Notes: generated by a model not told the origin, from the letters alone. A stretch of DNA of 64,000 nt from an uncultured Verrucomicrobiae bacterium (GCA_963765205.1 CAVXVB010000004.1:192001-256000); one strand, 5' to 3'. Positions 1-64,000 are shown, numbered from the stretch's first letter. Made by a program: numbers and translations.

Positions 1-63
1 GGCGAGGTTCTGGCCCATGACGGCGAGGCCGACGAGGCCGATATCGGAAGTGGCGTTTGGCAT
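1..63 (-). CDS. gnd: 6-phosphogluconate dehydrogenase, N-terminus (runs off window)
   Basis: Reverse complement reads MPNATSDIGLVGLAVMGQNLA, the typical Gnd NADP-binding start (GLAVMGxNLA). Confidence 0.85.
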   Translation of the reverse strand, partial: MPNATSDIGLVGLAVMGQNLA

Positions 64-143
64 GATGGAAATATGGAAAAAGGAACGGTTAGCCTAAACC
101 CCAATCCCGCCCGCCAAAAGCATAAAATGCGGCGAACCCGTCC

Positions 144-509
144 CTACTTTTGTGTCCGGCGGATGCGCGCGGAGAACTCCGCGAAGTCGAAGGCGACGGG
201 CGGATGGGGCTTGATGACTTCGACTTCGACCGCCTCGACGCGTGGGAAGGCGCCGAGCAAGTCCGCAGCAATGGCTTCGGCAAGCGCCTCGGCAAGCTGG
301 CGACGCGGACCGTCCATGACCTGGCGCACGACGGTGTAAACCTGCTGGTAATCCACGGTGAGCGCGAGGTCGTCGGCCCGCCCAGCTTCGGCGAGGGGAA
401 ATTCGAGCCGGACGGTCACTTCGAAAGTCTGGCCGTGGGCCGTTTCGGCGGGGAGCACGCCGTGGCGGGCGAAAAAGCGCAGGCGGGTGAGGGTGAGGGC
501 GTCGGACAT
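144..509 (-). CDS. folB: dihydroneopterin aldolase
   Basis: FARHGV..E...GQTF, DDLALTVDY, LAEALAE, VIKP motifs; follows folP; start placed at MSDALTL. Confidence 0.93.
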   Translation of the reverse strand: MSDALTLTRLRFFARHGVLPAETAHGQTFEVTVRLEFPLAEAGRADDLALTVDYQQVYTVVRQVMDGPRRQLAEALAEAIAADLLGAFPRVEAVEVEVIKPHPPVAFDFAEFSARIRRTQK

Positions 510-514
510 GAAGA

Positions 515-629
515 AGGGACATAGGGACAAAGGCACAAAGGGACAAAGGAAAAAGCGACCGGCAGGTGACTATTCGCTTGTGCGTGTCTGCCTAACTCTG
601 TCCCTTTGTGCCTTTGTCCCTCTGCCCCT
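515..629. repeat. inverted pair of tandem 8-mer arms (AGGGACAA/AAGGCACA type)
   Basis: 515-549 agggacatagggacaaaggcacaaagggacaaagg versus 596-629 ctctgtccctttgtgcctttgtccctctgcccct. Confidence 0.85.
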
Positions 630-1509
630 CGCTCCACTCCAAGCCCGCCTTCACTGCGTCTGCCATCGTGATAAACCGCCGCAACGGTGCAATTTCATGC
701 ACGCGCACCATGGCGCAGCCTTGTTGGATGCCCCAGACCAGCGTCGCGGCCGTGCCTTCAAGGCGGTCGTGCGCGGGCGCGCCGCCGAGGACTTTGCCGA
801 GCGTGGATTTGCGCGACGTGCCGAGCAGCACCGGATACCCGAGTGCCACCATCCAGTGGAGATTTTTCAAGACTTCCAGATTTTGCGCGGCGTCCTTGGC
901 AAAGCCAAAACCCGGATCGAGCCAGATTTGGCGGCTCGGCACGCCGGCAGCTTGCGCGAGCGCGAGGCTGAATTGCAAATCGCCCAGCACGCCGGCCCAA
1001 AAGTCCGTGTAATTCCGATCCGGCCGGTTGTGCATCAAAATTATCGGGCAACCCAATTGGGCCACGGTTTCCGCCATCGGCGAGCGCGGCGGGGGCGTGG
1101 CGCGGCGTTGCGCAGCGCTGCAGCCGTGCGCGCCGCCCCAGACGTCGTTGACGATGTCGGCCCCGGCGCGAATGGCCGCCTCGGCGACTTCGGCTTTGTA
1201 AGTGTCAATCGAGATGGGCGCGTCTGGGAATTTTTTCCGCAGCGCGGCGAGCGCCGGGAGTACGCGGGCGAGTTCAGTTTTGGTGTCAACCGGCGCGGCG
1301 TCGGGCCGGGTGGACTCCGCGCCGAGGTCGAGGACGTCCGCGCCTTCGGCGAGCAGGGCGCGCGCGTGTTCGACGAGGGCCGCGGTTGTGGTAAATTGGC
1401 CGCCGTCGGAAAAGGAATCGGGCGTGACATTGAGGACGCCCATGACGAGCGTGTGCCCGCCCGGCGCGGGCAGCGGGCGGCCATGGGGGCTGGTCCAGGA
1501 GGGGAGCAC
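592..1509 (-). CDS. folP: dihydropteroate synthase
   Basis: MGVLNVTPDSFSDGG, GAESTRP, SIDTYK, DPGFGF, GTSRKS, VRVHE motifs. Confidence 0.96.
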   Translation of the reverse strand: MLPSWTSPHGRPLPAPGGHTLVMGVLNVTPDSFSDGGQFTTTAALVEHARALLAEGADVLDLGAESTRPDAAPVDTKTELARVLPALAALRKKFPDAPISIDTYKAEVAEAAIRAGADIVNDVWGGAHGCSAAQRRATPPPRSPMAETVAQLGCPIILMHNRPDRNYTDFWAGVLGDLQFSLALAQAAGVPSRQIWLDPGFGFAKDAAQNLEVLKNLHWMVALGYPVLLGTSRKSTLGKVLGGAPAHDRLEGTAATLVWGIQQGCAMVRVHEIAPLRRFITMADAVKAGLEWSEGQRDKGTKGQS

Positions 1510-1515
1510 AAAGAA

Positions 1516-1670
1516 AGTGTGGAGTGTGGAGTGTGGAGTGTGGAATGTGAAGTGCGGAGTGAACAGCGTGAATTTCCAATGTGGAAAATCGTCTCCGAAC
1601 TACCTGCGCTCCTTCGCGCACCGGGGCCAGACGGCCTTCTCTGTCGCTCCACACTTCACGTTCCACACTT
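1516..1670. repeat. inverted pair of tandem 7-mer arms (AGTGTGG)
   Basis: 1516-1561 (agtgtgg)n versus 1647-1670 ctccacacttcacgttccacactt. Confidence 0.85.
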
Positions 1671-1675
1671 TGTTT

Positions 1676-2374
1676 TCACTCCGCCGGCTTGTAACGGTAG
1701 CCGACGCCGTGGACGGTAAGGAGGACGCCTTCGTCGGGATCAATTTTTTTGCGGAGTTGCGCGATGTGCTGGTCGAGTGTGCGGGTGGTGCCGAGGTAAT
1801 CAATGCCCCAGGCCTGGTCGAGGAGATATTGGCGCGAGAGGGCTTCGTTGGGTTTGTGGAGGAAAAGCTCGATGAGTTTGAGTTCGCGGGGCGTGAGCGT
1901 GGCCACCTGGCCACCGATGTCGGCCTCAAATTGTTTCGTGCGGATGAGGGCGCGGCCAAACTTGAATTCGTCCGGCAGGGGCGCGGGCGCGCCTTCACCG
2001 CCGACGTGCGCGCGGCGGAGCGCGGCGGCCACGCGCGCAAGGAGCTCGCGCACGCCAAAGGGTTTGGTGACGTAGTCGTCCGCGCCCAATTCGAGGCCGA
2101 CCACCTTGTCAATTTCCTGGCTCTTGGCGGTGAGGATGAGCACGGGGATCTGCGGGTCGCGCTTGCGGATTTCGCGGCACACATCGTAGCCGCTCATCTC
2201 CGGCATCATCAGGTCGAGCAGCACGAGGTCGTATTTGTTTTGCTTGAAGAGTTTGAGGCCCTCGGTGCCGTTTTGGGCGTCGGTGACTTCGTAGCCCTCG
2301 CTTTCGAGAATGTCCACGACGCCGCGGCGGATGTTGGCGTCGTCCTCGACGACGAGCAGGTGGCGGTTCTTCAT
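1676..2374 (-). CDS. OmpR/PhoB-family response regulator (no adjacent kinase)
   Basis: VVEDD, LLDLMMP, LTAK, GADDYVTKPF, winged-helix TRTLDQHIAQLRKK...VHGVGY. Confidence 0.93.
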   Translation of the reverse strand: MKNRHLLVVEDDANIRRGVVDILESEGYEVTDAQNGTEGLKLFKQNKYDLVLLDLMMPEMSGYDVCREIRKRDPQIPVLILTAKSQEIDKVVGLELGADDYVTKPFGVRELLARVAAALRRAHVGGEGAPAPLPDEFKFGRALIRTKQFEADIGGQVATLTPRELKLIELFLHKPNEALSRQYLLDQAWGIDYLGTTRTLDQHIAQLRKKIDPDEGVLLTVHGVGYRYKPAE

Positions 2375-2495
2375 GGCCGGGACGATAGGGGGAAAATGTC
2401 GGTTTGAAAAGGATGAAGGAGAAGGCGGAATAAGGGTCGTTCCATCCCCGCCCGGGCGTGGCCAAGTCTGGACATCCGGTCTTCCGCAATCCAAT

Positions 2496-3677
2496 TTAAA
2501 TCGGCCATTCGCGGAGGATATGGGTGAAGAGCCGAACCCCCAGCAGCAGGGCTTTTTCGTCCAGATTAAAGGTGCTGGTATGCAGCGGAGTGACTTTTTT
2601 CCCGGAGGATTTGACGCCGAGCAGCATCATGCAGGCGGGCACCGGGTAATCCGCGAAGTCCTCGGCCCCCATGCTCGGGCGGCGATCCGTCTCCACGCGC
2701 AATGGCCCAAAAAGCGCCCGGGCCGCCTGGAGGCAAATACTGGTGACGGCGGGATTGTTGACCACTCCGCGCAACAAGCGGTCGAAAACGGGGGCGATGG
2801 CCGCCCGAAAAGCGCGGGCGGTGCCGGCACACAGCCGTTCAATGGTCGCGCGCGCATGGTCGGACACGGCCTGGTCGAACGACCGAATGGTGCCCTTCAG
2901 GACCACGGTATCCGGGATGATGTTCGGCGCCTGCCCCCCCTGAATCATGCCAATGGTCACCACGACCGGATCGCGGGCATCGGTCTGGCGCGGAACGGCC
3001 TGATAAATCATGGTGACGAGTTGGGCGGCCACCGCAATGGGGTCAACCGTGTTGTGCGGGCGCGCGCCATGCCCGCCCTTCCCCCGCACTTCAATGACAA
3101 AGTCCTGACAGAAAGCGGACTGCGGCCCCGGCGTGATGCTGACGCGGCCCACCGGCAAATTCGGATCCACGTGAAGCGCAAGTATGGCTTGCACGCCCTG
3201 GACCGCGCCCTGGGCCACCATCTCGCTGGCTCCGCAGCCAGTCTCCTCCGCCGGCTGAAAAATACTCCGCCAGGAAACGGACAACGGCCCCGCCCGGTGG
3301 AGCGCCAGCGTGGCGCCGAGCAAAATGGTGGAATGGGCGTCATGGCCGCAGGCGTGCATCACGCCTTTATTTTTCGAGCGGTAGGCAACCGGGTTTGTTT
3401 CGGTAATCGGCAGGGCGTCAACATCGGCCCGCAAGGCAATGACCGGCGATTTTGCGCCAGTTCCGGGCACCACGTCGGTGATGATACCCCTTTTCCCGGC
3501 GCCCAACTTATACGGGATTTTTGCCCCGGCCAGTTGTTTGGCCAAATACGCCGTGGTTGCGTATTCCGCCCCGCTTAATTCGGGATGCTGGTGAAGGTGG
3601 CGGCGAATGACGGGCAATTGCTGCGCCAAGCGGTCAATCTCGGCGGCGACGCGGAGCGCTGGGGTGGTTGAGGCCAT
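2496..3677 (-). CDS. M20D (Acy1/HipO-like) amidohydrolase
   Basis: LHQHPELS, RADVDAL, MHACGHDAH, FQPAEE, GGHGARPH, MGAEDF. Confidence 0.92.
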   Translation of the reverse strand: MASTTPALRVAAEIDRLAQQLPVIRRHLHQHPELSGAEYATTAYLAKQLAGAKIPYKLGAGKRGIITDVVPGTGAKSPVIALRADVDALPITETNPVAYRSKNKGVMHACGHDAHSTILLGATLALHRAGPLSVSWRSIFQPAEETGCGASEMVAQGAVQGVQAILALHVDPNLPVGRVSITPGPQSAFCQDFVIEVRGKGGHGARPHNTVDPIAVAAQLVTMIYQAVPRQTDARDPVVVTIGMIQGGQAPNIIPDTVVLKGTIRSFDQAVSDHARATIERLCAGTARAFRAAIAPVFDRLLRGVVNNPAVTSICLQAARALFGPLRVETDRRPSMGAEDFADYPVPACMMLLGVKSSGKKVTPLHTSTFNLDEKALLLGVRLFTHILREWPI

Positions 3678-3725
3678 TGAAAGATTAGTAAAGGGGGGCG
3701 GATTGCGGTAAATCACAGACTATCA

Positions 3726-4625
3726 CTAATAGAACCGCACGGTCGGAGTGCCGTCGAGCCGTTTGGACAAATCAATCGGGTCGCCCACGGACACTTGTTG
3801 GGGATTCACTTGATAAGCCCAGACCTGAAAATAGGTCAAGTTAGCCTCGCCGTAGATCGTCGCAAACGCACCATCCACGGCGTCCGCCCCGTGCGCGATT
3901 TTGACCCGGCCAATGCGCTGGACGTTATACCGCGCGTCGAAGGTGAGCCATTCCTGGCCGAGATGGACTTCGCAATAGGCGTGAAAGTCCATGGCCGAGC
4001 CTGGATCAGGGTAGCCGATGTCCGGCAGGTGTCCAGTCACGTAGCGGGCGGGCAAATTAAAGGCCCGGCACAGCGCGATGACCGCATGGGCGAAATCGCG
4101 GCAGACGCCATAACGCCGGAAAATGACCTCGGAGGCGGACAGGTCGGGCCGGCCGGACATATGACGGTATTCAATGTTGTCATGCACCCAGTCGCAAATC
4201 GCTTGCACGCGCGCGAGGCCGTGCGGGACCTGCCCGAATTGATTCCAGGCAAAATTCAGCAGCTTGTCGGAATCGCAATACCGGCTCGGCAGCGTATAGC
4301 GCAATAGCTCAAACGGCAGTTGACCCACGGGCACGATCGAACCCAGGATTTCCCGGCTGTCCGGCACCGACGAAACCGCGACCAGCGCATCATGCCGGAT
4401 TTCGTTGCGCCCCGGCCGGAACATCGAGCGGTAGGTAATGTTGCCGTGCGAGTCCTGAAACTCATACGCAGGCTGCGCGATGCCGAACGAAAGTTGCTCC
4501 TGCATGACAAACACCCGGCCTTCGAGCCGCGGCTTGAGCACAAACAGCACGGGCGTCGGCACAGTGGTGTCGTAAGCGAGCTGGCAGCCGACGCGGACGG
4601 TGAGATTCAGCGGAGTCCAATCCAT
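3726..4625 (-). CDS. transglutaminase-like family protein
   Basis: PSRYCDSD, GVCRDFAH (Cys), DFHAYCEV (His), FDAR (Asp). Confidence 0.9.
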   Translation of the reverse strand: MDWTPLNLTVRVGCQLAYDTTVPTPVLFVLKPRLEGRVFVMQEQLSFGIAQPAYEFQDSHGNITYRSMFRPGRNEIRHDALVAVSSVPDSREILGSIVPVGQLPFELLRYTLPSRYCDSDKLLNFAWNQFGQVPHGLARVQAICDWVHDNIEYRHMSGRPDLSASEVIFRRYGVCRDFAHAVIALCRAFNLPARYVTGHLPDIGYPDPGSAMDFHAYCEVHLGQEWLTFDARYNVQRIGRVKIAHGADAVDGAFATIYGEANLTYFQVWAYQVNPQQVSVGDPIDLSKRLDGTPTVRFY

Positions 4626-4895
4626 GGGTCACGGGGAGTTTGAACTCTGGATGCAAATTTCAAAACAAAAGATACAGGCCTCACCATGTGCCACGCGGGA
4701 ACAAAAGGCAAGCGGCAACCGACCTGGCGCCGAGAGGGAGGCGGCGGTGCGGGATGGGCTGGAGTCTTCACCCCAGCCGACTTCGGCGGCGGTTTAAATT
4801 TTTTATGAAATTTTTGGGCCGTCGCTTGCGGAATTACAGATCGAGGATTATGTTTGGTCAATTAACAAGAACAGCAACCTCAACCCACTCTAACT

Positions 4896-5063
4896 ATGCT
4901 TCGCTACACCCTGGCATTTCTCTTAATCGCCATTCTCGCCGGCCTCCTGGGTTTCTGGGCCATCTCGGGGATCGCCGCAGCCATCGCCAAAGTTTTGTTC
5001 CTGATCTTCCTGGTGCTCTTCATTTGCACCTTGATCTTTCGGCGTTCGCCGCCAGCCGTCTGA
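4896..5063 (+). CDS. DUF1328 (UPF0391/YtjA-like) small membrane protein, 55 aa, missing from ORF track
   Basis: Translates MLRYTLAFLLIAILAGLLGFWAISGIAAAIAKVLFLIFLVLFICTLIFRRSPPAV. Confidence 0.88.
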   Translation: MLRYTLAFLLIAILAGLLGFWAISGIAAAIAKVLFLIFLVLFICTLIFRRSPPAV

Positions 5064-5129
5064 GGAGGGAATAACTCAAGGCCGGTCGTTTGTCTGCCGC
5101 CGCTTGGCCCGGCGGGGGGTGGGTGGCTG

Positions 5130-7253
5130 TTAGTGCCAGCCCATTCCGCGCCAGCGGCGCCAGTAAAGAAATGCGATCAGGGCCAGGATGAGGGCGACCA
5201 AGCCATACAGCAACCAGGGGGTTTTCTTCTCGGCGAAGGGGTCGGTCAGGCCGCGTTCGGAGCCGGGCGGCAGTTGCGGCAGGTCGGTGAGCGAGCGGCC
5301 GAAGGGAATGTTCATCTTGGCGACGTTGTTGATGGCCCAGCCGTTGGCGTCGAGGATGGGGCCGAGGTTGCGTTTGCGCAATTTAACCGCGGCCATCCCC
5401 ATCGAGGGCAGCGAGATGGCTAGGCCGACGCCAATAATAATGAGTGGGATTTCCCACCACGGTTGCCCCAACAGCGTCGAGATCCAGGTGCCGACCGCGC
5501 CGACAAAGGAGGTGAGGACCAGGCCGATGACGGCGATCGTGCCGGGGTCAATTTTGGTGGGGGGCGGCGCGGGCGGGGGGGCATTTTCCAAATTCGTGGC
5601 GGCTTGCGCGGCGGCCGCGGCGGCTTTTTGCTGCGCGGCGGCGTCCAGCGCGGCGGCGCGCTGGGCGATCTGGTTTTCGATCAGGCGTGAGATTTTTTTG
5701 TAGGGCGTCCAGAAGGCCTGCCGGATGCTGATGGGGTTCGAGACGATTTTGGCAATCGTGGCATCCCAATCCCGGCCCTGGCGGTCGTAGAAGACGCCGT
5801 TGCGGCCCACGATGAGGTTGTCGGAGTCGCCGTCGGTAAAGATGGCCACAATCTGGCGCTTGAGGCCTCCGGGGCGCGCGAGGTCGCAATAAGCGAGGAA
5901 CGCGCCGGAGAGGTGCGCGAGCAACGCATGGCGGTCAGGGTCGGTCACATCCAAGCAAAGGTTGCACGCGCGGTTGTCGAGAAAAAGCGTGCCGGATTGG
6001 AAGACCGCGCCGGTGCGGCCGTAGAAATCCGCAAAGTTCACAAAATTGGTCAGGAGTTTGTGCAAGTCTTTCTGAAAGCGCAGGAGTTTCTCAACCCCCG
6101 CGAATTGGTCGAATTCACCCGCCAGGGCGGCGTCCTGCTTGATCAGTTCGGCGAGGCGGCCTTGCGCGTCGCAAGCAAGCAACTCGCGCAAGCGGGGCAG
6201 GCCGAGGGTTTCAATGGTGGTCACGGGTTTACCAGCGAGCCACTCGCCAAAGGGGGCGAGTTTGCCTTGGAGCGCAGCCCAGTCCGCTTCAGTGAGGCTG
6301 GATTTTCCCGGCCCGAGCAAGGGCGTGACGGCATCGGTAGAAAGCATGGCGAGCGCAGCCGCCCAAGCGGGGTTCACCGCGCCGGCGAGCGGCAGCGGTT
6401 GGTTCGCGGCGGCTTTGGCCAGGGGCAGGTCGGCGACTTCCTGCGCGGTGATCGAAAGGCTCTGGTCTGCGATGGCGAGATAATCGCTTTCCTCGGGATT
6501 CAGCGCCGCGAGCGACCGCTCATCATACGCCGCAAGGCGGCAGCGCCCGAAATAGTCGTTCACTTTGGCCTGCACCGCCTTCACGGCGAGGGCGGCGCGC
6601 GTGGTGCCGTCGAGGCCGAGCGGGGTCAGCGCGCGGTCGGCTTCGCCCTTTGCGGCCCAGTTGGAGAGCGTGCGGGCCTCGGCGAAAAACTGGTCGAGCC
6701 GAGCCTGATCAAGACCGGGCTGGCCGCTGCGGTCGGCGACCGGGCCAAGGGTCGCAATGATGTCCGTAATGGCCTGTTGGTCGGCGGGGCTGTCTGCGGT
6801 GGCGGCGATGATAACGCCGTCACCATTGAAGCGCGTCTCGGCAAAAATTTTGACGGTGTCCGAGACTTCGGCAAGGGAGATGGAGATCGCGCCGGATTTT
6901 TTGAGGCTGTGGAGGATGCGTTGCGCGCCGGCGAGCAGGTTGGGGTCCTTGATCGCCGCAAGGGCCACGGAGTCGCCGCCGCGCAGCAGGTCACCGGGGT
7001 CTTTGAGTGCACCGGCAATCCAGTCGAGGGCGGCGAGGACTTCGGGCGGGCGGATGCGGCCATCTTTGTCGGTGTCTATGAGGTCGGCCGTGCGCGGGTC
7101 GAACTCAATGCCGCGCGTGGGCATGGCGAGCGTCATCCACAGCTTTTGGTCCAGCTCCGCGAGATGGGTCAGGTCCGCCCCATTGCGGAAAGTGACCTGG
7201 TCCACCCCGCCGACGCGGAAAAATTGCCAGCCATGCGAAGAAGGTGCATTCAT
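5130..7253 (-). CDS. uncharacterised protein with EF-hand-like loop and C-terminal TM helices
   Basis: Long ORF; DTDKDGRIRPPE EF-hand-like loop; three hydrophobic segments near the C-terminus. Confidence 0.8.
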   Translation of the reverse strand: MNAPSSHGWQFFRVGGVDQVTFRNGADLTHLAELDQKLWMTLAMPTRGIEFDPRTADLIDTDKDGRIRPPEVLAALDWIAGALKDPGDLLRGGDSVALAAIKDPNLLAGAQRILHSLKKSGAISISLAEVSDTVKIFAETRFNGDGVIIAATADSPADQQAITDIIATLGPVADRSGQPGLDQARLDQFFAEARTLSNWAAKGEADRALTPLGLDGTTRAALAVKAVQAKVNDYFGRCRLAAYDERSLAALNPEESDYLAIADQSLSITAQEVADLPLAKAAANQPLPLAGAVNPAWAAALAMLSTDAVTPLLGPGKSSLTEADWAALQGKLAPFGEWLAGKPVTTIETLGLPRLRELLACDAQGRLAELIKQDAALAGEFDQFAGVEKLLRFQKDLHKLLTNFVNFADFYGRTGAVFQSGTLFLDNRACNLCLDVTDPDRHALLAHLSGAFLAYCDLARPGGLKRQIVAIFTDGDSDNLIVGRNGVFYDRQGRDWDATIAKIVSNPISIRQAFWTPYKKISRLIENQIAQRAAALDAAAQQKAAAAAAQAATNLENAPPPAPPPTKIDPGTIAVIGLVLTSFVGAVGTWISTLLGQPWWEIPLIIIGVGLAISLPSMGMAAVKLRKRNLGPILDANGWAINNVAKMNIPFGRSLTDLPQLPPGSERGLTDPFAEKKTPWLLYGLVALILALIAFLYWRRWRGMGWH

Positions 7254-7280
7254 GAGCCGCAGCGAAGACAGAGTGCTAAA

Positions 7281-7421
7281 TTTCGGAATTCGGATTGCTG
7301 AATGCTCCAACCAAATTGACGCTGAAGCACGATTCTTGAATATCCAGCAATCAGCATTCAGCAATCAGAAATTTTCCGCCCTCGCTCCGCTTGCGCGCTC
7401 CGCACTTCGAATTCCGCATTT
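7281..7421. repeat. nested inverted 7-mer arms (CGGAATT and CAGCAAT/CAGCATT types)
   Basis: cggaattcggattgctgaatgct ... cagcaatcagcattcagcaatcag ... tccgcacttcgaattccgca. Confidence 0.7.
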
Positions 7422-7422
7422 C

Positions 7423-8055
7423 CTACAGGCTCCTCACGACCGCCTTGGCCACGCCCTGAATAATCAAGTCGGCCACCGGGTGGAGGTTCGGGTATTTCGG
7501 GTTCTCGGCCTTGAGAAAGGGGTGGCGGCCAGGCTTTTGGATGAAGCGCTTGAGCGTCGTTTCGCCGTCAATCAGCGCCGCCACGATGTCGCCATCCTTG
7601 GCCGGGCCGTGCTCAAATATCACCACATCACCGTCGTTGATCGCGGCGTCTATCATGCTGTCGCCGCGCACCTTGAGGGCGAAGGCGCGGCGGGCGCGGC
7701 GGATGCCGGCGGTGTGCACGTCAATTTGCAGGCGCCCGATTTCGCCGCCCGGCTCGACGCCGTCCGGGTAGCCGGCGGCGATGTTGCCATAAACCGGAAT
7801 GTCCACGACATCAAAGGCGCTCGGCGGCGCGGCGCTGTCCGGGTCGTGGGTGACGCGGAAGGCGCGGGCCTGGCCAGCGACGCGCGAGATGGCGCCCTTG
7901 CGCTCCAGCGCGCGCAGGTGGCCCATGACCGCGTTGGTGCTGGCGAACTTGAAATGCGCCTGGATGTCGCGGATGCTGGGCCAGTAGCCCTGCTCCCGGT
8001 TGTGGAGCTGGATGAACCCCAAAATTTCCTGCTGCCGGAGGGTGAGGTCTTTCAT
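7423..8055 (-). CDS. lexA: SOS repressor LexA
   Basis: LTLRQQEIL, PSIRDI, HLRALERKG, Ala-Gly cleavage site IAAG, VRGDSM Ser, TLKRF Lys. Confidence 0.95.
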   Translation of the reverse strand: MKDLTLRQQEILGFIQLHNREQGYWPSIRDIQAHFKFASTNAVMGHLRALERKGAISRVAGQARAFRVTHDPDSAAPPSAFDVVDIPVYGNIAAGYPDGVEPGGEIGRLQIDVHTAGIRRARRAFALKVRGDSMIDAAINDGDVVIFEHGPAKDGDIVAALIDGETTLKRFIQKPGRHPFLKAENPKYPNLHPVADLIIQGVAKAVVRSL

Positions 8056-8063
8056 GATGCCCA

Positions 8064-8092
8064 AACGTATAGGGTGCGGACGTTCACGTCAA
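8064..8092 (-). promoter_or_regulatory. putative sigma70 promoter of lexA
   Basis: Minus strand TTGACG-N17-TACGTT, ending 8 nt before the ATG. Confidence 0.5.
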
Positions 8093-8397
8093 GCGGGAAT
8101 TTTTACGTGAAAAGGCGATATGCTGTTCCAGCAACCGGTTTTGTTGCTTTAAGGCAAGAGACGGTTGCAGACGAAAAAAACACTTAGCGCCCTGGAACAT
8201 TCCAATTTTCGACCGAATTTCGTGGGACAATAAACTCATCCTTTGGACTCGACACCCGGAGGCGTTTACCGCCGATCTTTTTAACTGTTATGGACTGCTG
8301 CTTGTCAGCCGATAAGCGACAAAACGATTCGAGCGCAGCGAAATTTTGGGATAGCCTCCGGGATATGTCATTGGCATTCTTTAACGTCACCCCGCCC

Positions 8398-10977
8398 ATG
8401 AACCCGTCGCAGTATAATTTCGGTGACCCAACCGGGGGCAGACGCAAGACGCCGTCCCGCCGGTGGCGAAGGGTGGTCTTGAGTATTATCAGTGTTTTCA
8501 TCGTCGCAACGATTTTTGCCGCCGGGGTGGGCGAGGGGCTACACCTGGCGGCGCAGAAGAACACCGTCCACAAAACCACAGCCACGGCTGGCGGAAAACA
8601 AGTCAGGGAGAAGACCGGGAGCGAAGTAATCATTCCCAAAAGCATTGCCTGGAACCCACAAGGTTCCCTGGCGGACATCCTGGCCAAATACACCGGCTTC
8701 GAGCGCGTCAAGGCCCTCATTGCCCTGGTGGATCAAACCCCGGTCACGCAATTGGGCCAGCTTATTGACGACGCCCAACGCTGCCCCTATCCCGAGTTTC
8801 GCAAGACGGTGTATGACGCCGTGTTCGCCAAATGGACCGCCACCGACCCGGCCGGAGCCGTCAGTTACGCCGCGGGCTTTGCCACGCGGGCCGGCCAGCC
8901 GGACATGATCTATACTGTCTTTTCCGCCTGGGCCGGGATCAACCCCCAAGCCGCCCTCGCCGCGGCGGAGAAGCTGGGCAAAGCCTCGCTGCGCACCGCG
9001 GCCATCGGCCAGGTGCTCACCACCTGGGTGCAATTCGACCCGATCGGCGCGCTGGCCACCACCAAGACCCTCCCGCGCGGGGTGGTGGACGACAAGCTGA
9101 TGAAGTGGCTCTTCGATTTGTGGTCGCGCCAAGACCCCGCCTCCGCCTTGGCGTCCCTGGATTTCATTGGCAGTGCCAACCTGCGCCGCGACATCCAAAA
9201 CTCCATCATCGCCAATATGGCGGCCAGCGATCCTGCCTTGGCGTTGAGCACTTTGCGCAATCTGCCCGTGGGCCAGCAATCCCCGCAACTCTTCAACACC
9301 GTCTTTCAGGCCCTGGCCGGGCAGGACCCGACCGCCGCCCTGGCCGCGTTGAATGACCTGCCGCTGGGCGCGGCGCGCATGGCTGCCCTGCAAGGCCTGT
9401 TTAGTGCTTGGGCGCAAAATGACCCGCTGGCCGCCATGCAAATGGCCCAGTCCTTCCCCGTCGGCCCGGACCGCGACAATGCCTTGCAGGTGAGCCTGAA
9501 CAATCTCTTTTTGCAAAATCCCAGCGCGGCCGGCAACTACATCGCCACCCTCCCCAACGGAACCAACCGCAACAACCTCATCACGGCCCTCGCCGCCAAA
9601 TGGGCGGACAGCGATCCCGCCGCCGCCCTTGCCTGGCTGGACAAGAGCGTCAACGGCACCCTCTACGACTCGGCGGCGGGCACCGTGCTGAATGCCTTTG
9701 CCAGCACCGACCCGAATGCCGCCATGGCCTATATCACGCAACTGCCCGCCGGCACAAAACGCAATACCTACATGCAGACGGCCATTGGCGTGTGGGCTGC
9801 CCAAGACCCTTCCGCTGCTATGGCTTGGGTGGACAACAGCCTCACCGGCACGCCGCATGATTTGGCGGCGATGAGCGTGGTGAATCAAATGGCCCAGTCC
9901 GACCCCACGCAGGCGATGGGCTACATCGCCCAATTGCCGGCGGGGGCCGGGCGCGACAACGCCATGATCACCTTGTCCTCCACGCTCGCAACCCAAGACG
10001 TGGATACTGCCCTGGGCTGGATGCAGAGTTTGCCCGATGACACCAGCGATGCCGTCCGCAGCACGATTATGCAAAACATTGTCAATTCGTGGTCGAGCGT
10101 GGATCCGGTCGGCGCGGCGGCTTATGTTCAAGACTATGCCGATGACCCCGCTTATGCCAACGCCATCGCCAGCGTGGCGTCCGCCTGGGCGCAAAACGAC
10201 AGCCCGGCCGCCCTCGCTTGGGCGGAGGGCCTGCCCGACGGCCCCGCCCGCAACGGCGCTGTGTCCACTTCGTTGGTGAGCCTCGCCAATTATGACGCCC
10301 CCACCGCCTGGGCGAATGCGGCGGACAACTTTGATATGCCCACTTCCGCGTCAGGCCCGTATAACACCTTTTCGCAGATCGTCCAATCGTGGAGCGCCAC
10401 GGACCCGGCGGCGGCCGCCGAACACATCGCCGACCTGCCCGTGGGCGGCGGCTTTGTGGTGACGGTCAACGCCCTGGCGCAAAACTGGCTGTCGCAAGAC
10501 ACGCAGGGCGCTTCGCAATGGATGGCCAGCTTGCCGGATGGCCCGGAGCGCAACCAGGCGGTGGGGGTGCTCGTCCGTACGGAGGCGGACAACGATCCGG
10601 AAACGGCGTTTAATTGGGCCATTACCACCGACAACCCCATCCCCCTCATGGGCACCGCCTTGACGGCTTGGGCGAAAGTTGACCCTACGGCCGCCGCCGC
10701 CGCCCTGGCCAACACCCCCGTTAACGACGACCAATACAACAATCTCCTCAATCAAATCCAACAAGCGGCGACCGGCGGTCCTAAAGTAATCAACCTGCAA
10801 GCCGGGCAATCCGTGGCGGCAGTGGTGCAAGCGCTCAATAATCAACGAATAAACAATAACGGATCAAGCGGCTTCTCGATTACTATTAATCCTGGCCCGC
10901 GCGCAGGCGGCCCGCGGATTATTACTTCACCGACTCCAAACTCCGGCCCGTCCTCCGGCCCAATGCCACTGCCGTAA
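8398..10977 (+). CDS. membrane-anchored helical-repeat protein (DPxAAxxW repeats)
   Basis: N-terminal TM segment, then many repeats of W...DPxAAxxW/YxxxLPxGxxR. Confidence 0.85.
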   Translation: MNPSQYNFGDPTGGRRKTPSRRWRRVVLSIISVFIVATIFAAGVGEGLHLAAQKNTVHKTTATAGGKQVREKTGSEVIIPKSIAWNPQGSLADILAKYTGFERVKALIALVDQTPVTQLGQLIDDAQRCPYPEFRKTVYDAVFAKWTATDPAGAVSYAAGFATRAGQPDMIYTVFSAWAGINPQAALAAAEKLGKASLRTAAIGQVLTTWVQFDPIGALATTKTLPRGVVDDKLMKWLFDLWSRQDPASALASLDFIGSANLRRDIQNSIIANMAASDPALALSTLRNLPVGQQSPQLFNTVFQALAGQDPTAALAALNDLPLGAARMAALQGLFSAWAQNDPLAAMQMAQSFPVGPDRDNALQVSLNNLFLQNPSAAGNYIATLPNGTNRNNLITALAAKWADSDPAAALAWLDKSVNGTLYDSAAGTVLNAFASTDPNAAMAYITQLPAGTKRNTYMQTAIGVWAAQDPSAAMAWVDNSLTGTPHDLAAMSVVNQMAQSDPTQAMGYIAQLPAGAGRDNAMITLSSTLATQDVDTALGWMQSLPDDTSDAVRSTIMQNIVNSWSSVDPVGAAAYVQDYADDPAYANAIASVASAWAQNDSPAALAWAEGLPDGPARNGAVSTSLVSLANYDAPTAWANAADNFDMPTSASGPYNTFSQIVQSWSATDPAAAAEHIADLPVGGGFVVTVNALAQNWLSQDTQGASQWMASLPDGPERNQAVGVLVRTEADNDPETAFNWAITTDNPIPLMGTALTAWAKVDPTAAAAALANTPVNDDQYNNLLNQIQQAATGGPKVINLQAGQSVAAVVQALNNQRINNNGSSGFSITINPGPRAGGPRIITSPTPNSGPSSGPMPLP

Positions 10978-11134
10978 ATGCGTCTTGCCGGAAGCGTTCA
11001 ATGCAGCCCCGGAGATTTTGTGCGCGAGGATTTCACAAATCCCGTGAATGTAAGGTGCCTATGTTCACTTCCAGGCGGATTTTGGCTTGAATTAAAAATT
11101 CATCAACAAAAACGGGCTTTCGGTGTTAATATAC

Positions 11135-11173
11135 AAAAAGGGAGCGGGAGCGGATTAATTTCCACTCCCGCTC
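11135..11173 (-). terminator. Rho-independent terminator downstream of folA
   Basis: Stem gagcgggagtgga/tccgctcccgctc followed by ccTTTTT on the minus strand. Confidence 0.65.
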
Positions 11174-11403
11174 GGTTCGCGCGACGGCTTGCGCCGTCAG
11201 CGGTCGGCGGTTCGGGGCTGCGAGCCTGAGCCGCCAAAGTCTTTCCGCCCATCCGCATAGCGTGCGGGTGGGCGGGGGACTGACGTTCCGCGATGGGCGA
11301 CTGGGGTATCAGTTAAAGATTAACTCATATCCCTATCCCTTCGGGCGCGATTTGCACCCGGGCTGGGGTAAAGTTTTTCCAAAAATAATGATGCTTGGCT
11401 TCG

Positions 11404-11922
11404 TTAGTCCAGTGCGTTTTTCTCCCGCGCCAGCACCTTAAAGACATAGGGCACCGGGCCGGCCGGGCCTGGATGTTCGGAGACAACATTGGTGAAGCCG
11501 GCTTGCGCAAAGGTGGCCCAGGGTAGAAAAGTGTCGCCGGGGAAATCGGCGTGGATTTCCGTAAGGTAAACACGGTCGGCCTGGGGCAGCGCCTCGCGGT
11601 AAACCTCCGGGCCGCCGCCGACCCAAATCGGGCCGGGATGCGGCGAGGCCTGCGCGAGGGCCAGCGCTGCGGGCCAGCTTTGCGCCGCGCGCGCGCCGGG
11701 CGGAGGAACATAATGGAGATTGCGGCTCAGAACGATGACCTCGCGATTCGGCAGGGCAGCGCCGTGGTGATCCTGGCATTTGCGGCCATGAATGAGGATG
11801 CCCCCGCGCGTAGTGGCGAGGAAATATTCCCATTCATCCGGCAACTTCCACGGCAGACCTCCATCGCGGCCGATGGCGCCATTGCGGGCGACGGCAAGAA
11901 TGAGATGGATTGGCTTGGGCAA
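11404..11922 (-). CDS. folA: dihydrofolate reductase
   Basis: AVARNGAIGRDGGLPWKLPDE, GRK, LPNR, VGGGPEVY, GDTF; TTG start. Confidence 0.92.
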   Translation of the reverse strand: MPKPIHLILAVARNGAIGRDGGLPWKLPDEWEYFLATTRGGILIHGRKCQDHHGAALPNREVIVLSRNLHYVPPPGARAAQSWPAALALAQASPHPGPIWVGGGPEVYREALPQADRVYLTEIHADFPGDTFLPWATFAQAGFTNVVSEHPGPAGPVPYVFKVLAREKNALD

Positions 11923-11946
11923 ACGAAAATTATGAATTCACCTGGC

Positions 11947-12645
11947 TTAATTCACTTCTGGCTTCTGCGACATCGCACACCCTTGCGGGTAAACGGCGTC
12001 AAGCGCGCCCCACAGAGCCTTCAGCACGCGTTCGGCCCCGGCGATGATTTCGGCGTCGTTCAGGCCGGCCGCTTCCAGCCCGAGCCACATGCGCCAAGCT
12101 TCGCGGTGGCGCACGTCGGCTTCCTGGTGGACGGAAAAATAGGCGAGCGCCGCGGGCTGGTTGATGCCGTAAAATTTGCGCAGCCCAGCGATTTTTTCGC
12201 CGGAAATTTCCGGCACTTGCGCTTCATAGGCGTAGAATGCGGCGACGGCCTGAGGCAGCGAACCCCGCTCGGAGATGTCGCGAAAGGCCAGCAGTAACTC
12301 GGCAATGCCGGGCAGCGGTTTGGTGGCGTCAAGGCGGGCGTCGTCGGTGCCGACCGCGTGGGCGAACTGACGCCAAAGTTGGGGGTGTGGCGCGATGGGG
12401 TCGAGCTCCTCGGCGAGGTTTTCGGCGACAAGGTCTTCGAGCGGGCCATCACAACGTGCAGCCAAGCGCGTCAAATTTTTTGGGAAGGCGCGGACGTGCT
12501 GGTAATACTGCTCAGCGTAAAGCGCGAGGGTCTCGCGGGACAAGGTGCCTTCGGTCCAAGCCTGGTAGAAAGGATGCTTGAGCAGATGATACTGCGCAAT
12601 GAGCTGGTCGAGCGCAGCGAGGAGCGGAGAATTTTCTTGGGTCAT
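11947..12645 (-). CDS. CADD/CT610-family heme-oxygenase-like dimetal oxidase (putative pABA synthase)
   Basis: HLLKHPFYQAWTEG, ENLAEE...HPQLW, YAYEAQVPEISGEKIAGL, YFSVHQEADVRH; upstream of folA. Confidence 0.88.
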   Translation of the reverse strand: MTQENSPLLAALDQLIAQYHLLKHPFYQAWTEGTLSRETLALYAEQYYQHVRAFPKNLTRLAARCDGPLEDLVAENLAEELDPIAPHPQLWRQFAHAVGTDDARLDATKPLPGIAELLLAFRDISERGSLPQAVAAFYAYEAQVPEISGEKIAGLRKFYGINQPAALAYFSVHQEADVRHREAWRMWLGLEAAGLNDAEIIAGAERVLKALWGALDAVYPQGCAMSQKPEVN

Positions 12646-12797
12646 GGAAGGAAAGATTTTTGCAAGTAGCGCGGCATTGTCTTCACAAGCGCGCCGACTT
12701 GGCAAGCAAAACGACGCAAAAACTTCTCCACAATTTTACACCGCCGATTGTGAATATGTGAATAACTTTTTTCGATGAAGCAGGCCGCAGAAGAATT

Positions 12798-12869
12798 AAC
12801 CACGGATTACATGGATGGCACGGATGGGCAGATCGGAAAATAATCCGTGCTATCCTCGCCATCCGTGGT
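12798..12869. repeat. inverted pair of 9-mer arms (CCACGGAT type)
   Basis: accacggattacatggatggcacggat versus atccgtgctatcctcgccatccgtggt; similar pair at about 54616-54680. Confidence 0.7.
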
Positions 12870-12888
12870 CAAAAATAAATCCTCTTCG

Positions 12889-13350
12889 TCACTCTTCGCG
12901 CGAAACTTTTTCAAGACTGACTTTGGGCAGTTTGTTGGCGGTGGCGACGACGTAAGCCGGCTCCTTGGTGCGGACCCAGACTTGTTGCTCCTTCAGGAAG
13001 CGCGCGGGGACGTGCTCGCAGACCTCGGCGATGGTCTTCGCCGGCAATCGGCGACCGCGCGACGAGGCGTTGAAATCCTGGGCGGCCTTGATCAGACGCT
13101 CTTCCGTCGCGATTGCATTGGCCACCTCGGGAATCTGCACCACCCAGCCCGTGAAGTCCTTGCCCTCCAGGTGCCCGCGCGGGTCGGACACGAGGATGAC
13201 GTATTGTTTTTTGACCGGTGGCGGCTTCTCGTCGTCCACCATCGCCGCGAGTTCCTGGTTTATCTCCTCAATGATGTGCGCCACCTGGCGCACATCCATT
13301 TCGTTGCGCTGGAGAATAATTTTGACGAGTTCGAGATCAACTTTGGGCAT
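12889..13350 (-). CDS. hypothetical protein
   Basis: 153-aa ORF with globular composition and ATG start. Confidence 0.75.
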   Translation of the reverse strand: MPKVDLELVKIILQRNEMDVRQVAHIIEEINQELAAMVDDEKPPPVKKQYVILVSDPRGHLEGKDFTGWVVQIPEVANAIATEERLIKAAQDFNASSRGRRLPAKTIAEVCEHVPARFLKEQQVWVRTKEPAYVVATANKLPKVSLEKVSREE

Positions 13351-13480
13351 GGTCAGAAAAAATTAAGAATTATGAATTAAGAAGTGAAGGGCCAACTGCC
13401 GGAGGTGACGATGCGGGTTTATTCACTTTCAATGCAGACGCGACCAAAGGAGGGCGGTCCGGCGATGGATTCAATCCGGG

Positions 13481-15256
13481 CTATTCCCGTCCAGGACCAC
13501 GCCCACCACCGGGCGGGGGCCGGCGTCCGTAGCCGCGATGCCGGCGCGGGCCGCCACCTCCACGGTTGTCGCGCGGGCCCTCGTCGCGGCTCTCCGGGGA
13601 TCCGCCACCGCGGCGCTCCGGTTGTCCGCCGCGATGGTCGGGTGGGTTGCGGCCTTGTCCGCCACGGGCTGGGCCGGAATGGCGCTGCTGGCCTTCGTGG
13701 GAAGAATGCGAGTGGTGGGAAGAGTGGGCGGGTTCGCGCGGGTGAGAGGCTTCGCGTTGGTGCGTCGGTTCAGTTCGGGCTTCGCGGCCCTGTTCCTCGC
13801 GTTGGGAGTAGGGGACTTCGTCCTCGTGCGAGCCGTAGGGAACCTCTTCGTGGCGGTGGGTGGCCGCGCCTGCGGGTGCAACGGTTTCGTCGGAGAATGG
13901 TTCTTCGAGCCGTTCCCGATCTTCGCGCATCTCACGGTCGTCTCGCGGGGCGCGTTCTTCGCCACCATTGTCCTGCGGCGCAGTTTCATCGCTGCCTTCT
14001 TCGTCGGACTCGGAATGAGGAGTGCGGAAGCTGTCATCGCGCGCAAAGGTCCGTTCCTCGGCGGGTTCCTCAGGATCGGGATATTCGCGCTCGGGGCTGG
14101 ACGCAGGCTGGTTTTGCGGGGGGCGGCCTTGGGCGGGCAGGCGCGGTTGGCCGCCGCCGGGCGGGCGATTGCCGAAGTTTTCATTGGGCTGGCCGCGCCC
14201 GCCGCGTCCACGGCGACGCCCACCCCGACCACCACGCCCACCCCGGCCGCCGCTACCACCACGCCCACCGCCGCCTTGGCCTTGGTCGTAGCCGCGCTGG
14301 CCTTGTGGCAGGTGTTCGCCTTGGCGGCGGGGTGCATCCTGCGGTGCGCCTTGAAATTCATCTTCACGGTTGGACGCCCACGGCAGCGGTTCCTGGTCGG
14401 GATCCCAATCCTCTTCTTCATCTTCGTCCTCGAAATCTTCCGTGGCCGATAGTGGGGCGTCGGCGGGGCGGGCGCGTTCCGGCGTAGGTATGGGTTCAGG
14501 CTCGCTGGGGAAGTGCTGGCGCGGAGGCAGTTGCACGTCGCGCGTGGCGAGGCCCGCCAGTTCCGCGGTGCGCAGCAAACGCGGCGTTTCGCTTGTGGCC
14601 GCCGGGCGGATCACGAGCGTCGAGACGACGTTGCTGGGCCGCGACCGGAAGAGGTGCTCCACGGTTTCGGCGACCAGTTCCGGGTTGACCGCGCTTTGCG
14701 GATCAAGGGCGTAAGCCGCTTCCGGCGAGGTTTCGGCGTTGGCGCGCGCGTAAACGGTCGTCGCACGCACCCCGTCGCTGCGCAGTTCCTCGAACAGGGC
14801 GTCGGTAAAGCAGTGCAGCCCGCCTTCAATTGCGGCGGTCAGTGGGCCGCCGGGCGCGGGGCCGTCGCCATTCCAGCACAAAACCAGGAAATGCCCCTGC
14901 TCTTTGCGCAGCCACGGTAGCGTGACGCGCGCGAGCGCCAGAGGCGCGAGCAGCCCGACATTGACCCGCGCCGCCAAGTCGGCGATGGGTGAATCAAACC
15001 AGGACGCCGGCGCGCGGCGCGCGGCATGCACGACGAAGCTGACATGCCCTTCACGCGCCACGATGTCCTCGGCCACCTTGGTCAAGGCTGCCGGGTCCGC
15101 GAGGTCGCAAGCGAGGGGGATGAAATCGTCGTGGGGAAAAGGGTTGCGGAGGAACTGGGTGGCGAGTGCATACACTCGGCAGCCCATGCCGATCAAGCGC
15201 CGGGCGATGGCCAGCCCCGGCCCGGCGTCGGCGCCGGTGACTAAAGCAATGTCCAT
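13481..15256 (-). CDS. SDR-family oxidoreductase-like domain plus long disordered acidic/RGG tail
   Basis: IALVTGADAGPGLAIA Rossmann start, CDLAD; about 350-aa low-complexity C-terminus. Confidence 0.8.
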   Translation of the reverse strand: MDIALVTGADAGPGLAIARRLIGMGCRVYALATQFLRNPFPHDDFIPLACDLADPAALTKVAEDIVAREGHVSFVVHAARRAPASWFDSPIADLAARVNVGLLAPLALARVTLPWLRKEQGHFLVLCWNGDGPAPGGPLTAAIEGGLHCFTDALFEELRSDGVRATTVYARANAETSPEAAYALDPQSAVNPELVAETVEHLFRSRPSNVVSTLVIRPAATSETPRLLRTAELAGLATRDVQLPPRQHFPSEPEPIPTPERARPADAPLSATEDFEDEDEEEDWDPDQEPLPWASNREDEFQGAPQDAPRRQGEHLPQGQRGYDQGQGGGGRGGSGGRGGRGGRGGRRRGRGGRGQPNENFGNRPPGGGQPRLPAQGRPPQNQPASSPEREYPDPEEPAEERTFARDDSFRTPHSESDEEGSDETAPQDNGGEERAPRDDREMREDRERLEEPFSDETVAPAGAATHRHEEVPYGSHEDEVPYSQREEQGREARTEPTHQREASHPREPAHSSHHSHSSHEGQQRHSGPARGGQGRNPPDHRGGQPERRGGGSPESRDEGPRDNRGGGGPRRHRGYGRRPPPGGGRGPGRE

Positions 15257-15601
15257 TTAGGTAAGGGTTAGGGAGAATTGTGGGTTGGGGGTGGGGCGGG
15301 CACTCAGGCGCGGGGCCAAGCGAACCCGCCGAAATTGAGGGGAAAGAGGCAAACGGCTAATACAGGCCGCCCGCGCCGGGCGCAAGCGGGAAAGAAGCAG
15401 ATTGTTTTTGGGCGCTCATACGCTGGCGCAAAAATATCATTGTTTGACAGCCGCGGCGCGCGTGCGGGTTGGCGGTGGAACGTTTTATGCTGACTTGCCA
15501 ATCTCGCCATTGACTTTCGGGAGTTTGTAAGGATATTGAAAGGCGCGCGATAATGGTTTAGGATTCTACACTAGAGGACGCCATCGGCCCTCCCCCACCC
15601 T

Positions 15602-16534
15602 ATGGACTCCGAATTTCTCGATGATCCTCCGCCTGCCCCGCCGCCATCCGGTTGGGCGGCTTGGCGCGTTTTGGTCTGGGCTGCGTTGACCCTTTTCCTC
15701 TACAACAGTTGGGCAGTCGCGTGGCACGGATGGACAAGCGTGCTGGCTTACGAGGTGCCGAGCCACACCGCGCTCGCCGCCGGGCATTGGTGGACACTGC
15801 TTGCTTATGCGTTAACCGGGGCGGGCACCAGTTTGCCCACGCAGTGGGTGGCCGGGCCACTGAGCATTTTTTTCCTGCTGATCGTGGCGCAACTGACCGA
15901 GGCCGAAATGTCGCGACGAGATTTTGTCTGGCTGTGCGTGGCGTGCGCGCTCGGCGGCGCGGCCTGCTGGCTGCCGCTGCATTGGGCGGGGGATGAGCGG
16001 CTGCTCTCAGGCTGCATGGTGCTGGTGCCCGGGCTGCTGTCGTTCTGGTGTTTTGCGATGCCGGACGAGGCGCTGCCGTTGCGGTTGTTTTTCACTTTTG
16101 ACGTGCGCCCGCAGGCGTTTTTCTGGCTGGTGCTGGCGCTCGAAACAGGCGCCTTTCTGAGCTTCGAACTGCCACAGGCGCTGGGCCACGCGGGAGCCTT
16201 CCACTCGAATTTTGACAACTCCGCCCATCTCGGCGCAATGATTGCGGGTTGGGCTTTTGCGTGCGTGTGGCGGCGCAGCCTCGAAATCAGCGAACTGCCC
16301 GCGCCGGCGGAAAAGGTTTCGCCCCCGGCCAACGTATTGCCCGTCGGCGCCCGGCGCGCCGCGGCGGTGGAAGCGGCCCACGCCGCGCCCACCCGCCCGG
16401 TCCCCGTCAGCCGCCGCGAATTGCGCGAGGAAGTAGACCGCATCCTCGACAAAATCAATCGCCAGGGCTTCGGGGCGCTCAACATCCAGGAGAAGCAGAC
16501 CCTCGACCGCGCGCGGAATTTGATGAAGAAGTAG
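15602..16534 (+). CDS. rhomboid-like membrane protein with C-terminal DUF6576-like domain
   Basis: Multiple TM helices, SAHLGAMIAG, C-terminal EVDRILDKINRQGFGALNIQEKQTL. Confidence 0.8.
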   Translation: MDSEFLDDPPPAPPPSGWAAWRVLVWAALTLFLYNSWAVAWHGWTSVLAYEVPSHTALAAGHWWTLLAYALTGAGTSLPTQWVAGPLSIFFLLIVAQLTEAEMSRRDFVWLCVACALGGAACWLPLHWAGDERLLSGCMVLVPGLLSFWCFAMPDEALPLRLFFTFDVRPQAFFWLVLALETGAFLSFELPQALGHAGAFHSNFDNSAHLGAMIAGWAFACVWRRSLEISELPAPAEKVSPPANVLPVGARRAAAVEAAHAAPTRPVPVSRRELREEVDRILDKINRQGFGALNIQEKQTLDRARNLMKK

Positions 16535-16611
16535 GGAGATACCTGAGTGCTAATTTCTGAGTGCTGATTTCGGGCAAGCGAATTTCCAAACTGAAATCGG
16601 CTGGCTTTTAT

Positions 16612-17865
16612 TCAGCATTCAGAAATGCCGCTGTCCGCCATTGCCTCCACCGCCAGCACATTCAGCATCGCCTTTGGCACCAACGATGCCGGGTCGAGGT
16701 ATTCGGGGCGCTTGGGCGCGACGGGGTCGTCGCTCCATTCGGAGGTGTGGGCGTTGCCGCCAGCGGGGCCGAGGCCGTCGAGCGTCGGCAGGTGCGGGGC
16801 AAGGAGATTGCCGTCACTCAAACCGCCGCGGCGTTCCGCAGCGACACACGCGCCAAGTGAAGCCGCCGCACGGAAATAAATATCAAACAGCCGGCGCGTG
16901 GCGGGGTTTTCCGGCCACGCCGGGGTGCGGCCGGTGATTTCCGCGTGCACTTGGCAACGAAAACCATCGGACGCAGCGGCGATGGCACCTAGGGCGGTGA
17001 GGGTGAGGATGCGGTTTTCGGCTTCGCTCAAAACCGCCGGGTCGAAGGCGCGCAGTTCGCCGAGTGCTTCCGCTTCGTGGGGAACGCGATTGAGCGCTTC
17101 GCCTCCGCGGATAATGCCAACATTGGCGGTGCAGTCGCGGGCGGGGTCGGTCAACGCCTCGAGGTGAGAAACCAGGCGCGCGAGTTCGGCGATGGCGTTG
17201 GCCCCATCGGCGTGGCAACTGCCGGCGTGCGCGCCGCGGCCAGTGGCGGTGACGTGAAATTCCGCGCGGCCCTTGCGGGCGACGACGAGGTTGAATTCAT
17301 TTTCCCGCCAGGCACCGGATTCGTAAATGAGCGCGGCGACGGCCCGGTCGCCGAAGCGGGCCAGCGCGGCGCGCGCGAAGTCGTCGCCCAGGGTTTCCTC
17401 GGCCGCGTTTAAGGCGACCACCCAACTGAAGTGCTCAAGTAATTCCGGGGCTGCGGCGCGCAGCGCGCTAAGTTGCAACCAGAGCAGCGCGGTGCCGCCT
17501 TTGATGTCCACCACGCCGGGACCATAAATGCGGCCTTCCGCTTCCCGCCAGCGGAACTGGTGCCGCGCTTCCTCGGCGGGTGGGAATACGGTGTCGAGGT
17601 GGGAGACGCACAACAGCGTGGCGCGCGTGCGGCCGGGACGGCGCAGAAAAAGATGGTCGCCGCCGTGTCGGTCCGCACCGGGCAAGAACTCGGCGGAGAA
17701 ATCAAGCGGGGCGAAAGTGGCGGCCGTTGAGCGGGCGAGGGTGTTGACGCCGTCGCGATGGCGCGTGTAGCTATTGATGCCGACCCATGCGCGCAGATGG
17801 GCCAACGCGGCCGGCAGGTCGCGGGTCAGCGCGGCGCGGAGATCGTGAACGGGAACAGGCGGCAT
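16612..17865 (-). CDS. M20 metallopeptidase (carboxypeptidase G2-like)
   Basis: SHLDTVF, GPGVVDIKGG, AAEE, GAHAG, GGLSDGN, LDGLGPAGGNAH. Confidence 0.9.
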   Translation of the reverse strand: MPPVPVHDLRAALTRDLPAALAHLRAWVGINSYTRHRDGVNTLARSTAATFAPLDFSAEFLPGADRHGGDHLFLRRPGRTRATLLCVSHLDTVFPPAEEARHQFRWREAEGRIYGPGVVDIKGGTALLWLQLSALRAAAPELLEHFSWVVALNAAEETLGDDFARAALARFGDRAVAALIYESGAWRENEFNLVVARKGRAEFHVTATGRGAHAGSCHADGANAIAELARLVSHLEALTDPARDCTANVGIIRGGEALNRVPHEAEALGELRAFDPAVLSEAENRILTLTALGAIAAASDGFRCQVHAEITGRTPAWPENPATRRLFDIYFRAAASLGACVAAERRGGLSDGNLLAPHLPTLDGLGPAGGNAHTSEWSDDPVAPKRPEYLDPASLVPKAMLNVLAVEAMADSGISEC

Positions 17866-17875
17866 GGGGTGAATC

Positions 17876-17992
17876 CTGATTGCGGATTTCTGAATGCTGA
17901 ATGAAGAACCCAATTGGCTGAATGCAAAATTTAGCCATCAGCTTTCGATGTTTAGGATTCAGAACTCAGAATTCAGCATTCAGAAATCAGCC
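17876..17992. repeat. inverted 7-mer arms (CTGAATG/CATTCAG)
   Basis: atttctgaatgctgaatg versus attcagaactcagaattcagcattcagaaatcag; related pair at 16543-16626. Confidence 0.75.
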
Positions 17993-19114
17993 TTTCATTC
18001 CGCGCGACCGAATCTTGTCCACGCCGACAGCGAGAACGATGACGACGCCGATGATGATTTCCTGGATGTAGGTGGGCCAGCTCATCTGGACGGTGCCGCT
18101 TCGCAGGGAGGTCATCGTGAGCGCGCCAATGATCGCTCCCCAGATGCTGCCGACTCCGCCGTTAAGGCTGGCGCCGCCAATAACGACAGCGGCGATGACA
18201 TCCAGTTCGAGGCCCTGGCCAACGGTGACGTCGCCTTGGCTCAGGCGGGCGAGGTCGAAGACGCCGGCGAGGCCAATGAAGAATCCTGCAAAGGTGTAAA
18301 CGAGGACTTTAAGCGTGCGGGTGCGCAGGCCGCAGAGGCGCGCGGTGTCTTCATTCGAGCCAAGGGCAAATATGTGGCGGCCAAACACGCTGCGGTTCAA
18401 AACGATGGACATGAGGATGGTAAGCGTGAGTAGGATGATCACACCGATGGGAGGGATCCAGAACGGAATGGCCAAATCGCCCGGGTGCTGTCGGTCCGGC
18501 CCCATGCAATGGCTGAGGAGATTGAAGAGCCAGTCGGGGATGACGGCGGGGAGGCTGAGGCCGGTTTCGCCGGGCTTCCACCACGCCGGAGCGCCGGCGG
18601 CGTGGAGGGAATATGGATTGTTCATCAAGGCGTTGACGCCTTCGACACGCGCAAGGTTGTAATTGACGGTTTGGTTGTCACCAATCCATTTCGCGAGGCC
18701 GCGCATCGCACCCATGGCCCCGAGAGTGACGATAAAGGGCATCATTTTGAATCGCGCAATGATGGTCCCGTTGACCGCGCCGACCAGCCCGCCGACGGCC
18801 ACGGCGGCCGCGACGGCGACCCAGGATGAATGTCCGGCCCGCAAGAGCACCGCCGCGATGACGCCCGTGAGCGCGACCACTGAGCCGGCGCTCAAATCAA
18901 TCCCGCCGGAGACGATGATCATGGTCATGCCCAAGGTGCCGGTGGCAACAACGGTGGTTTGCGTGATGATGAGGCCGATGGTATCCGGCGACAGAAAATT
19001 CGCCTGGGAGTGCCCGTAGATCATCCCCTCAAAGAGCACCAGGACGAAGGTCAAGCCGAAGAGCGGCCCGAGCAGGGGATAGCGTTTCATCCAGGAGAGG
19101 CGGGGAGCGGACAT
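17987..19114 (-). CDS. sugar ABC transporter permease (RbsC-like)
   Basis: GGIDLSAG, PFIVTLG, FGRHIFALGSNE, LELDVIAAVVIGG. Confidence 0.93.
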   Translation of the reverse strand: MSAPRLSWMKRYPLLGPLFGLTFVLVLFEGMIYGHSQANFLSPDTIGLIITQTTVVATGTLGMTMIIVSGGIDLSAGSVVALTGVIAAVLLRAGHSSWVAVAAAVAVGGLVGAVNGTIIARFKMMPFIVTLGAMGAMRGLAKWIGDNQTVNYNLARVEGVNALMNNPYSLHAAGAPAWWKPGETGLSLPAVIPDWLFNLLSHCMGPDRQHPGDLAIPFWIPPIGVIILLTLTILMSIVLNRSVFGRHIFALGSNEDTARLCGLRTRTLKVLVYTFAGFFIGLAGVFDLARLSQGDVTVGQGLELDVIAAVVIGGASLNGGVGSIWGAIIGALTMTSLRSGTVQMSWPTYIQEIIIGVVIVLAVGVDKIRSRGMKG

Positions 19115-19283
19115 GGGAGGGGAATTAAGAAATATGAGTTAAGAATTAAGAAGTAAAGCCGAGGGCAAAGCAGGCGCAAATTCGAGTTTTGAGTTTCGAG
19201 TTGGGGGTAAAGAATCTGAAATTTTAAATCTGAAATTTCAGATTTCGGAAAATGCGGGGGTAAAACATCGGGAATGCAACGAG

Positions 19284-20795
19284 TTAATTATTCTGCTCGT
19301 TGGGTTCGGTCGCGTCGCGGCCCAGCGCGGCGGTGAGCAGACTGTGCTCGGTCCATTCCTCCCGCGGGTGCATGGCGACCAGTTCGCCGCGGCACATGAC
19401 GCCGATGGTGTCGCACATGCCAAGCAACTCGGGCAAATAGGAACTAACCATGACGATGGCTTTGCCGGCCAGGGCAGTGTCAAGCATTTGGCGATACAGC
19501 ACGGCCTTGGCGCCGACATCAATGCCGCGCGTCGGCTCATCAAGCAAAAACACGTCGGCCTGCTGGTGGAGCAGACGGCCAAAGGCGATTTTTTGCTGAT
19601 TCCCGCCGGACAGGGTGCCGACCAGCTGGCGCGCGGATTGCGCGCGCACATCGAGGCGCTGAATGAGGTCGCGCGCGACGGCGAGTTGCTTTGTGCGAGA
19701 GACAAAGCCGCCTTTGGCGAGCACGTCAAGGCGCGAGAGCGTGAGATTGTCCGCGAGATCGCGGTTGAGCAGGAGGCCTTCCTCCTTGCGATTTTCGGAC
19801 AGCAACCCAAGGCCAGCGGCGAGGCTGCGGCCCGGCGCGCCAAGCGCCAGCGTCTTTCCTTCCACCACGACCTTGCCTGCGGCGGCCTGATCCAAGCCGA
19901 AAATGGAGCGCAAAATCTCCGTGCGGCCGGAGCCGATGAGGCCAGCGAGGCCAAAAATTTCTCCGCGGCGGACCGCGAAGGAAACACCCTGTGGCTTGCC
20001 ATGCGGGCCATCCAAGCCTTGGACGGTGAGCAGGGGTTCGCCGAGCGGGCGCGGCGCGCGGGGATAAAGTTCAGTCACTTCTCGGCCGACCATAAGGCGG
20101 ATGATGCCCGCGTCGTCAATCCGGCTAAGTTTGCCGCCACCCACCGATTTGCCGTCGCGCAGGACAAGGTAACTTTTGGCGACGGCGCGACATTCTTCGA
20201 GGAAGTGGCTGATGTAGATGAGGGCGACGCCCTGCTCCGCAAGTCGGGCGATGATACCAAAGAGGGTTTCGACATCGTGGCTGCCCAGGCTGCTGGTCGG
20301 CTCGTCGAGGATGACAACGCGCGCGCCGCTGGCGCAGGCCCGGGCGATCTCGACAATCTGTTGCTCGGCGATGGAGAGGGCGCGCACCGGCACATTGAGC
20401 GGCAGGTGCGGGTGGTTGACCATCGCCAGAGCCTTTTGCGCGAGTTCGCGGCGCCGGCGGCGGTTGATGAAGCCGCCGCGGGCCGGTTCGCGCCCAAGAA
20501 GGAGATTTTCCTCCGCATTCAGGTGCGGCGCGAGCGTCAACTCTTGATATATCATCGCGACGCCGGCATCGCTGGATTGGCGCGGCTCGCGCGGGGCGAA
20601 GGGATGGCCGTCCAGCTCCATCAAGCCCTGGTCCGGGGCGTGCGCGCCGGAAATGACCTTCATCAGCGTGCTCTTGCCCGCGCCATTTTCGCCGATGACG
20701 GCGAGCACTTCCCCAGCCCGCGCCTCAAGATCCACGCCGGCGAGGGCGCGGGTGGCGCCGAAGCTTTTTTCGATGCCGCGCAGCCGCAGGCGCAT
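19284..20795 (-). CDS. sugar ABC transporter ATP-binding protein (RbsA-like)
   Basis: GENGAGKST, LDEPT twice, LSGGNQQK. Confidence 0.95.
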   Translation of the reverse strand: MRLRLRGIEKSFGATRALAGVDLEARAGEVLAVIGENGAGKSTLMKVISGAHAPDQGLMELDGHPFAPREPRQSSDAGVAMIYQELTLAPHLNAEENLLLGREPARGGFINRRRRRELAQKALAMVNHPHLPLNVPVRALSIAEQQIVEIARACASGARVVILDEPTSSLGSHDVETLFGIIARLAEQGVALIYISHFLEECRAVAKSYLVLRDGKSVGGGKLSRIDDAGIIRLMVGREVTELYPRAPRPLGEPLLTVQGLDGPHGKPQGVSFAVRRGEIFGLAGLIGSGRTEILRSIFGLDQAAAGKVVVEGKTLALGAPGRSLAAGLGLLSENRKEEGLLLNRDLADNLTLSRLDVLAKGGFVSRTKQLAVARDLIQRLDVRAQSARQLVGTLSGGNQQKIAFGRLLHQQADVFLLDEPTRGIDVGAKAVLYRQMLDTALAGKAIVMVSSYLPELLGMCDTIGVMCRGELVAMHPREEWTEHSLLTAALGRDATEPNEQNN

Positions 20796-20809
20796 GGGGG
20801 GGTGGGGAT

Positions 20810-21910
20810 TTATTGCTGGACGGTATTGTCGAGCAGGGCTTTGATGGCAGGGTCGGTTTGGTTGTCCTTGCGCAGGACGACGGTGCCGGTGTCCACGTTG
20901 GCGGGGACGTTCAGACCGGCGAGGTGGGCGAGCATGGTTTTGACGCCGAGGTAACCCATTTGGTAGGGATACTGGAGGACGATGGCGCCGAGTTCGCCGT
21001 TTTGGAGGCCGGCCATGTTGGCTTTGTCACCGTCGAAGCCGACGAATTTGACTTTGCCGGCGAGTTTGACGTTTTCAAGAGCGAGCAACATACCGTTGGT
21101 GCTGGGTTCATTAGGCTCGAAGATGCCGTCCACCTGGCCCTTAAAAGTGTTGAGGAGGTCGCCGCCCTTGGAAAGGGAATCGGACGCATCACCACCACCG
21201 CCCGCGTAATTGTCGGATGAGAGGACTTTAAGGCCGGGATGTTTTTTAACTTCGTCAAGAAAGCCATCTTCGCGGTCGTTGGTGCTGGCGGAGCCGGCCA
21301 GGAAGCGCATCATAATGACGTTGCCTTTGTCGCCGAGTTCCTTGGCGAGTTCCTGTCCGGCGAGGATGCCGGCGCTGCGGTTGTTGGTGCCAACGAAGGC
21401 GACAATGTCCTGGTAGTCGAGTGCGGAGTCCACGATGACGAGAGGGATGCCGGCATGGCGGGCTTTGTCGGCCGGAGTGACGAGGGCCTTAAAGTCCATC
21501 GGCGCCAGGATGATGCCGTCGAGCTTTTGGGCGATGTAAGTTTCGACGAGCGCGACTTGGGCCGGGCGGTCGGATTCGTTGGGCGGGCCGTTCCAATCCA
21601 CCGTGAGGTTGATGCCAGCGGCTTGCGCCTCTTCTTGGGCGACATCCAGACCCTTTTTCACGGATTTCCAGTAAACATTTTCCATGCCTTTGGGTATGAA
21701 GGCCAGGTGAATGGTCTTGCCCTTGAGGGAGGAAAGATCGGCCTTGGCCGGATCCACAGTCGGGCCGGCAGGCGTGGCCGACGGTGCGGGCGCGGCTGAC
21801 GAGGCGGCGGACGAGCCATTGGATGAATTCGATTGGCCGCAGGCGGCCAAGAGCAAAGCCAAGGCGGCCAGCAGCGTGGAGCGGAAACGGAACGAAGCAG
21901 GGGATTTCAT
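20810..21910 (-). CDS. sugar ABC transporter substrate-binding lipoprotein
   Basis: Lipobox LLAAC; AFIPKG, DGIILAP, VGTNN, FVGFD. Confidence 0.92.
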   Translation of the reverse strand: MKSPASFRFRSTLLAALALLLAACGQSNSSNGSSAASSAAPAPSATPAGPTVDPAKADLSSLKGKTIHLAFIPKGMENVYWKSVKKGLDVAQEEAQAAGINLTVDWNGPPNESDRPAQVALVETYIAQKLDGIILAPMDFKALVTPADKARHAGIPLVIVDSALDYQDIVAFVGTNNRSAGILAGQELAKELGDKGNVIMMRFLAGSASTNDREDGFLDEVKKHPGLKVLSSDNYAGGGGDASDSLSKGGDLLNTFKGQVDGIFEPNEPSTNGMLLALENVKLAGKVKFVGFDGDKANMAGLQNGELGAIVLQYPYQMGYLGVKTMLAHLAGLNVPANVDTGTVVLRKDNQTDPAIKALLDNTVQQ

Positions 21911-22025
21911 GGGGTAAAGAAAGGGGTGGGCGGAAGGGGCCTGCACGGGTGAGCCACGTATGAGGCCACACGCGCCGCGAGGTGTCAAACCCTTAGCCAC
22001 ACGACTCCTCCCGGTGCAAAACTGG

Positions 22026-22334
22026 TTACGGTTTGTCGTCCACCGGCTTGTTGCGCTCGGCCTGCCAGCGGGCGCGCTGCCAGCGCATCGAGAAAAAGTC
22101 CCAGCCATCGGCGATGAGGCGCGCCGAGCCAACCAAACAATACAGCAGGACCACCAAGGCAGCGGCCAGCGCCCAGAACATGAAGGCCGGCGAACCCAGA
22201 GCAACAACCGAGCAAACGGCCACGGCGGAAACAATCACTGTGTAACGCAGCCGCCGCACTTCGAGGCGCACCTTGCGCACTTGCCGCGCAACTTCCTCAT
22301 ATTCCGGGGGCATGGGAGGTGGGGGCGGGGGCAT
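22026..22334 (-). CDS. small hypothetical membrane protein
   Basis: Short coiled-coil plus two hydrophobic segments. Confidence 0.55.
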   Translation of the reverse strand: MPPPPPPMPPEYEEVARQVRKVRLEVRRLRYTVIVSAVAVCSVVALGSPAFMFWALAAALVVLLYCLVGSARLIADGWDFFSMRWQRARWQAERNKPVDDKP

Positions 22335-22362
22335 ATTGGAAAAGGGGTTCGGGATGGTGGTC

Positions 22363-22602
22363 TTACTTAATGTCTTCGACCGGGGGCCTGGGCGGCTTCG
22401 GAAACGAAGCCATCCGGCCGACAGCGTGCAGCACTTCAGCCATCAAACCAATGAACGCCACGACGATGATTGCGCCAAAGCCCAGCCACGGGAAAAGAGC
22501 CAAGCCCAGCAGGGCCATGATCATAATCTCGCGCTGCTGCCGAAGTTCCTTCCGCAGCTCGCGCACCTGGGTGATCAGTTCCTGGGATTCGAGGTTTGTC
22601 AT
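22363..22602 (-). CDS. small hypothetical membrane protein
   Basis: MTNLESQELITQVRELRKELRQQ followed by two hydrophobic segments. Confidence 0.55.
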   Translation of the reverse strand: MTNLESQELITQVRELRKELRQQREIMIMALLGLALFPWLGFGAIIVVAFIGLMAEVLHAVGRMASFPKPPRPPVEDIK

Positions 22603-22696
22603 GGAGGTAACATAGACCGACCACCTAACGCCGCAAGCCATAATTCTTCATCTTTGCCCATGCATCCTTGCGGCTGAGGTGGATGGGGAAGCCCCA

Positions 22697-25033
22697 TCAG
22701 GGAGCAACGTGGTCGCGCGCCCGGCAAAGGGACCGCAGAAACAAACCCGACCAGACCAGCGCCGCCAAAAGAGAAATCAGGAGGCCATGGCGAAACGACG
22801 GCGGCGCGTATTCGACGAGTAAATGGTGATGCCCGGCGGCAAGGGGAATCGCGCGGACGATGTAATCCGCCGGGAGTATTTCATAGCTGGCCTGCGCACT
22901 GCCCGGCAGCGCGCGGGCGCACCAGTCGCGGCTATACAGATCGGTGATGAGCAGCAGGGCGGGCGCGGGCGTGTCCGCCTCAATGGTCAGCGAATCGCTG
23001 GTCGAATCGGTCAGGCGGGCGGCGCCGGGCGGGGCCTGCGGTTGGGGACGTGGAACAGGCTCGCTTTCGAGGAGCACGGTTTTACGCGCATCGAAGTCCG
23101 CTTTCATCAGAGCCGCCAGAATGGCGGCGCGCCCGGACAGCACCTGGTAATTCGAGACCAGCAGCACATGGGGCAGCACCGCGGGCGTCTCGATGATTTG
23201 ATAATACCCTGTCTGCGGCCAGAAGGCCACGCGCAGCCGCAGCAGGGCGTAAATCGGCGGCAAGGAAAAGAACGAGGTGAATTCCGGCGGCTGGTCGGGA
23301 TCCTGGCCCTGGCTAAAATTGATGAACTCGGCATAACGCTTCAATCCGGTTGGGTTGGCGCCCCAGATATCGGATTTGCCAAGAAAATAGCCGTTGTTCG
23401 GCCACATGAAGTTGAGCACGCGGTAATCACCGGGTCGGGCCGCGAGGTAGGCGCTCACTTCCGCCGGCTCAGTAATAACCAGATTCTTGGCGTCAAGATT
23501 CTCATAGGCAAACCAACCCAGCTCCCCCAGCAGCAGCGCCACGGGCAGCCAGCGCCAGGGCGCCCAGCGCCGGGCCAGGAGCAAGCCGGCCGCCGCCAGC
23601 AGAAAAATCACGCCGGCCAGCGCCACCGCCTGCCCCGTTTGCACTCCGCAAGTGTGGATAAGTTGCGGGTCCGTGATGCTGGTTTCCTGAATGCCGTAGC
23701 TGGCTTGCCGGTTCTGCACGAATTGAAGCAACCCGGCAAAAAGCGAGGGCTGCCGCCAGATATCCATACCCACGCCCACCGCCACAATCCCCGCCAGTAA
23801 CAACACCCCGGCGAAAACCTTGCTCCCCGGCCGCCGGCGGATAAGGGCGTCGGCGCCAGCGCCGATAATCAGCGCCCCGAAAAGCAGCACAGGGAAAACC
23901 AACCGCCCGGGAACCCGAAACTTGTCAAAGCCGGGAACATAATCATAGAAAAAACGCAGGAGCGGCGTTTGATCGCCGAGGGCCAGCAAAAACATCGGGA
24001 GCATGACCAGCAAGTCCGCCCACGCGCCGCGGCGGCGCTCCCGGTCCCCGAGGGCGAGTCCCGCCAGCGCCAGGCCGGCGGCCCCGGCAAAGGCGGACGA
24101 CTCCCAAAGATAGCCGCGTCCCCAATAGGTGTGGTTGCTCAAATGGCCAAAAAAGCCCGGCGCAAAGAGCATCAGTAAATTCTCCACGGGAAAGGGAAAA
24201 GTGCGGACCAGGCTGAAATCCACTTTGCCCTGCCGGAAGCCCTCGGTCGCGGCCGCCAAACCAGGCAAAAGTTGCGCCGCCGCCATCGCCGCGCCGCCCA
24301 GGAAGACAGCTCCCGCGAGCGGCAAAGCGCGGCGGCGGATGGCGGGATCCAGCGCCGAATACACGAGCGCCTGCAGCCCGGCGGCGAAGGCCGTGTAAAA
24401 GACAAATTGCGGGTGTCCGCCCAAAATTTGCAGGCCAACGGCGGCCATCCCCAACAGCAGCGGTCGCAGAACCGGGCCGCGCCAGGCCTTTTCCAGCGCC
24501 AGAAAAATCCATGGCGCCCACGCCATGGTGCAGACCACGGATAGATGCCCGGCATACAAACGCGTAAAAACCGGCGCATTCAACACTACAAAGAATCCGC
24601 ACAGCGCGCAGGCGGCCGGACGGTAGCCGTGCCACTTCGCCCAAAATCCCATCCCCCACCCCAAGATTAACAGATGCAGCAGGAAGCAGAGGTTGACGGC
24701 CCGCGCGAGGGGCAAAAATATAAAAATGAGGTTGGGTGGATAAAGCTCCGCCGATTGAAAATCACCCAGAAACGGCCCGCCCGAAAACGTGTAGGGATTC
24801 CACAACGGCAGATGGCCCCCTTGAATGCTCTCGGCGGCGAAGGCCCGCCAGGGGGCGAAGAGGCTCACCAGATCCACGCCCGACCCTGTCCCGGAAAGCA
24901 CCAAATTCTCCGGCAGCGCAAAAACCAGCGCCACCACCACCGCCACACTCAGCAGGACGAGCAGCCGCAGCCTCTGGAAGGGAATTATTTCTGTCGGGCG
25001 CGCCGGGACGAACGTCTCACACAAGTCGGGCAT
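22697..25033 (-). CDS. YfhO-family (GT-C-like) membrane protein
   Basis: LPLWNPYTFSGGPF, GGHPQ, AQLLP, FRVPGR, C-terminal ADYIVRAIPLAAGHH..EYAP. Confidence 0.85.
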   Translation of the reverse strand: MPDLCETFVPARPTEIIPFQRLRLLVLLSVAVVVALVFALPENLVLSGTGSGVDLVSLFAPWRAFAAESIQGGHLPLWNPYTFSGGPFLGDFQSAELYPPNLIFIFLPLARAVNLCFLLHLLILGWGMGFWAKWHGYRPAACALCGFFVVLNAPVFTRLYAGHLSVVCTMAWAPWIFLALEKAWRGPVLRPLLLGMAAVGLQILGGHPQFVFYTAFAAGLQALVYSALDPAIRRRALPLAGAVFLGGAAMAAAQLLPGLAAATEGFRQGKVDFSLVRTFPFPVENLLMLFAPGFFGHLSNHTYWGRGYLWESSAFAGAAGLALAGLALGDRERRRGAWADLLVMLPMFLLALGDQTPLLRFFYDYVPGFDKFRVPGRLVFPVLLFGALIIGAGADALIRRRPGSKVFAGVLLLAGIVAVGVGMDIWRQPSLFAGLLQFVQNRQASYGIQETSITDPQLIHTCGVQTGQAVALAGVIFLLAAAGLLLARRWAPWRWLPVALLLGELGWFAYENLDAKNLVITEPAEVSAYLAARPGDYRVLNFMWPNNGYFLGKSDIWGANPTGLKRYAEFINFSQGQDPDQPPEFTSFFSLPPIYALLRLRVAFWPQTGYYQIIETPAVLPHVLLVSNYQVLSGRAAILAALMKADFDARKTVLLESEPVPRPQPQAPPGAARLTDSTSDSLTIEADTPAPALLLITDLYSRDWCARALPGSAQASYEILPADYIVRAIPLAAGHHHLLVEYAPPSFRHGLLISLLAALVWSGLFLRSLCRARDHVAP

Positions 25034-25121
25034 GGGCGGGACGATGCCTACCATCAAACCTTGGGGAAACTCAACTTATTATCGGCCAAGCGGGCGGTTG
25101 CTGGCGGAGCCGGCGGGGGGG

Positions 25122-25457
25122 TTACTTCATCTTCGCCAGTGCTTCCTCGCGGCTCGCGTAGATGGGGAAGATGCTGGTGAAGCCGGAAATTTCAAAAACC
25201 TGGCGGACGGTGGGCGCGAGCGAGGCCAGCGCAATGGCTCCACCGAGTTTTTTGAATAGTTTGGCGCCGGACAGGAGCACGCGCAGGCCCGCGCTGGAAA
25301 TGTAATCGAGTTCCTTCACATCCACCAGCACCCTGGCCTGGCCTTTACCCGCGAGCGCATTCAACTCGGTTTCGAGCTGGCCATGGGTGTTGATGTCCAG
25401 CCGGCCCTTGAGGCTGACTATGACAACGTTGTTGATGCTTTCGGTGCGGATTTCCAC
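25122..25457 (-). CDS. STAS-domain anti-sigma factor antagonist
   Basis: LKGRLD, LDYISSAGLRVLL, VRQVFEISGF; GTG start inferred. Confidence 0.9.
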   Translation of the reverse strand: MEIRTESINNVVIVSLKGRLDINTHGQLETELNALAGKGQARVLVDVKELDYISSAGLRVLLSGAKLFKKLGGAIALASLAPTVRQVFEISGFTSIFPIYASREEALAKMK

Positions 25458-25584
25458 GGCGGTGGGCGGCTGGGGTTGGGACGCGGAGGTCTTTTTCGCT
25501 GACGAGCGGGAGATTGGCAAGCGGAAAGGGAGGGGGGCGCAGGGGCAGAGGGCACAGGGCGAAGAACGCAGGAATGCCCAAAAG

Positions 25585-25971
25585 TCAGTTTTGCTTGGCG
25601 GGGGATTTGAGTTTCGAAATAAGGCTGGACAGCATCCTTTCAATTTCTCGGGCCGCATAGCCAAATTCATCAAATTGAGTTGGCTCCAAGTATCCCAAGT
25701 TGCGGACGATTTCCAGTTGGGTTTGCAATTCGAACAGCGAACCGGCGGCAGTTTGCAAAAAGCGCACGTAGTCCGGCATAGAGTAACGGCCAAATCCCTC
25801 CGCGATATTTGACGGAATCGAGATCGCCGCCCGTCGAATTTGCGAGGTCAGCGTGTAAACTTCCTCTTTTGGAAAGGGCTGGGTCAAAGCATATGCCTAG
25901 GTCACCAAGGCCATCGCTTTTTGCCAGACCAGCAAATCCCGATAGGTGCGAATGGGCAATTTTGCATTCAT
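25585..25971 (-). pseudogene. four-helix-bundle protein (23S rRNA IVP/bAvd-like) with in-frame TAG
   Basis: MNAKLPIRTYRDLLVWQKAMALVT*AYALTQPFPKEEVYTLTSQIRRAAISIPSNIAEGFGR; TAG at 25897-25899. Confidence 0.88.
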
Positions 25972-26021
25972 AAAGTTTCGGAACTATGCATTTAACAAAC
26001 CTAACCTTGCTCTCATTGGGC

Positions 26022-26531
26022 TTAGGAAGCGAGTGCATCAAGCAGCAAATTCAATCCCATGCGTCCTTTGAAATTCTGCGCTTCTCCCATACGCATCCAA
26101 AAATACGGCCTTGTCGCCCCTTCCTCGCGGAGTTTTTTCATGCACCTTACGACCGTCTTGGATGGGATGAAAAACACTTCTGGTAGATTTTCGCTAGCAG
26201 GCCAATCATTGAGCCAAACAAAGGCATACCATAGATTCTTGTCGCCGCGCTCTGTTGCAGCCCAAGAGGTAAACCAAACATATACTTCCCCTTCGTCGTT
26301 CGTATTTCTTTTGGATTGGGTGCCGGTCTTTACTTGCACGCGAATAGCGTGACCACCTTTCAATTTTGCAACGAGTAAATCACAACCCGGCATTCCACCG
26401 CGAGGCATCGCAACTATAAGCCTGCGGCCCGAAAGGTAGGCCACAATGTAATGTTCGCCGCACACGCCGATAATTGAGGTGTTTTGCTTTGCAACGGCAA
26501 AGATAGTTGGCCCCACACTTGGCTGAGTCAA
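26022..26531 (-). CDS. PD-(D/E)xK-like nuclease-fold protein
   Basis: GEHYIVAYL...GCDLLV...IRVQVKT pattern; lower GC; start uncertain. Confidence 0.7.
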   Translation of the reverse strand: MTQPSVGPTIFAVAKQNTSIIGVCGEHYIVAYLSGRRLIVAMPRGGMPGCDLLVAKLKGGHAIRVQVKTGTQSKRNTNDEGEVYVWFTSWAATERGDKNLWYAFVWLNDWPASENLPEVFFIPSKTVVRCMKKLREEGATRPYFWMRMGEAQNFKGRMGLNLLLDALAS

Positions 26532-26655
26532 ACGCTTAAAATCCGTGATGGCATATTCTCAACGAGGTTTGTGAGGCGCACAGTTCCGCAAAGGTTGACA
26601 ATGGTTGGATGATATATGTCCCTTCGCCCTCTGCCCCTTCGCCCTGCGCCCTCCC

Positions 26656-28200
26656 TCACTCCCACTCAATCGTCGCCGGGGGCTTGGACGAGATGTCGAG
26701 CACGACGCGGCTGACCCCGCGGACTTCGTTGGTGATGCGCGTCGAGATTTGCTGGAGCAGGTCGTGCGGCAGGCGCGTCCAGTCGGCCGTCATGGCGTCA
26801 ATGCTTTCGACGATCCGCAGGGCGATGACCCAAGCGTAATTGCGCTCGTCACCGACCACGCCGACAGATTTTACGGGGAGGAACACACAGAAGGATTGCC
26901 AGACTTTCCAATACCAGCCGGAACGCATCATTTCATCGTGCAGGATGGCGTCGGCCTGGCGGAGGATGGCGAGCTTGTCGCGGCTGATTTCGCCGAGAAC
27001 GCGTACGCCCAGGCCGGGGCCGGGGAAGGGTTGGCGCCAGACGACTTCGCGCGGCAGGCCGAGTTTGGCGCCGACTTCGCGCACCTCGTCCTTGAACAGT
27101 TCGCGCAGCGGCTCGACGAGTTTGAGCCTCATGCGCGCGGGCAGGCCGCCGACGTTGTGGTGGCTTTTGATGACGGCGGCGGGGTTGTTGCCGATGGAGA
27201 CAGATTCGATCACATCGGGATACAGCGTGCCCTGCGCGAGAAAATCGGCGTGCCCGATGGACTTGAGCGATTTCTCAAAGACGGTGATGAACGTGCGGCC
27301 GATGATCTTGCGCTTCGCCTCCGGCTCGCTGACGCCCTTGAGCTTGCGTAGGAACAGGTCGCCGGCGTCGGCCACGCGCAGGTCAATGTGGAAATGTTTT
27401 TTATAAAGGTCCACCACGGCTTCGCGTTCCCCCTGGCGCAACAGGCCGTTGTCCACAAAGACACAAACCAGTTGGCGGCCGATGGCTTTGTGGAGCAGCG
27501 CGGCGGCGACCGAGGAATCCACCCCGCCGCTAAGGCCGAGCAGGACGCGGCTGGAGCCGACCTGGGTACGGATGTCGCGCACGGCTTGTTCAATGAATTC
27601 GCCCATCGTCCAGTTGCGGCGGGCGTGGCAGACACCGAAGAGGAAATTTTTGTAAACTTCAATACCGCGTTCGGTGTGGGAAACTTCGGGGTGAAACTGG
27701 ATGCCGTAGAAGTTGCGGGCGCGGTCCTCGATGGCGGCGAAGGGCGAATTTTCCGTCGTGCCGATGGCGGCGAACCCGGATGGGAGCTGGCTAAGGCGAT
27801 CGCCGTGCGAATTCCAGACGCGCAATTTTTTGGGCAGGCCAGCGAAAAGGCGGCCAGGTTTCTTAATGGCGAGGGTGCCGTGGCCGTATTCACGGTGGTC
27901 GCTCTGGGCGACGCGACCTCCGAGCAGATGCCCCATCAGCTGGATGCCGTAGCAGATGCCCAGCATCGGGACACCCAGAGTGAAAATGGCCGGGTCGGGC
28001 CGCGGCGCGTCTTTGGCAAACACACTACTGGGGCCGCCGGAGAGGATGAGGCCGATGACGTTCTCGGCGCGCAATTTTTCCGCCGGGGTGGAGTAATGAT
28101 AAATTTTCGAGTAAACCTTGCATTCGCGGATGCGCCGCGCGATCACTTGCGTGTATTGCGAGCCGAAGTCGAGAACGGCAATGGTGGCCGGAGCAGACAT
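26656..28200 (-). CDS. guaA: GMP synthase (glutamine-hydrolysing)
   Basis: [45 protein letters not shown]. Confidence 0.98.
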
Positions 28201-28291
28201 GGGAGAGAGAATATTTACCGCAAAAAAACGCAAACGCGACGCGAGGCCGCCGAGAGGTATTGCGTACTTTGCGTTTTTTGAGGTGAAGTAA

Positions 28292-28525
28292 TTAAAATTT
28301 CAACTTGGAGTTTTCAAAATCGCAATGGGGGCAGCGGGCGACGAGACTGGCGCGAGGCGCGGAGTAGAGGCGGCCGCATTTGAGGCAGTGGAAAAGGGAT
28401 TGCGCGCGCTCCTGCTCATAGACGCGCTGGTCGCGCTGGTCGTGGTAAATCCAAAGGCCGAACACGACGGCGAGGCCAATCGTGACACCGGTGAGGAGGA
28501 AGTTGCTGAAGTCCGGGTGGAACAA
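28292..28525 (-). CDS. small membrane protein with Zn-ribbon
   Basis: TM helix then CLKC-x14-CPHC; TTG start inferred. Confidence 0.65.
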
Positions 28526-28640
28526 GGCGGGAAAATGGCGGAGCGTGAGGGATAAAAACGCAGCGGGCGGCGTGCCAGATTGGCCGCGCCGCCCGTCGCA
28601 GAAAATCAACCGCGCACATAGGCGCGGTGGCGGGATAAAG

Positions 28641-29186
28641 TTAGGTTTTGGTTTCGGCGCCGGGGGTGGAAACGGGGGGTTCCGTGGGTGCCGGGGCCGC
28701 AGAAGCAGGACCTTCCGCAGGCGGGCCGGCTTTGGCTTTCGCCGCGGATTTGGCTTTGCCTTTGGCGCCGCCTTTGCTGCGCTTGGATTTCTTGTAGCCC
28801 TCGTCGCTGGCGGGGATCAATTCGATCAGCGCCATGGGGCTGGCGTCGGTGCCGCGGGCCTGGAGTTTGTAGATGCGGGTGTAACCGCCGGCGCGGTTGA
28901 GGAACTCGGAAGCGCGTTCGTCAAAAAGAGTTTGCAGCGCGCCGGGGTTGCGCAGGCGGGCGGCGGCGAGGCGGCGGAAGTGCAGCTTTTCCGACCCTTC
29001 GGTGGACTGCTCGGCCTTCTTGGCCAAGGTGATGAGGCGTTCGGCGAAGGGGCGCAGCGCCTTGGCCTTGGCGAGCGTCGTCTTGATGCGGCGGTGGCTG
29101 AACAGCGCCGAGGCGAGCGCGGCGACCATGGCGGCGCGGTGCTCTTTTTTAACGCCCAACTGGTGGCGGTGTTTCTGATGGCGCAT
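28641..29186 (-). CDS. rplQ: 50S ribosomal protein L17
   Basis: MRHQK, IKTTLAKAK, RAGGYTRI; Lys/Ala/Pro tail. Confidence 0.97.
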   Translation of the reverse strand: MRHQKHRHQLGVKKEHRAAMVAALASALFSHRRIKTTLAKAKALRPFAERLITLAKKAEQSTEGSEKLHFRRLAAARLRNPGALQTLFDERASEFLNRAGGYTRIYKLQARGTDASPMALIELIPASDEGYKKSKRSKGGAKGKAKSAAKAKAGPPAEGPASAAPAPTEPPVSTPGAETKT

Positions 29187-29193
29187 GACAGGG

Positions 29194-29315
29194 AATTGAG
29201 AATTATGAATTAAGAATTATGAAGCGAAGACAAAATGATGAAAGTTTCCTGGCTGACGGCCAACCGTCCCAGTTTTTTCCTTCGTTTCGTAATTCGTAAT
29301 TCGTAATTTGAATTT
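29194..29315. repeat. inverted 7-mer arms (AATTAAG/AATTATG versus CGTAATT)
   Basis: aattgagaattatgaattaagaattatgaa versus ttcgtaattcgtaattcgtaatttgaatt. Confidence 0.8.
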
Positions 29316-29321
29316 TTGTGT

Positions 29322-30326
29322 TTAGACAACTTCGGCGGGCTTCTCCAGCATGCGTTCGTCGAACTTCATGCCGAGGGAGAGGCCGAGCTGTTCGAGCTTC
29401 TGCTTGATTTCGTTGAGCGACTTTTTGCCGAAGTTGCGGTATTTGAGCATTTCCTGCTCGGTCTTCATCGCCAGCTCGCCAACCGTGGTGATGTTAGCGT
29501 TGTTGAGGCAGTTGGCCGCGCGCACAGACAGCTCGATTTCGTTGACGCTCATGTTGAGGAGCTTGCGGAGGCGGTTTTGCTCCTCGGAGACTTCCTTGCC
29601 TTCGGTCGCGAATTCAATCTGGTCGGAGGAGACGGCGTCGAACACATCCAGGTGGTGCTTGGTGACGGCGGCGGATTCCTTGAGGGCTTCGTCCGGGGTG
29701 AGGCGGCCATCCGTGGTGATTTCAAGGATGAGTTTGTCGAAGTCGGTCATCTGGCCGACGCGGGTCTGCTCGACCGAATATTTGACCAAGCGTACGGGGC
29801 TGAAGAGCGAGTCCACGGCGATGACGCCGATGGGTTGGTCGTCCACCTTGTTTTCATCGGCGGGGCAGTAGCCGCGGCCGACTTTGATTTCGATCTCGGC
29901 CTGGAAGCGGCGCTTGCGGTCGAGCGTGCAGATAAGCTGCTTAGGGTTGACAATGGTGATGTTCGAATCGGGCTGGATGTCGGCGGCGGTGACGGTTCCC
30001 TCTTTATCCACATTGATGGCAAGGCGGATCGGGTCGCGCTTGGTGGATTTGATGAGCACTTGCTTCAAATTGAGGACGATGTCGGTGACGTCCTCGACGA
30101 CTCCTTCAATGCTTTGGAACTCGTGCTTGACCCCATCAATGCGGATGGAGCTGATGGCGGCGCCTTCGATGGAACTGAGGAGGACGCGGCGAAGGGTGTT
30201 GCCGATAGTGTGGCCGTAGCCGGTCTCAAAAGGCTCGGCGACAAACATGGCGTAGGTGTCCGTGGCGGTGTCCTCGACTTTGGCGAGGCGTTTGGGCAGT
30301 TCGAATTTTCCGAGGCGTTTAGGCAT
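29322..30326 (-). CDS. rpoA: RNA polymerase alpha subunit
   Basis: EPFETGYGHTIGNTLRRVLLSS, ELSVRAANCL, NFGKKSLNEI. Confidence 0.98.
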   Translation of the reverse strand: MPKRLGKFELPKRLAKVEDTATDTYAMFVAEPFETGYGHTIGNTLRRVLLSSIEGAAISSIRIDGVKHEFQSIEGVVEDVTDIVLNLKQVLIKSTKRDPIRLAINVDKEGTVTAADIQPDSNITIVNPKQLICTLDRKRRFQAEIEIKVGRGYCPADENKVDDQPIGVIAVDSLFSPVRLVKYSVEQTRVGQMTDFDKLILEITTDGRLTPDEALKESAAVTKHHLDVFDAVSSDQIEFATEGKEVSEEQNRLRKLLNMSVNEIELSVRAANCLNNANITTVGELAMKTEQEMLKYRNFGKKSLNEIKQKLEQLGLSLGMKFDERMLEKPAEVV

Positions 30327-30366
30327 GGCGGGTGCGGAGTTGAATTAAAAAGGCGAGTGAAAAAAT

Positions 30367-30975
30367 TTAGCGGCTGTAGAACTCGACGATGAGCTGGGTG
30401 TTGATGCCCGGCTCGAGTTCTTCCTTGGCGGGCAGGCGGCTGACGACGCCGCGCAGGGCGTCGGCTTGCAGGGTGAGCCACGCGGGCGGGGAGCGGAATT
30501 GGTTCGTTTCGAGGCCGCGTGTGGCAAGCTGGCGGGAAGAGGGGCGCTCGCGCATTTCCACGATGTCGCCGGGTTTGCAGAGGTAGCTGGAGATGTCCAC
30601 CTTGTGGCCGTTGACGTTGACGTGGCCGTGGTTGACAAGCTGGCGCGCGGCGCGCCGGGACTTCACGAAGCCGAGGAGGTAAACGATGTTGTCCAGGCGC
30701 GATTCGAGGAGTTGGAGAAACTGGTCGCCGGTGACGCCGCGCATGGCTTTGGCGCGGTCAAAGAGCAAGCGAAATTGTTTTTCGCCGAGGCCATACATAA
30801 AGCGCAGCTTTTGCTTTTCGTTCAGGCCGGCGGAATACTCCGACATTTTACGGCGCAGGCGGGGGCCGTGCATACCGGGGGGGTGCGGCTTGCGTTCGAA
30901 GGCCTTTGACGGCGGGAATATCGCCTGGCTGAAGCGGCGATTGATTTTTTGCGCGGGTCCGGTGTAGCGGGACAT
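30367..30975 (-). CDS. rpsD: 30S ribosomal protein S4
   Basis: MSRYTGP, EKQKLR, LESRLDN, ARQLVNHGH, LIVEFYSR. Confidence 0.97.
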   Translation of the reverse strand: MSRYTGPAQKINRRFSQAIFPPSKAFERKPHPPGMHGPRLRRKMSEYSAGLNEKQKLRFMYGLGEKQFRLLFDRAKAMRGVTGDQFLQLLESRLDNIVYLLGFVKSRRAARQLVNHGHVNVNGHKVDISSYLCKPGDIVEMRERPSSRQLATRGLETNQFRSPPAWLTLQADALRGVVSRLPAKEELEPGINTQLIVEFYSR

Positions 30976-30986
30976 GTGAAAGGGAA

Positions 30987-31010
30987 GTTTCGAGTTTCGA
31001 GTTTCGAGTT
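30987..31010. repeat. solo tandem 7-mer (AGTTTCG)3
   Basis: agtttcgagtttcgagtttcgagtt just upstream of the rpsD start. Confidence 0.75.
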
Positions 31011-31051
31011 TTTAGTTACTCGGATCGAAGCCCAGTGGCGGGAGAAAGGGT

Positions 31052-31699
31052 TTAGACGCGGCGGCGTTTGCGGGGGCGGCAGCCGTTGTGGGGGACGGGA
31101 GTGACATCGGTAATCGAGCCGACGGCCATGCCAAGGGTTTGCAGGGCGCGGATGGCGGAATCGCGACCGAGGCCAGGCCCGCGCACTTTTACGATAATGT
31201 CCTTGAGGCCGTGCGCCATGGCGGCGCGGCCGGCTTCCTGGGTGACGACTTGCGCGGCGTAGGCGGTGGATTTGCGCGAGCCGCGGAAATTGCACTTGCC
31301 CGAGGAGGACCAGGAGATGACGTTGCCCTGCAAGTCGGAGAAGGTGACCTTGGTGTTGTTGAAGGTGGCGAGGATGTGGCAGATGCCGTGCGTGATGTTC
31401 TTGCTGCCTTTGGCGCGGCGGACTTTGGCGGCGCCGAGGTCGTCGGTGAGCGTATCTTTCACGGCGGCGGCCTTGTCGCCGGCGGTGGCGGGGGCTTTGC
31501 CTTCAGCGGCAGGCCCTTCGGCAGGCTCAGGGCGGGCGGCGTCCTCCTTGCCGGCTTTGGGCGCGGGGGATTCTTTCGCGGCCTTGGGGGCGGCGGCGGT
31601 GGCGTCCTTGGCCTTGGGGGCCTTGGGTTTTTTCTCCGCGGAAGCTTTCTCCGGGGCTGCGCCCGGGGGAGAGGTGGGTTTTTCCTGCTCGTCGCTCAT
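31052..31699 (-). CDS. rpsK: 30S ribosomal protein S11 with long N-terminal extension
   Basis: [35 protein letters not shown]. Confidence 0.96.
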
Positions 31700-31704
31700 A
31701 AAAT

Positions 31705-32082
31705 TTATTCGGCTTTCTTGATAACACCGACGGTCTTGCGCGCGCCCTTGCGGGTGCGGGCGTTGGTGCGGGTGCGCTGGCCGCGCACGGGGAGACGGTG
31801 GATGTGGCGGATGCCCCGGTAGCACTTGATGGCTTGGAGGCGTTTCAAATTCGAAGTGATTTCCCGGCGCAGGTCGCCTTCGACTTTCCAACCGCGCTCG
31901 CCGATGAATTGGACGATGCGGTTGATTTGTTCCTCGCTTAGCTCCTGGGAGCGCAGCGCGGGGTCAATGTGCAGCGTGGAGATAATTAAATCCGCGCGGG
32001 TGGGGCCTACGCCGTAGATGTAGCGTAAAGCGTAGGAGACCCGTTTGTTGTTCGGGATGTCAATGCCGAGGAGGCGAGGCAT
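31705..32082 (-). CDS. rpsM: 30S ribosomal protein S13
   Basis: [38 protein letters not shown]. Confidence 0.97.
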
Positions 32083-32265
32083 GGCGTTTTGGTGGGCGGC
32101 CCAGTAGCGCGCGCCGGGTGGCGCGGTCAGGGGAAAAGGGGCCACTATAATGATTTATGGATGTTTGGGAAGGAAAATCGTGTCAAATCGGAGGGGGGAG
32201 GGCCGGAAGAGAGAAGTCAGAAACTAGAAGTTAGAAGCGGGAACTGAGCATCCGGCACGCAGAAT

Positions 32266-33096
32266 TCAAGCATGGAGGGAGGTGAGGGCGGGCTGACCAA
32301 CGGTTGCGGAAGTGGTAGAAGCAGCCGGCCTGGTGGGCGGCAACGTGAGGATTTCCGGGCCGTGCGGGGTGATGTGGACAGTATGTTCGTAGTGGGCGCT
32401 GGGGCGGCGGTCGCGGGTGATCGCAGTCCAATGGTCGTTAGAGTATTCGATGTCGGCGGTGCCGAGGTTGACCATTGGCTCAATGGCGATGCACATGCCG
32501 GGTTTGAGCTTTTCGAGGGTGTTGGGCTTGCCGAAATTGGGGACTTGAGGCGGCTCGTGCATGGTGCGGCCCACGCCGTGGCCGACGAACTCGCGCACGA
32601 CGTTCATGCCGCGGGCTTCCACCAGAGACTGAATGGCATGGGCGATGTCGCCGACGCGGCGGCCCAGGCGGGCTTCGGCGATGCCGGCGCGAAGGGCGTC
32701 CTGCGTGGTGTCGAGCAGGCGTTGGACGTCGGGCGCAATGGGGGGCAGCGCAACAGTGCGGGCGTTGTCGCCAATCCAACCTTTGTGGCGGATAGCGATG
32801 TCCACGGCGATAATGTCGCCGTGGCGCAGAACTCGGCGCAGGGAACCGATGCCGTGGACGACTTCCTCGTTGACGGAGAGACAGGTGAAGGCGGGAAAGC
32901 GGCGGGAGCCGACCTTATAATTGTAGCAGGCGCTTTCCGCGCCGAGTTCCGACATGAAGCGTTTGGCGGCCTGATCCAAATCGTAGGTGGTGACGCCGGG
33001 GACGACGAGCGCGCAGACGCGGTCCAACACGTCGGCCGCGATGCGGCAGGCCTCGCGGATCGAGCGGATTTCCATTTCGGAGCGCAGGGCGATCAT
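32266..33096 (-). CDS. map: type I methionine aminopeptidase
   Basis: SVNEEVVHGI, GHGVGRTMHEPP, AIEPM, SAHYEHT. Confidence 0.96.
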   Translation of the reverse strand: MIALRSEMEIRSIREACRIAADVLDRVCALVVPGVTTYDLDQAAKRFMSELGAESACYNYKVGSRRFPAFTCLSVNEEVVHGIGSLRRVLRHGDIIAVDIAIRHKGWIGDNARTVALPPIAPDVQRLLDTTQDALRAGIAEARLGRRVGDIAHAIQSLVEARGMNVVREFVGHGVGRTMHEPPQVPNFGKPNTLEKLKPGMCIAIEPMVNLGTADIEYSNDHWTAITRDRRPSAHYEHTVHITPHGPEILTLPPTRPAASTTSATVGQPALTSLHA

Positions 33097-33101
33097 GGCG
33101 G

Positions 33102-34601
33102 TTAGTGGGAGCGGTTATACAACCACGCAAGAACGCCGGCAAAGATGAGGCCGAGCAGGGGAATCCAGAGGGGGCGCAGGTCGCGGATTTCCTGCTGGTC
33201 CAGGGTCTGGGTGGCGCGGGAGGCGTTGCTCTTGGCGCGGCCCTTGCGCAGGAAGCCGTCGTAGTGACGCTGCAGAAGGTAGGTCTCCACCTGACGCATG
33301 GTGTCGAGCAAAACAGCGACCATGATCAACATGCTGGAGCCGCCGAAGTATTGCGCAATGTTATAGGGAACGTTGGCCTCGTGATAGAGGACCTGGGGGA
33401 TGACCGCGATGGCGGTAAGCGCGATGGCGCCGGCAAAAGTGAGGCGGTCCATCGTGAAAGCGAGGAATTTGGCGGTGGGTTCGCCCGGCGGCACGCCGGG
33501 GACGTAGCCGCCGGCGCGCTTGATTTCATCGGCGACTTGGATGGGCTTGAACATCAAGGAGACCCAGAAGTAGCTAAAAACGAAAATGAGAAAGGTGTAG
33601 ATGGTGTAAAATTGCCAGGTGCCGCTGGCGAAGATACCGGCAATGTTCTGGAAGACCGTGATGCCGAACCAGGCGTGCAAGTAGGTAAAGAGCTGTTGCG
33701 GGAACATCAGGATCGCGCTGGCGAAGATGATGGGCATTACGCCGGCAAAGTTCGCCTTGAGCGGCAGAAAGCTGCTTTGGCTTTGGAACACGCGGCGGCC
33801 CACGACGCGCTTGGCGTAATGCACGGGGACTTTCCTCATGCCCTGGGTCAGCGCGATGATGCTGGCCACCACGATGAAGAGCAGTGCGAGCATGAGGATG
33901 ATCTGGCTGCTGCTCAGGCGGTCGCCGGCGCCCAGAGAGGGGTTGAGCATCTGCCAGACTTCCATGCCGGCGTTGGGCAGGCCGGACAAAATGTTGATGG
34001 TGATGAGCAGCGAAGTGCCGTTGCCGATGCCGAATTGGGTAATCTGCTCGCCCACCCACATCAGCAGCAGCGCGCCTGCCGTCATGATGATCGTGCCGCA
34101 GACAATGAACCACGGTCGCGACATGATCACAATCGCGCCGTATTGGGCCTCGCTGTATTGCGACAGGATTTGCGCGGGGAAGTAGGCCAGCGCGTAAAGG
34201 ATCATGAGCGACTGGATGGCGGCGATGCCGATAGTGGCGTAGCGCGTGTATTGGGAGATTTTCTGGCGGCCGACGTCGCCTTCCTGTTGCAAGCGCGCCA
34301 TGTGCGGCTCAATCGCGGCGAACAACTGCATGAAGATCGAGGCGTTGATGTAGGGCATGATGCCCAGGGCGAGGATCGAGCCGCTGCGCAGGGCGCCACC
34401 GGTGAACAAATTCAACATGCCCAGCATCCCCGCGCCGCTGTGGTGCTGCATCATGTCGTAATATTTTTGGATCGGCGTCGGGTCCAGCCCCGGCAGCGGA
34501 ATGTGCGTGCCCAGGCGCACGACGCAGACCAGCCCGAGTGTCAGCAGGATGCGCTGGCGCAACTCGGGGATTTTCAGGCAGTTGAGAAAGGCGGAAATCA
34601 T
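33102..34601 (-). CDS. secY: preprotein translocase SecY
   Basis: SILALGIMPYINASI, GIGNGTSL, AGVMPIIFA, FGGSSMLIMVAV. Confidence 0.97.
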   Translation of the reverse strand: MISAFLNCLKIPELRQRILLTLGLVCVVRLGTHIPLPGLDPTPIQKYYDMMQHHSGAGMLGMLNLFTGGALRSGSILALGIMPYINASIFMQLFAAIEPHMARLQQEGDVGRQKISQYTRYATIGIAAIQSLMILYALAYFPAQILSQYSEAQYGAIVIMSRPWFIVCGTIIMTAGALLLMWVGEQITQFGIGNGTSLLITINILSGLPNAGMEVWQMLNPSLGAGDRLSSSQIILMLALLFIVVASIIALTQGMRKVPVHYAKRVVGRRVFQSQSSFLPLKANFAGVMPIIFASAILMFPQQLFTYLHAWFGITVFQNIAGIFASGTWQFYTIYTFLIFVFSYFWVSLMFKPIQVADEIKRAGGYVPGVPPGEPTAKFLAFTMDRLTFAGAIALTAIAVIPQVLYHEANVPYNIAQYFGGSSMLIMVAVLLDTMRQVETYLLQRHYDGFLRKGRAKSNASRATQTLDQQEIRDLRPLWIPLLGLIFAGVLAWLYNRSH

Positions 34602-34655
34602 GAAGGAAAATTACGAAACTCGAATAACGAATTACGAAACAAAGCAGGGCGGCGC

Positions 34656-35144
34656 CTACTTCTTGGTGGCGGGTTTCGCTTCGTCGGTCGGCGGGGCGGG
34701 CGGGGCGAGTTCGACGGCCTGGCCGCCGGCCTGGGTGATCTTCTCGCGCGCGGAGCCGGAGAACTTATGGGCCTTGACGGTGAGGGCGCGGTCGAGCACG
34801 CCGGTACCAAGGATCTTCAAGAGCAGGCCGGGTTTGCGGATGAGGCCGGCGGCGGCGAGCACGGCGGCGTCGACTTCGTTGCCGGTAATGCGGCCAAGGT
34901 CGCCGACGTTGACGAGGGCGTATTCGGTGCGGAACTTGAAATTGGAGAAACCGCGGTGGGGGAGTTTGCGGTAGAGGGGCATCTGGCCGCCTTCGTAGCC
35001 GGGGCGCACGCCGCCGCCGGAGCGGGCCTTCATGCCCTTGTTGCCGCGCCCGCAGGTGTGGCCGTGGCCGGAGCCGACGCCGCAGCCGACGCGCCGCCGG
35101 CGGTTCTTCGTGCCGGGGTTATTGGTGAGGAGGTGAAGTTTCAT
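34656..35144 (-). CDS. rplO: 50S ribosomal protein L15
   Basis: GRGNKG, YEGGQMPLYRKLPHRGF. Confidence 0.96.
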   Translation of the reverse strand: MKLHLLTNNPGTKNRRRRVGCGVGSGHGHTCGRGNKGMKARSGGGVRPGYEGGQMPLYRKLPHRGFSNFKFRTEYALVNVGDLGRITGNEVDAAVLAAAGLIRKPGLLLKILGTGVLDRALTVKAHKFSGSAREKITQAGGQAVELAPPAPPTDEAKPATKK

Positions 35145-35152
35145 GGGAAAAT

Positions 35153-35265
35153 AAGATTTAAGATTTAGGATTTAAGATTTAGGAAGTGGCTGATGCAGAA
35201 AGTTTGCGGAATCCCTCAAGGTTTGGTGAAGGGGCTTATTTCATAAATCTTAAATCATAATTCCT
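35153..35265. repeat. inverted 7-mer arms (AGATTTA)
   Basis: aagatttaagatttaggatttaagatttagga versus tcataaatcttaaatcataattcct. Confidence 0.8.
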
Positions 35266-36022
35266 AATTCGTTTGCCGGGCGCGCATTTCGTGAATTTGG
35301 CTCGCCGAACGCAGTTTATACAGCCCGTCTAGCGTGGCGTTGACCATGGCCATCGGGTTGTTCGAGCCGAGCGACTTGGTGAGCACGTCCTTCACCCCGA
35401 CGGCTTCGAGGACGGCGCGGACGCCGCCGCCGGCGATGACACCGGTGCCGGGGCTGGCCGGGCGGAGCAAAACTTTGCCGCCATCGGAAAGGCCGAGGAC
35501 TTCGTGCGGAATGGTCGGACCGCGCAACTGGACGGAGCGAAAGCGCCGGTGGGCGCGTTCGGTGCCTTTCTTGATGGCGTCCGGCACTTCCTTGGCCTTG
35601 CCGAAGCCGAGGCCAATGCGGCCTTTGCCGTCCCCGGACACCACGAGCGCGGAAAAGCTGAAGCGGCGGCCGCCTTTGACGACTTTGGCGCAACGGTTGA
35701 TGTCCACCACTTTGTCAATATATTCGGAGGCAGGCTCGGATTCGCGCGGGCCGCGATCACGGCGTCGTCCGCCTTGACCACCACCGCCGCCGCCACCTTG
35801 GCCCCCGCGTCCGCCACCACCGCCGCCATGGCCGCCACGGCCACCACCACCTTGACCGCCACGGCCGCCGCGACCGCCGCCGTGACCACCACGGCCACCT
35901 TGGCCGCCACTCTGGCCGCCTTGCTCAGTTGCGGTAGCAGCGGGGGTGGAGGCAGCGGGGACGGTTGCTTCCGGCACAGGGGCGGCGGAAACGGCGGGAA
36001 TCTCGGGATTATCGGTGCTCAT
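35264..36022 (-). CDS. rpsE: 30S ribosomal protein S5 with Gly/Arg-rich N-terminal extension
   Basis: [33 protein letters not shown]. Confidence 0.96.
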
Positions 36023-36058
36023 ACGGGTGGGAAGAGGGAGAAGGGAGGACGAGAAAAT

Positions 36059-36421
36059 TTAAAATTTGAGGCCACCGGCGCGGGCGGCGTCGGCGAAGGT
36101 CTTAACGCAGCCGTGGTAGCGGCGGCCGCCACGGTCAAACACGACGGCGGTGACGCCGGCTTTTTGCGCGGCGAGGGCGAGACGCTCGCCGAGGACTTTG
36201 GCGCCGGCCAGGTTGGGCTTGAGCTTGGTGTCGCGCACGTCTTTGGCGAGGGAAGTGGCGCAGGCAAGGGTGCGGCCGGCGCGGTCGTCAATGACCTGGG
36301 AGTAAATGTGCTTTTGCGAAAAGCGCACGACGAGGCGGGGCCGTTCTGCGACGCCGCTGATTTTGTGGCGGATGCGCACGCGGCGCCGGGCGGCGAGTTC
36401 CTTGGATTTCTTTAGTTTCAT
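36059..36421 (-). CDS. rplR: 50S ribosomal protein L18
   Basis: RPRLVVRFS, VVFDRGG..YHG, ARAGGLKF. Confidence 0.96.
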   Translation of the reverse strand: MKLKKSKELAARRRVRIRHKISGVAERPRLVVRFSQKHIYSQVIDDRAGRTLACATSLAKDVRDTKLKPNLAGAKVLGERLALAAQKAGVTAVVFDRGGRRYHGCVKTFADAARAGGLKF

Positions 36422-36449
36422 CGGAAAAAATATAAGAGGGTGAGGCGGT

Positions 36450-36998
36450 CTAGGCCGTCTTCTTGCCTTCCTTGCGGCGGACAAATTGACCGGTGATGCG
36501 GACGCCTTTGCCTTTGTAGGGTTCGACGGGGTAGAAGTGGCGGATGTCGGCGGCGACCTGGCCCACGAGGGCCTTGTCCGGCCCCTCGACTTTGATGGTG
36601 GGGTTTTTCTGTTGGTTCTCCCCGACAATGACCTTGATGCCGGCGGGAATGGCGTAATTGATGGGGTGCGAATACCCGAGCGCGAGGTCGAGGACAGCGC
36701 CTTTGAGGACGGCCTTGAAGCCGACACCTTGGATTTCGAGGTCTTTGGAGTAACCGGTAGTGACGCCGAAGACCATGTTGTTGATGACCGCGCGGGCGGT
36801 GCCGTAGTTGGCGTGGGCGGACCGGCTTTCGGCGCGCGGCTTGACCACGACGGACTTGCCGTCGGCGGTGATGGCGACAGTCGAGTCGAAGGTCTTCTCG
36901 ACTTTGCCTTTGGGGCCTTCGACGAGGACGGTGTTGCCCTTCACGGACACTTTGACTTTGTCCGGAATGGTGACGGGAAGTTTGCCGATGCGGCTCAT
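36450..36998 (-). CDS. rplF: 50S ribosomal protein L6
   Basis: MSRIGKLPV, LGYSHP, EPYKGKG. Confidence 0.97.
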   Translation of the reverse strand: MSRIGKLPVTIPDKVKVSVKGNTVLVEGPKGKVEKTFDSTVAITADGKSVVVKPRAESRSAHANYGTARAVINNMVFGVTTGYSKDLEIQGVGFKAVLKGAVLDLALGYSHPINYAIPAGIKVIVGENQQKNPTIKVEGPDKALVGQVAADIRHFYPVEPYKGKGVRITGQFVRRKEGKKTA

Positions 36999-37040
36999 GG
37001 CGAAAAAATTAAGGAGTTATGAATTAAGAAGCGAAATTGC

Positions 37041-37439
37041 CTACCAGACTTTGCAGAGGAGTTCGCCGCCGACTTTTTGTTTGCGGGCTTCGTTGTCCTT
37101 CATCAGGCCTTTCGAGGTGGTGAGGATGGCGACGCCGAGGCCGCCGAGGACGCGGGGGATTTCCTGGTGCCCGTAGTAGAGGCGGCGGCCGGGGCGGCTG
37201 TGGCGCTGGATGCCGGTGATGGCGGGCGCGCCGTCCACGTATTTAAGCGTCACGACGAGCTGGCGGTGGCCGTCACTGTCGGGTTTTTCCTCAAAGTTGG
37301 CGATGTAGCCTTCCTCCTTGAGGATGCGGGCGACTTCGGCGCGCAGACGGGACCATTGGGACGCGCAGGAGTCTTTCTGCGCGTGCAGGGCATTGCGCAG
37401 GATGGTGAGAAAATCACCGAGGGGATCGTGGCTGGACAT
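37041..37439 (-). CDS. rpsH: 30S ribosomal protein S8
   Basis: DPLGDFLT, SRPGRRLY, GLGVAILTTSKG, GGELLCKVW. Confidence 0.97.
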   Translation of the reverse strand: MSSHDPLGDFLTILRNALHAQKDSCASQWSRLRAEVARILKEEGYIANFEEKPDSDGHRQLVVTLKYVDGAPAITGIQRHSRPGRRLYYGHQEIPRVLGGLGVAILTTSKGLMKDNEARKQKVGGELLCKVW

Positions 37440-37460
37440 GGTGCGGAAAGGGTTGCGGGG

Positions 37461-37766
37461 TTACCAAGAGGACTTGATGACGCCCGGGATTTTGCCGTTG
37501 AGCGCGAGTTCGCGGAAGGTGAGGCGGGAGACGCCGTAGCGGCGGATGTAGGCGCGGGCGCGGCCAGTGACGCTGCAGCGGTTGCGCACGCGCACGGGGG
37601 CGGAGTTGCGGGGCAACTCGGTGAGGGCGCGCTGAGCCTGGTAGAATTCCTGGTCCGTCGTCTTCGGGCTGGCGAGGATGGCTTTAAGCTCGGCGCGGCG
37701 GACCGCGTATTTTTTCACGAGGCGCTGCCGCTTGAGGTTGCGTTCGATGGAGGAGGTTTTGGCCAT
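37461..37766 (-). CDS. rpsN: 30S ribosomal protein S14 (long, Zn-independent type)
   Basis: [30 protein letters not shown]; only one Cys. Confidence 0.96.
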
Positions 37767-37833
37767 GGAAAGGAATTATGAATTAAGAAGTGGAGAAGGC
37801 AGAATGAGAAATTCAGCAATCAGCATTCAGAAA

Positions 37834-38475
37834 TTAGGAATTAGGCGGGGACTGGGGCGGGGGCGGCGGGGGAGAGGTTTCAGCGACGGGGGCGGTAGGC
37901 GCGTTCGGATCGGGCTTTTTGACGGTGGGGGCCGAGGCGGTGCGGAAAGGCATGCCGAGGAGGCGGAGCAGTTCGCGACCGTCATCGTCGGTGCGGGCGG
38001 TGGTGACGATGGCGATGTCGAGGCCGATGTTTTTGCGGCCCGGGTCCACGGTGATTTCCGGGAAGATGGTGTGATCGGCGATGCCGAGGTTGTAGCTGCC
38101 GCGCCCGTCGAATTTCCGGCCCACGCCGCGGAAGTCGCGGATGTTGGGGAGGGTGACGGAGAGGAGGCGCAGGAGGAAGTCCCACATTTTTGGGCCGCGG
38201 AGGGTGACCATGACGGCGGAGGGCATGCCTTCGCGCACCTTGAAGTTGGCGACGGAGGCGCGGGCGCGGGTGATCACAGGCTTTTGGCCGGAGATGATCG
38301 TGATGTCCTTGACGACTTCCGTGACCCAGTTCTTGTCGGCCTCGGAATCAATGCGCGAGTTGAGTACGATCTTGTTGATCGTGGGCACCTGGTGCGGGTT
38401 TTTGAAGCCGCGGGCCTTGGCCATCTCGGGGACGACCTTTTCCAGGTAAAATTGTTTGAGGGTGGGGACGGTCAT
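37834..38475 (-). CDS. rplE: 50S ribosomal protein L5
   Basis: SGQKPVIT, FKVREG, IRDFRG, FDGRG, IFPEI. Confidence 0.97.
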   Translation of the reverse strand: MTVPTLKQFYLEKVVPEMAKARGFKNPHQVPTINKIVLNSRIDSEADKNWVTEVVKDITIISGQKPVITRARASVANFKVREGMPSAVMVTLRGPKMWDFLLRLLSVTLPNIRDFRGVGRKFDGRGSYNLGIADHTIFPEITVDPGRKNIGLDIAIVTTARTDDDGRELLRLLGMPFRTASAPTVKKPDPNAPTAPVAETSPPPPPPQSPPNS

Positions 38476-38634
38476 GGCGCGAAAGGGAATGCGGAGTGAT
38501 GAATGCGGAATTGTTCGACGGTTAAATTGTTGAATGGCTGGATTGTTTTGGCGGGTGACGAGAATCGCGGAGGTGAACCGAAAGGGATTGGTTTTTAGCA
38601 ATAGAGCAATTCAGCAATAGAGCAATAACGGGTG

Positions 38635-38904
38635 TTACTTTTTGGCGGCGGCTTCGCGTTTTTGCTTTTTTGCGTCAAAGCGGCTGCCGAGCATGACGTT
38701 CGAGCGGTGGATGGGGGCTTCGCGCTGGATGATGCCGCCCGGCTCTTTTTCGGAGCGGGCCTTGGTGTGGCGCTTGATGATGGCCACGCCTTCGACCAGG
38801 ATGCGGTCGCGCTCGCGGAAAATTTGCAGCACCTTGCCGCGCTTGCCTTTGTGGGCGCCGCTGATGACGACGACTTCGTCGCTGCGTTTTATGAGATGAG
38901 GCAT
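38635..38904 (-). CDS. rplX: 50S ribosomal protein L24
   Basis: VVVISGAHKGKRGKV, EAPIHRSNV. Confidence 0.95.
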   Translation of the reverse strand: MPHLIKRSDEVVVISGAHKGKRGKVLQIFRERDRILVEGVAIIKRHTKARSEKEPGGIIQREAPIHRSNVMLGSRFDAKKQKREAAAKK

Positions 38905-38906
38905 GG

Positions 38907-39272
38907 CTAGAGGACCTCCGGGGCGAGGGAGATGATTTTCATGAAATTCTTGGCGCGCAATTCGCGAGCGACGGGGCCAAAGATGCGCGTGCCTTTCGGG
39001 TTGCCCGTGGTGTCGAGGATGACGCAGGCGTTGGTGTCGAAGCGCAGGTAGCTGCCGTCCGCGCGGCGGATGGCTTGCTTGGTGCGCACAATGACGGCCT
39101 GGGCGACGGTGCCTTTTTTGACCTGGGCGTCGGGCGTGCTGTCCTTGACCGCGACGACGATGATGTCGCCGATGTGGGCAAAGCGGGTGAGCTGCCCGAG
39201 GCGGCGGATCATCATGACGTGCTTGGCGCCGGTGTTGTCGGCGACTTCAAGACGGGATTGCATTTGAACCAT
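38907..39272 (-). CDS. rplN: 50S ribosomal protein L14
   Basis: [30 protein letters not shown]. Confidence 0.98.
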
Positions 39273-39328
39273 GGTAGTTGGCCTCCGGGCGGGGAAAGGG
39301 ATGGGAGTGGGCTGGGAAAGAACGGGGA

Positions 39329-39616
39329 TTAGACGGCCGCGGCGGTGGGCGCGGCTTCGATGACGCGGATGACGCGCCAGCGTTTGAGCTTGCTGATCGG
39401 ACGCGTCTCCATGAGTTCGACTTTGTCGCCAAGTTTGCAGACGTTGGTCTCGTCGTGGGCGTGGAGCACCGTCTTGCGCTTGATTTCCTTTTGATAGATC
39501 GGGTGCGGGATTTTGTAGAAATACGTCACCTTGATCGTCTTGTCGCCGGAGCGGCTGGTGACAAGGCCGGTAATGTGTTTGCGCGTGGCGCGGGCGGTGG
39601 GAAGTTCGACGGACAT
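39329..39616 (-). CDS. rpsQ: 30S ribosomal protein S17
   Basis: [27 protein letters not shown]. Confidence 0.96.
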
Positions 39617-39664
39617 GGGAGGGAAGGGGAAAATGGTAAATTACGAATTAAACGCGGAGCGCGC

Positions 39665-39886
39665 TTATTTGCTGGTGGCGGCGGTGGGCACGGCGGCGGC
39701 GAGTTCGCGCTGGCGCTTCAGGGTCTGGAGGCGGGCAATGTCGCGGCGGATCGAGCGGAAGCGGGAGGGGTTTTCCACCTGACCGCTGGATTGCTTGAGG
39801 CGCAGCCCAACCAACTCGTCGCGCTGCTCGACCAACTTGCGGTCGAGCTCGACAGGGGGGAGTTCCTTGAATTCTTTGGAGAGCAT
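39665..39886 (-). CDS. rpmC: 50S ribosomal protein L29
   Basis: GQVENPSRFRSIRRDIARLQT; position in operon. Confidence 0.93.
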   Translation of the reverse strand: MLSKEFKELPPVELDRKLVEQRDELVGLRLKQSSGQVENPSRFRSIRRDIARLQTLKRQRELAAAVPTAATSK

Positions 39887-40005
39887 GGTGGAAGCGGAAT
39901 GAAAGATGGAAGATGGAAAAAAAGCGGCTAGTGGAAGATGAGTTTGGCGGGGAGGAAGTGGGTTTGATTCTACCTTCTACCTCCTTCCTTCTCTATTCTA
40001 GTTTG

Positions 40006-40434
40006 CTAGAATTTCTCCAGCGCTTCGCGACTGATGAAGCGGCAGTGGAAGCCGAGTTTGGCGTCGGCGAGGGCCAGCGCCTCGCGCGCGGCGGAGGCGT
40101 TGACGCCACCGATTTCAAAGAGGATCGCGCCGGGCTTGATCACGGCGACGTAGAACTCGACGCCGCCTTTGCCGCGGCCCATGCGGGTTTCCGCGGGCTT
40201 TTTGGTGACGGGCTTGTGCGGGAACACGCGCATCCAGACTTTGCCGCGGCGGTTGAGGTGGCGGGTGATGGCCACGCGGGCGGCCTCGAGTTCGGCCGCG
40301 TGGAGCGCGCCGCGTTCGAGGGACTGGATGGCAAAGTCGCCGAAGGCCAGGCGGTTACCGCGCTTGGCGACGCCGCGAATGCGGCCTTTCATCACCTTGC
40401 GGTATTTCTGGGAAGCGGGTTGAATGTTGGCCAT
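40006..40434 (-). CDS. rplP: 50S ribosomal protein L16
   Basis: EAARVA, RVFPHKPVTKKPAETRMGRGKG. Confidence 0.97.
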   Translation of the reverse strand: MANIQPASQKYRKVMKGRIRGVAKRGNRLAFGDFAIQSLERGALHAAELEAARVAITRHLNRRGKVWMRVFPHKPVTKKPAETRMGRGKGGVEFYVAVIKPGAILFEIGGVNASAAREALALADAKLGFHCRFISREALEKF

Positions 40435-40443
40435 GACGGGGGA

Positions 40444-40583
40444 AAATTAAGAATTAAAAAGTAAGAATTAAGAAGGAGTCGGAGAAAAATGGCGGTCGTA
40501 GAGGCCAAAAACGGATGGCTGGGTGAAATGAGAGGAGGGTGCGTGGTTTTATTTTTTAATTTTTCCTTCTTAATTCTTAATTT
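40444..40583. repeat. inverted 7-mer arms (AATTAAG)
   Basis: aaaattaagaattaaaaagtaagaattaagaa versus ttttttaatttttccttcttaattcttaattt. Confidence 0.8.
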
Positions 40584-40586
40584 CGC

Positions 40587-41219
40587 TTACAGCCCTTCCT
40601 CATCCTTGCGGCAGATCCAGACTTTGATGCCGATTTTGCCCGCGACGGTGTTGGCTTCGACGAAGCCGTAGTCAATGTTCGCGCGGAGCGTGTGGAGGGG
40701 GACGCGGCCGGTGCGGACAAGCTCGACGCGGGCGATTTCCGCGCCGCCGAGGCGGCCGGCGCAACGCACGCGGATGCCTTCGGCTCCGAGCGCCATCGCG
40801 CTTTGGACGGCTTTTTTCATCGCGCGGCGGAAGGAGATGCGGCGTTCGAGCTGGAGCGCGATTTGTTCGGCGACGATGTAGGCTACGACGTCGGGCTTCT
40901 TGACTTCGTGGATGTCGAGCAGCACGTCTTTACCGGTGAGCTTGGCGAGGTCGGCCTTGATTTGTTCGAGCTGACGGCCTTTCTGGCCGATGACCATGCC
41001 GGGGCGGGCGGTGTAGATTTTGACGCGGACGCGGTTGCTGGCGCGCTCAATGAAGATGCGGGGCACGGAGGCGTAGCGGAGCTTGTCCATCAGGTGCTCG
41101 CGGATGCGGTAATCCTCGTGGACGAGGAGGGGCAGCTCCTTCTTGTTGGCATACCAGCGGGACTCCCAGTTGCGACGAACAGAGAGGCGGAAGCCGATCG
41201 GATTGGTTTTTTGTCCCAT
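40587..41219 (-). CDS. rpsC: 30S ribosomal protein S3
   Basis: MGQKTNPIGFRL, GRLGGAEIAR, GRVPLHTLRA. Confidence 0.98.
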   Translation of the reverse strand: MGQKTNPIGFRLSVRRNWESRWYANKKELPLLVHEDYRIREHLMDKLRYASVPRIFIERASNRVRVKIYTARPGMVIGQKGRQLEQIKADLAKLTGKDVLLDIHEVKKPDVVAYIVAEQIALQLERRISFRRAMKKAVQSAMALGAEGIRVRCAGRLGGAEIARVELVRTGRVPLHTLRANIDYGFVEANTVAGKIGIKVWICRKDEEGL

Positions 41220-41240
41220 GATGATGAAATGGCTGGCCGG

Positions 41241-41594
41241 TTACTCGGCGGCGGGGGTGGCGTTGTTGTCGGAAAGGATGATGCGGATGTGCGAGGTGTG
41301 CTTGTGAATGGGGTGGCCCGATCCTCGGGAAGCCGGGCGCATGCGCTTGAGGACGGAGCCTTGCTCGGTGAGGGCGCGCTTGACGACGAGGTTGGCCGAG
41401 GAAAGGCGGTGGTTGTTCTCCGCGTTGGCCACGGCGCTGACGAGCGTCTTGCGCACGAGGCGGGCCGTCTTGCGCGGGATGAACCGCAGCAGGTCGAGCG
41501 CTTCGGTGGCGGTCTTGCCTTGGATCACGCGCGTGATTTGCCGCAGCTTTTTAGGCGAGATGCGGACGTATTTGGTGAGGGCTTGAACTTCCAT
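41241..41594 (-). CDS. rplV: 50S ribosomal protein L22
   Basis: VRISPKKLR, SAVANAENN, TSHIRI. Confidence 0.96.
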   Translation of the reverse strand: MEVQALTKYVRISPKKLRQITRVIQGKTATEALDLLRFIPRKTARLVRKTLVSAVANAENNHRLSSANLVVKRALTEQGSVLKRMRPASRGSGHPIHKHTSHIRIILSDNNATPAAE

Positions 41595-41629
41595 GGCCGG
41601 AAATGGTGGAAAAAGTGGAGGAGAGCGGG

Positions 41630-42052
41630 TTATTGGGGCGACATCGAGGAGAGGCGGACTTCATCACCCGGAACTACGATAATGTTCTCGCGATTGGTAA
41701 TGAGGGCGGCGCAACGGGTATCCTCCGTGGCGACGACGACGAGTTGCGCGACCGTGGCGCCTTTGCGCTGGATGACGCAATCCACGCCGTTGCGGAAGCC
41801 TTGGTAGAGGCCGCCGTCGAGCAGAACCACATCGGCCTGGCCTTCGGTGATGTGGGCAATGTGCGCGCGGCCGGAAGGTTCGAGGGATTCGTCCACCCAG
41901 TCGGGATGATTGGGGTTGTGGGTGGGGCGGTAGGCGTCGGCGGGAAGCAGCGGCGGGCGCACGGGGGCAACCGACTGCGCCTGCGCCCAGCCGCCCGCGG
42001 CCAGCACAAGGGCGGCGGCGGTGAAAAGCACGGATGGGCGGAGGGTCGGCAT
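41630..42052 (-). CDS. hypothetical exported protein inside the S10 operon
   Basis: Signal peptide MPTLRPSVLFTAAALVLAAGGWAQA; beta-rich C-terminal domain with LDGGLYQGFRNG. Confidence 0.75.
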   Translation of the reverse strand: MPTLRPSVLFTAAALVLAAGGWAQAQSVAPVRPPLLPADAYRPTHNPNHPDWVDESLEPSGRAHIAHITEGQADVVLLDGGLYQGFRNGVDCVIQRKGATVAQLVVVATEDTRCAALITNRENIIVVPGDEVRLSSMSPQ

Positions 42053-42069
42053 GGTAAAATAAAAAAGAC

Positions 42070-42345
42070 TTAGACCTTTTTCTGGGTGTGGGGGTTGTGG
42101 CCCTTGAAGATGCGGGTCGGGGCGAATTCGCCGAGTTTGTGGCCAACCATGTTTTCCGTGACATACACGGGGATGAAGGCGTGGCCGTTGTGGACGTTGA
42201 AGTTCAAGCCGATGAAGTCCGGCGTGATGGTCGAACGGCGCGACCAGGTTTGGATCGGCTTGCGCGAAGCTTCCTTCTGCGCAACGTCTATTTTGTCCTG
42301 CAAGGACGGTTCGACGAAGTAACCCTTTTTTACGGAGCGGCCCAT
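42070..42345 (-). CDS. rpsS: 30S ribosomal protein S19
   Basis: [29 protein letters not shown]. Confidence 0.98.
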
Positions 42346-42377
42346 GGTGAATGAAAGTTGGTGGTGGGGAAAAAGGT

Positions 42378-43238
42378 TTAGACCGGCTTGACCTTGCGGC
42401 CGTTGCGGCGGGTGAGAATGAAGGCGTTCGAGGGCTTGCTCTTGACGCGAGTCGGATAGCCTTTGGCGAGCTGGCCCCACGGTGAGACGGGATGCTGCCA
42501 GCCGCCGCCACCTTTACTCTTTCCCTGGCCGCCGCCCATTGGGTGATCCACGGGATTCATGGACATGCCGCGCTGGCGGGGGCGCTTGCCGAGCCAGCGA
42601 TTGCGCCCGGCCTTGCCGAGGCTGCGGTTCTGGTGGTCGAGGTTGCCCACGACGCCGACCGTGGCGCGACAATTGGCGTGGACCCGGCGGATTTCACCGC
42701 TGGGAAGCTTGATCGTGGCGCTGTCGCCTTCGATGGCCATCAACTGCGCGCCGGCGCCGGCGCCGCGCGCGATCTGCGCCCCACGACCGGGGAGCATCTC
42801 GATATTGTGAATGAAAGTGGCGGGCGGCAGGTGGCGCAGCGGCAGCGCGAGGCCGACGGGATACTCGGTGACGATCTTGTCGGTGGAAATGATTTTGTCG
42901 CCGACTTTGAGGCCGTTGGGGGCGAGGATGTAGCGCTTGGCGCCGTCGGCATAGGCGAGGAGAGCGAGGCGGGCCGAACGGTTGGGGTCGTATTCGAGGG
43001 CTTGGACGGTGGCGGGAATGTCCTTTTTGTCGCGCTTGAAATCAATGATGCGGTAGAGGCGCTTGTGCCCGCCGCCGCGGCGGCGCGAAGTGATGCGACC
43101 GTAGCAGTTGCGGCCCTGGGCGCGGTGGTTGGCCACGAGCAGGGTGTTCTCCGGGTCTTTTTTCGACAGATCCTCGCGCGTGTTCTCAATGAGAAAGCGC
43201 TGGCCGGGAGTGAGGGGGCGGCGTTGTTTGAGGGCCAT
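42378..43238 (-). CDS. rplB: 50S ribosomal protein L2
   Basis: [34 protein letters not shown]. Confidence 0.98.
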
Positions 43239-43293
43239 GGGAGGGAGGAAGGAAAGTGGGAAATTACGAATTACGAAACGCAGCGGAAGCAGC

Positions 43294-43584
43294 TTACATG
43301 ACTTCGATTTTCTGGCCTTCGGCGAGGGTGACGATGGCGACTTTGCGGCGGTTGGTGCGCCCGGCGTGGCCGCCGAACATGCGGCCGCTCTTGCGCTTGC
43401 CGGGATGATTCAGGATGTTCACGCGCGCGACCTTGGTCTTGTATTTCGCGGTGACGGCGCGACGCACTTCGATGCGGTTGGCCGAGACGGCCACGTCGAA
43501 CACATACTTGTTCAAGTGGGCGTTGAGCGCCGAGGCCTTTTCCGTGATGCGGTAGCCTTTCAAAACGTGGTAGGGTTCTTTCAT
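43294..43584 (-). CDS. rplW: 50S ribosomal protein L23
   Basis: [24 protein letters not shown]. Confidence 0.94.
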
Positions 43585-43730
43585 GAGCGCGAAATTTTTA
43601 AATGATGAATTACGAAACGAGAGAGCGGGGATGAGCAGTGGGTAATAGGGCGAAACAAGAGCAAAAGTGAAAATGGAAAACTGTGTGGCTTTGGTTTTGT
43701 AATTAGTAATTCGTAATTTGAATTTCCAAT

Positions 43731-44354
43731 TTAGCCATTGGCCCGCGCCAGAATCTTTTGGAAGCCTTGCTCGCTGATCAGCACGCATTCGTGGCTGACG
43801 AGGTCGAGGGCGTTGAGGGAGGCGGCGTCCACCATGGCCACCCGGGCGAGGTTGCGGGCGGCCAATTGCGCGTTCTTCTCGAAGGTTTCGTCCACCAAAA
43901 GAATTTTGCCGGCGGGGTGGATGCGGGTGAGGACCTGGTTGATAACTTTCGTCTTGGGCTGGGCGGGGGTAATTTTCTCGATGAGGTTGAGGCCACCTTC
44001 ACTGGCTTTGTCGAACAGGGCGCGCTGGAAGGCGAGCTGGCGGACTTTCTGGTTGATCGTGAGGGACCAGTCACGCGGACGTGGGCCGAACACGACGGCG
44101 CCTTTGACCCAGATGGGGCTGCGGCGCGAGCCGTGGCGGGCGTTGCCGGTGCCTTTTTGACGCCAGGGCTTCTTGCCCGTGCCTTTGACTTCGCCAAAAT
44201 TCTTGGTCTTGGACGTGCCTTGGCGGGCGTTCGCCTGGTAGGCGACGAGGGTTTCCTTGAGCGCCTGGAGGCCTTTCTTGCCTTCAAACTCGCGCAGGGC
44301 AAAGTCCTTTTCCTGGGCATTCGCGCCGTCGGGGCTGTAAACTTTGAGCTTCAT
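43731..44354 (-). CDS. rplD: 50S ribosomal protein L4
   Basis: RQGT, KKPWRQKGTGNARHGS, FGPRPR. Confidence 0.97.
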   Translation of the reverse strand: MKLKVYSPDGANAQEKDFALREFEGKKGLQALKETLVAYQANARQGTSKTKNFGEVKGTGKKPWRQKGTGNARHGSRRSPIWVKGAVVFGPRPRDWSLTINQKVRQLAFQRALFDKASEGGLNLIEKITPAQPKTKVINQVLTRIHPAGKILLVDETFEKNAQLAARNLARVAMVDAASLNALDLVSHECVLISEQGFQKILARANG

Positions 44355-44393
44355 GGTCGTAAATTGGGTTGGGGGTGGGCGCGAGCCGGAGGG

Positions 44394-45050
44394 TTATTTC
44401 TTGGCCGGGGTCGTGGGTTGGCCTTTTTTAGCCTGGCGGACGACGACGAAGTCGCCAGTTGCTCCGGGCACGCTGCCTTTGATGAGCAGCAAGTTCTTGT
44501 CCTCGATGACTTTAACGATAGTCATATTCTGGGACGTGCGGCGATCCTGGCCCATGTGGCCGGGCATCCGCTTGCCTTTGAAAACGTGGCCAGGAGTCTG
44601 GCGCATGCCGATGGAGCCGGGGCGGCGGTGCATCATGTGACCGTGGGAGTCCGGCTGGCCGTCCATATTGTGGCGTTTCATAACGCCTTGAAAACCGCGG
44701 CCCTTGGTGGTGCCGATAATATCCACCAACGCACCCTCTGCGAACCTGTTGACTGTCAATACATCACCAACTTTGAACTCGGCTCCGTCCGAGGTGCGAA
44801 ATTCGCCCAATTGTGTGACGGGTTGGGCAAGACCGGCCTTTTTGAGATGGCCCAACTCCGGGGCGGTCATCCGGCGTTCTTTTTGCACCCAAAATCCAAT
44901 CTGGACGGCGCTATAGCCATCATTATCAACGGTTTTAACTTGCGTGACCGGGCAGGGGCCGGCTTGGACAACCGTGACGGGAACCAAGCGGTTCTCGCTG
45001 TCGTAAATCTGGGTCATGCCCACCTTTTTGCCGAGGAGGATTAAGTTCAT
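44394..45050 (-). CDS. rplC: 50S ribosomal protein L3
   Basis: LGKKVGMTQ, DGYSAVQIG, KGRGFQG, KGKRMPGHMG. Confidence 0.98.
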   Translation of the reverse strand: MNLILLGKKVGMTQIYDSENRLVPVTVVQAGPCPVTQVKTVDNDGYSAVQIGFWVQKERRMTAPELGHLKKAGLAQPVTQLGEFRTSDGAEFKVGDVLTVNRFAEGALVDIIGTTKGRGFQGVMKRHNMDGQPDSHGHMMHRRPGSIGMRQTPGHVFKGKRMPGHMGQDRRTSQNMTIVKVIEDKNLLLIKGSVPGATGDFVVVRQAKKGQPTTPAKK

Positions 45051-45384
45051 GGTGCTAAGTGGCAGGTGGACGGCTACGTCCCGCAGAGCGGGATTTGGCG
45101 GGCCTTCTTGCATTCCGACCGGGGTCGGAAACCTGCGTTAGGCGTGAAATGTGATGTGTGGAAAGTGGATTTTCGGGTGGAAAAGGTTCGATAAAATCGG
45201 AGCCGGCCCCGGTCGTCAAGTGCTAAAGGCCAGCGGCCAAACGCCGCGGACCTCGACTGCGAGGCTGCTTTCCGACTTTGCCGCCCGACCCGAGCAGGCG
45301 GCTGGAAAAGGATGAGGGAAACCTAAAAATGAACAGGGAAAGAGTTTGAATAAGGAGATAAACCAACGGCGCGTCAAGCGGAAT

Positions 45385-45840
45385 CTAGCCGGCGAGGAGG
45401 CTTTGGGGGAGCACCTGCTGGGGATTCTGGTTGGCGTTGAGCGTGGGAATGATCCAGGTGTCCGTGGGTTTGTAGAGGTTGAAACTGAACCAGACCGGGC
45501 CTTTTTCGAACTTCAGCACCGCATAAACGACTTCGGTGGAAGGGGTGAGTGCGACCGTTTTGTAAATCTCGTAGCCGATAAATTTGCCGTAGCCCTTTTC
45601 AAAGTCGCCCAGGGCGCTGAGGAGCTTGGCCTTCGTCGTGAGGTCGTCGTTCAGCGGGGAACCTTTGAACCAGACTTCCACGGCGGCGGAACTGGAGGTT
45701 TTATAGGCTTCGAAGCCCTTGGTGATAATATCGGGGGCGGCGGGGCCGCTGCTCATATTATTCAAGGTGGGCAGGGACTGGGCGAAACCGGGCGCGACGA
45801 GCGCCAGAAAGAGGGCAAGAGTGGCAAGGTGTTTTTTCAT
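45385..45840 (-). CDS. hypothetical exported protein
   Basis: Signal peptide [32 protein letters not shown]. Confidence 0.75.
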
Positions 45841-45984
45841 GGAGGAGGTGGAACAAAGCATATTTCAAGATGCAGGGCGAGGGCAAAAGATGTAAAAAAG
45901 TTTTCCTCCGCGGTGATTTGGGGGTGGGCGCGCCTTTGGGTCTTGGCGTCGGGCCGCGGGGTGTTAATAGTGGCCGGCGCGAAC

Positions 45985-47052
45985 ATGACCGAAAAAATTC
46001 CCACCGTGAAGGGTGCTGCGGCGTTGCGCGGGCCGCTCAACCAGCCGGCCACGGACGGCCCGGCGGCGGCGGCCGAGGCCGGATTGCGCCCACCCACGTT
46101 CGGCGATTTCACCGGGCAGGCGAAAACGGTCGAGCGCCTGCGCGTGATGGTCGGCGCGGCCAAGGCGCGGGGCGAGGCGCTGAACCACGTCCTGCTCTCC
46201 GGCCCGCCGGGCCTCGGGAAGACGACACTCGCCTTTATCCTCGGGCACGAGATGGGCCGCAAGGTGCGGATCACCTCGGGGCCGGTAATTGAGAAGGCCG
46301 GCGATTTGGCCGGGTTGCTGACGAATCTGGCCGAGGGCGACATTTTATTCATTGATGAAATCCACCGGCTGGCCAAGACGGTCGAGGAATATCTTTATTC
46401 GGCGATGGAGGATTTTCGCATTGATATCCTGATTGACCAGGGGCCGAATGCGCGCAGCGTGCGGCTGACGATCCCGCGCTTCACGCTGGTCGGCGCAACC
46501 ACGCGCACGGGTTTGCTTACCGCGCCGCTGCGCAGCCGCTTCACCCTGCAATCGCGGCTCGATTATTATTCGCGCGAGGACTTGGTGAAGATCGTGCGCC
46601 GCAGCGGGCGTTTGCTGGAGATGGATTTGCAGGAGGACGGCGCGCAAATCATCGCCACCCGCGCGCGTGGCACGCCGCGCATCGCGAATAATTTGCTGCA
46701 CTTTGTCCGCGACTACGCACAGCAGCGCTTTGCCGGCAAGGTGACGGCGGCGGCGGCCGAGGCCGCGCTCGAATTGCTCGAAATTGACAAGGCGGGCCTC
46801 GACGAGATGGACAAACGGATTCTGCGTGTGATGGCGCACAACCATCGCGGCGGCCCGGTCGGCGTGAACACGATTGCGGTGGCGGTCGGCGAGGAGGAGC
46901 ACACGCTCGAGGAAGTCCACGAACCGTTCCTGATCCAGGAAGGCTACCTGGCGCGCACCGCGCAAGGCCGCGTGCTGACGGCCAGGGGCTGGCAGGCCGC
47001 CGGCCTGCCCCCGCCGGCGAACGTGGCGGGCGGACAGGGGGAGTTGTTGTAG
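45985..47052 (+). CDS. ruvB: Holliday junction branch-migration helicase RuvB
   Basis: [45 protein letters not shown]. Confidence 0.97.
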
Positions 47053-47073
47053 GTTTTCAAAAAAACTTCCGTC

Positions 47074-47319
47074 ATGAAATCGAAACTCACCATCAAAGAG
47101 CATGAACGTATCGTGTTGACGACGCCGGTTTCCAGCGCGGGGTTGGAAGCGGGCGATGTCGGCACGGTCGTGCATGTTTACCGGGACGGGAAGGCCTTCG
47201 AGGTGGAGTTCGTGGCGCTGGATGGGCACACCGCGGCGGTGGTCACGCTGGAAGCAAACCAAGTGCGCCCGGTGAAGCGCCGGGAAATCACCCACGCCCG
47301 CGAATTGGCGACGACTTGA
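47074..47319 (+). CDS. DUF4926-like small protein
   Basis: KEHERIVL, GLEAGDVGTVVHVY, FEVEFVALDGHTAAVVTL. Confidence 0.8.
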   Translation: MKSKLTIKEHERIVLTTPVSSAGLEAGDVGTVVHVYRDGKAFEVEFVALDGHTAAVVTLEANQVRPVKRREITHARELATT

Positions 47320-47406
47320 TGACGCGGCTTACGCCGAAAATTGTAATACGACGTGCAATGGAATAAAGTTGCGCGCGTGAACTCGAATATCATAATTACG
47401 CTTTCA

Positions 47407-47850
47407 ATGGCCACCACGGCACAGACGAGTTTGGACTGGCGCTGGCTTATGCCGATGTTTATCGGTCTTTGGCTGGTCGTTTGTTTTTTGATGTCCTGCA
47501 TCGGCGGTTGGAATTCGCTGGCTAAAAGATTTCGCAGCACCAATACAAATGCGGGCCAGTCGTTTTCATGTGTTTCAATGGGATTAGGTCGCGGATTTTT
47601 GTCGGGTGGTTATAGAAGTTGCCTGTTCGTCAGTTTTGATTCGGTTGGCATCGCCATATCCATCTTCCCTTTGTGGCGTTTCTTTCACCCACCGTTGTTT
47701 ATACCGTGGAATGCGGTTTCTAAATGTAAACGAGAGCGGTTTTTGTTTTTGAATTACACGGCTGTTTACATATCTGAACCAGCGGTCAGGATGCAGTTTC
47801 GAGGACGATTGGGAAAAGAACTTTATGAGTTTTGGGGCGCGCGATCTTGA
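47407..47850 (+). CDS. hypothetical membrane protein (AT-richer)
   Basis: TM helix, GGWNSLAKRF, FHPPLFIPW; start uncertain. Confidence 0.65.
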   Translation: MATTAQTSLDWRWLMPMFIGLWLVVCFLMSCIGGWNSLAKRFRSTNTNAGQSFSCVSMGLGRGFLSGGYRSCLFVSFDSVGIAISIFPLWRFFHPPLFIPWNAVSKCKRERFLFLNYTAVYISEPAVRMQFRGRLGKELYEFWGARS

Positions 47851-47951
47851 GCCAAGACATGTCAAAATCATAGTTTGGAATCATGACACGGCCGAAAACC
47901 GCAATGTTTCGCACGGTTGACCTTTGTGCGAAATTGGATTGGCGTTGGCCG

Positions 47952-49301
47952 GTGTCCAAACCTGCCCGGATCGCCGAACTCGCCGCCGTGTTTCTCAAGC
48001 TCGGCTGCATTTCCTTTGGCGGGGCGATGGCGCACTTTGGTTATTTTCACGAGGAATTTGTGCGGCGGCGCAAGTGGCTCGACGAGGCGCATTACTCCGA
48101 CCTGGTCGCACTGTGCAATTTTCTGCCGGGGCCGGCCAGCAGCCAGACGGTGTTCGCCATCGGCATGGAGCGCGCGGGCCTGGCGGGGGCGCTGACGGCG
48201 TCCGTGGCTTTTTTGCTGCCGTCGGCGGCACTGATGATTTTGTTCGGCTACGGCTTCTCCGCGTTCAATGGTCCGGCGATGGTCGGGTGCCTGCACGGGT
48301 TGAAAATCGCGGCGGCGGCGGTCGTGGCCCAGGCGGTGTGGAACATGGCGCGGCGGCTGTGCCCGGATTTCCCGCGCGCGTTGCTGGCGCTCGCGGCGGC
48401 GGCGTTCGTGTTCGAGGTGTCCGGCGCGTATGGGCAAATCGGGGCAATCGTAGTCGGGCTGGCGGTGGGGTTCTTTTTCTTCAAAGTTTCGAGTTTCGGG
48501 TTTCGGGTTTCGAGTACAAGGCCCGACGAGGACGCCTCACTGAAAACCAATTCCACCATGTCTGACTTCCCCAACCCAACCGCCATGACGCTAAGTTCGT
48601 CTCCCGAAATGCAAAACCCGCCATTGAATCTTCCCAACTCGAAACTCGAAACTCGAAACTCGAAACTGAATATTCCCAACCCAAAACTAAAAAAATCCCA
48701 TTACTGCGCCGCCGCCGCGTTGGTCGTTTACGCGGTGTTGCTGTTCATTTTGCCGGTGCTGGCGGCGGCGTCGGGTGCGCGGAGCGCGAAAGTTTTTGCC
48801 GGCTTCTACCGGGTGGGCGCGCTGGTATTTGGCGGCGGCCAGGTCTTGATGCCGCTGTTGCGTGCGGAGGTGGTGCCGCCGGGCTGGATTGGCGACGGGC
48901 CGTTTCTCGCCGGGTATGGTGCGGTGCAGGCGATGCCCGGGCCGCTGTTTTCCTTTTCGGCATATGTGGGGACAGTGATCTTCGCGGGGCCGCGGGCGTG
49001 GCTCGGCGGGCTGCTGTGTCTGGCGGCGATTTATCTGGCCGCCTGGCTGGTCATCGGCGGCGCCCTGCCCTTCTGGCATACACTGCGCGGGCAAAGCTGG
49101 GCGCAAGGGGCGTTGCGCGGGGCGAACGCGGCGGTCGTCGGCATTTTGCTCGCGGCGCTCATCAACCCGATCGGCGTCGAGGCCATCGGAAACTGGCGGG
49201 ATCTGGCCGCCGCGCTCGCGGCATTGTTGCTGCTGGAAAAATTTCGCGCGCCGCCGTGGGCGATCGTGCTGGCCGCGGCAGCCTTGGGCGAGTTCATTTA
49301 A
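47952..49301 (+). CDS. chrA: chromate efflux transporter (long-chain CHR)
   Basis: FLKLGCISFGG, LPGPASSQ, GALVFGGG, QAMPGPLFSF; start could be 47883. Confidence 0.92.
   Translation: MSKPARIAELAAVFLKLGCISFGGAMAHFGYFHEEFVRRRKWLDEAHYSDLVALCNFLPGPASSQTVFAIGMERAGLAGALTASVAFLLPSAALMILFGYGFSAFNGPAMVGCLHGLKIAAAAVVAQAVWNMARRLCPDFPRALLALAAAAFVFEVSGAYGQIGAIVVGLAVGFFFFKVSSFGFRVSSTRPDEDASLKTNSTMSDFPNPTAMTLSSSPEMQNPPLNLPNSKLETRNSKLNIPNPKLKKSHYCAAAALVVYAVLLFILPVLAAASGARSAKVFAGFYRVGALVFGGGQVLMPLLRAEVVPPGWIGDGPFLAGYGAVQAMPGPLFSFSAYVGTVIFAGPRAWLGGLLCLAAIYLAAWLVIGGALPFWHTLRGQSWAQGALRGANAAVVGILLAALINPIGVEAIGNWRDLAAALAALLLLEKFRAPPWAIVLAAAALGEFI
48485..48667. repeat. inverted (AGTTTCG)n/(CGAAACT)n element inside chrA, in frame
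   Basis: Arms 48485-48515 and 48636-48667; 183 bp = 61 codons. Confidence 0.85.
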
Positions 49302-49350
49302 GCGGAGCGGCGACTGAGGCCACTGAGACGATTGAGGGGCAAAGACAGTA

Positions 49351-50205
49351 GAGGCTGTCCGAAAAGTCTGCTTTGGTCAAGTGATGGGCAGATGAGGTAG
49401 TGCGATCATGAGGCAGCCGAGCGTGGCAAAAGCGCAGAAGAGCGAAGCGTGTTTTTCCCAGCGGGTGAGCAAACGACGGTGATAGCCCAGCCAGGCGATG
49501 GTGCGTTCGACTCTCCAGCGGCGGCGGTAGCGGCGCCGCGGTCGTCCGTCCTGGGTGACGTTTTCGGGCCGGCGGTTTTTGCGGTGCGGGGCGATCATTT
49601 CGATGCCCAGTTCGGCGAGGGTTTCGTCCAGTTCATCCACGTCGTAAGCCTTGTCGCCGATGAGGCGTTGCGGCTGGGCCTCGGGCTGGCCCAAGTCGAG
49701 CGTTTGCTGCACCATGTCGTGTTCGGGAACGCCAGAGGCGTCCACCGACAGCGCCAGCGGAATGCCTTGCCCATCAACGACTAACTGCACCTTCGTGCCC
49801 TTGCCCTTGGGCGACAGCCCCACGGCGTCACCACCGCCCTTGGCCGCCGCAAAGGTGGCGTCCACGAAGCATTCTTCCACATCGATGCGCCCAACCTCAA
49901 TCAAGTGCCGGATAACTTGGGCGAACAGCATGCGGAAGGCCCGCGACTGGCTCCACTGTTGCAGGTAGTCATGCACGGTGGACTTGGGGGGAAAGCTGCG
50001 TGGCAGCAGCTTCCACGGCATGCCCGTGTGCAGCATGAACAGGATGGCTTCGAACACCTCCCGCTCGTTGGCCCGGGGCCGCCCAAACACGCTGCGCTTG
50101 GGCCGTTGCAACACAGGACTTATAATCTCCCATTGTTTGTCAGTTATAAACATCCCACTCCGAAAGCACCTTCCATGCCGACTGGCCTACTTTTCGGACA
50201 GCCTC
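49351..50205 (-). mobile_element. IS5-family insertion sequence, 855 bp
   Basis: 17-bp perfect terminal inverted repeats GAGGCTGTCCGAAAAGT (49351-49367, 50189-50205) flanked by TA on both sides. Confidence 0.93.
49377..50153 (-). CDS. IS5-family DDE transposase
   Basis: TDKQWEII, GRPR, TGMPWKLLP, VDAT, GDKAYD, YRRRWRVERTIAWL. Confidence 0.94.
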   Translation of the reverse strand: MFITDKQWEIISPVLQRPKRSVFGRPRANEREVFEAILFMLHTGMPWKLLPRSFPPKSTVHDYLQQWSQSRAFRMLFAQVIRHLIEVGRIDVEECFVDATFAAAKGGGDAVGLSPKGKGTKVQLVVDGQGIPLALSVDASGVPEHDMVQQTLDLGQPEAQPQRLIGDKAYDVDELDETLAELGIEMIAPHRKNRRPENVTQDGRPRRRYRRRWRVERTIAWLGYHRRLLTRWEKHASLFCAFATLGCLMIALPHLPIT

Positions 50206-50211
50206 TAAGGA

Positions 50212-50312
50212 AATTCGGCGTGCGGAGCGCGGAATGCGGAATTCAAAGTTTCCGATCTTATGTTCGACTTCCTTGCTCCTAATTCCGCACTCCGTATTCC
50301 GCGCTCCGCATT
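50212..50312. repeat. inverted 7-mer arms (TGCGGAA/TTCCGCA)
   Basis: cgtgcggagcgcggaatgcggaatt versus aattccgcactccgtattccgcgctccgca; related pair at about 58158-58262. Confidence 0.8.
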
Positions 50313-50380
50313 TCACTTCCCTCGCCTTCTGCTTTGCTTCTTGGGGCAAAACTCTATAGAGCAATGGTTGTTCGTCCCCC

Positions 50381-51642
50381 ATGCCTCCACCCACTTCGCT
50401 ATCGTTTTCCACGGACGAGCTGACGCGCTATTCGCGCCAGCTTGCGCTGCCGGGCGTGGGCCTTGAGGGACAGTCGAAGTTGCGCGACGCGCGCGTGCTG
50501 CTCATCGGGCTGGGCGGGCTGGGCAGCCCGGTCGCACTCTACCTCGCCGCCGCGGGGGTGGGCACGCTCGGCCTCGCGGAGATGGACCGCCTCGAGGTCC
50601 ACAATCTCCACCGCCAGATTCTGCACGACACGCCCTGGGTCGGCATCTCGAAACTGGCCAGCGCCTACGCGCACCTGTCGAACCTCAACCCGGCGGTCGC
50701 GCTACGCGAGCATCCCGACGGCCTCACGCCGGCCAATGCCCGCGCGCTTTTTTCCTACTACGACCTCATTGTTGACGGCGCAGATAATTTTCCCGCCCGC
50801 TACCTGGCCAGCGATGCGGCCGCGCGCGTGGGCCGACCGCTCGTGCATGGGAGCATCTTTCAGTTCGAGGGCCAGGTGTCGGTGTTCGACCCGGCTCGCG
50901 GCGCGCCGTGCTACCGCTGCCTCTTTCCGAACATGCCCGCAGCCGGCGAAGTGCCCAATTGCGCGGAAGCCGGCGTATTTGGGGCGCTCTGCGGCGTCAT
51001 TGGCAGCGCGATGGCCATGGAGGCGCTGAAAATCATCCTCGGCCTCGGCGAGCCGCTACGCGGCCGGCTGTTCGTCTTTGACGCGCTCAGCGCAACCGCG
51101 CGCAATGTGCAAATCAAGCGCGACCCGCAATGTCCTTGCTGCGGTCCGCAGCCGGATGCGCGCATCGCCGCACTCGACCCGGAACTTTACGTCGGCGGCT
51201 GCGCCATCAAAGAGGAGCCGCACCGCCGCTCCGCGAACACCAACGAACGCTTTCTACGCGACCTAAACGCGTTGCATGGCGACAAAAATAATATGGCCAC
51301 CCCATTGCCGGACCGGAAAATCCCCCGCTCGAGGTGGACGTGCGCCAGGCGCACGCCTGGCTCAATTCCAAAACCCCGCCCGTCGTGCTGGACGTGCGCG
51401 AGCCGTTTGAAGTCGCGCTGTGCCGCCTACCCGGCAGCCTCGCCATCCCGCTCGCCCAAGTGCCGGACCAGCTTGAGGCCCTGCCGCGCGACCGGCCCAT
51501 CCTCGTCCACTGCCACCATGGCGGGCGGAGCCTGCAAGCGGTGCTCCTCCTGCGGGCCAAAGGCTTTCCGCGCACGACGAACCTGCGCGGCGGCATCGAA
51601 GAATGGGCGGAAACCTATGACCCGAACATGCCGCGCTATTAA
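50381..51642 (+). pseudogene. moeB: MoeB/ThiF adenylyltransferase plus rhodanese (MoeZ-like), split by a frameshift near 51313
   Basis: RYSRQ, GLGGLGS, DGADNF, CYRC, CAEAGV, CPCC in one frame; LDVREP..CHHGGRS..NLRGGI rhodanese in another frame open only from 51292. Confidence 0.75.
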
Positions 51643-51788
51643 AACCACGCGCAGCCTGGGTTTCGAAATGCGTAGCGGAGTTTTGCCTTGGATTGCGTTG
51701 TCTAATTTGAAGACCATACCAGCATTTTTTTGTTCGATTTGAGGATTGGGCGGGGTCTTGATGAGAGTGAACTGTTCCGAGCAACCCG

Positions 51789-53876
51789 ATGAGCTTACGC
51801 CGCATATTTATTGCCGTTTTCATGGTTTGGCTGGGCATCATGGTGTGCGGCATTCTGCTGTCGCCTTCCAGCGTCCTTTTCTCACATGAATTTGGCCGTG
51901 AACGGCTGGCCGAAGTGTCGGGCTATTTGGACCGGTTGGTGGATTATACTTTTTATACCCTGGAGACTTTTCTGCTGGCCGTAGTCGTGGCCGGGTTTCT
52001 CCATCGGCACAAGCGAAAGCTGCCGCGGGTGGTGGTGGCGCGCGCGGCCGTCAATGAAACCGTGGTGCGGCTGGCCTTGGACACGGGGGCGTTCATCACC
52101 CTGTTAACCAACCGGACCGCGCGGCGCCTGGGCTTGAAAACCACGCGGCTGGGCCATGTGAAGGTGAATTTCGCACGCGGGTTGTTGCGCGCCACAGAGG
52201 GGCCCGTGCGGCTGGGACTCGGGTCGCAGACCATGGTGACGCCAGCGCCTGTGCTCAACCTCCCGCCTTTTGCGCTGATGCAGGGTTACGACGGGCTGGT
52301 CGGCTGGCCGGAAGTCCGGGACAACATTCTGGTCTTCGATTCCGCCCAACACCGAGTTTACACCGTGGCCGAACTGCCGCCGGAAACCGCCGACTGGCTG
52401 AAATTAAAAATCCATCCCGCGAGCCAGCTCATTTTGGAAATCCCGCTGATGGACGGTGAAACAGGAACGCTGTTGGTGGACACGGGCGCGCCCCACGGTG
52501 TTTCCCTGCCGCCGCAGTGCTGGCTGGCCTGGCGCGCGGCGCATCCGAGGGCACCGCAAACGAATCCCTGGCTGGCGATGTTGACGATGACTTATATGCC
52601 GGGCATGGGCGTGAGAGACAATGTCGAGGCGTGGGCGGAGGAAATTAATCTCGGTCCGTTGGCGTTGACGGACGTGCCACTGCGCGCGGCGAACGCCGCG
52701 GAACTTGGCCGCCGCGTCCATCCTGCTGGTTCGCTCGGCCTGTATGCACTCGAACGGATGGATTTAATTGTGGACGGCAAAAATGGCTTCGCTTACGTGC
52801 GGCCCAAGCCCCCGCCCGGCCCGCCCTACCCTGCCATCAAGCGCGCGGGTGTGACGAATGACGCCGCCAGGCGGGGCGATTGGACGCTCGCTGAAAACGT
52901 CGCGGTGCACCGCGAGCACCTGCAGGCCTTCGAATGCCTGAACCGCAGCGCCGCCAAGAGAATACTGAAGGACTATGACGGTGCGCTGGCCGACCTCGAC
53001 CAGGCGATTGCCCTCGAACCGCAGGAAGCGAATGGCTACTTGTTCCGCGGCCTGATTAAAATGAAAAAGAACGATTACGCCGGCGCCCTGGCGGATTTTG
53101 ATCACACCCTGGCGCTTGACCCGCGCAATGTCGGCGCCTGCCTCCTGCGCGGCTGGACCAAAATTTTGCAAAGCGACGATGCAGGCGCGGAGGCGGACTT
53201 TATTCATGCGCGCGAAATCGGTGCGGGCAAATTCCACCTTTTTCTGGTGCGCCGGATGTCCCGCCTGGAACGCTGGAGCAAGCGCCGGAAGGAGATCCGC
53301 GACGACCGTGCAAAAAAGAGCGGGGTGGAAGCGGGAGCAGCTTCGACCACCGACCAGCCCACGACCGGCGGCCTGGATGGGGCGATTATTCCCTTTTTGC
53401 TGGTTTCGTCCGCTGGCGGCGGATTGCTCTGGCTGCTGCAATCCTGGCTCGGATCCCATTTCGGCTTTGGTCTTGTGGTGGCGGCCATGGTGATCCTGTT
53501 TCCGGCGATGAGATGGATGGTGAAGCGCTACCTGTCCCCTTGCGTGGAGAATACGGGTGATGCGGGCGGCGGACGCACGCCCTTGCGGCTCGTCCGCGAA
53601 TGGACATCCGACATGTTTCTATGGAATGTCCTCTTGATCCAAGGGCTGAGCAATTTCACTCTGAACGGGCCGCAGCGGGTGTTTTGGTTCTGCGCGACCG
53701 GCTTTGCCATGACCTCGGTCTGGTATGTCGTGCTGCAGCGGCTGGCGCGGCCGCCGCCGATTCGCTTGCTAAAAAAATATCCCTTGATCGTCTTGGCCCT
53801 GCTCGGCTTTGTGGCGCTGTTGGCCTGGGTGGCGGTGCTGTATTTTTCCCTCTCCGGCCAATTGATCGACGATTAA
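51789..53876 (+). CDS. membrane protein with tandem retropepsin-like aspartyl protease domains and TPR repeats
   Basis: LDTGA and VDTGA motifs; DYDGALADLDQAIAL and DYAGALADFDHTLAL TPRs; TM segments at both ends. Confidence 0.8.
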   Translation: MSLRRIFIAVFMVWLGIMVCGILLSPSSVLFSHEFGRERLAEVSGYLDRLVDYTFYTLETFLLAVVVAGFLHRHKRKLPRVVVARAAVNETVVRLALDTGAFITLLTNRTARRLGLKTTRLGHVKVNFARGLLRATEGPVRLGLGSQTMVTPAPVLNLPPFALMQGYDGLVGWPEVRDNILVFDSAQHRVYTVAELPPETADWLKLKIHPASQLILEIPLMDGETGTLLVDTGAPHGVSLPPQCWLAWRAAHPRAPQTNPWLAMLTMTYMPGMGVRDNVEAWAEEINLGPLALTDVPLRAANAAELGRRVHPAGSLGLYALERMDLIVDGKNGFAYVRPKPPPGPPYPAIKRAGVTNDAARRGDWTLAENVAVHREHLQAFECLNRSAAKRILKDYDGALADLDQAIALEPQEANGYLFRGLIKMKKNDYAGALADFDHTLALDPRNVGACLLRGWTKILQSDDAGAEADFIHAREIGAGKFHLFLVRRMSRLERWSKRRKEIRDDRAKKSGVEAGAASTTDQPTTGGLDGAIIPFLLVSSAGGGLLWLLQSWLGSHFGFGLVVAAMVILFPAMRWMVKRYLSPCVENTGDAGGGRTPLRLVREWTSDMFLWNVLLIQGLSNFTLNGPQRVFWFCATGFAMTSVWYVVLQRLARPPPIRLLKKYPLIVLALLGFVALLAWVAVLYFSLSGQLIDD

Positions 53877-53879
53877 TCG

Positions 53880-54527
53880 CTAAATTTTATCCACAATCGA
53901 GTCGGCAAGGCCGTATTCGATGGCTTCCTGGGCATTAAGGTAGAAGTCGCGGTCGGAGTCACGCCGGATTTTTTCGAGCGGCTGGCCGGAGGCGGTGGCG
54001 AGGATTTTATTCAATTCCTCGCGGATTTTTTCCATTTCCTGCGCCTGGATGTTGATGTCCACGGCGGGCGCGACGATGCGGCCCATGATGAGAGGCTGGT
54101 GGATGAGGACGCGCGCATGGGGGTAAAGCAGGCGGCGGCCTTTGGGCGCGGCGCACAGGAGAATCGAGCCCATGCTGGCGGCCATGCCCGTGACCACAAC
54201 CGTGATGGGCGCGGTGATGAGCTTCATCGTGTCGTAGAGGGCCATGCCGGCGGTAATGGAGCCGCCGGGGCTGTTGAGGTAGAAGGTGATGTCCTTGCCG
54301 GGTGCGTCGGCTTCCAAGTAGAGAAGTTTTTCGGTGACCTCGCGGCAGGAGCGGTCGCTCACTTCGCCCCAGAGCATGATTTTGCGCTGTTCGAGGAACT
54401 TGCGCTGGATCATCGCGCCGAGCGGCGCGGCCTTGCCTTCGCCCTCGGGCTGGCGCGGCGCAGTGGCAGGCGACTCGGTCTCGTCGTCATCATCGTCCAG
54501 GCGGACGGGGAAATTGTGGGCGTGCAT
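53880..54527 (-). CDS. clpP: ATP-dependent Clp protease proteolytic subunit
   Basis: NSPGGSITAG, GMAASMGS, IHQP, DRDFYL, YGLAD. Confidence 0.96.
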   Translation of the reverse strand: MHAHNFPVRLDDDDDETESPATAPRQPEGEGKAAPLGAMIQRKFLEQRKIMLWGEVSDRSCREVTEKLLYLEADAPGKDITFYLNSPGGSITAGMALYDTMKLITAPITVVVTGMAASMGSILLCAAPKGRRLLYPHARVLIHQPLIMGRIVAPAVDINIQAQEMEKIREELNKILATASGQPLEKIRRDSDRDFYLNAQEAIEYGLADSIVDKI

Positions 54528-54695
54528 GGCGGGCAGCGTGTAGCGAACAAGGGCGGGTTGGCAATCTCAAAGGGCGCCCCACTTCGCCAAGGCTTCGTGG
54601 GGCAAGGAGTTTTTTACCACAGATGGCACGGATAAAGAAAAACAAAAATCCCTCCGTGGTATCCTTGTCATCCGTGGTAAATCTTTTCCAGCGGC

Positions 54696-55583
54696 CTAAT
54701 ACCGGCGCGGAATGCCGAAGTAGCTGAGCAGCCACGCTTCTTTCCAGACGCGGTAGCGGCCTTCCCAAGTGAGGATGCCGTGTTCTTCGTGCTGGCTGCG
54801 GGGGAAGAGGATGCCACGCTCGGTGTTCGCGCGTTCGAGGGCTTGCTGCTGCTGGTTGAGTTCGGCGATGGGTTCGTCGGTCATGGGCTGGAGCAATTCC
54901 GGGCGGCTAGCGAGGCGGCGCAGGTGGCGGCACATGAGGGCCTCTGGCGAGCGCAGCCAGGGATGGCGCTCGACCTCCCAACTGGCGGGATAAAAGCCGC
55001 CAAAGGGAAGATAGACAAAGGGCAGATAAACATTGTCGGTCACCAAGCGTACGCCGCTTTGCGTGAGGGAGGTAAAGACGGCGCAGAGGGTGACGTTGCC
55101 GGTGGGTTGCGGGTTGAAGAGCAGTTGCAGGCGTATGCGGGAGTCGGCGTCGTTGTAAACGCTGACCCGCAGGGGCGGGCCATCGGGCCGTTCGGCTTTG
55201 AGGGACTGGACGAGCTGGAATTTTTCCTCGCGCAGCCAGTTGCGCAGGACGATAAAGCGGCGTTGGTTAGGCCAGCCGTCGGCGGCGTGGTTTACCATGA
55301 AGCGGGGGAACAGCGGGGTCTCCGCGTGGCTCAGGGCGCCGATGGCGAGCCAGCTATACATGGTCTCGAGCAAGGGCCAGAGGACAAAGCCGGTGGCGAG
55401 CCAGAGCCAGGCCGGGTGGTCGCTCTCGAGATAAACGGCGGCGTTGGCCAGGAAAAAAGCAAAGAGCGCCCAGCGCACCCAGTTGCTCAGGATCGCCACG
55501 ACGGGCGAAGCCAGCGAGAATTGCGCATAGGCGAGGGCGGCGGACCCGACCAGCAGACCGCAAAAAATTGCGAACAAAGACAT
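54696..55583 (-). CDS. hypothetical membrane protein
   Basis: Three N-terminal TM helices plus a soluble domain. Confidence 0.75.
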   Translation of the reverse strand: MSLFAIFCGLLVGSAALAYAQFSLASPVVAILSNWVRWALFAFFLANAAVYLESDHPAWLWLATGFVLWPLLETMYSWLAIGALSHAETPLFPRFMVNHAADGWPNQRRFIVLRNWLREEKFQLVQSLKAERPDGPPLRVSVYNDADSRIRLQLLFNPQPTGNVTLCAVFTSLTQSGVRLVTDNVYLPFVYLPFGGFYPASWEVERHPWLRSPEALMCRHLRRLASRPELLQPMTDEPIAELNQQQQALERANTERGILFPRSQHEEHGILTWEGRYRVWKEAWLLSYFGIPRRY

Positions 55584-55891
55584 GGAGACTGCTAAGGTTG
55601 GCGTGGAGCGCGAAGAATTCCAAGCTCTTTTCCAAGCCCTCCCAACAGGTGGAAACAGCTACAAGCTGGCTTGGCGCGCCGCAGCCCGGCGGCACAATTG
55701 TGATTTCCTCGCAACACATTCGTGACAATGCCGCGGCAAACAGGTCATTACCTTGGATTACTCACTGGTTTTCAATGACTTATTCAGGATTTCCCATCGC
55801 TTGCGTCATCTGGTATAATGCGTGCGTTCCGCGGGTATTGTGACGGAGGCCGTTTCCCGGCGCCGTCACCCCGCGCGCGGATCGCTCACCG

Positions 55892-56596
55892 ATGAAAAAC
55901 TCTCCCGCCAAAAAAATTCTCGTTGTGGATGACGAACACGACGTGACCGAATTGCTCGCGTATAAATTCAAACAGGAAAACTACGAAGTACAGGTCATCA
56001 ACGACCCATTGCTGATCATGGGCCGCGCACGCCAGTTCCAGCCGGATTTGGTCATCCTCGATATTATGATGCCGGAGTTGAACGGCCTCCAAGTGTGCCG
56101 GATGTTGCGCGCGGACGCGGTGATGAAAACCATTCCCATCATATTCCTAACAGCGCGCGGCGAGGCCGAAGACCGGGTCAAGGGCTTCGAGACCGGGGCG
56201 GACGATTACCTAGCCAAGCCGTTCGACACGCGCGAGCTGCTCCTGCGCGTGCAGGCGATTTTCAAGCGCGTGGCCCCGCCCAATGGCGCGGCGCCCGCTG
56301 AAAAAGTCTTCACCCTCGGCAAAATCGCGATTGATGTCGAGAAGCACCAGCTCACCGTGCGCGGGCAGGAGGTCGAGCTGACGGCGACGGAATTCCGCCT
56401 GCTGCGGCTGCTGGTCGAGCGCAAGGGGCGCGTGCAAAGCCGCGAACACCTGCTCGTCAACGTCTGGAACTACGAAGCCGACATCGAGACGCGGACCGTG
56501 GACACCCACATCCGCCGCTTGCGCGAGAAGCTCGGCACCGAGGCCGATTTAATCGAGACAGTGCGCGGCGTCGGCTACCGGGCGGTGGACGCCTAG
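55892..56596 (+). CDS. PhoB/PhoP-like response regulator
   Basis: VVDDE, LDIMMP, GADDY, LTATEFRLL, SREHLL, TRTVDTHIRRLREKLG. Confidence 0.93.
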   Translation: MKNSPAKKILVVDDEHDVTELLAYKFKQENYEVQVINDPLLIMGRARQFQPDLVILDIMMPELNGLQVCRMLRADAVMKTIPIIFLTARGEAEDRVKGFETGADDYLAKPFDTRELLLRVQAIFKRVAPPNGAAPAEKVFTLGKIAIDVEKHQLTVRGQEVELTATEFRLLRLLVERKGRVQSREHLLVNVWNYEADIETRTVDTHIRRLREKLGTEADLIETVRGVGYRAVDA

Positions 56597-56882
56597 AACA
56601 TCGAACGCCCAACATCCAACATTCAACATCGAAGGCCAAGCCGCACCAGCCGTTCCTCCATTTAATCCCCTCCGGGTTCAATTCCCGCAGCTTGCTGCGT
56701 TGGTGACATGGTTTGGGATTTGGGTTTGGGATTACAGGGATTGGATCAAAATGCCCCGGAACTTGCACCGGAGTTCTTTACTGACCAAGGCGCGGGACCA
56801 AAATTTGGCGGTCGCATTTTTTTGCAACCGGCCTGTCGTTTTTGATTGGATGTTGGGCGTTGGATGTTCGATGTTGGAAGTT
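56597..56882. repeat. inverted 7-mer arms (AACATCC/AACATCG) enclosing palindromes
   Basis: aacatcgaacgcccaacatccaacattcaacatcgaa versus ttggatgttgggcgttggatgttcgatgttggaagtt; related pairs at about 62145-62236 and 63285-63372. Confidence 0.82.
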
Positions 56883-56884
56883 GT

Positions 56885-58171
56885 ATGTGGCCCTTCCTTG
56901 CTCTCCTCTGTGCCCTCGCCGCGGCGCTCCTTGCGTGGCGGCTGGACCAGTTGCGCCGGCGCTTGCGCGATTTGGCCGACGCGGCGGAGTCGCGCACCCC
57001 GAATTTTTTGGGCGGCGAGGATTCGCTCACCCGGCGCTACCACCTGGCGCGCCTGCAGCGCGCGCTCGATGAACTGGCGGCGGCGCACGCCAAATTGACC
57101 CGGCAGGAGCGGGGTTACCTTGCGCAGATTGACGCGCTGTTCGGCAACCTCCAGGAGGCCGTGCTGCTGGTGGACGGGAGCCAGCGGGTCGCGCTCGCCA
57201 ATGCCGCGGCGGCGGAATTGCTTGGCGCGGACAAAGTCGCGCCCGGTTCGCGCCTCGAGGGCGCCGTGCGCGGTGCGGGGCTGATTGATTATATCTATCG
57301 CACCTTGCGCGGGGAGGGCGTCCCGCGCGCGGAATTTTTGCTGCCCCTGGGCCGGGACCAGGCGCGCTGGGTCGAGATTTCCGGCGCGCCGCTGGCCGCC
57401 GCCGCGCCCGACGGTCAGAAACTCTGCCTCTTTGTGTTGCACGACATCACCCGGCTCAAGGACCTCGAGAATGTGCGCAAGGAATTCGTCGCCAACGTTT
57501 CGCACGAATTGCGCACACCGCTGACGGTGATCAAGGGCTTTGCCGAGGCGCTGGTCGAGGACGACGAGCGCCTGACCCGCGAGGAACGCCTGCGCTTTCT
57601 CGAAAAAATCCGGCGGCAGACGCACCGCCTGGTGGCGCTGGTGAACGATTTGCTCGCGCTCTCGCGGCTCGAAAGCGAGCCGCACCGGCTCGACTTGCGC
57701 CCGCAATCGCTGCGCGCCTTACTCGAGGAAACGGCGGCGGAATTCGCCGAGCGCTTCCGCGAGGCGCGCGTGGCGCTGGAGCTGGATCTGCGCCACACCG
57801 ACGATGTGCTGCCGCTCGACGCGCTAAAAATTTCCCAGGTTTTCCAAAACCTGTTCGACAATTGCTTCCGCTACGCGAAGGGCTTCACCCGCGTGCGCGT
57901 GCTCACCCGGCAGGAGGACGACTGCGTGCGCGTCACGGTCGAGGACAACGGCTGCGGCATCCCGCCGCTGGATGTGCCGCATATATTCGAGCGCTTTTAC
58001 CGCGTGGACAAGGGGCGCTCGCGAGAGAGCGGTGGCACCGGGCTGGGCCTTTCGATTGTAAAGCACACCGTGCAACTGCACGGCGGCGAAGCCACCTGCG
58101 AGAGCGAGGAACGGACGGGCACGCGCATCCATTTCACCCTGCCCGTGCCGAGGAAGAGTGCGGAATTATGA
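56885..58171 (+). CDS. PhoR-like PAS sensor histidine kinase
   Basis: EFVANVSHELRTPLT, NLFDN, DNGCGI, FERFYRVDKGRSRESGGTGLGL. Confidence 0.93.
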   Translation: MWPFLALLCALAAALLAWRLDQLRRRLRDLADAAESRTPNFLGGEDSLTRRYHLARLQRALDELAAAHAKLTRQERGYLAQIDALFGNLQEAVLLVDGSQRVALANAAAAELLGADKVAPGSRLEGAVRGAGLIDYIYRTLRGEGVPRAEFLLPLGRDQARWVEISGAPLAAAAPDGQKLCLFVLHDITRLKDLENVRKEFVANVSHELRTPLTVIKGFAEALVEDDERLTREERLRFLEKIRRQTHRLVALVNDLLALSRLESEPHRLDLRPQSLRALLEETAAEFAERFREARVALELDLRHTDDVLPLDALKISQVFQNLFDNCFRYAKGFTRVRVLTRQEDDCVRVTVEDNGCGIPPLDVPHIFERFYRVDKGRSRESGGTGLGLSIVKHTVQLHGGEATCESEERTGTRIHFTLPVPRKSAEL

Positions 58172-58259
58172 GTGCGGAATGCGGAATTTTGCGCGTGCGC
58201 TCAAATCAAGCGAATTTCCGAATTGAAATCGAGGTGGCTTTTATTCCGCACTCCGCATT

Positions 58260-59462
58260 TCACTTCGCAGCGGCATCCGCCGGGCTAGTCGCCGGCGTTG
58301 CAGGTGGGTTCGCCACCTCCGGCGCGGTGAGCATGATCGTCTGCACTTTGCTGGTGTCGGGATCCGTTATCTCCACTTTGTAGGAGGACCAGACCCAGGT
58401 GGGCCGGGGAAGGGGCGGCTGGCTGTCGTCGGATAATATGCGCGCCCAGGGAGCGTCGCCCAAGAGTTGGCCGTCGCTGCCCACGACAAGGGCGCGAATG
58501 GCGCTGAGCGTGCCCGAGGCGGGTGGGTCGGCGGGGACGACGCTGGCGCGGTAGAGGAGAACAGTGGGCTGGGTGGATGGTGCGCCGAGCGGGGTGCTGT
58601 AAAACGAGATTAGCTCCGGCGGCTCCGTGCCTTGCGTTTGCAGGGGCAGGGGGTCGGCATGGGCAATGCTCACACTCCATTGGGTGCCGGTTTGGATGAG
58701 TTTGACAAAGGCGTCGAGATTGTTGCGACCGGGGTTATCTTCGTTGGCTGGAATGTTGGTGATATGATTGGTGCCTTTGGGCGCGGGATTGCTCGGGGTA
58801 GGTAGCAATGCCGGATTGGCCAGTGGACCGGTGGATTTGTATTTGGGCACATTGTCCTGGGCGACGGCGGCCTTGGGGTCGAGAAAGCTTTGCGCGCCTG
58901 CGGCGGGATGGTAGGGAGTGTCGCCGGGGCCGCCAGTAAGGAAAGCGTGATAGTCCGCGTTTAACTGGACGATGGGAATGGGCGGGGGGCCGGGTTTACC
59001 GGGGGCCGGGGGCGCGTATCCATACAGCATGTATATCACGCTGCCGACTTTCAAATCGGTTTTAGTGCGCACCACCTCAAGAACCACGGCGCGAACAGCG
59101 ACCGCTTTCGCGTCTGGCCCGATGCTGTCGTCCCCGGCTTTGGCTGCCTGGGGATTGACCGCCGTGATGCGGATGACCACTTCCTCGGGCGCAAGGGCTT
59201 GGAGCGCCTTGTAATCCGCGGGGGTGACCACCGGACTGGGAGCAGTGACGGTCGTGTTGGCGCGAAAGACGGGCGGTTGGAGGACGGCGGAGGGCGTCGG
59301 GGCGTCAGCCGCCAGCAATGCAGGAGCGGGAGCCGCATGGAGCAGGACTTCACCACGCGGGATTATTTCTGCGTCAGCCGCGCGCGCGCAGGGTGCTCCG
59401 GCGAGAACTGCCAGCAAGGCCGCGCACGCGAATACCCGGGGGGCAAAGGGGAGGCTGGACAT
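58260..59462 (-). CDS. hypothetical exported Pro-rich protein
   Basis: Signal peptide ending CARA; downstream of lpoB. Confidence 0.7.
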   Translation of the reverse strand: MSSLPFAPRVFACAALLAVLAGAPCARAADAEIIPRGEVLLHAAPAPALLAADAPTPSAVLQPPVFRANTTVTAPSPVVTPADYKALQALAPEEVVIRITAVNPQAAKAGDDSIGPDAKAVAVRAVVLEVVRTKTDLKVGSVIYMLYGYAPPAPGKPGPPPIPIVQLNADYHAFLTGGPGDTPYHPAAGAQSFLDPKAAVAQDNVPKYKSTGPLANPALLPTPSNPAPKGTNHITNIPANEDNPGRNNLDAFVKLIQTGTQWSVSIAHADPLPLQTQGTEPPELISFYSTPLGAPSTQPTVLLYRASVVPADPPASGTLSAIRALVVGSDGQLLGDAPWARILSDDSQPPLPRPTWVWSSYKVEITDPDTSKVQTIMLTAPEVANPPATPATSPADAAAK

Positions 59463-59539
59463 GGAGGGTGGAATTAAGTCACTTGCTTTTAGTTGTGCAT
59501 TAACTCCACATTTCACACTCCACGCTCCACACTTCAACT

Positions 59540-60082
59540 TTACAGCCCGATGGATGCACCCCGGCCTTGCTTGACGATGGGGGCCTTTTGCTCCCAGACC
59601 GAGGTCCCCGTGCTGACATCGGTGACCGCGAGGTCGAAGAAGTAGGCGCTTTGGCTGATGTCGGCGGCGGCGGTTTTATCCATCATGATTTTCCCGGCTA
59701 TGATGTAGTCGGGGGCCACGCCGGCCACCGCGTTGGAAATAATCTGAACCTTGTCGGTTTGCAGCAGCGGGATGCGCACGCCGCTCATGAGCATATCGGT
59801 GTCGAATTGCTGGTCCGTGTCGTTGATGACTGTGGAGATGAGGACGAGGCTGGGCGCGCCGGGCCGCTTTTCGTTGAGCTTGCCGCTGTTGAGGAGGTCC
59901 TGGACGAGGCTCTTGGCCGCCATGTTGAAGTCTTGATAATTGATCCGGTCGGCGTTCACGATCATGCGTTGGCCGTTGGGGTCAATATAGCTCGAGTTGT
60001 TCGGCGGGCTGCCGCAACCGGCGAGCAGGAGCAGCACGGGAAGAAGGATGAGGGATGAGGGATGAAGGATGAAGCGGTTCAT
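59540..60082 (-). CDS. lpoB: penicillin-binding protein activator LpoB-like lipoprotein
   Basis: Lipobox LLAGC, YIDP, NDTDQQFDT, DYIIAGKI, TGTSVW; context with ycfL. Confidence 0.78.
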   Translation of the reverse strand: MNRFILHPSSLILLPVLLLLAGCGSPPNNSSYIDPNGQRMIVNADRINYQDFNMAAKSLVQDLLNSGKLNEKRPGAPSLVLISTVINDTDQQFDTDMLMSGVRIPLLQTDKVQIISNAVAGVAPDYIIAGKIMMDKTAAADISQSAYFFDLAVTDVSTGTSVWEQKAPIVKQGRGASIGL

Positions 60083-60213
60083 GGGAAGTGGAAGAATAAA
60101 GGATGAAGGATGAAGTTGAGGGCAAAGAGCGAAGGGTTTGGAGAAGAAATTCTGTCAAAAAAAACTCCCTTTGCGCTCTTGGCGTCTTGGCGGTGAATGA
60201 TAGGGGGGAGCGC

Positions 60214-60678
60214 CTACCGGACGCTGTTGGGGCCGGCGGGCGGCCCAAGGCCGGGCGTGTAGGCCACACTTTCGGAGAGCGTCAGCTTCCAATCCACGGC
60301 CTTGGGCGAGACGGCGGTGTCCTGAATGTCGCGCGAGTCGCCGCCTTCGATGACGACGACCTGCGTCGGCTCGTCATCGAGGGCGAAACCCTGGGCGTCG
60401 AACCATTGAAAGCGGTAATTGACGTTTTCCACTGCCGCCTTGAGGTTTTGCAATTTAACCTGGACGCGCGGCAGGCCGCCGGGGCTGAGCGCGCGATCCA
60501 CCTCTACCACATAGGCAATTTCGTTGAGGGTGTTATCGGTGATGACGCGCTTGTCGGCCACCCGGTCGGGCTGGGCCAGGGAGTTGGCCGGCTCGATGGT
60601 GTTGACGGACGCGCAGCCGGCTCCGGCCAAAAGCAACGCGGCCAGCGCGCCGGCTGGGAGAAGGGAACGGTTTTTCAT
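60214..60678 (-). CDS. YcfL/DUF1425-family lipoprotein
   Basis: Lipobox AGAGC, VNYRFQWFDAQGF, AVSPKAVDWKL. Confidence 0.82.
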   Translation of the reverse strand: MKNRSLLPAGALAALLLAGAGCASVNTIEPANSLAQPDRVADKRVITDNTLNEIAYVVEVDRALSPGGLPRVQVKLQNLKAAVENVNYRFQWFDAQGFALDDEPTQVVVIEGGDSRDIQDTAVSPKAVDWKLTLSESVAYTPGLGPPAGPNSVR

Positions 60679-60682
60679 AAGT

Positions 60683-62107
60683 TCAGCGGAGGGAAAATGT
60701 TTGGATCGCCAAGCGGCCGTAAGGTGAGGTGGATTTGACGTAAACCATGGTAACCGGGCTGTCGGGCAGGTCAACCTCAAGTGATTCCGCCGTGTCGGCG
60801 CGGGCCAGGTAGAGTTTGTGGTCGGCGGGGGCGAGGAGGCGGCAGAATTGGATTTGTTTGGGCAGCGTCTCCCAAGTGCGGGTGTCGGCGCGGTTGGTGG
60901 CAGCTTGGTAGATCACGCCGGAGATTTCGGTGAGGGCGCCCAGCAGGCTGTTGTTCCCTGCGGCGGTTTCGAGGCCGTATTCGGCGGCCGCCTTGGCCCC
61001 GGCGGAGATCAGGGTTTTGACCACGATATCGGGCAAATCGTTCCGAAATTCCTGCGCGATGACGGAATCCATGTCGCAGAGCAAAGTCGTGCGCAAAGGC
61101 GCACTACCCGCCGACTGCACGACCAAGCCGGGGTTGAACTGCCCGTTGATCTTCAACACCGGGAAGGCGACGCCAATGTAGGGCACGTTGCGCGAGACCA
61201 CAAAGAGCGGGATGTCAATGCGCGCCTCCAGGCGGTCGGGGGCCTCGCCGGTTTCGTAAATGATAAAGGTGAGCGGCGGGAGCTGCCCGCCGTTGGTCAT
61301 TTGCGTGGCGAGGTCGCAGTCGGCGTCAATGAACGCGTTGTGGCCGATCATGGCCTGTACGCGCGCAAAGTCCACGCGCGCGCTTTCATTGTCGCTGGCG
61401 GATTGCGGCCGGGCCAGCAGGCAGACCGCGCGCAGGTAGGTCGCCATCGGGTTCGCGTAATTGGTGTAATACTTGAGGTTGTCGAGCGGGCCGTAGTTTT
61501 GTTGCATCTGCGCCTGGACGCGCGGGTCGGCTTGGGCGCGGGCGGCGTCGTAGCCGTCGCCGTTCGAGCCGGACTCGGCGGCGGCCTTCTGCGCCGCCGC
61601 GATGCGCGCGGCGTTGTTGCGCTGGGCGACTTGCTGGCGGTCGAGCGCCCGGTTCAGTTCGACGCGCGCCTCGTCAAACTTGCCCAATTGGAGATAATTG
61701 AGCGCCTGGTAAACACTCTCCATGATCCGGTCGTAGTCGCGCCCGCGGTAGGGCATGACCGTCGGGTTGACGAGCAGCGACTCCGTCTCGCGCGAGATCG
61801 AAATCTCCGGCTGCGTGTCCCAGTAATCGAACAACCGGTCGGCGGCGCTGAAGGAGTTCATGCTCCCCGCGATGTCGCCGGCGGCGCGCGCGGTGGCCCC
61901 GGCCTCGAGGTCCCAGAGCACGGCGTCGGTGCCGGAGCTTTTCTGGGCGGCGTGCGCGGCGATTTGCGCCGCCTGCGGATACGCCCCCGCCGCCCAGTTG
62001 GCACGCAGACTCTGCGTCTCATCCGTGTAGGACGCGCACCCGGCCAGCAGCGCAATGGCCGCCAGCAAACCCAACCGGCTGAACAATAATGAGGAGCGAA
62101 ATTTCAT
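60683..62107 (-). CDS. COG3014-like lipoprotein
   Basis: Lipobox LLAGC, PYRGRDYD, ARVELNRA, ADTRTWETLP. Confidence 0.82.
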   Translation of the reverse strand: MKFRSSLLFSRLGLLAAIALLAGCASYTDETQSLRANWAAGAYPQAAQIAAHAAQKSSGTDAVLWDLEAGATARAAGDIAGSMNSFSAADRLFDYWDTQPEISISRETESLLVNPTVMPYRGRDYDRIMESVYQALNYLQLGKFDEARVELNRALDRQQVAQRNNAARIAAAQKAAAESGSNGDGYDAARAQADPRVQAQMQQNYGPLDNLKYYTNYANPMATYLRAVCLLARPQSASDNESARVDFARVQAMIGHNAFIDADCDLATQMTNGGQLPPLTFIIYETGEAPDRLEARIDIPLFVVSRNVPYIGVAFPVLKINGQFNPGLVVQSAGSAPLRTTLLCDMDSVIAQEFRNDLPDIVVKTLISAGAKAAAEYGLETAAGNNSLLGALTEISGVIYQAATNRADTRTWETLPKQIQFCRLLAPADHKLYLARADTAESLEVDLPDSPVTMVYVKSTSPYGRLAIQTFSLR

Positions 62108-62350
62108 AAGCCGACCATCAACATCCAATCCCGCAACGGCGGGAAACGCCCAACATTCAACATCGAATGAAGAAACCGAAATGACCGTCGGCGTCTTAAT
62201 TGGATGTTGGAAGTTCGATGTTGGGCGTTGGATGTTGTCATAGCGGTGTCTGGCTTTACTTACAAGCCGAAGCCTAGGCTGGTTTTCACGACCGCCAATC
62301 GGGTCGCGGGTTCCCTGCTTTTTTCGCTCCCACCACCATCGCCCGGTAGG

Positions 62351-63215
62351 TCATCCTTGGATGAAAAGGCCGCCAGCCATAAGGCCCAAGTCACGTCGGC
62401 CATAGAACAGGTTAGGGTATTTTTCGACCAACTCGTTAATGGCGGGGTCCTTTTTCATCGCGGCACGCACGGCGTCGTCGAGCGCTTGGAAGGCATCGCG
62501 GACTTTTTGCATGGCGGCTTGGGCGTCTTTGTCCTCCAGCGCGTCTTGATGGATATTATCCAGCACAAACATGGCGCGCATATCTTGCGCCTGTGCCTTG
62601 ATTCTCGGGTCATCACTCCTATCGAGCGCATCCAAATACTTTTAGTTGTTCGGCTTGGGCCTCGGCTCGCGAAAGGCTGGGGCCGGGAGTGCCGTTCATT
62701 CTGGTGACAACGAGGTGATCGCCGAGGCCGAACGGTTCGGGGTTTGGGTCGGGCCACAACAAGTCGCGACTGTTTTTGTCGGATTCAAGACTCCAGGTGG
62801 TGCCGTGCAGCACCTGGCTGACTTGGTATTGGCTCAGACGGTCTTTATACGCCGGATTATTGATCGCGGGGTTGCTGAACATCAGCGTGCGGACGAGGTC
62901 ATCCGCCGCTCCGAAACGCTCGTCGTAAGTTCTGGTGGCAATAACGACGTCCCGGTCCTTTTCCGCCGCGTCCCGTGCGGCCAGCAGCAGATTCTGTTCA
63001 TCGGACGTCGGCCGGGGCTGGTCGCCCAGCCATGGATTACTATCCCAAGAAGAATTCCGGCCTTGGACTGGGGCGCCCGCCGGAGCGGTGCTCACCGGCG
63101 CGGCTGGTGCCTGAGCGGGAGAAGTCGTCTGCCCGCGCGCGCTGGCCAAAGTGAGCAAAACTACGGCCACGAAAAGATGCCGCAGGGATTGGGTAAAGAC
63201 GGGAAGGGTTTTCAT
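62351..63215 (-). pseudogene. hypothetical exported protein apparently split by a +1 frameshift
   Basis: Signal-peptide ORF 62619-63215 joins ORF 62351-62635 (EQLKYLDALDRSDD) if one A is removed from the run at 62640-62643. Confidence 0.55.
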
Positions 63216-63375
63216 AATGGCGGGGTGCGTAGTGGGTTATAAACAATAGACGCTTCGGCAGAACAATTATTAGAGATTCTTTACCATCCATCTACATCGA
63301 ATAAGGATACCTACGGCATCCAATCGGCTTCTTAATTGGATGTTCGGTGTTGGGCGTTCGATGTTGGATGTTGTT

Positions 63376-63897
63376 TTAGGTGGTCGGCATCCACCGCGCA
63401 ATCCCTTCACCGGCCGTTTTCGCTTGCGCCAAGCGGGCGCGTAACTCGTCCCACGCCGGTCGGCGAAAGTGCGCGCTGCGGTCCAACAATTCCTGGAGCG
63501 GCGCGAGGACGAAGGCGCGCTCCCACATCCGGGGGTGCGGCAGTTCCAGCGCGGGGCCGGCGCGCGTTTCATTTTCGTAAAGGAGCAGGTCGAGATCCAA
63601 GGTGCGCGGGCCCCAGCGCGTTTCCTGGGCGCGATTGCGGCCCGCGGCGCGTTCGCGCGCGAGCAGAACTTCGAGCAGTTGCTCGGGCGTGAGCGTGGTC
63701 TCAAGGCCGATGACCAGATTCAAAAACAGCGGCTGGTCGGTGACGCCCACCGGCTGGGTCTCGAAAATCGCCGAGGCTTCGAGCGCGGTGACGCCCGGCG
63801 CGCGCCTGAGTTCCGCGAGGGCCGTGTGGATGGCCGCGGCGCGGTCGCCGAGGTTGGCCCCGACGCCGACGAAGGCCTGGCGAGTTGCCGATGACAT
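63376..63897 (-). CDS. folK: 2-amino-4-hydroxy-6-hydroxymethyldihydropteridine pyrophosphokinase
   Basis: GVGANLGDR, QPLFLN, RWGPRTLDLDLL, LPHPRMWERAFVLAPL. Confidence 0.96.
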   Translation of the reverse strand: MSSATRQAFVGVGANLGDRAAAIHTALAELRRAPGVTALEASAIFETQPVGVTDQPLFLNLVIGLETTLTPEQLLEVLLARERAAGRNRAQETRWGPRTLDLDLLLYENETRAGPALELPHPRMWERAFVLAPLQELLDRSAHFRRPAWDELRARLAQAKTAGEGIARWMPTT

Positions 63898-64000
63898 CGG
63901 TTTAGATGGTGGGTGCCAATGGGCGCCATCCGTGGCGCGGGGCTTTACCCCGCGCGTGGAATCGTGCCCGAAAAGAAGCGTGGACCGGCATAAGAGGGAG

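Follow-up and report, generated by a model that had tools for sequence, protein, structure and literature searches.

Inverted Tandem-Repeat Arms at Gene Junctions of an Uncultured Verrucomicrobiae Bacterium as Probable Ends of a Promoterless Gene Cassette

Repeat Elements of the Locus

The window, i.e., the whole 64,000-nucleotide stretch of DNA analysed here (GCA_963765205.1 CAVXVB010000004.1:192001-256000, uncultured Verrucomicrobiae bacterium), carries a ribosomal-protein region together with fol genes, guaA, lexA, clpP and the chromate-transporter gene chrA. Many of its gene junctions hold arms of imperfect tandem 7-, 8- or 9-mers, often with a reverse-complement arm nearby. The first-pass annotation had put such junctions at about 30; the census gives 45 typed arms at 32 window sites, a few of them weak, and the arms do lie at the positions reported. 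The features are as follows, with strand where one was assigned.

514-549 / 596-630 (514..630): paired 8-mer arms (AGGGACAA family), folP to folB; RNA z -10.2 for one strand and -10.4 for the other
1516-1561 / 1647-1682: paired AGTGTGG arms, response regulator to folP
7282-7306 / 7345-7372: paired AATGCTG arms, 3' of lexA
12796..12872: paired 9-mer CCACGGAT arms, the family flanking GxxExxY genes
13358..13383, minus: single AATTAAG arm, downstream-type, directly 5' of a start codon
16543..16626: GCTG-type heptamer hairpin, convergent junction, 74% complementary
17870..17990: paired AATGCTG/CAGCATT arms
19122..19249, minus: three downstream-type arms from different families, stacked in front of a single start codon
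25534..26652, minus: filled cassette, guaA to a STAS gene, with its upstream arm at 26620-26652 and its downstream arm at 25534-25560
25585..25971, minus: four-helix-bundle gene (PF05635/TIGR02436), one in-frame TAG; PDB 2GSC match, E 9e-22
26022..26531, minus: second cargo ORF, 169 aa; weak PD-(D/E)XK endonuclease match (PF11645, E 0.0022, under the curated cut-off)
28201..28291: 9-mer hairpin of the ACGCAAAG type, 5' of guaA; pairing judged by eye
29193..29316: paired AATTAAG/AATTACG arms, rpoA to rplQ
30986..31017, minus: single AGTTTCG arm, downstream-type, before rpsD; another family there in relatives
35149..35270: paired AGATTTA arms, rpsE to rplO; 5-nt empty junction in sister lineage L095
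37770..37845: mismatched arms, AATGCTG upstream and AATTAAG downstream, rplE to rpsN; L095 and G003 share this mismatch
38476..38634: 8-mer ATTGCTCT-type element, rplX to rplE
39899..39992: mismatched arms between rplP and rpmC; in L095 the junction is empty (16 nt)
40444..40583: paired AATTAAG arms, rpsC to rplP
43262..43277, minus: single AATTACG arm, downstream-type, before rplB
43600..43732: decayed AATTACG pair, rplD to rplW; fold lost (43600-43735, z +0.68)
48485..48667: paired AGTTTCG arms, in frame in the chrA linker (ORF 47883-49301, plus)
49309..49345, plus: upstream-type arm immediately behind the stop codon of chrA, then an IS5-family element
50210..50314: paired TGCGGAA arms
54615..54680: paired 9-mer CCACGGAT arms upstream of clpP
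56596..56888: paired AACATCC arms, response regulator to histidine kinase; the loop contains one more arm (56712-56742)
58158..58262: paired TGCGGAA arms, convergent junction
59503..59536: single ACTCCAC arm
60039..60115: two directly oriented GGATGAA arms
62140..62237: paired AACATCC arms, upstream arm weak
63280..63373: AACATCC pair 3' of folK, with one of its arms degenerate; 63280-63375 retains a fold (z -4.35)

Fifteen pairs had been named previously. When the partner arm is shuffled 300 times, 12 of them score above every shuffle, 62145/62200 draws level, and both 43607/43698 and 63285/63336 fall short. Two had been placed at junctions too simply: the pair 48485/48636 lies in frame inside the chromate-transporter ORF, and of the pair 515/596 the arm at 596-630 falls within the last folP codons (ORF 592-1509). 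Rfam gives no match in the window.

Pairing and Polarity of the Arms

Genome-wide, an inverted partner (score at least 14) is found for 357 of 714 intergenic 7/8/9-mer arms, as compared to 41 direct, 12 reversed and 45 complement partners in the control orientations, which confirms the pairing noted in the first-pass annotation. By period the inverted counts are 246/500 (7), 30/62 (8) and 81/152 (9), the respective controls being 33/6/2 direct, 8/2/2 reversed and 38/5/2 complement; arms of other periods have an inverted partner in only 2 of 111 cases. At relaxed pairing thresholds the controls reach 32–96 vs. 297 for the real arms. Intergenic period-7 arms number 647 vs. 48–73 for periods 4, 5, 10, 11 and 13.

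The elements had been described as sharing architecture and not sequence. The architecture is indeed shared; within families, however, the second half does not hold, because individual units recur at dozens of loci and keep one polarity in 231 of 236 elements (leave-one-out). The loops are mostly unique, as had been said of the spacers: 12 of 182 match elsewhere in the genome and 170 do not. Gene-less paired elements are short, end in terminal inverted repeats and are vastly commoner than filled cassettes. Stem length is 4.7 units at the median, stems of about 25–35 bp give fold z values from -2.9 to -10.4, array lengths vary widely, and many sites show single or mismatched arms rather than matched pairs. 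Some elements are located within protein-coding sequence, and at some sites they are stacked and nested. The dominant units, read from the sequence, have no G runs of three and hence are not G-quadruplex-capable. REP/REPIN–RAYT systems consist of GTAG/CGTC-tagged short palindromes and a Y1 transposase; by eye, the arms carry no tag of this kind.

Filled Cassettes and Their Cargo Genes

The arms are paired, keep a fixed polarity, enclose cargo genes and differ in type with the clade of the cargo. The filled cassette at 25534-26652 had escaped the first-pass annotation; its arms pair with a score of 23 against a maximum of 20 among 300 shuffles. It is a two-gene cassette holding the seventh PF05635 gene of the source genome (G000), while the other six and the sole GxxExxY gene lie directly between paired arms. 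The GxxExxY gene and two of the seven PF05635 genes are broken. In G000 and ten relatives, inverted flanks occur at 45 of 54 PF05635 genes (direct 1, reversed 0, complement 14), and all 13 GxxExxY genes have 9-mer inverted flanks at a score of at least 17 (direct control 2). Across phyla, inverted arms surround 62 of 77 PF05635 loci (direct 11, complement 4, reversed 2), 3 of 80 loci having been left out for too short flanks; the broad PF05635 alignment is too diverse for locus scans. Bacteroides thetaiotaomicron is among the species that have PF05635. The genes flanking the cassettes are protein genes, not rRNA.

Arm period follows the cargo: 7/8-mers stand around PF05635 genes and 9-mers around GxxExxY genes, the latter of a nuclease family. 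On a quick tree of 100 proteins, with few columns and many open forks, the period changes 7 times vs. 21.1 times when shuffled, and a clade of PF05635 proteins with 8-mer arms spans several phyla. Arms match in 1–6% of cassette pairs below 60% protein identity and in 50–100% above it, where the pairs include kin. Within orthologous cassettes the two arms co-vary (own pairing 24.0 vs. cross pairing 18.2, 23/31, scored with fixed windows). Paired PF05635 cassettes are co-oriented with all identified neighbours (44/44 upstream, 39/39 downstream), which also follows from a need for a host promoter.

Turnover, Placement and Decay

At orthologous junctions the elements are present or absent and swap families, they hug stop codons, and their decay tends to spare the downstream arm. 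The rpsE-rplO junction has four different units in G000, G001, G003 and G008 and is empty in other relatives. One PF05635 clade sits at atpG-atpD in G000 and G003 and at atpA-atpG in G001. Many cassettes are old, inherited at one junction across genera, and some element persists at a given junction from species to species. G000 carries arms at 11 of 14 junctions that hold cargo in a relative and none in G000, vs. a baseline of 305/1629; by eye, these are same-family arms at 2 and other arms at 9. Same-family arms occur at 10–13% of neighbouring junctions at 1–3 kb vs. 7% background, a weak signal of local hopping.

A gene-less 9-mer family of six dispersed copies (74–79% identity, both orientations) is absent by pattern search from nine relatives, and two congeners are empty at one tested site. 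By eye, its copies have extra terminal inverted repeats, and five of the six are bordered by matching A/T-rich stretches of 4–5 bases that may be a duplication. Over 236 elements with fuzzy ends, target-site duplications of 3, 4 and 5 bases number 153, 42 and 11 vs. 146.5, 49.9 and 11.8 in shuffled data. No polymorphic joints or indels appear in DNA runs of the same organism, the low-depth contigs of which cannot show absence. Apparent splicing at joints in an RNA run was rejected: the contigs come from relatives at about 90% identity and represent short junctions of other organisms.

The first-pass annotation had proposed emptied remnants of a mobile cassette. The cassette idea is supported, since arms enclose PF05635 and GxxExxY genes and orthologous sites in congeners are found both filled and empty. 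Emptying is only a part of the story of the gene-less copies: none of 169 loops reaches 5 bits against the cargo profiles (shuffled loops, five times as numerous, did so 3 and 1 times), comparison of the loops with 68 cassettes (blastn/tblastx) gives, among the matches listed, arm sequence or short words only, same-family arms remain at just 2 of the 14 junctions, and the six-copy family has spread as a unit.

Elements lie nearer the stop than the start codon (41 vs. 9); upstream arms begin at the stop codon and downstream arms end near the start codon. Single arms are of the downstream type in 101 cases vs. 46 upstream, so decay mostly leaves the pre-start arm. Arms occur at 35% of junctions in the top quintile of ribosomal-protein-like codon usage vs. 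12% in the bottom one. Paired elements are missing from the ribosomal-protein region in 9/9 genomes lacking PF05635, in 12/12 with one to three such genes and, at the threshold used, in 5/9 with at least five.

Proposed Explanation and Its Alternatives

The arms probably delimit a selfish gene cassette without a promoter of its own, gene-less copies of which probably spread and turn over at strongly expressed operon junctions. Since two small gene families lie between these same arms in many bacteria, the arms are likely cassette ends and not signals for host mRNA processing. As recognition ends, they would act on DNA, or on either strand equally, instead of being a host-selected mRNA stem. 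The cargo protein, which forms a ring of five subunits in PDB 2GSC, would be a putative arm binder aiding the mobilisation of both filled and empty copies; fresh copies may land just behind a stop codon or within an older copy, and slippage with fold-back copying between arms could keep the two matched. Against this reading, no movement has been observed, and the loops, devoid of cargo remnants and mostly unique, are unlike those of a recently active MITE.

A bolder version is possible, though we lean against it: a class of mobile elements that lack both transposase and target duplication. A GxxExxY nuclease or a four-helix-bundle protein in ring form would read its own tandem-repeat arms at about one unit per subunit and seed filled and empty copies behind stops or into older copies. 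Such a class might be the source of the long-unexplained bacterial intergenic heptamer excess, and the pyrimidine-rich leaders found in this lineage might derive from its decayed downstream arms.

It is unlikely, however, that the same element family moves by a different chemistry, through RNA, with RNase III excising the cassette from a host transcript in the form of a long stem, an Avd-like ring coating it, a borrowed reverse transcriptase copying it, and reinsertion at transcribed junctions. The long stems, the rnc gene for RNase III in G000, the preference for strongly expressed operons and the co-oriented cargo would suit this route, as would the RNase III excision of 23S intervening sequences with an S23p ORF (PMC4990558) and the resemblance of PF05635 to Avd of diversity-generating retroelements (DGR) (PMC10053308; NF033474 match, E 0.00036). 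Yet co-orientation is equally expected from the host-promoter need, the six-copy family stands in both orientations, and no PF00078 reverse transcriptase was found in G000 (92% complete). Nor is there an mRNA-strand excess of G·U over A·C mismatches, the counts being 22 vs. 25 in PF05635 cassette stems, 26 vs. 30 in cross-phylum cassettes and 43 vs. 76 (p 0.003) in gene-less stems; terminator-like sequences, a small positive control, lean in the expected direction (6 vs. 1, p 0.125).

These mismatches bear equally on a host regulatory device, which we regard as improbable. Here the stem would mask the downstream start and open as ribosomes reach the upstream stop, or would mark a processing site, the sequence being free so long as a stem or pyrimidine-rich arm is kept. 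The stop-to-start placement, the junctions that retain some element across species, the preferential keeping of downstream arms and a translational role proposed for TAACTGA repeats (PMC4679880) speak for it. On the other side, the sense strand folds better in just 58/138 elements vs. 190/519 arm-free controls, sister lineages lack elements at the same ribosomal-protein junctions, some elements are inside proteins, and paired elements show no co-directional enrichment (171/2432 co-directional, 43/560 convergent and 45/558 divergent junctions, classes that inherit the error of script-made gene calls at 77–85% coding). An mRNA-signal role of the arms, the other proposal of the first-pass annotation, is thus not supported by these sequence comparisons. 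The A·C excess may simply reflect junction sense strands that are C-rich and G-poor (C 0.318, G 0.238); therefore, antisense folding is not claimed. Relative to the replication strand, the mismatch asymmetry is 79 vs. 57 (p 0.07), with too patchy a skew. Retained downstream arms may nevertheless have been co-opted as leaders.

A history free of mobility, in which polymerase slippage makes the arrays, template switching mirrors them and small genes become trapped between, appears quite unlikely as well. It agrees with the widely varying array lengths, the co-varying arms, the unique loops and the lack of target duplication, and slippage is a hypothesis cited in PMC4692102. It leaves unexplained the fixed polarity, the tracking of cargo clade by arm type across phyla, the split between 9-mer/GxxExxY and 7–8-mer/PF05635 cassettes and the six homologous dispersed copies; the lack of ribosomal-protein-region pairs in all nine PF05635-free genomes also counts against it, although the 12 genomes with one to three such genes behave likewise. 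Ordinary MITEs moved by a DDE transposase are highly improbable, since the inverted repeats and A/T-rich flanks of the six-copy family and an IS5-family element active in the genome are outweighed by the missing duplication signal, IS5 ends unlike the arm ends, the failure to find an IS1380 transposase (PF13701) in the genome and cargo genes that are not DDE transposases.

The selfish-cassette reading links three orphans, namely intergenic heptamer repeats, PF05635 proteins far from rRNA and GxxExxY genes. The coupling of protein clade and arm type offers a direct binding test with cognate vs. non-cognate arms, and the negative strand-asymmetry result makes the biology of the element, rather than a host mRNA signal, the better subject for experiments. 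The elements also alter core-operon leaders and supply the linkers of proteins with additional peptides.

Comparison with Known Systems

The link between arms and cargo was not found in the literature searched (main text of mostly open papers). The DGR accessory protein Avd has a four-helix-bundle fold homologous to PF05635 (PMC10053308); unlike a DGR, G000 shows no PF00078 enzyme.

Delihas (2008, PMC2229807) described bacterial MITEs (ERIC, Correia/NEMIS, RUP, YPAL, RPE) as non-autonomous stem-loops of 100–200 bases, intergenic or fused in frame into proteins. Copies of a MITE have their sequence and terminal repeats in common and usually show a TA duplication. The in-frame insertion in chrA is similar. 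In contrast to MITEs, the present elements have unique loops and tandem-array arms, with no general duplication and, as far as the window IS5 and PF13701 are concerned, no matching transposase found, and only the six-copy 9-mer family is homologous along its length.

ORF-bearing intervening sequences of 23S rRNA (S23p/PF05635) occupy helices of the rRNA, from which RNase III excises them (PMC4990558). The filled forms here likewise place the same protein family within the loop of a long stem, and both are patchy with an often decaying ORF and, on the reading favoured here, selfish. The present sites, however, are protein-gene junctions and linkers, the arms are tandem arrays, and most copies are empty.

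MacGregor (2015, PMC4679880) reported TAACTGA repeats of Beggiatoaceae, Cyanobacteria and Bacteroidetes, heptamer arrays just before starts, also in ribosomal-protein operons, that are patchy, without a known mechanism and almost only direct, with one inverted case. They resemble the single downstream arms described here; the accessible text of that paper does not mention a four-helix-bundle link (0 matches).

A precedent comes from Rehm et al. (2015, PMC4692102), who found intergenic arrays of GGGAATC in Xanthomonas and of a heptamer in Nostoc, with 70 and 75 inverted pairs. Inverted heptamer pairs, and with them the paired form, are already in print for one unit in Xanthomonas. The purine-rich strand of those repeats is sense after stops and antisense before starts; they vary between close species, their function is given as unknown, and the accessible text reads the one unit per genome as a G-quadruplex, calls it unlinked to mobile elements and reports no cargo gene. 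The genome studied here shares the period-7 intergenic excess and the stop/start polarity, whereas its arms belong to many 7/8/9-mer families, are by sequence mostly incapable of forming quadruplexes and are linked to cargo.

Repeat Arms and Their Pairing

The window (C4:192001–256000 of the source genome G000; 4.0 Mb, 92% complete) holds mostly housekeeping genes on the minus strand, with a ribosomal-protein operon at 28.6–45 kb. The first-pass annotation reported inverted tandem-repeat arms at about 30 junctions; the positions it named were borne out, and a census gives 45 typed arms at 32 sites. Tested against 300 partner-arm shuffles, 12 of the 15 named pairs beat all shuffles, one ties and two fail. 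RNA folding of both strands yields z of −2.9 to −10.4 for seven window elements, while 43600–43735, tested likewise, shows no folding. Genome-wide, intergenic period-7 arms are in strong excess (647 vs. 48–73 for periods 4, 5, 10, 11 and 13). Inverted pairing is seen for 246/500 intergenic arms of period 7, 30/62 of period 8 and 81/152 of period 9, far over controls using the direct, reversed and complement orientations of the partner arm. About 270–300 paired elements are called depending on the threshold, with controls reaching 32–96 at the looser one. The repeat units group into recurring families, and their polarity is fixed, read from outside inward (231/236, leave-one-out). A few arms are long perfect arrays of at least a dozen units (C9:1139400–1139500, C7:134172, C7:267752–267836, C8:307126–307182), their sequence pointing to slippage still going on.

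An arm-pair element lies in frame in chrA of G000. The chrA linkers of relatives G001, G002 and G003 carry related arms, each pair matched within itself; comparison with these four found no arms in the G004 linker. Further in-frame arm pairs occur in long predicted proteins (C7:75065–75157, C7:364952–365116, C11:40290–40477).

Cargo Genes

In G000, the four-helix-bundle family PF05635 has seven genes and the GxxExxY nuclease family one; paired arms directly enclose six of the former and the single GxxExxY gene. The seventh PF05635 gene lies in the window:

26620–26652 and 25534–25560: arms of a filled cassette enclosing the two genes below
25585–25971: PF05635 gene with one in-frame TAG
26022–26531, minus strand: second ORF of the four-helix-bundle cassette, 169 aa, weak PD-(D/E)XK match

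Across G000 and ten relatives, inverted flanks were found at 45/54 PF05635 genes, a count leaving out one locus with too short a flank; all 13 GxxExxY genes of G000 and relatives have them, with arms of the 9-mer type. Across phyla, 62/77 PF05635 genes are so flanked (period 7 in 45, period 8 in 15). Arm period changes 7 times on a protein tree vs. 21.1 times when shuffled; this quick tree of 100 proteins rests on just 105 columns, and 52 of its forks are open. Arm sequences match in 1–6% of pairs below 60% protein identity and in 50–100% of pairs above it. Since arm period and sequence track the protein clade, the gene and its arms likely travel together. One 8-mer clade spans Verrucomicrobiota-kin genomes, Bacteroidota, KSB1, Ignavibacteriota, Nitrospirota and Planctomycetota. 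Paired PF05635 cassettes share the orientation of every identified neighbour, and 10/13 GxxExxY cassettes are co-oriented with the neighbours on both sides.

A RelE/ParE-like small ORF (by eye) between weak AACATCG arms (C12:52926–53755, score 13) is possibly another cargo type. Pairable same-family arms also flank rplW (window 43262–43732) and an rplT-like gene (C5:353913–354603); coming from neighbouring junctions, these are probably a coincidence (4/18 vs. 7% background).

Turnover at Orthologous Junctions

Comparison of orthologous junctions, proposed in the first-pass annotation, revealed empty and filled sites. The rpsE-rplO junction carries four different units in G000, G001, G003 and G008 and only 5 bases in the sister lineage L095; rplP-rpmC measures 119 bases in G000 and 16 in L095. 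Of 14 junctions that are cargo-free in G000 but hold cargo in a relative, 11 carry arms in G000 (baseline 305/1629). By eye, nine of the 11 belong to other families and two to the family of the relative's cargo; the latter are cargo loss in place. One PF05635 clade occupies atpG-atpD in G000 and G003 and atpA-atpG in G001. Many cassettes are old and inherited in place, and own-arm pairing exceeds cross-species pairing at 23/31 orthologous cassettes.

Junction architectures include six stacks (a complete element followed by an older arm of downstream type), 21 mismatched pairs and nesting. Where space allows, elements lie closer to the stop than to the start (41 vs. 9). Of the single arms, 101 are of downstream and 46 of upstream type, with a median distance of 11 bases to the start. 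In the top codon-usage quintile 35% of junctions carry arms, in the bottom quintile 12%, with the window's ribosomal-protein operon left out. The leaders in that operon and in L001–L010 are pyrimidine-rich with few Shine-Dalgarno-like motifs, and many resemble eroded downstream arms. A 140-aa ORF between rpsS and rplV (41630–42052, minus strand) is present in congeners and has no Pfam or NCBIfam match; in the rpsE frame (35710–36022, minus strand) the N-terminal part is long, repetitive and rich in Gly and Arg, with periods 9–54.

Spacers had been described as mutually unrelated, which is mostly so: 170/182 loops have no match elsewhere. Six dispersed copies, lying in both orientations, make up one gene-less 9-mer family; their loops are homologous (74–79% identity), and they have extra terminal repeats and matching 4–5 base flanks (by eye). 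A search for the pattern of this family in nine relatives gave nothing but one unrelated hit. One member (C4:186095–186265) lies just before the RNase III gene rnc, where G004 and G006 are empty and G001 and G002 carry other families. The proposal that the elements are emptied remnants of a mobile cassette is thus upheld in part: the families enclosing cargo in G000 are those found empty in the window, and sites turn over, but 0/169 loops resemble cargo proteins.

Mechanism and Alternatives

The reading we favour, with some confidence, is that of selfish cassettes without promoters, together with gene-less copies derived from them; the arms would serve as recognition ends with no strand preference. 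The cargo protein would bind the arms; the five chains of PDB 2GSC, a solved relative of the PF05635 protein, set against a median stem of 4.7 units, are a suggestive hint only. Slippage and fold-back copying, a route familiar from quasi-palindromes, would keep the two arms matched.

In the ribosomal-protein region, paired elements were seen in 4/9 genomes having at least five PF05635 genes, 0/12 with one to three and 0/9 with none (about 20 kb, 30 genomes, rho 0.54; some regions are short and kin are not independent). At most, cargo seems to be required for paired elements; it does not seem to be enough.

RNA excision followed by retro-insertion is rather unlikely, as no reverse transcriptase was found in G000 at 92% completeness. 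Host regulation through an mRNA signal is still less probable. On the mRNA strand, stem-core mismatches of gene-less elements are G·U in 43 cases and A·C in 76 (p 0.003); for PF05635 cassettes the respective numbers are 22 and 25, whereas GxxExxY cassettes give 4 and 8, the cross-phylum set 26 and 30, and a small terminator-like control 6 and 1. The A·C excess may come from base composition: at junctions the sense strand is rich in C and poor in G. The sense strand folds better in 58/138 elements vs. 190/519 arm-free junctions. The expected enrichment at co-directional junctions did not appear (7.0% of these carry paired elements, against 7.7% of convergent and 8.1% of divergent junctions, classes resting on our own gene calls). 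Lacking G·U excess, sense-fold preference and co-directional enrichment, the stems give no support in these sequence tests to the mRNA processing signals initially suggested. Slippage alone, building arms without a mobile cassette, is as improbable as host regulation. An ordinary MITE is hardly credible: there is no general target duplication at elements genome-wide, a search found no IS1380 transposase, and the ends of the neighbouring IS5 element, considered as a mover, are unrelated to arm ends.

That IS5-family element (window 49351–50205; DUF4096 and DDE_Tnp_1, TA on both sides) sits between the post-chrA arm and the TGCGGAA hairpin; the genome has six copies at ≥99.6% and two at ~83%.

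Relation to Known Elements

Arms and cargo were not found joined in the literature searched, which mostly comprised papers outside subscription, without supplements. In the available parts of these sources, S23p-bearing IVSs are the subject of PMC4990558, MITEs and in-frame RPE are covered in PMC2229807, TAACTGA arrays sit before start codons (PMC4679880), PF05635 is linked to Avd (PMC10053308), and GxxExxY is named only in passing (bioRxiv myRT paper). The available text of PMC4692102 counts inverted GGGAATC pairs in two genomes of Xanthomonas (70 and 75), assigns them no function and does not mention xcc0516; these pairs share stop/start polarity with the G000 arms. The arm elements are real and work like a MITE/IVS hybrid, belonging by membership tests to neither.
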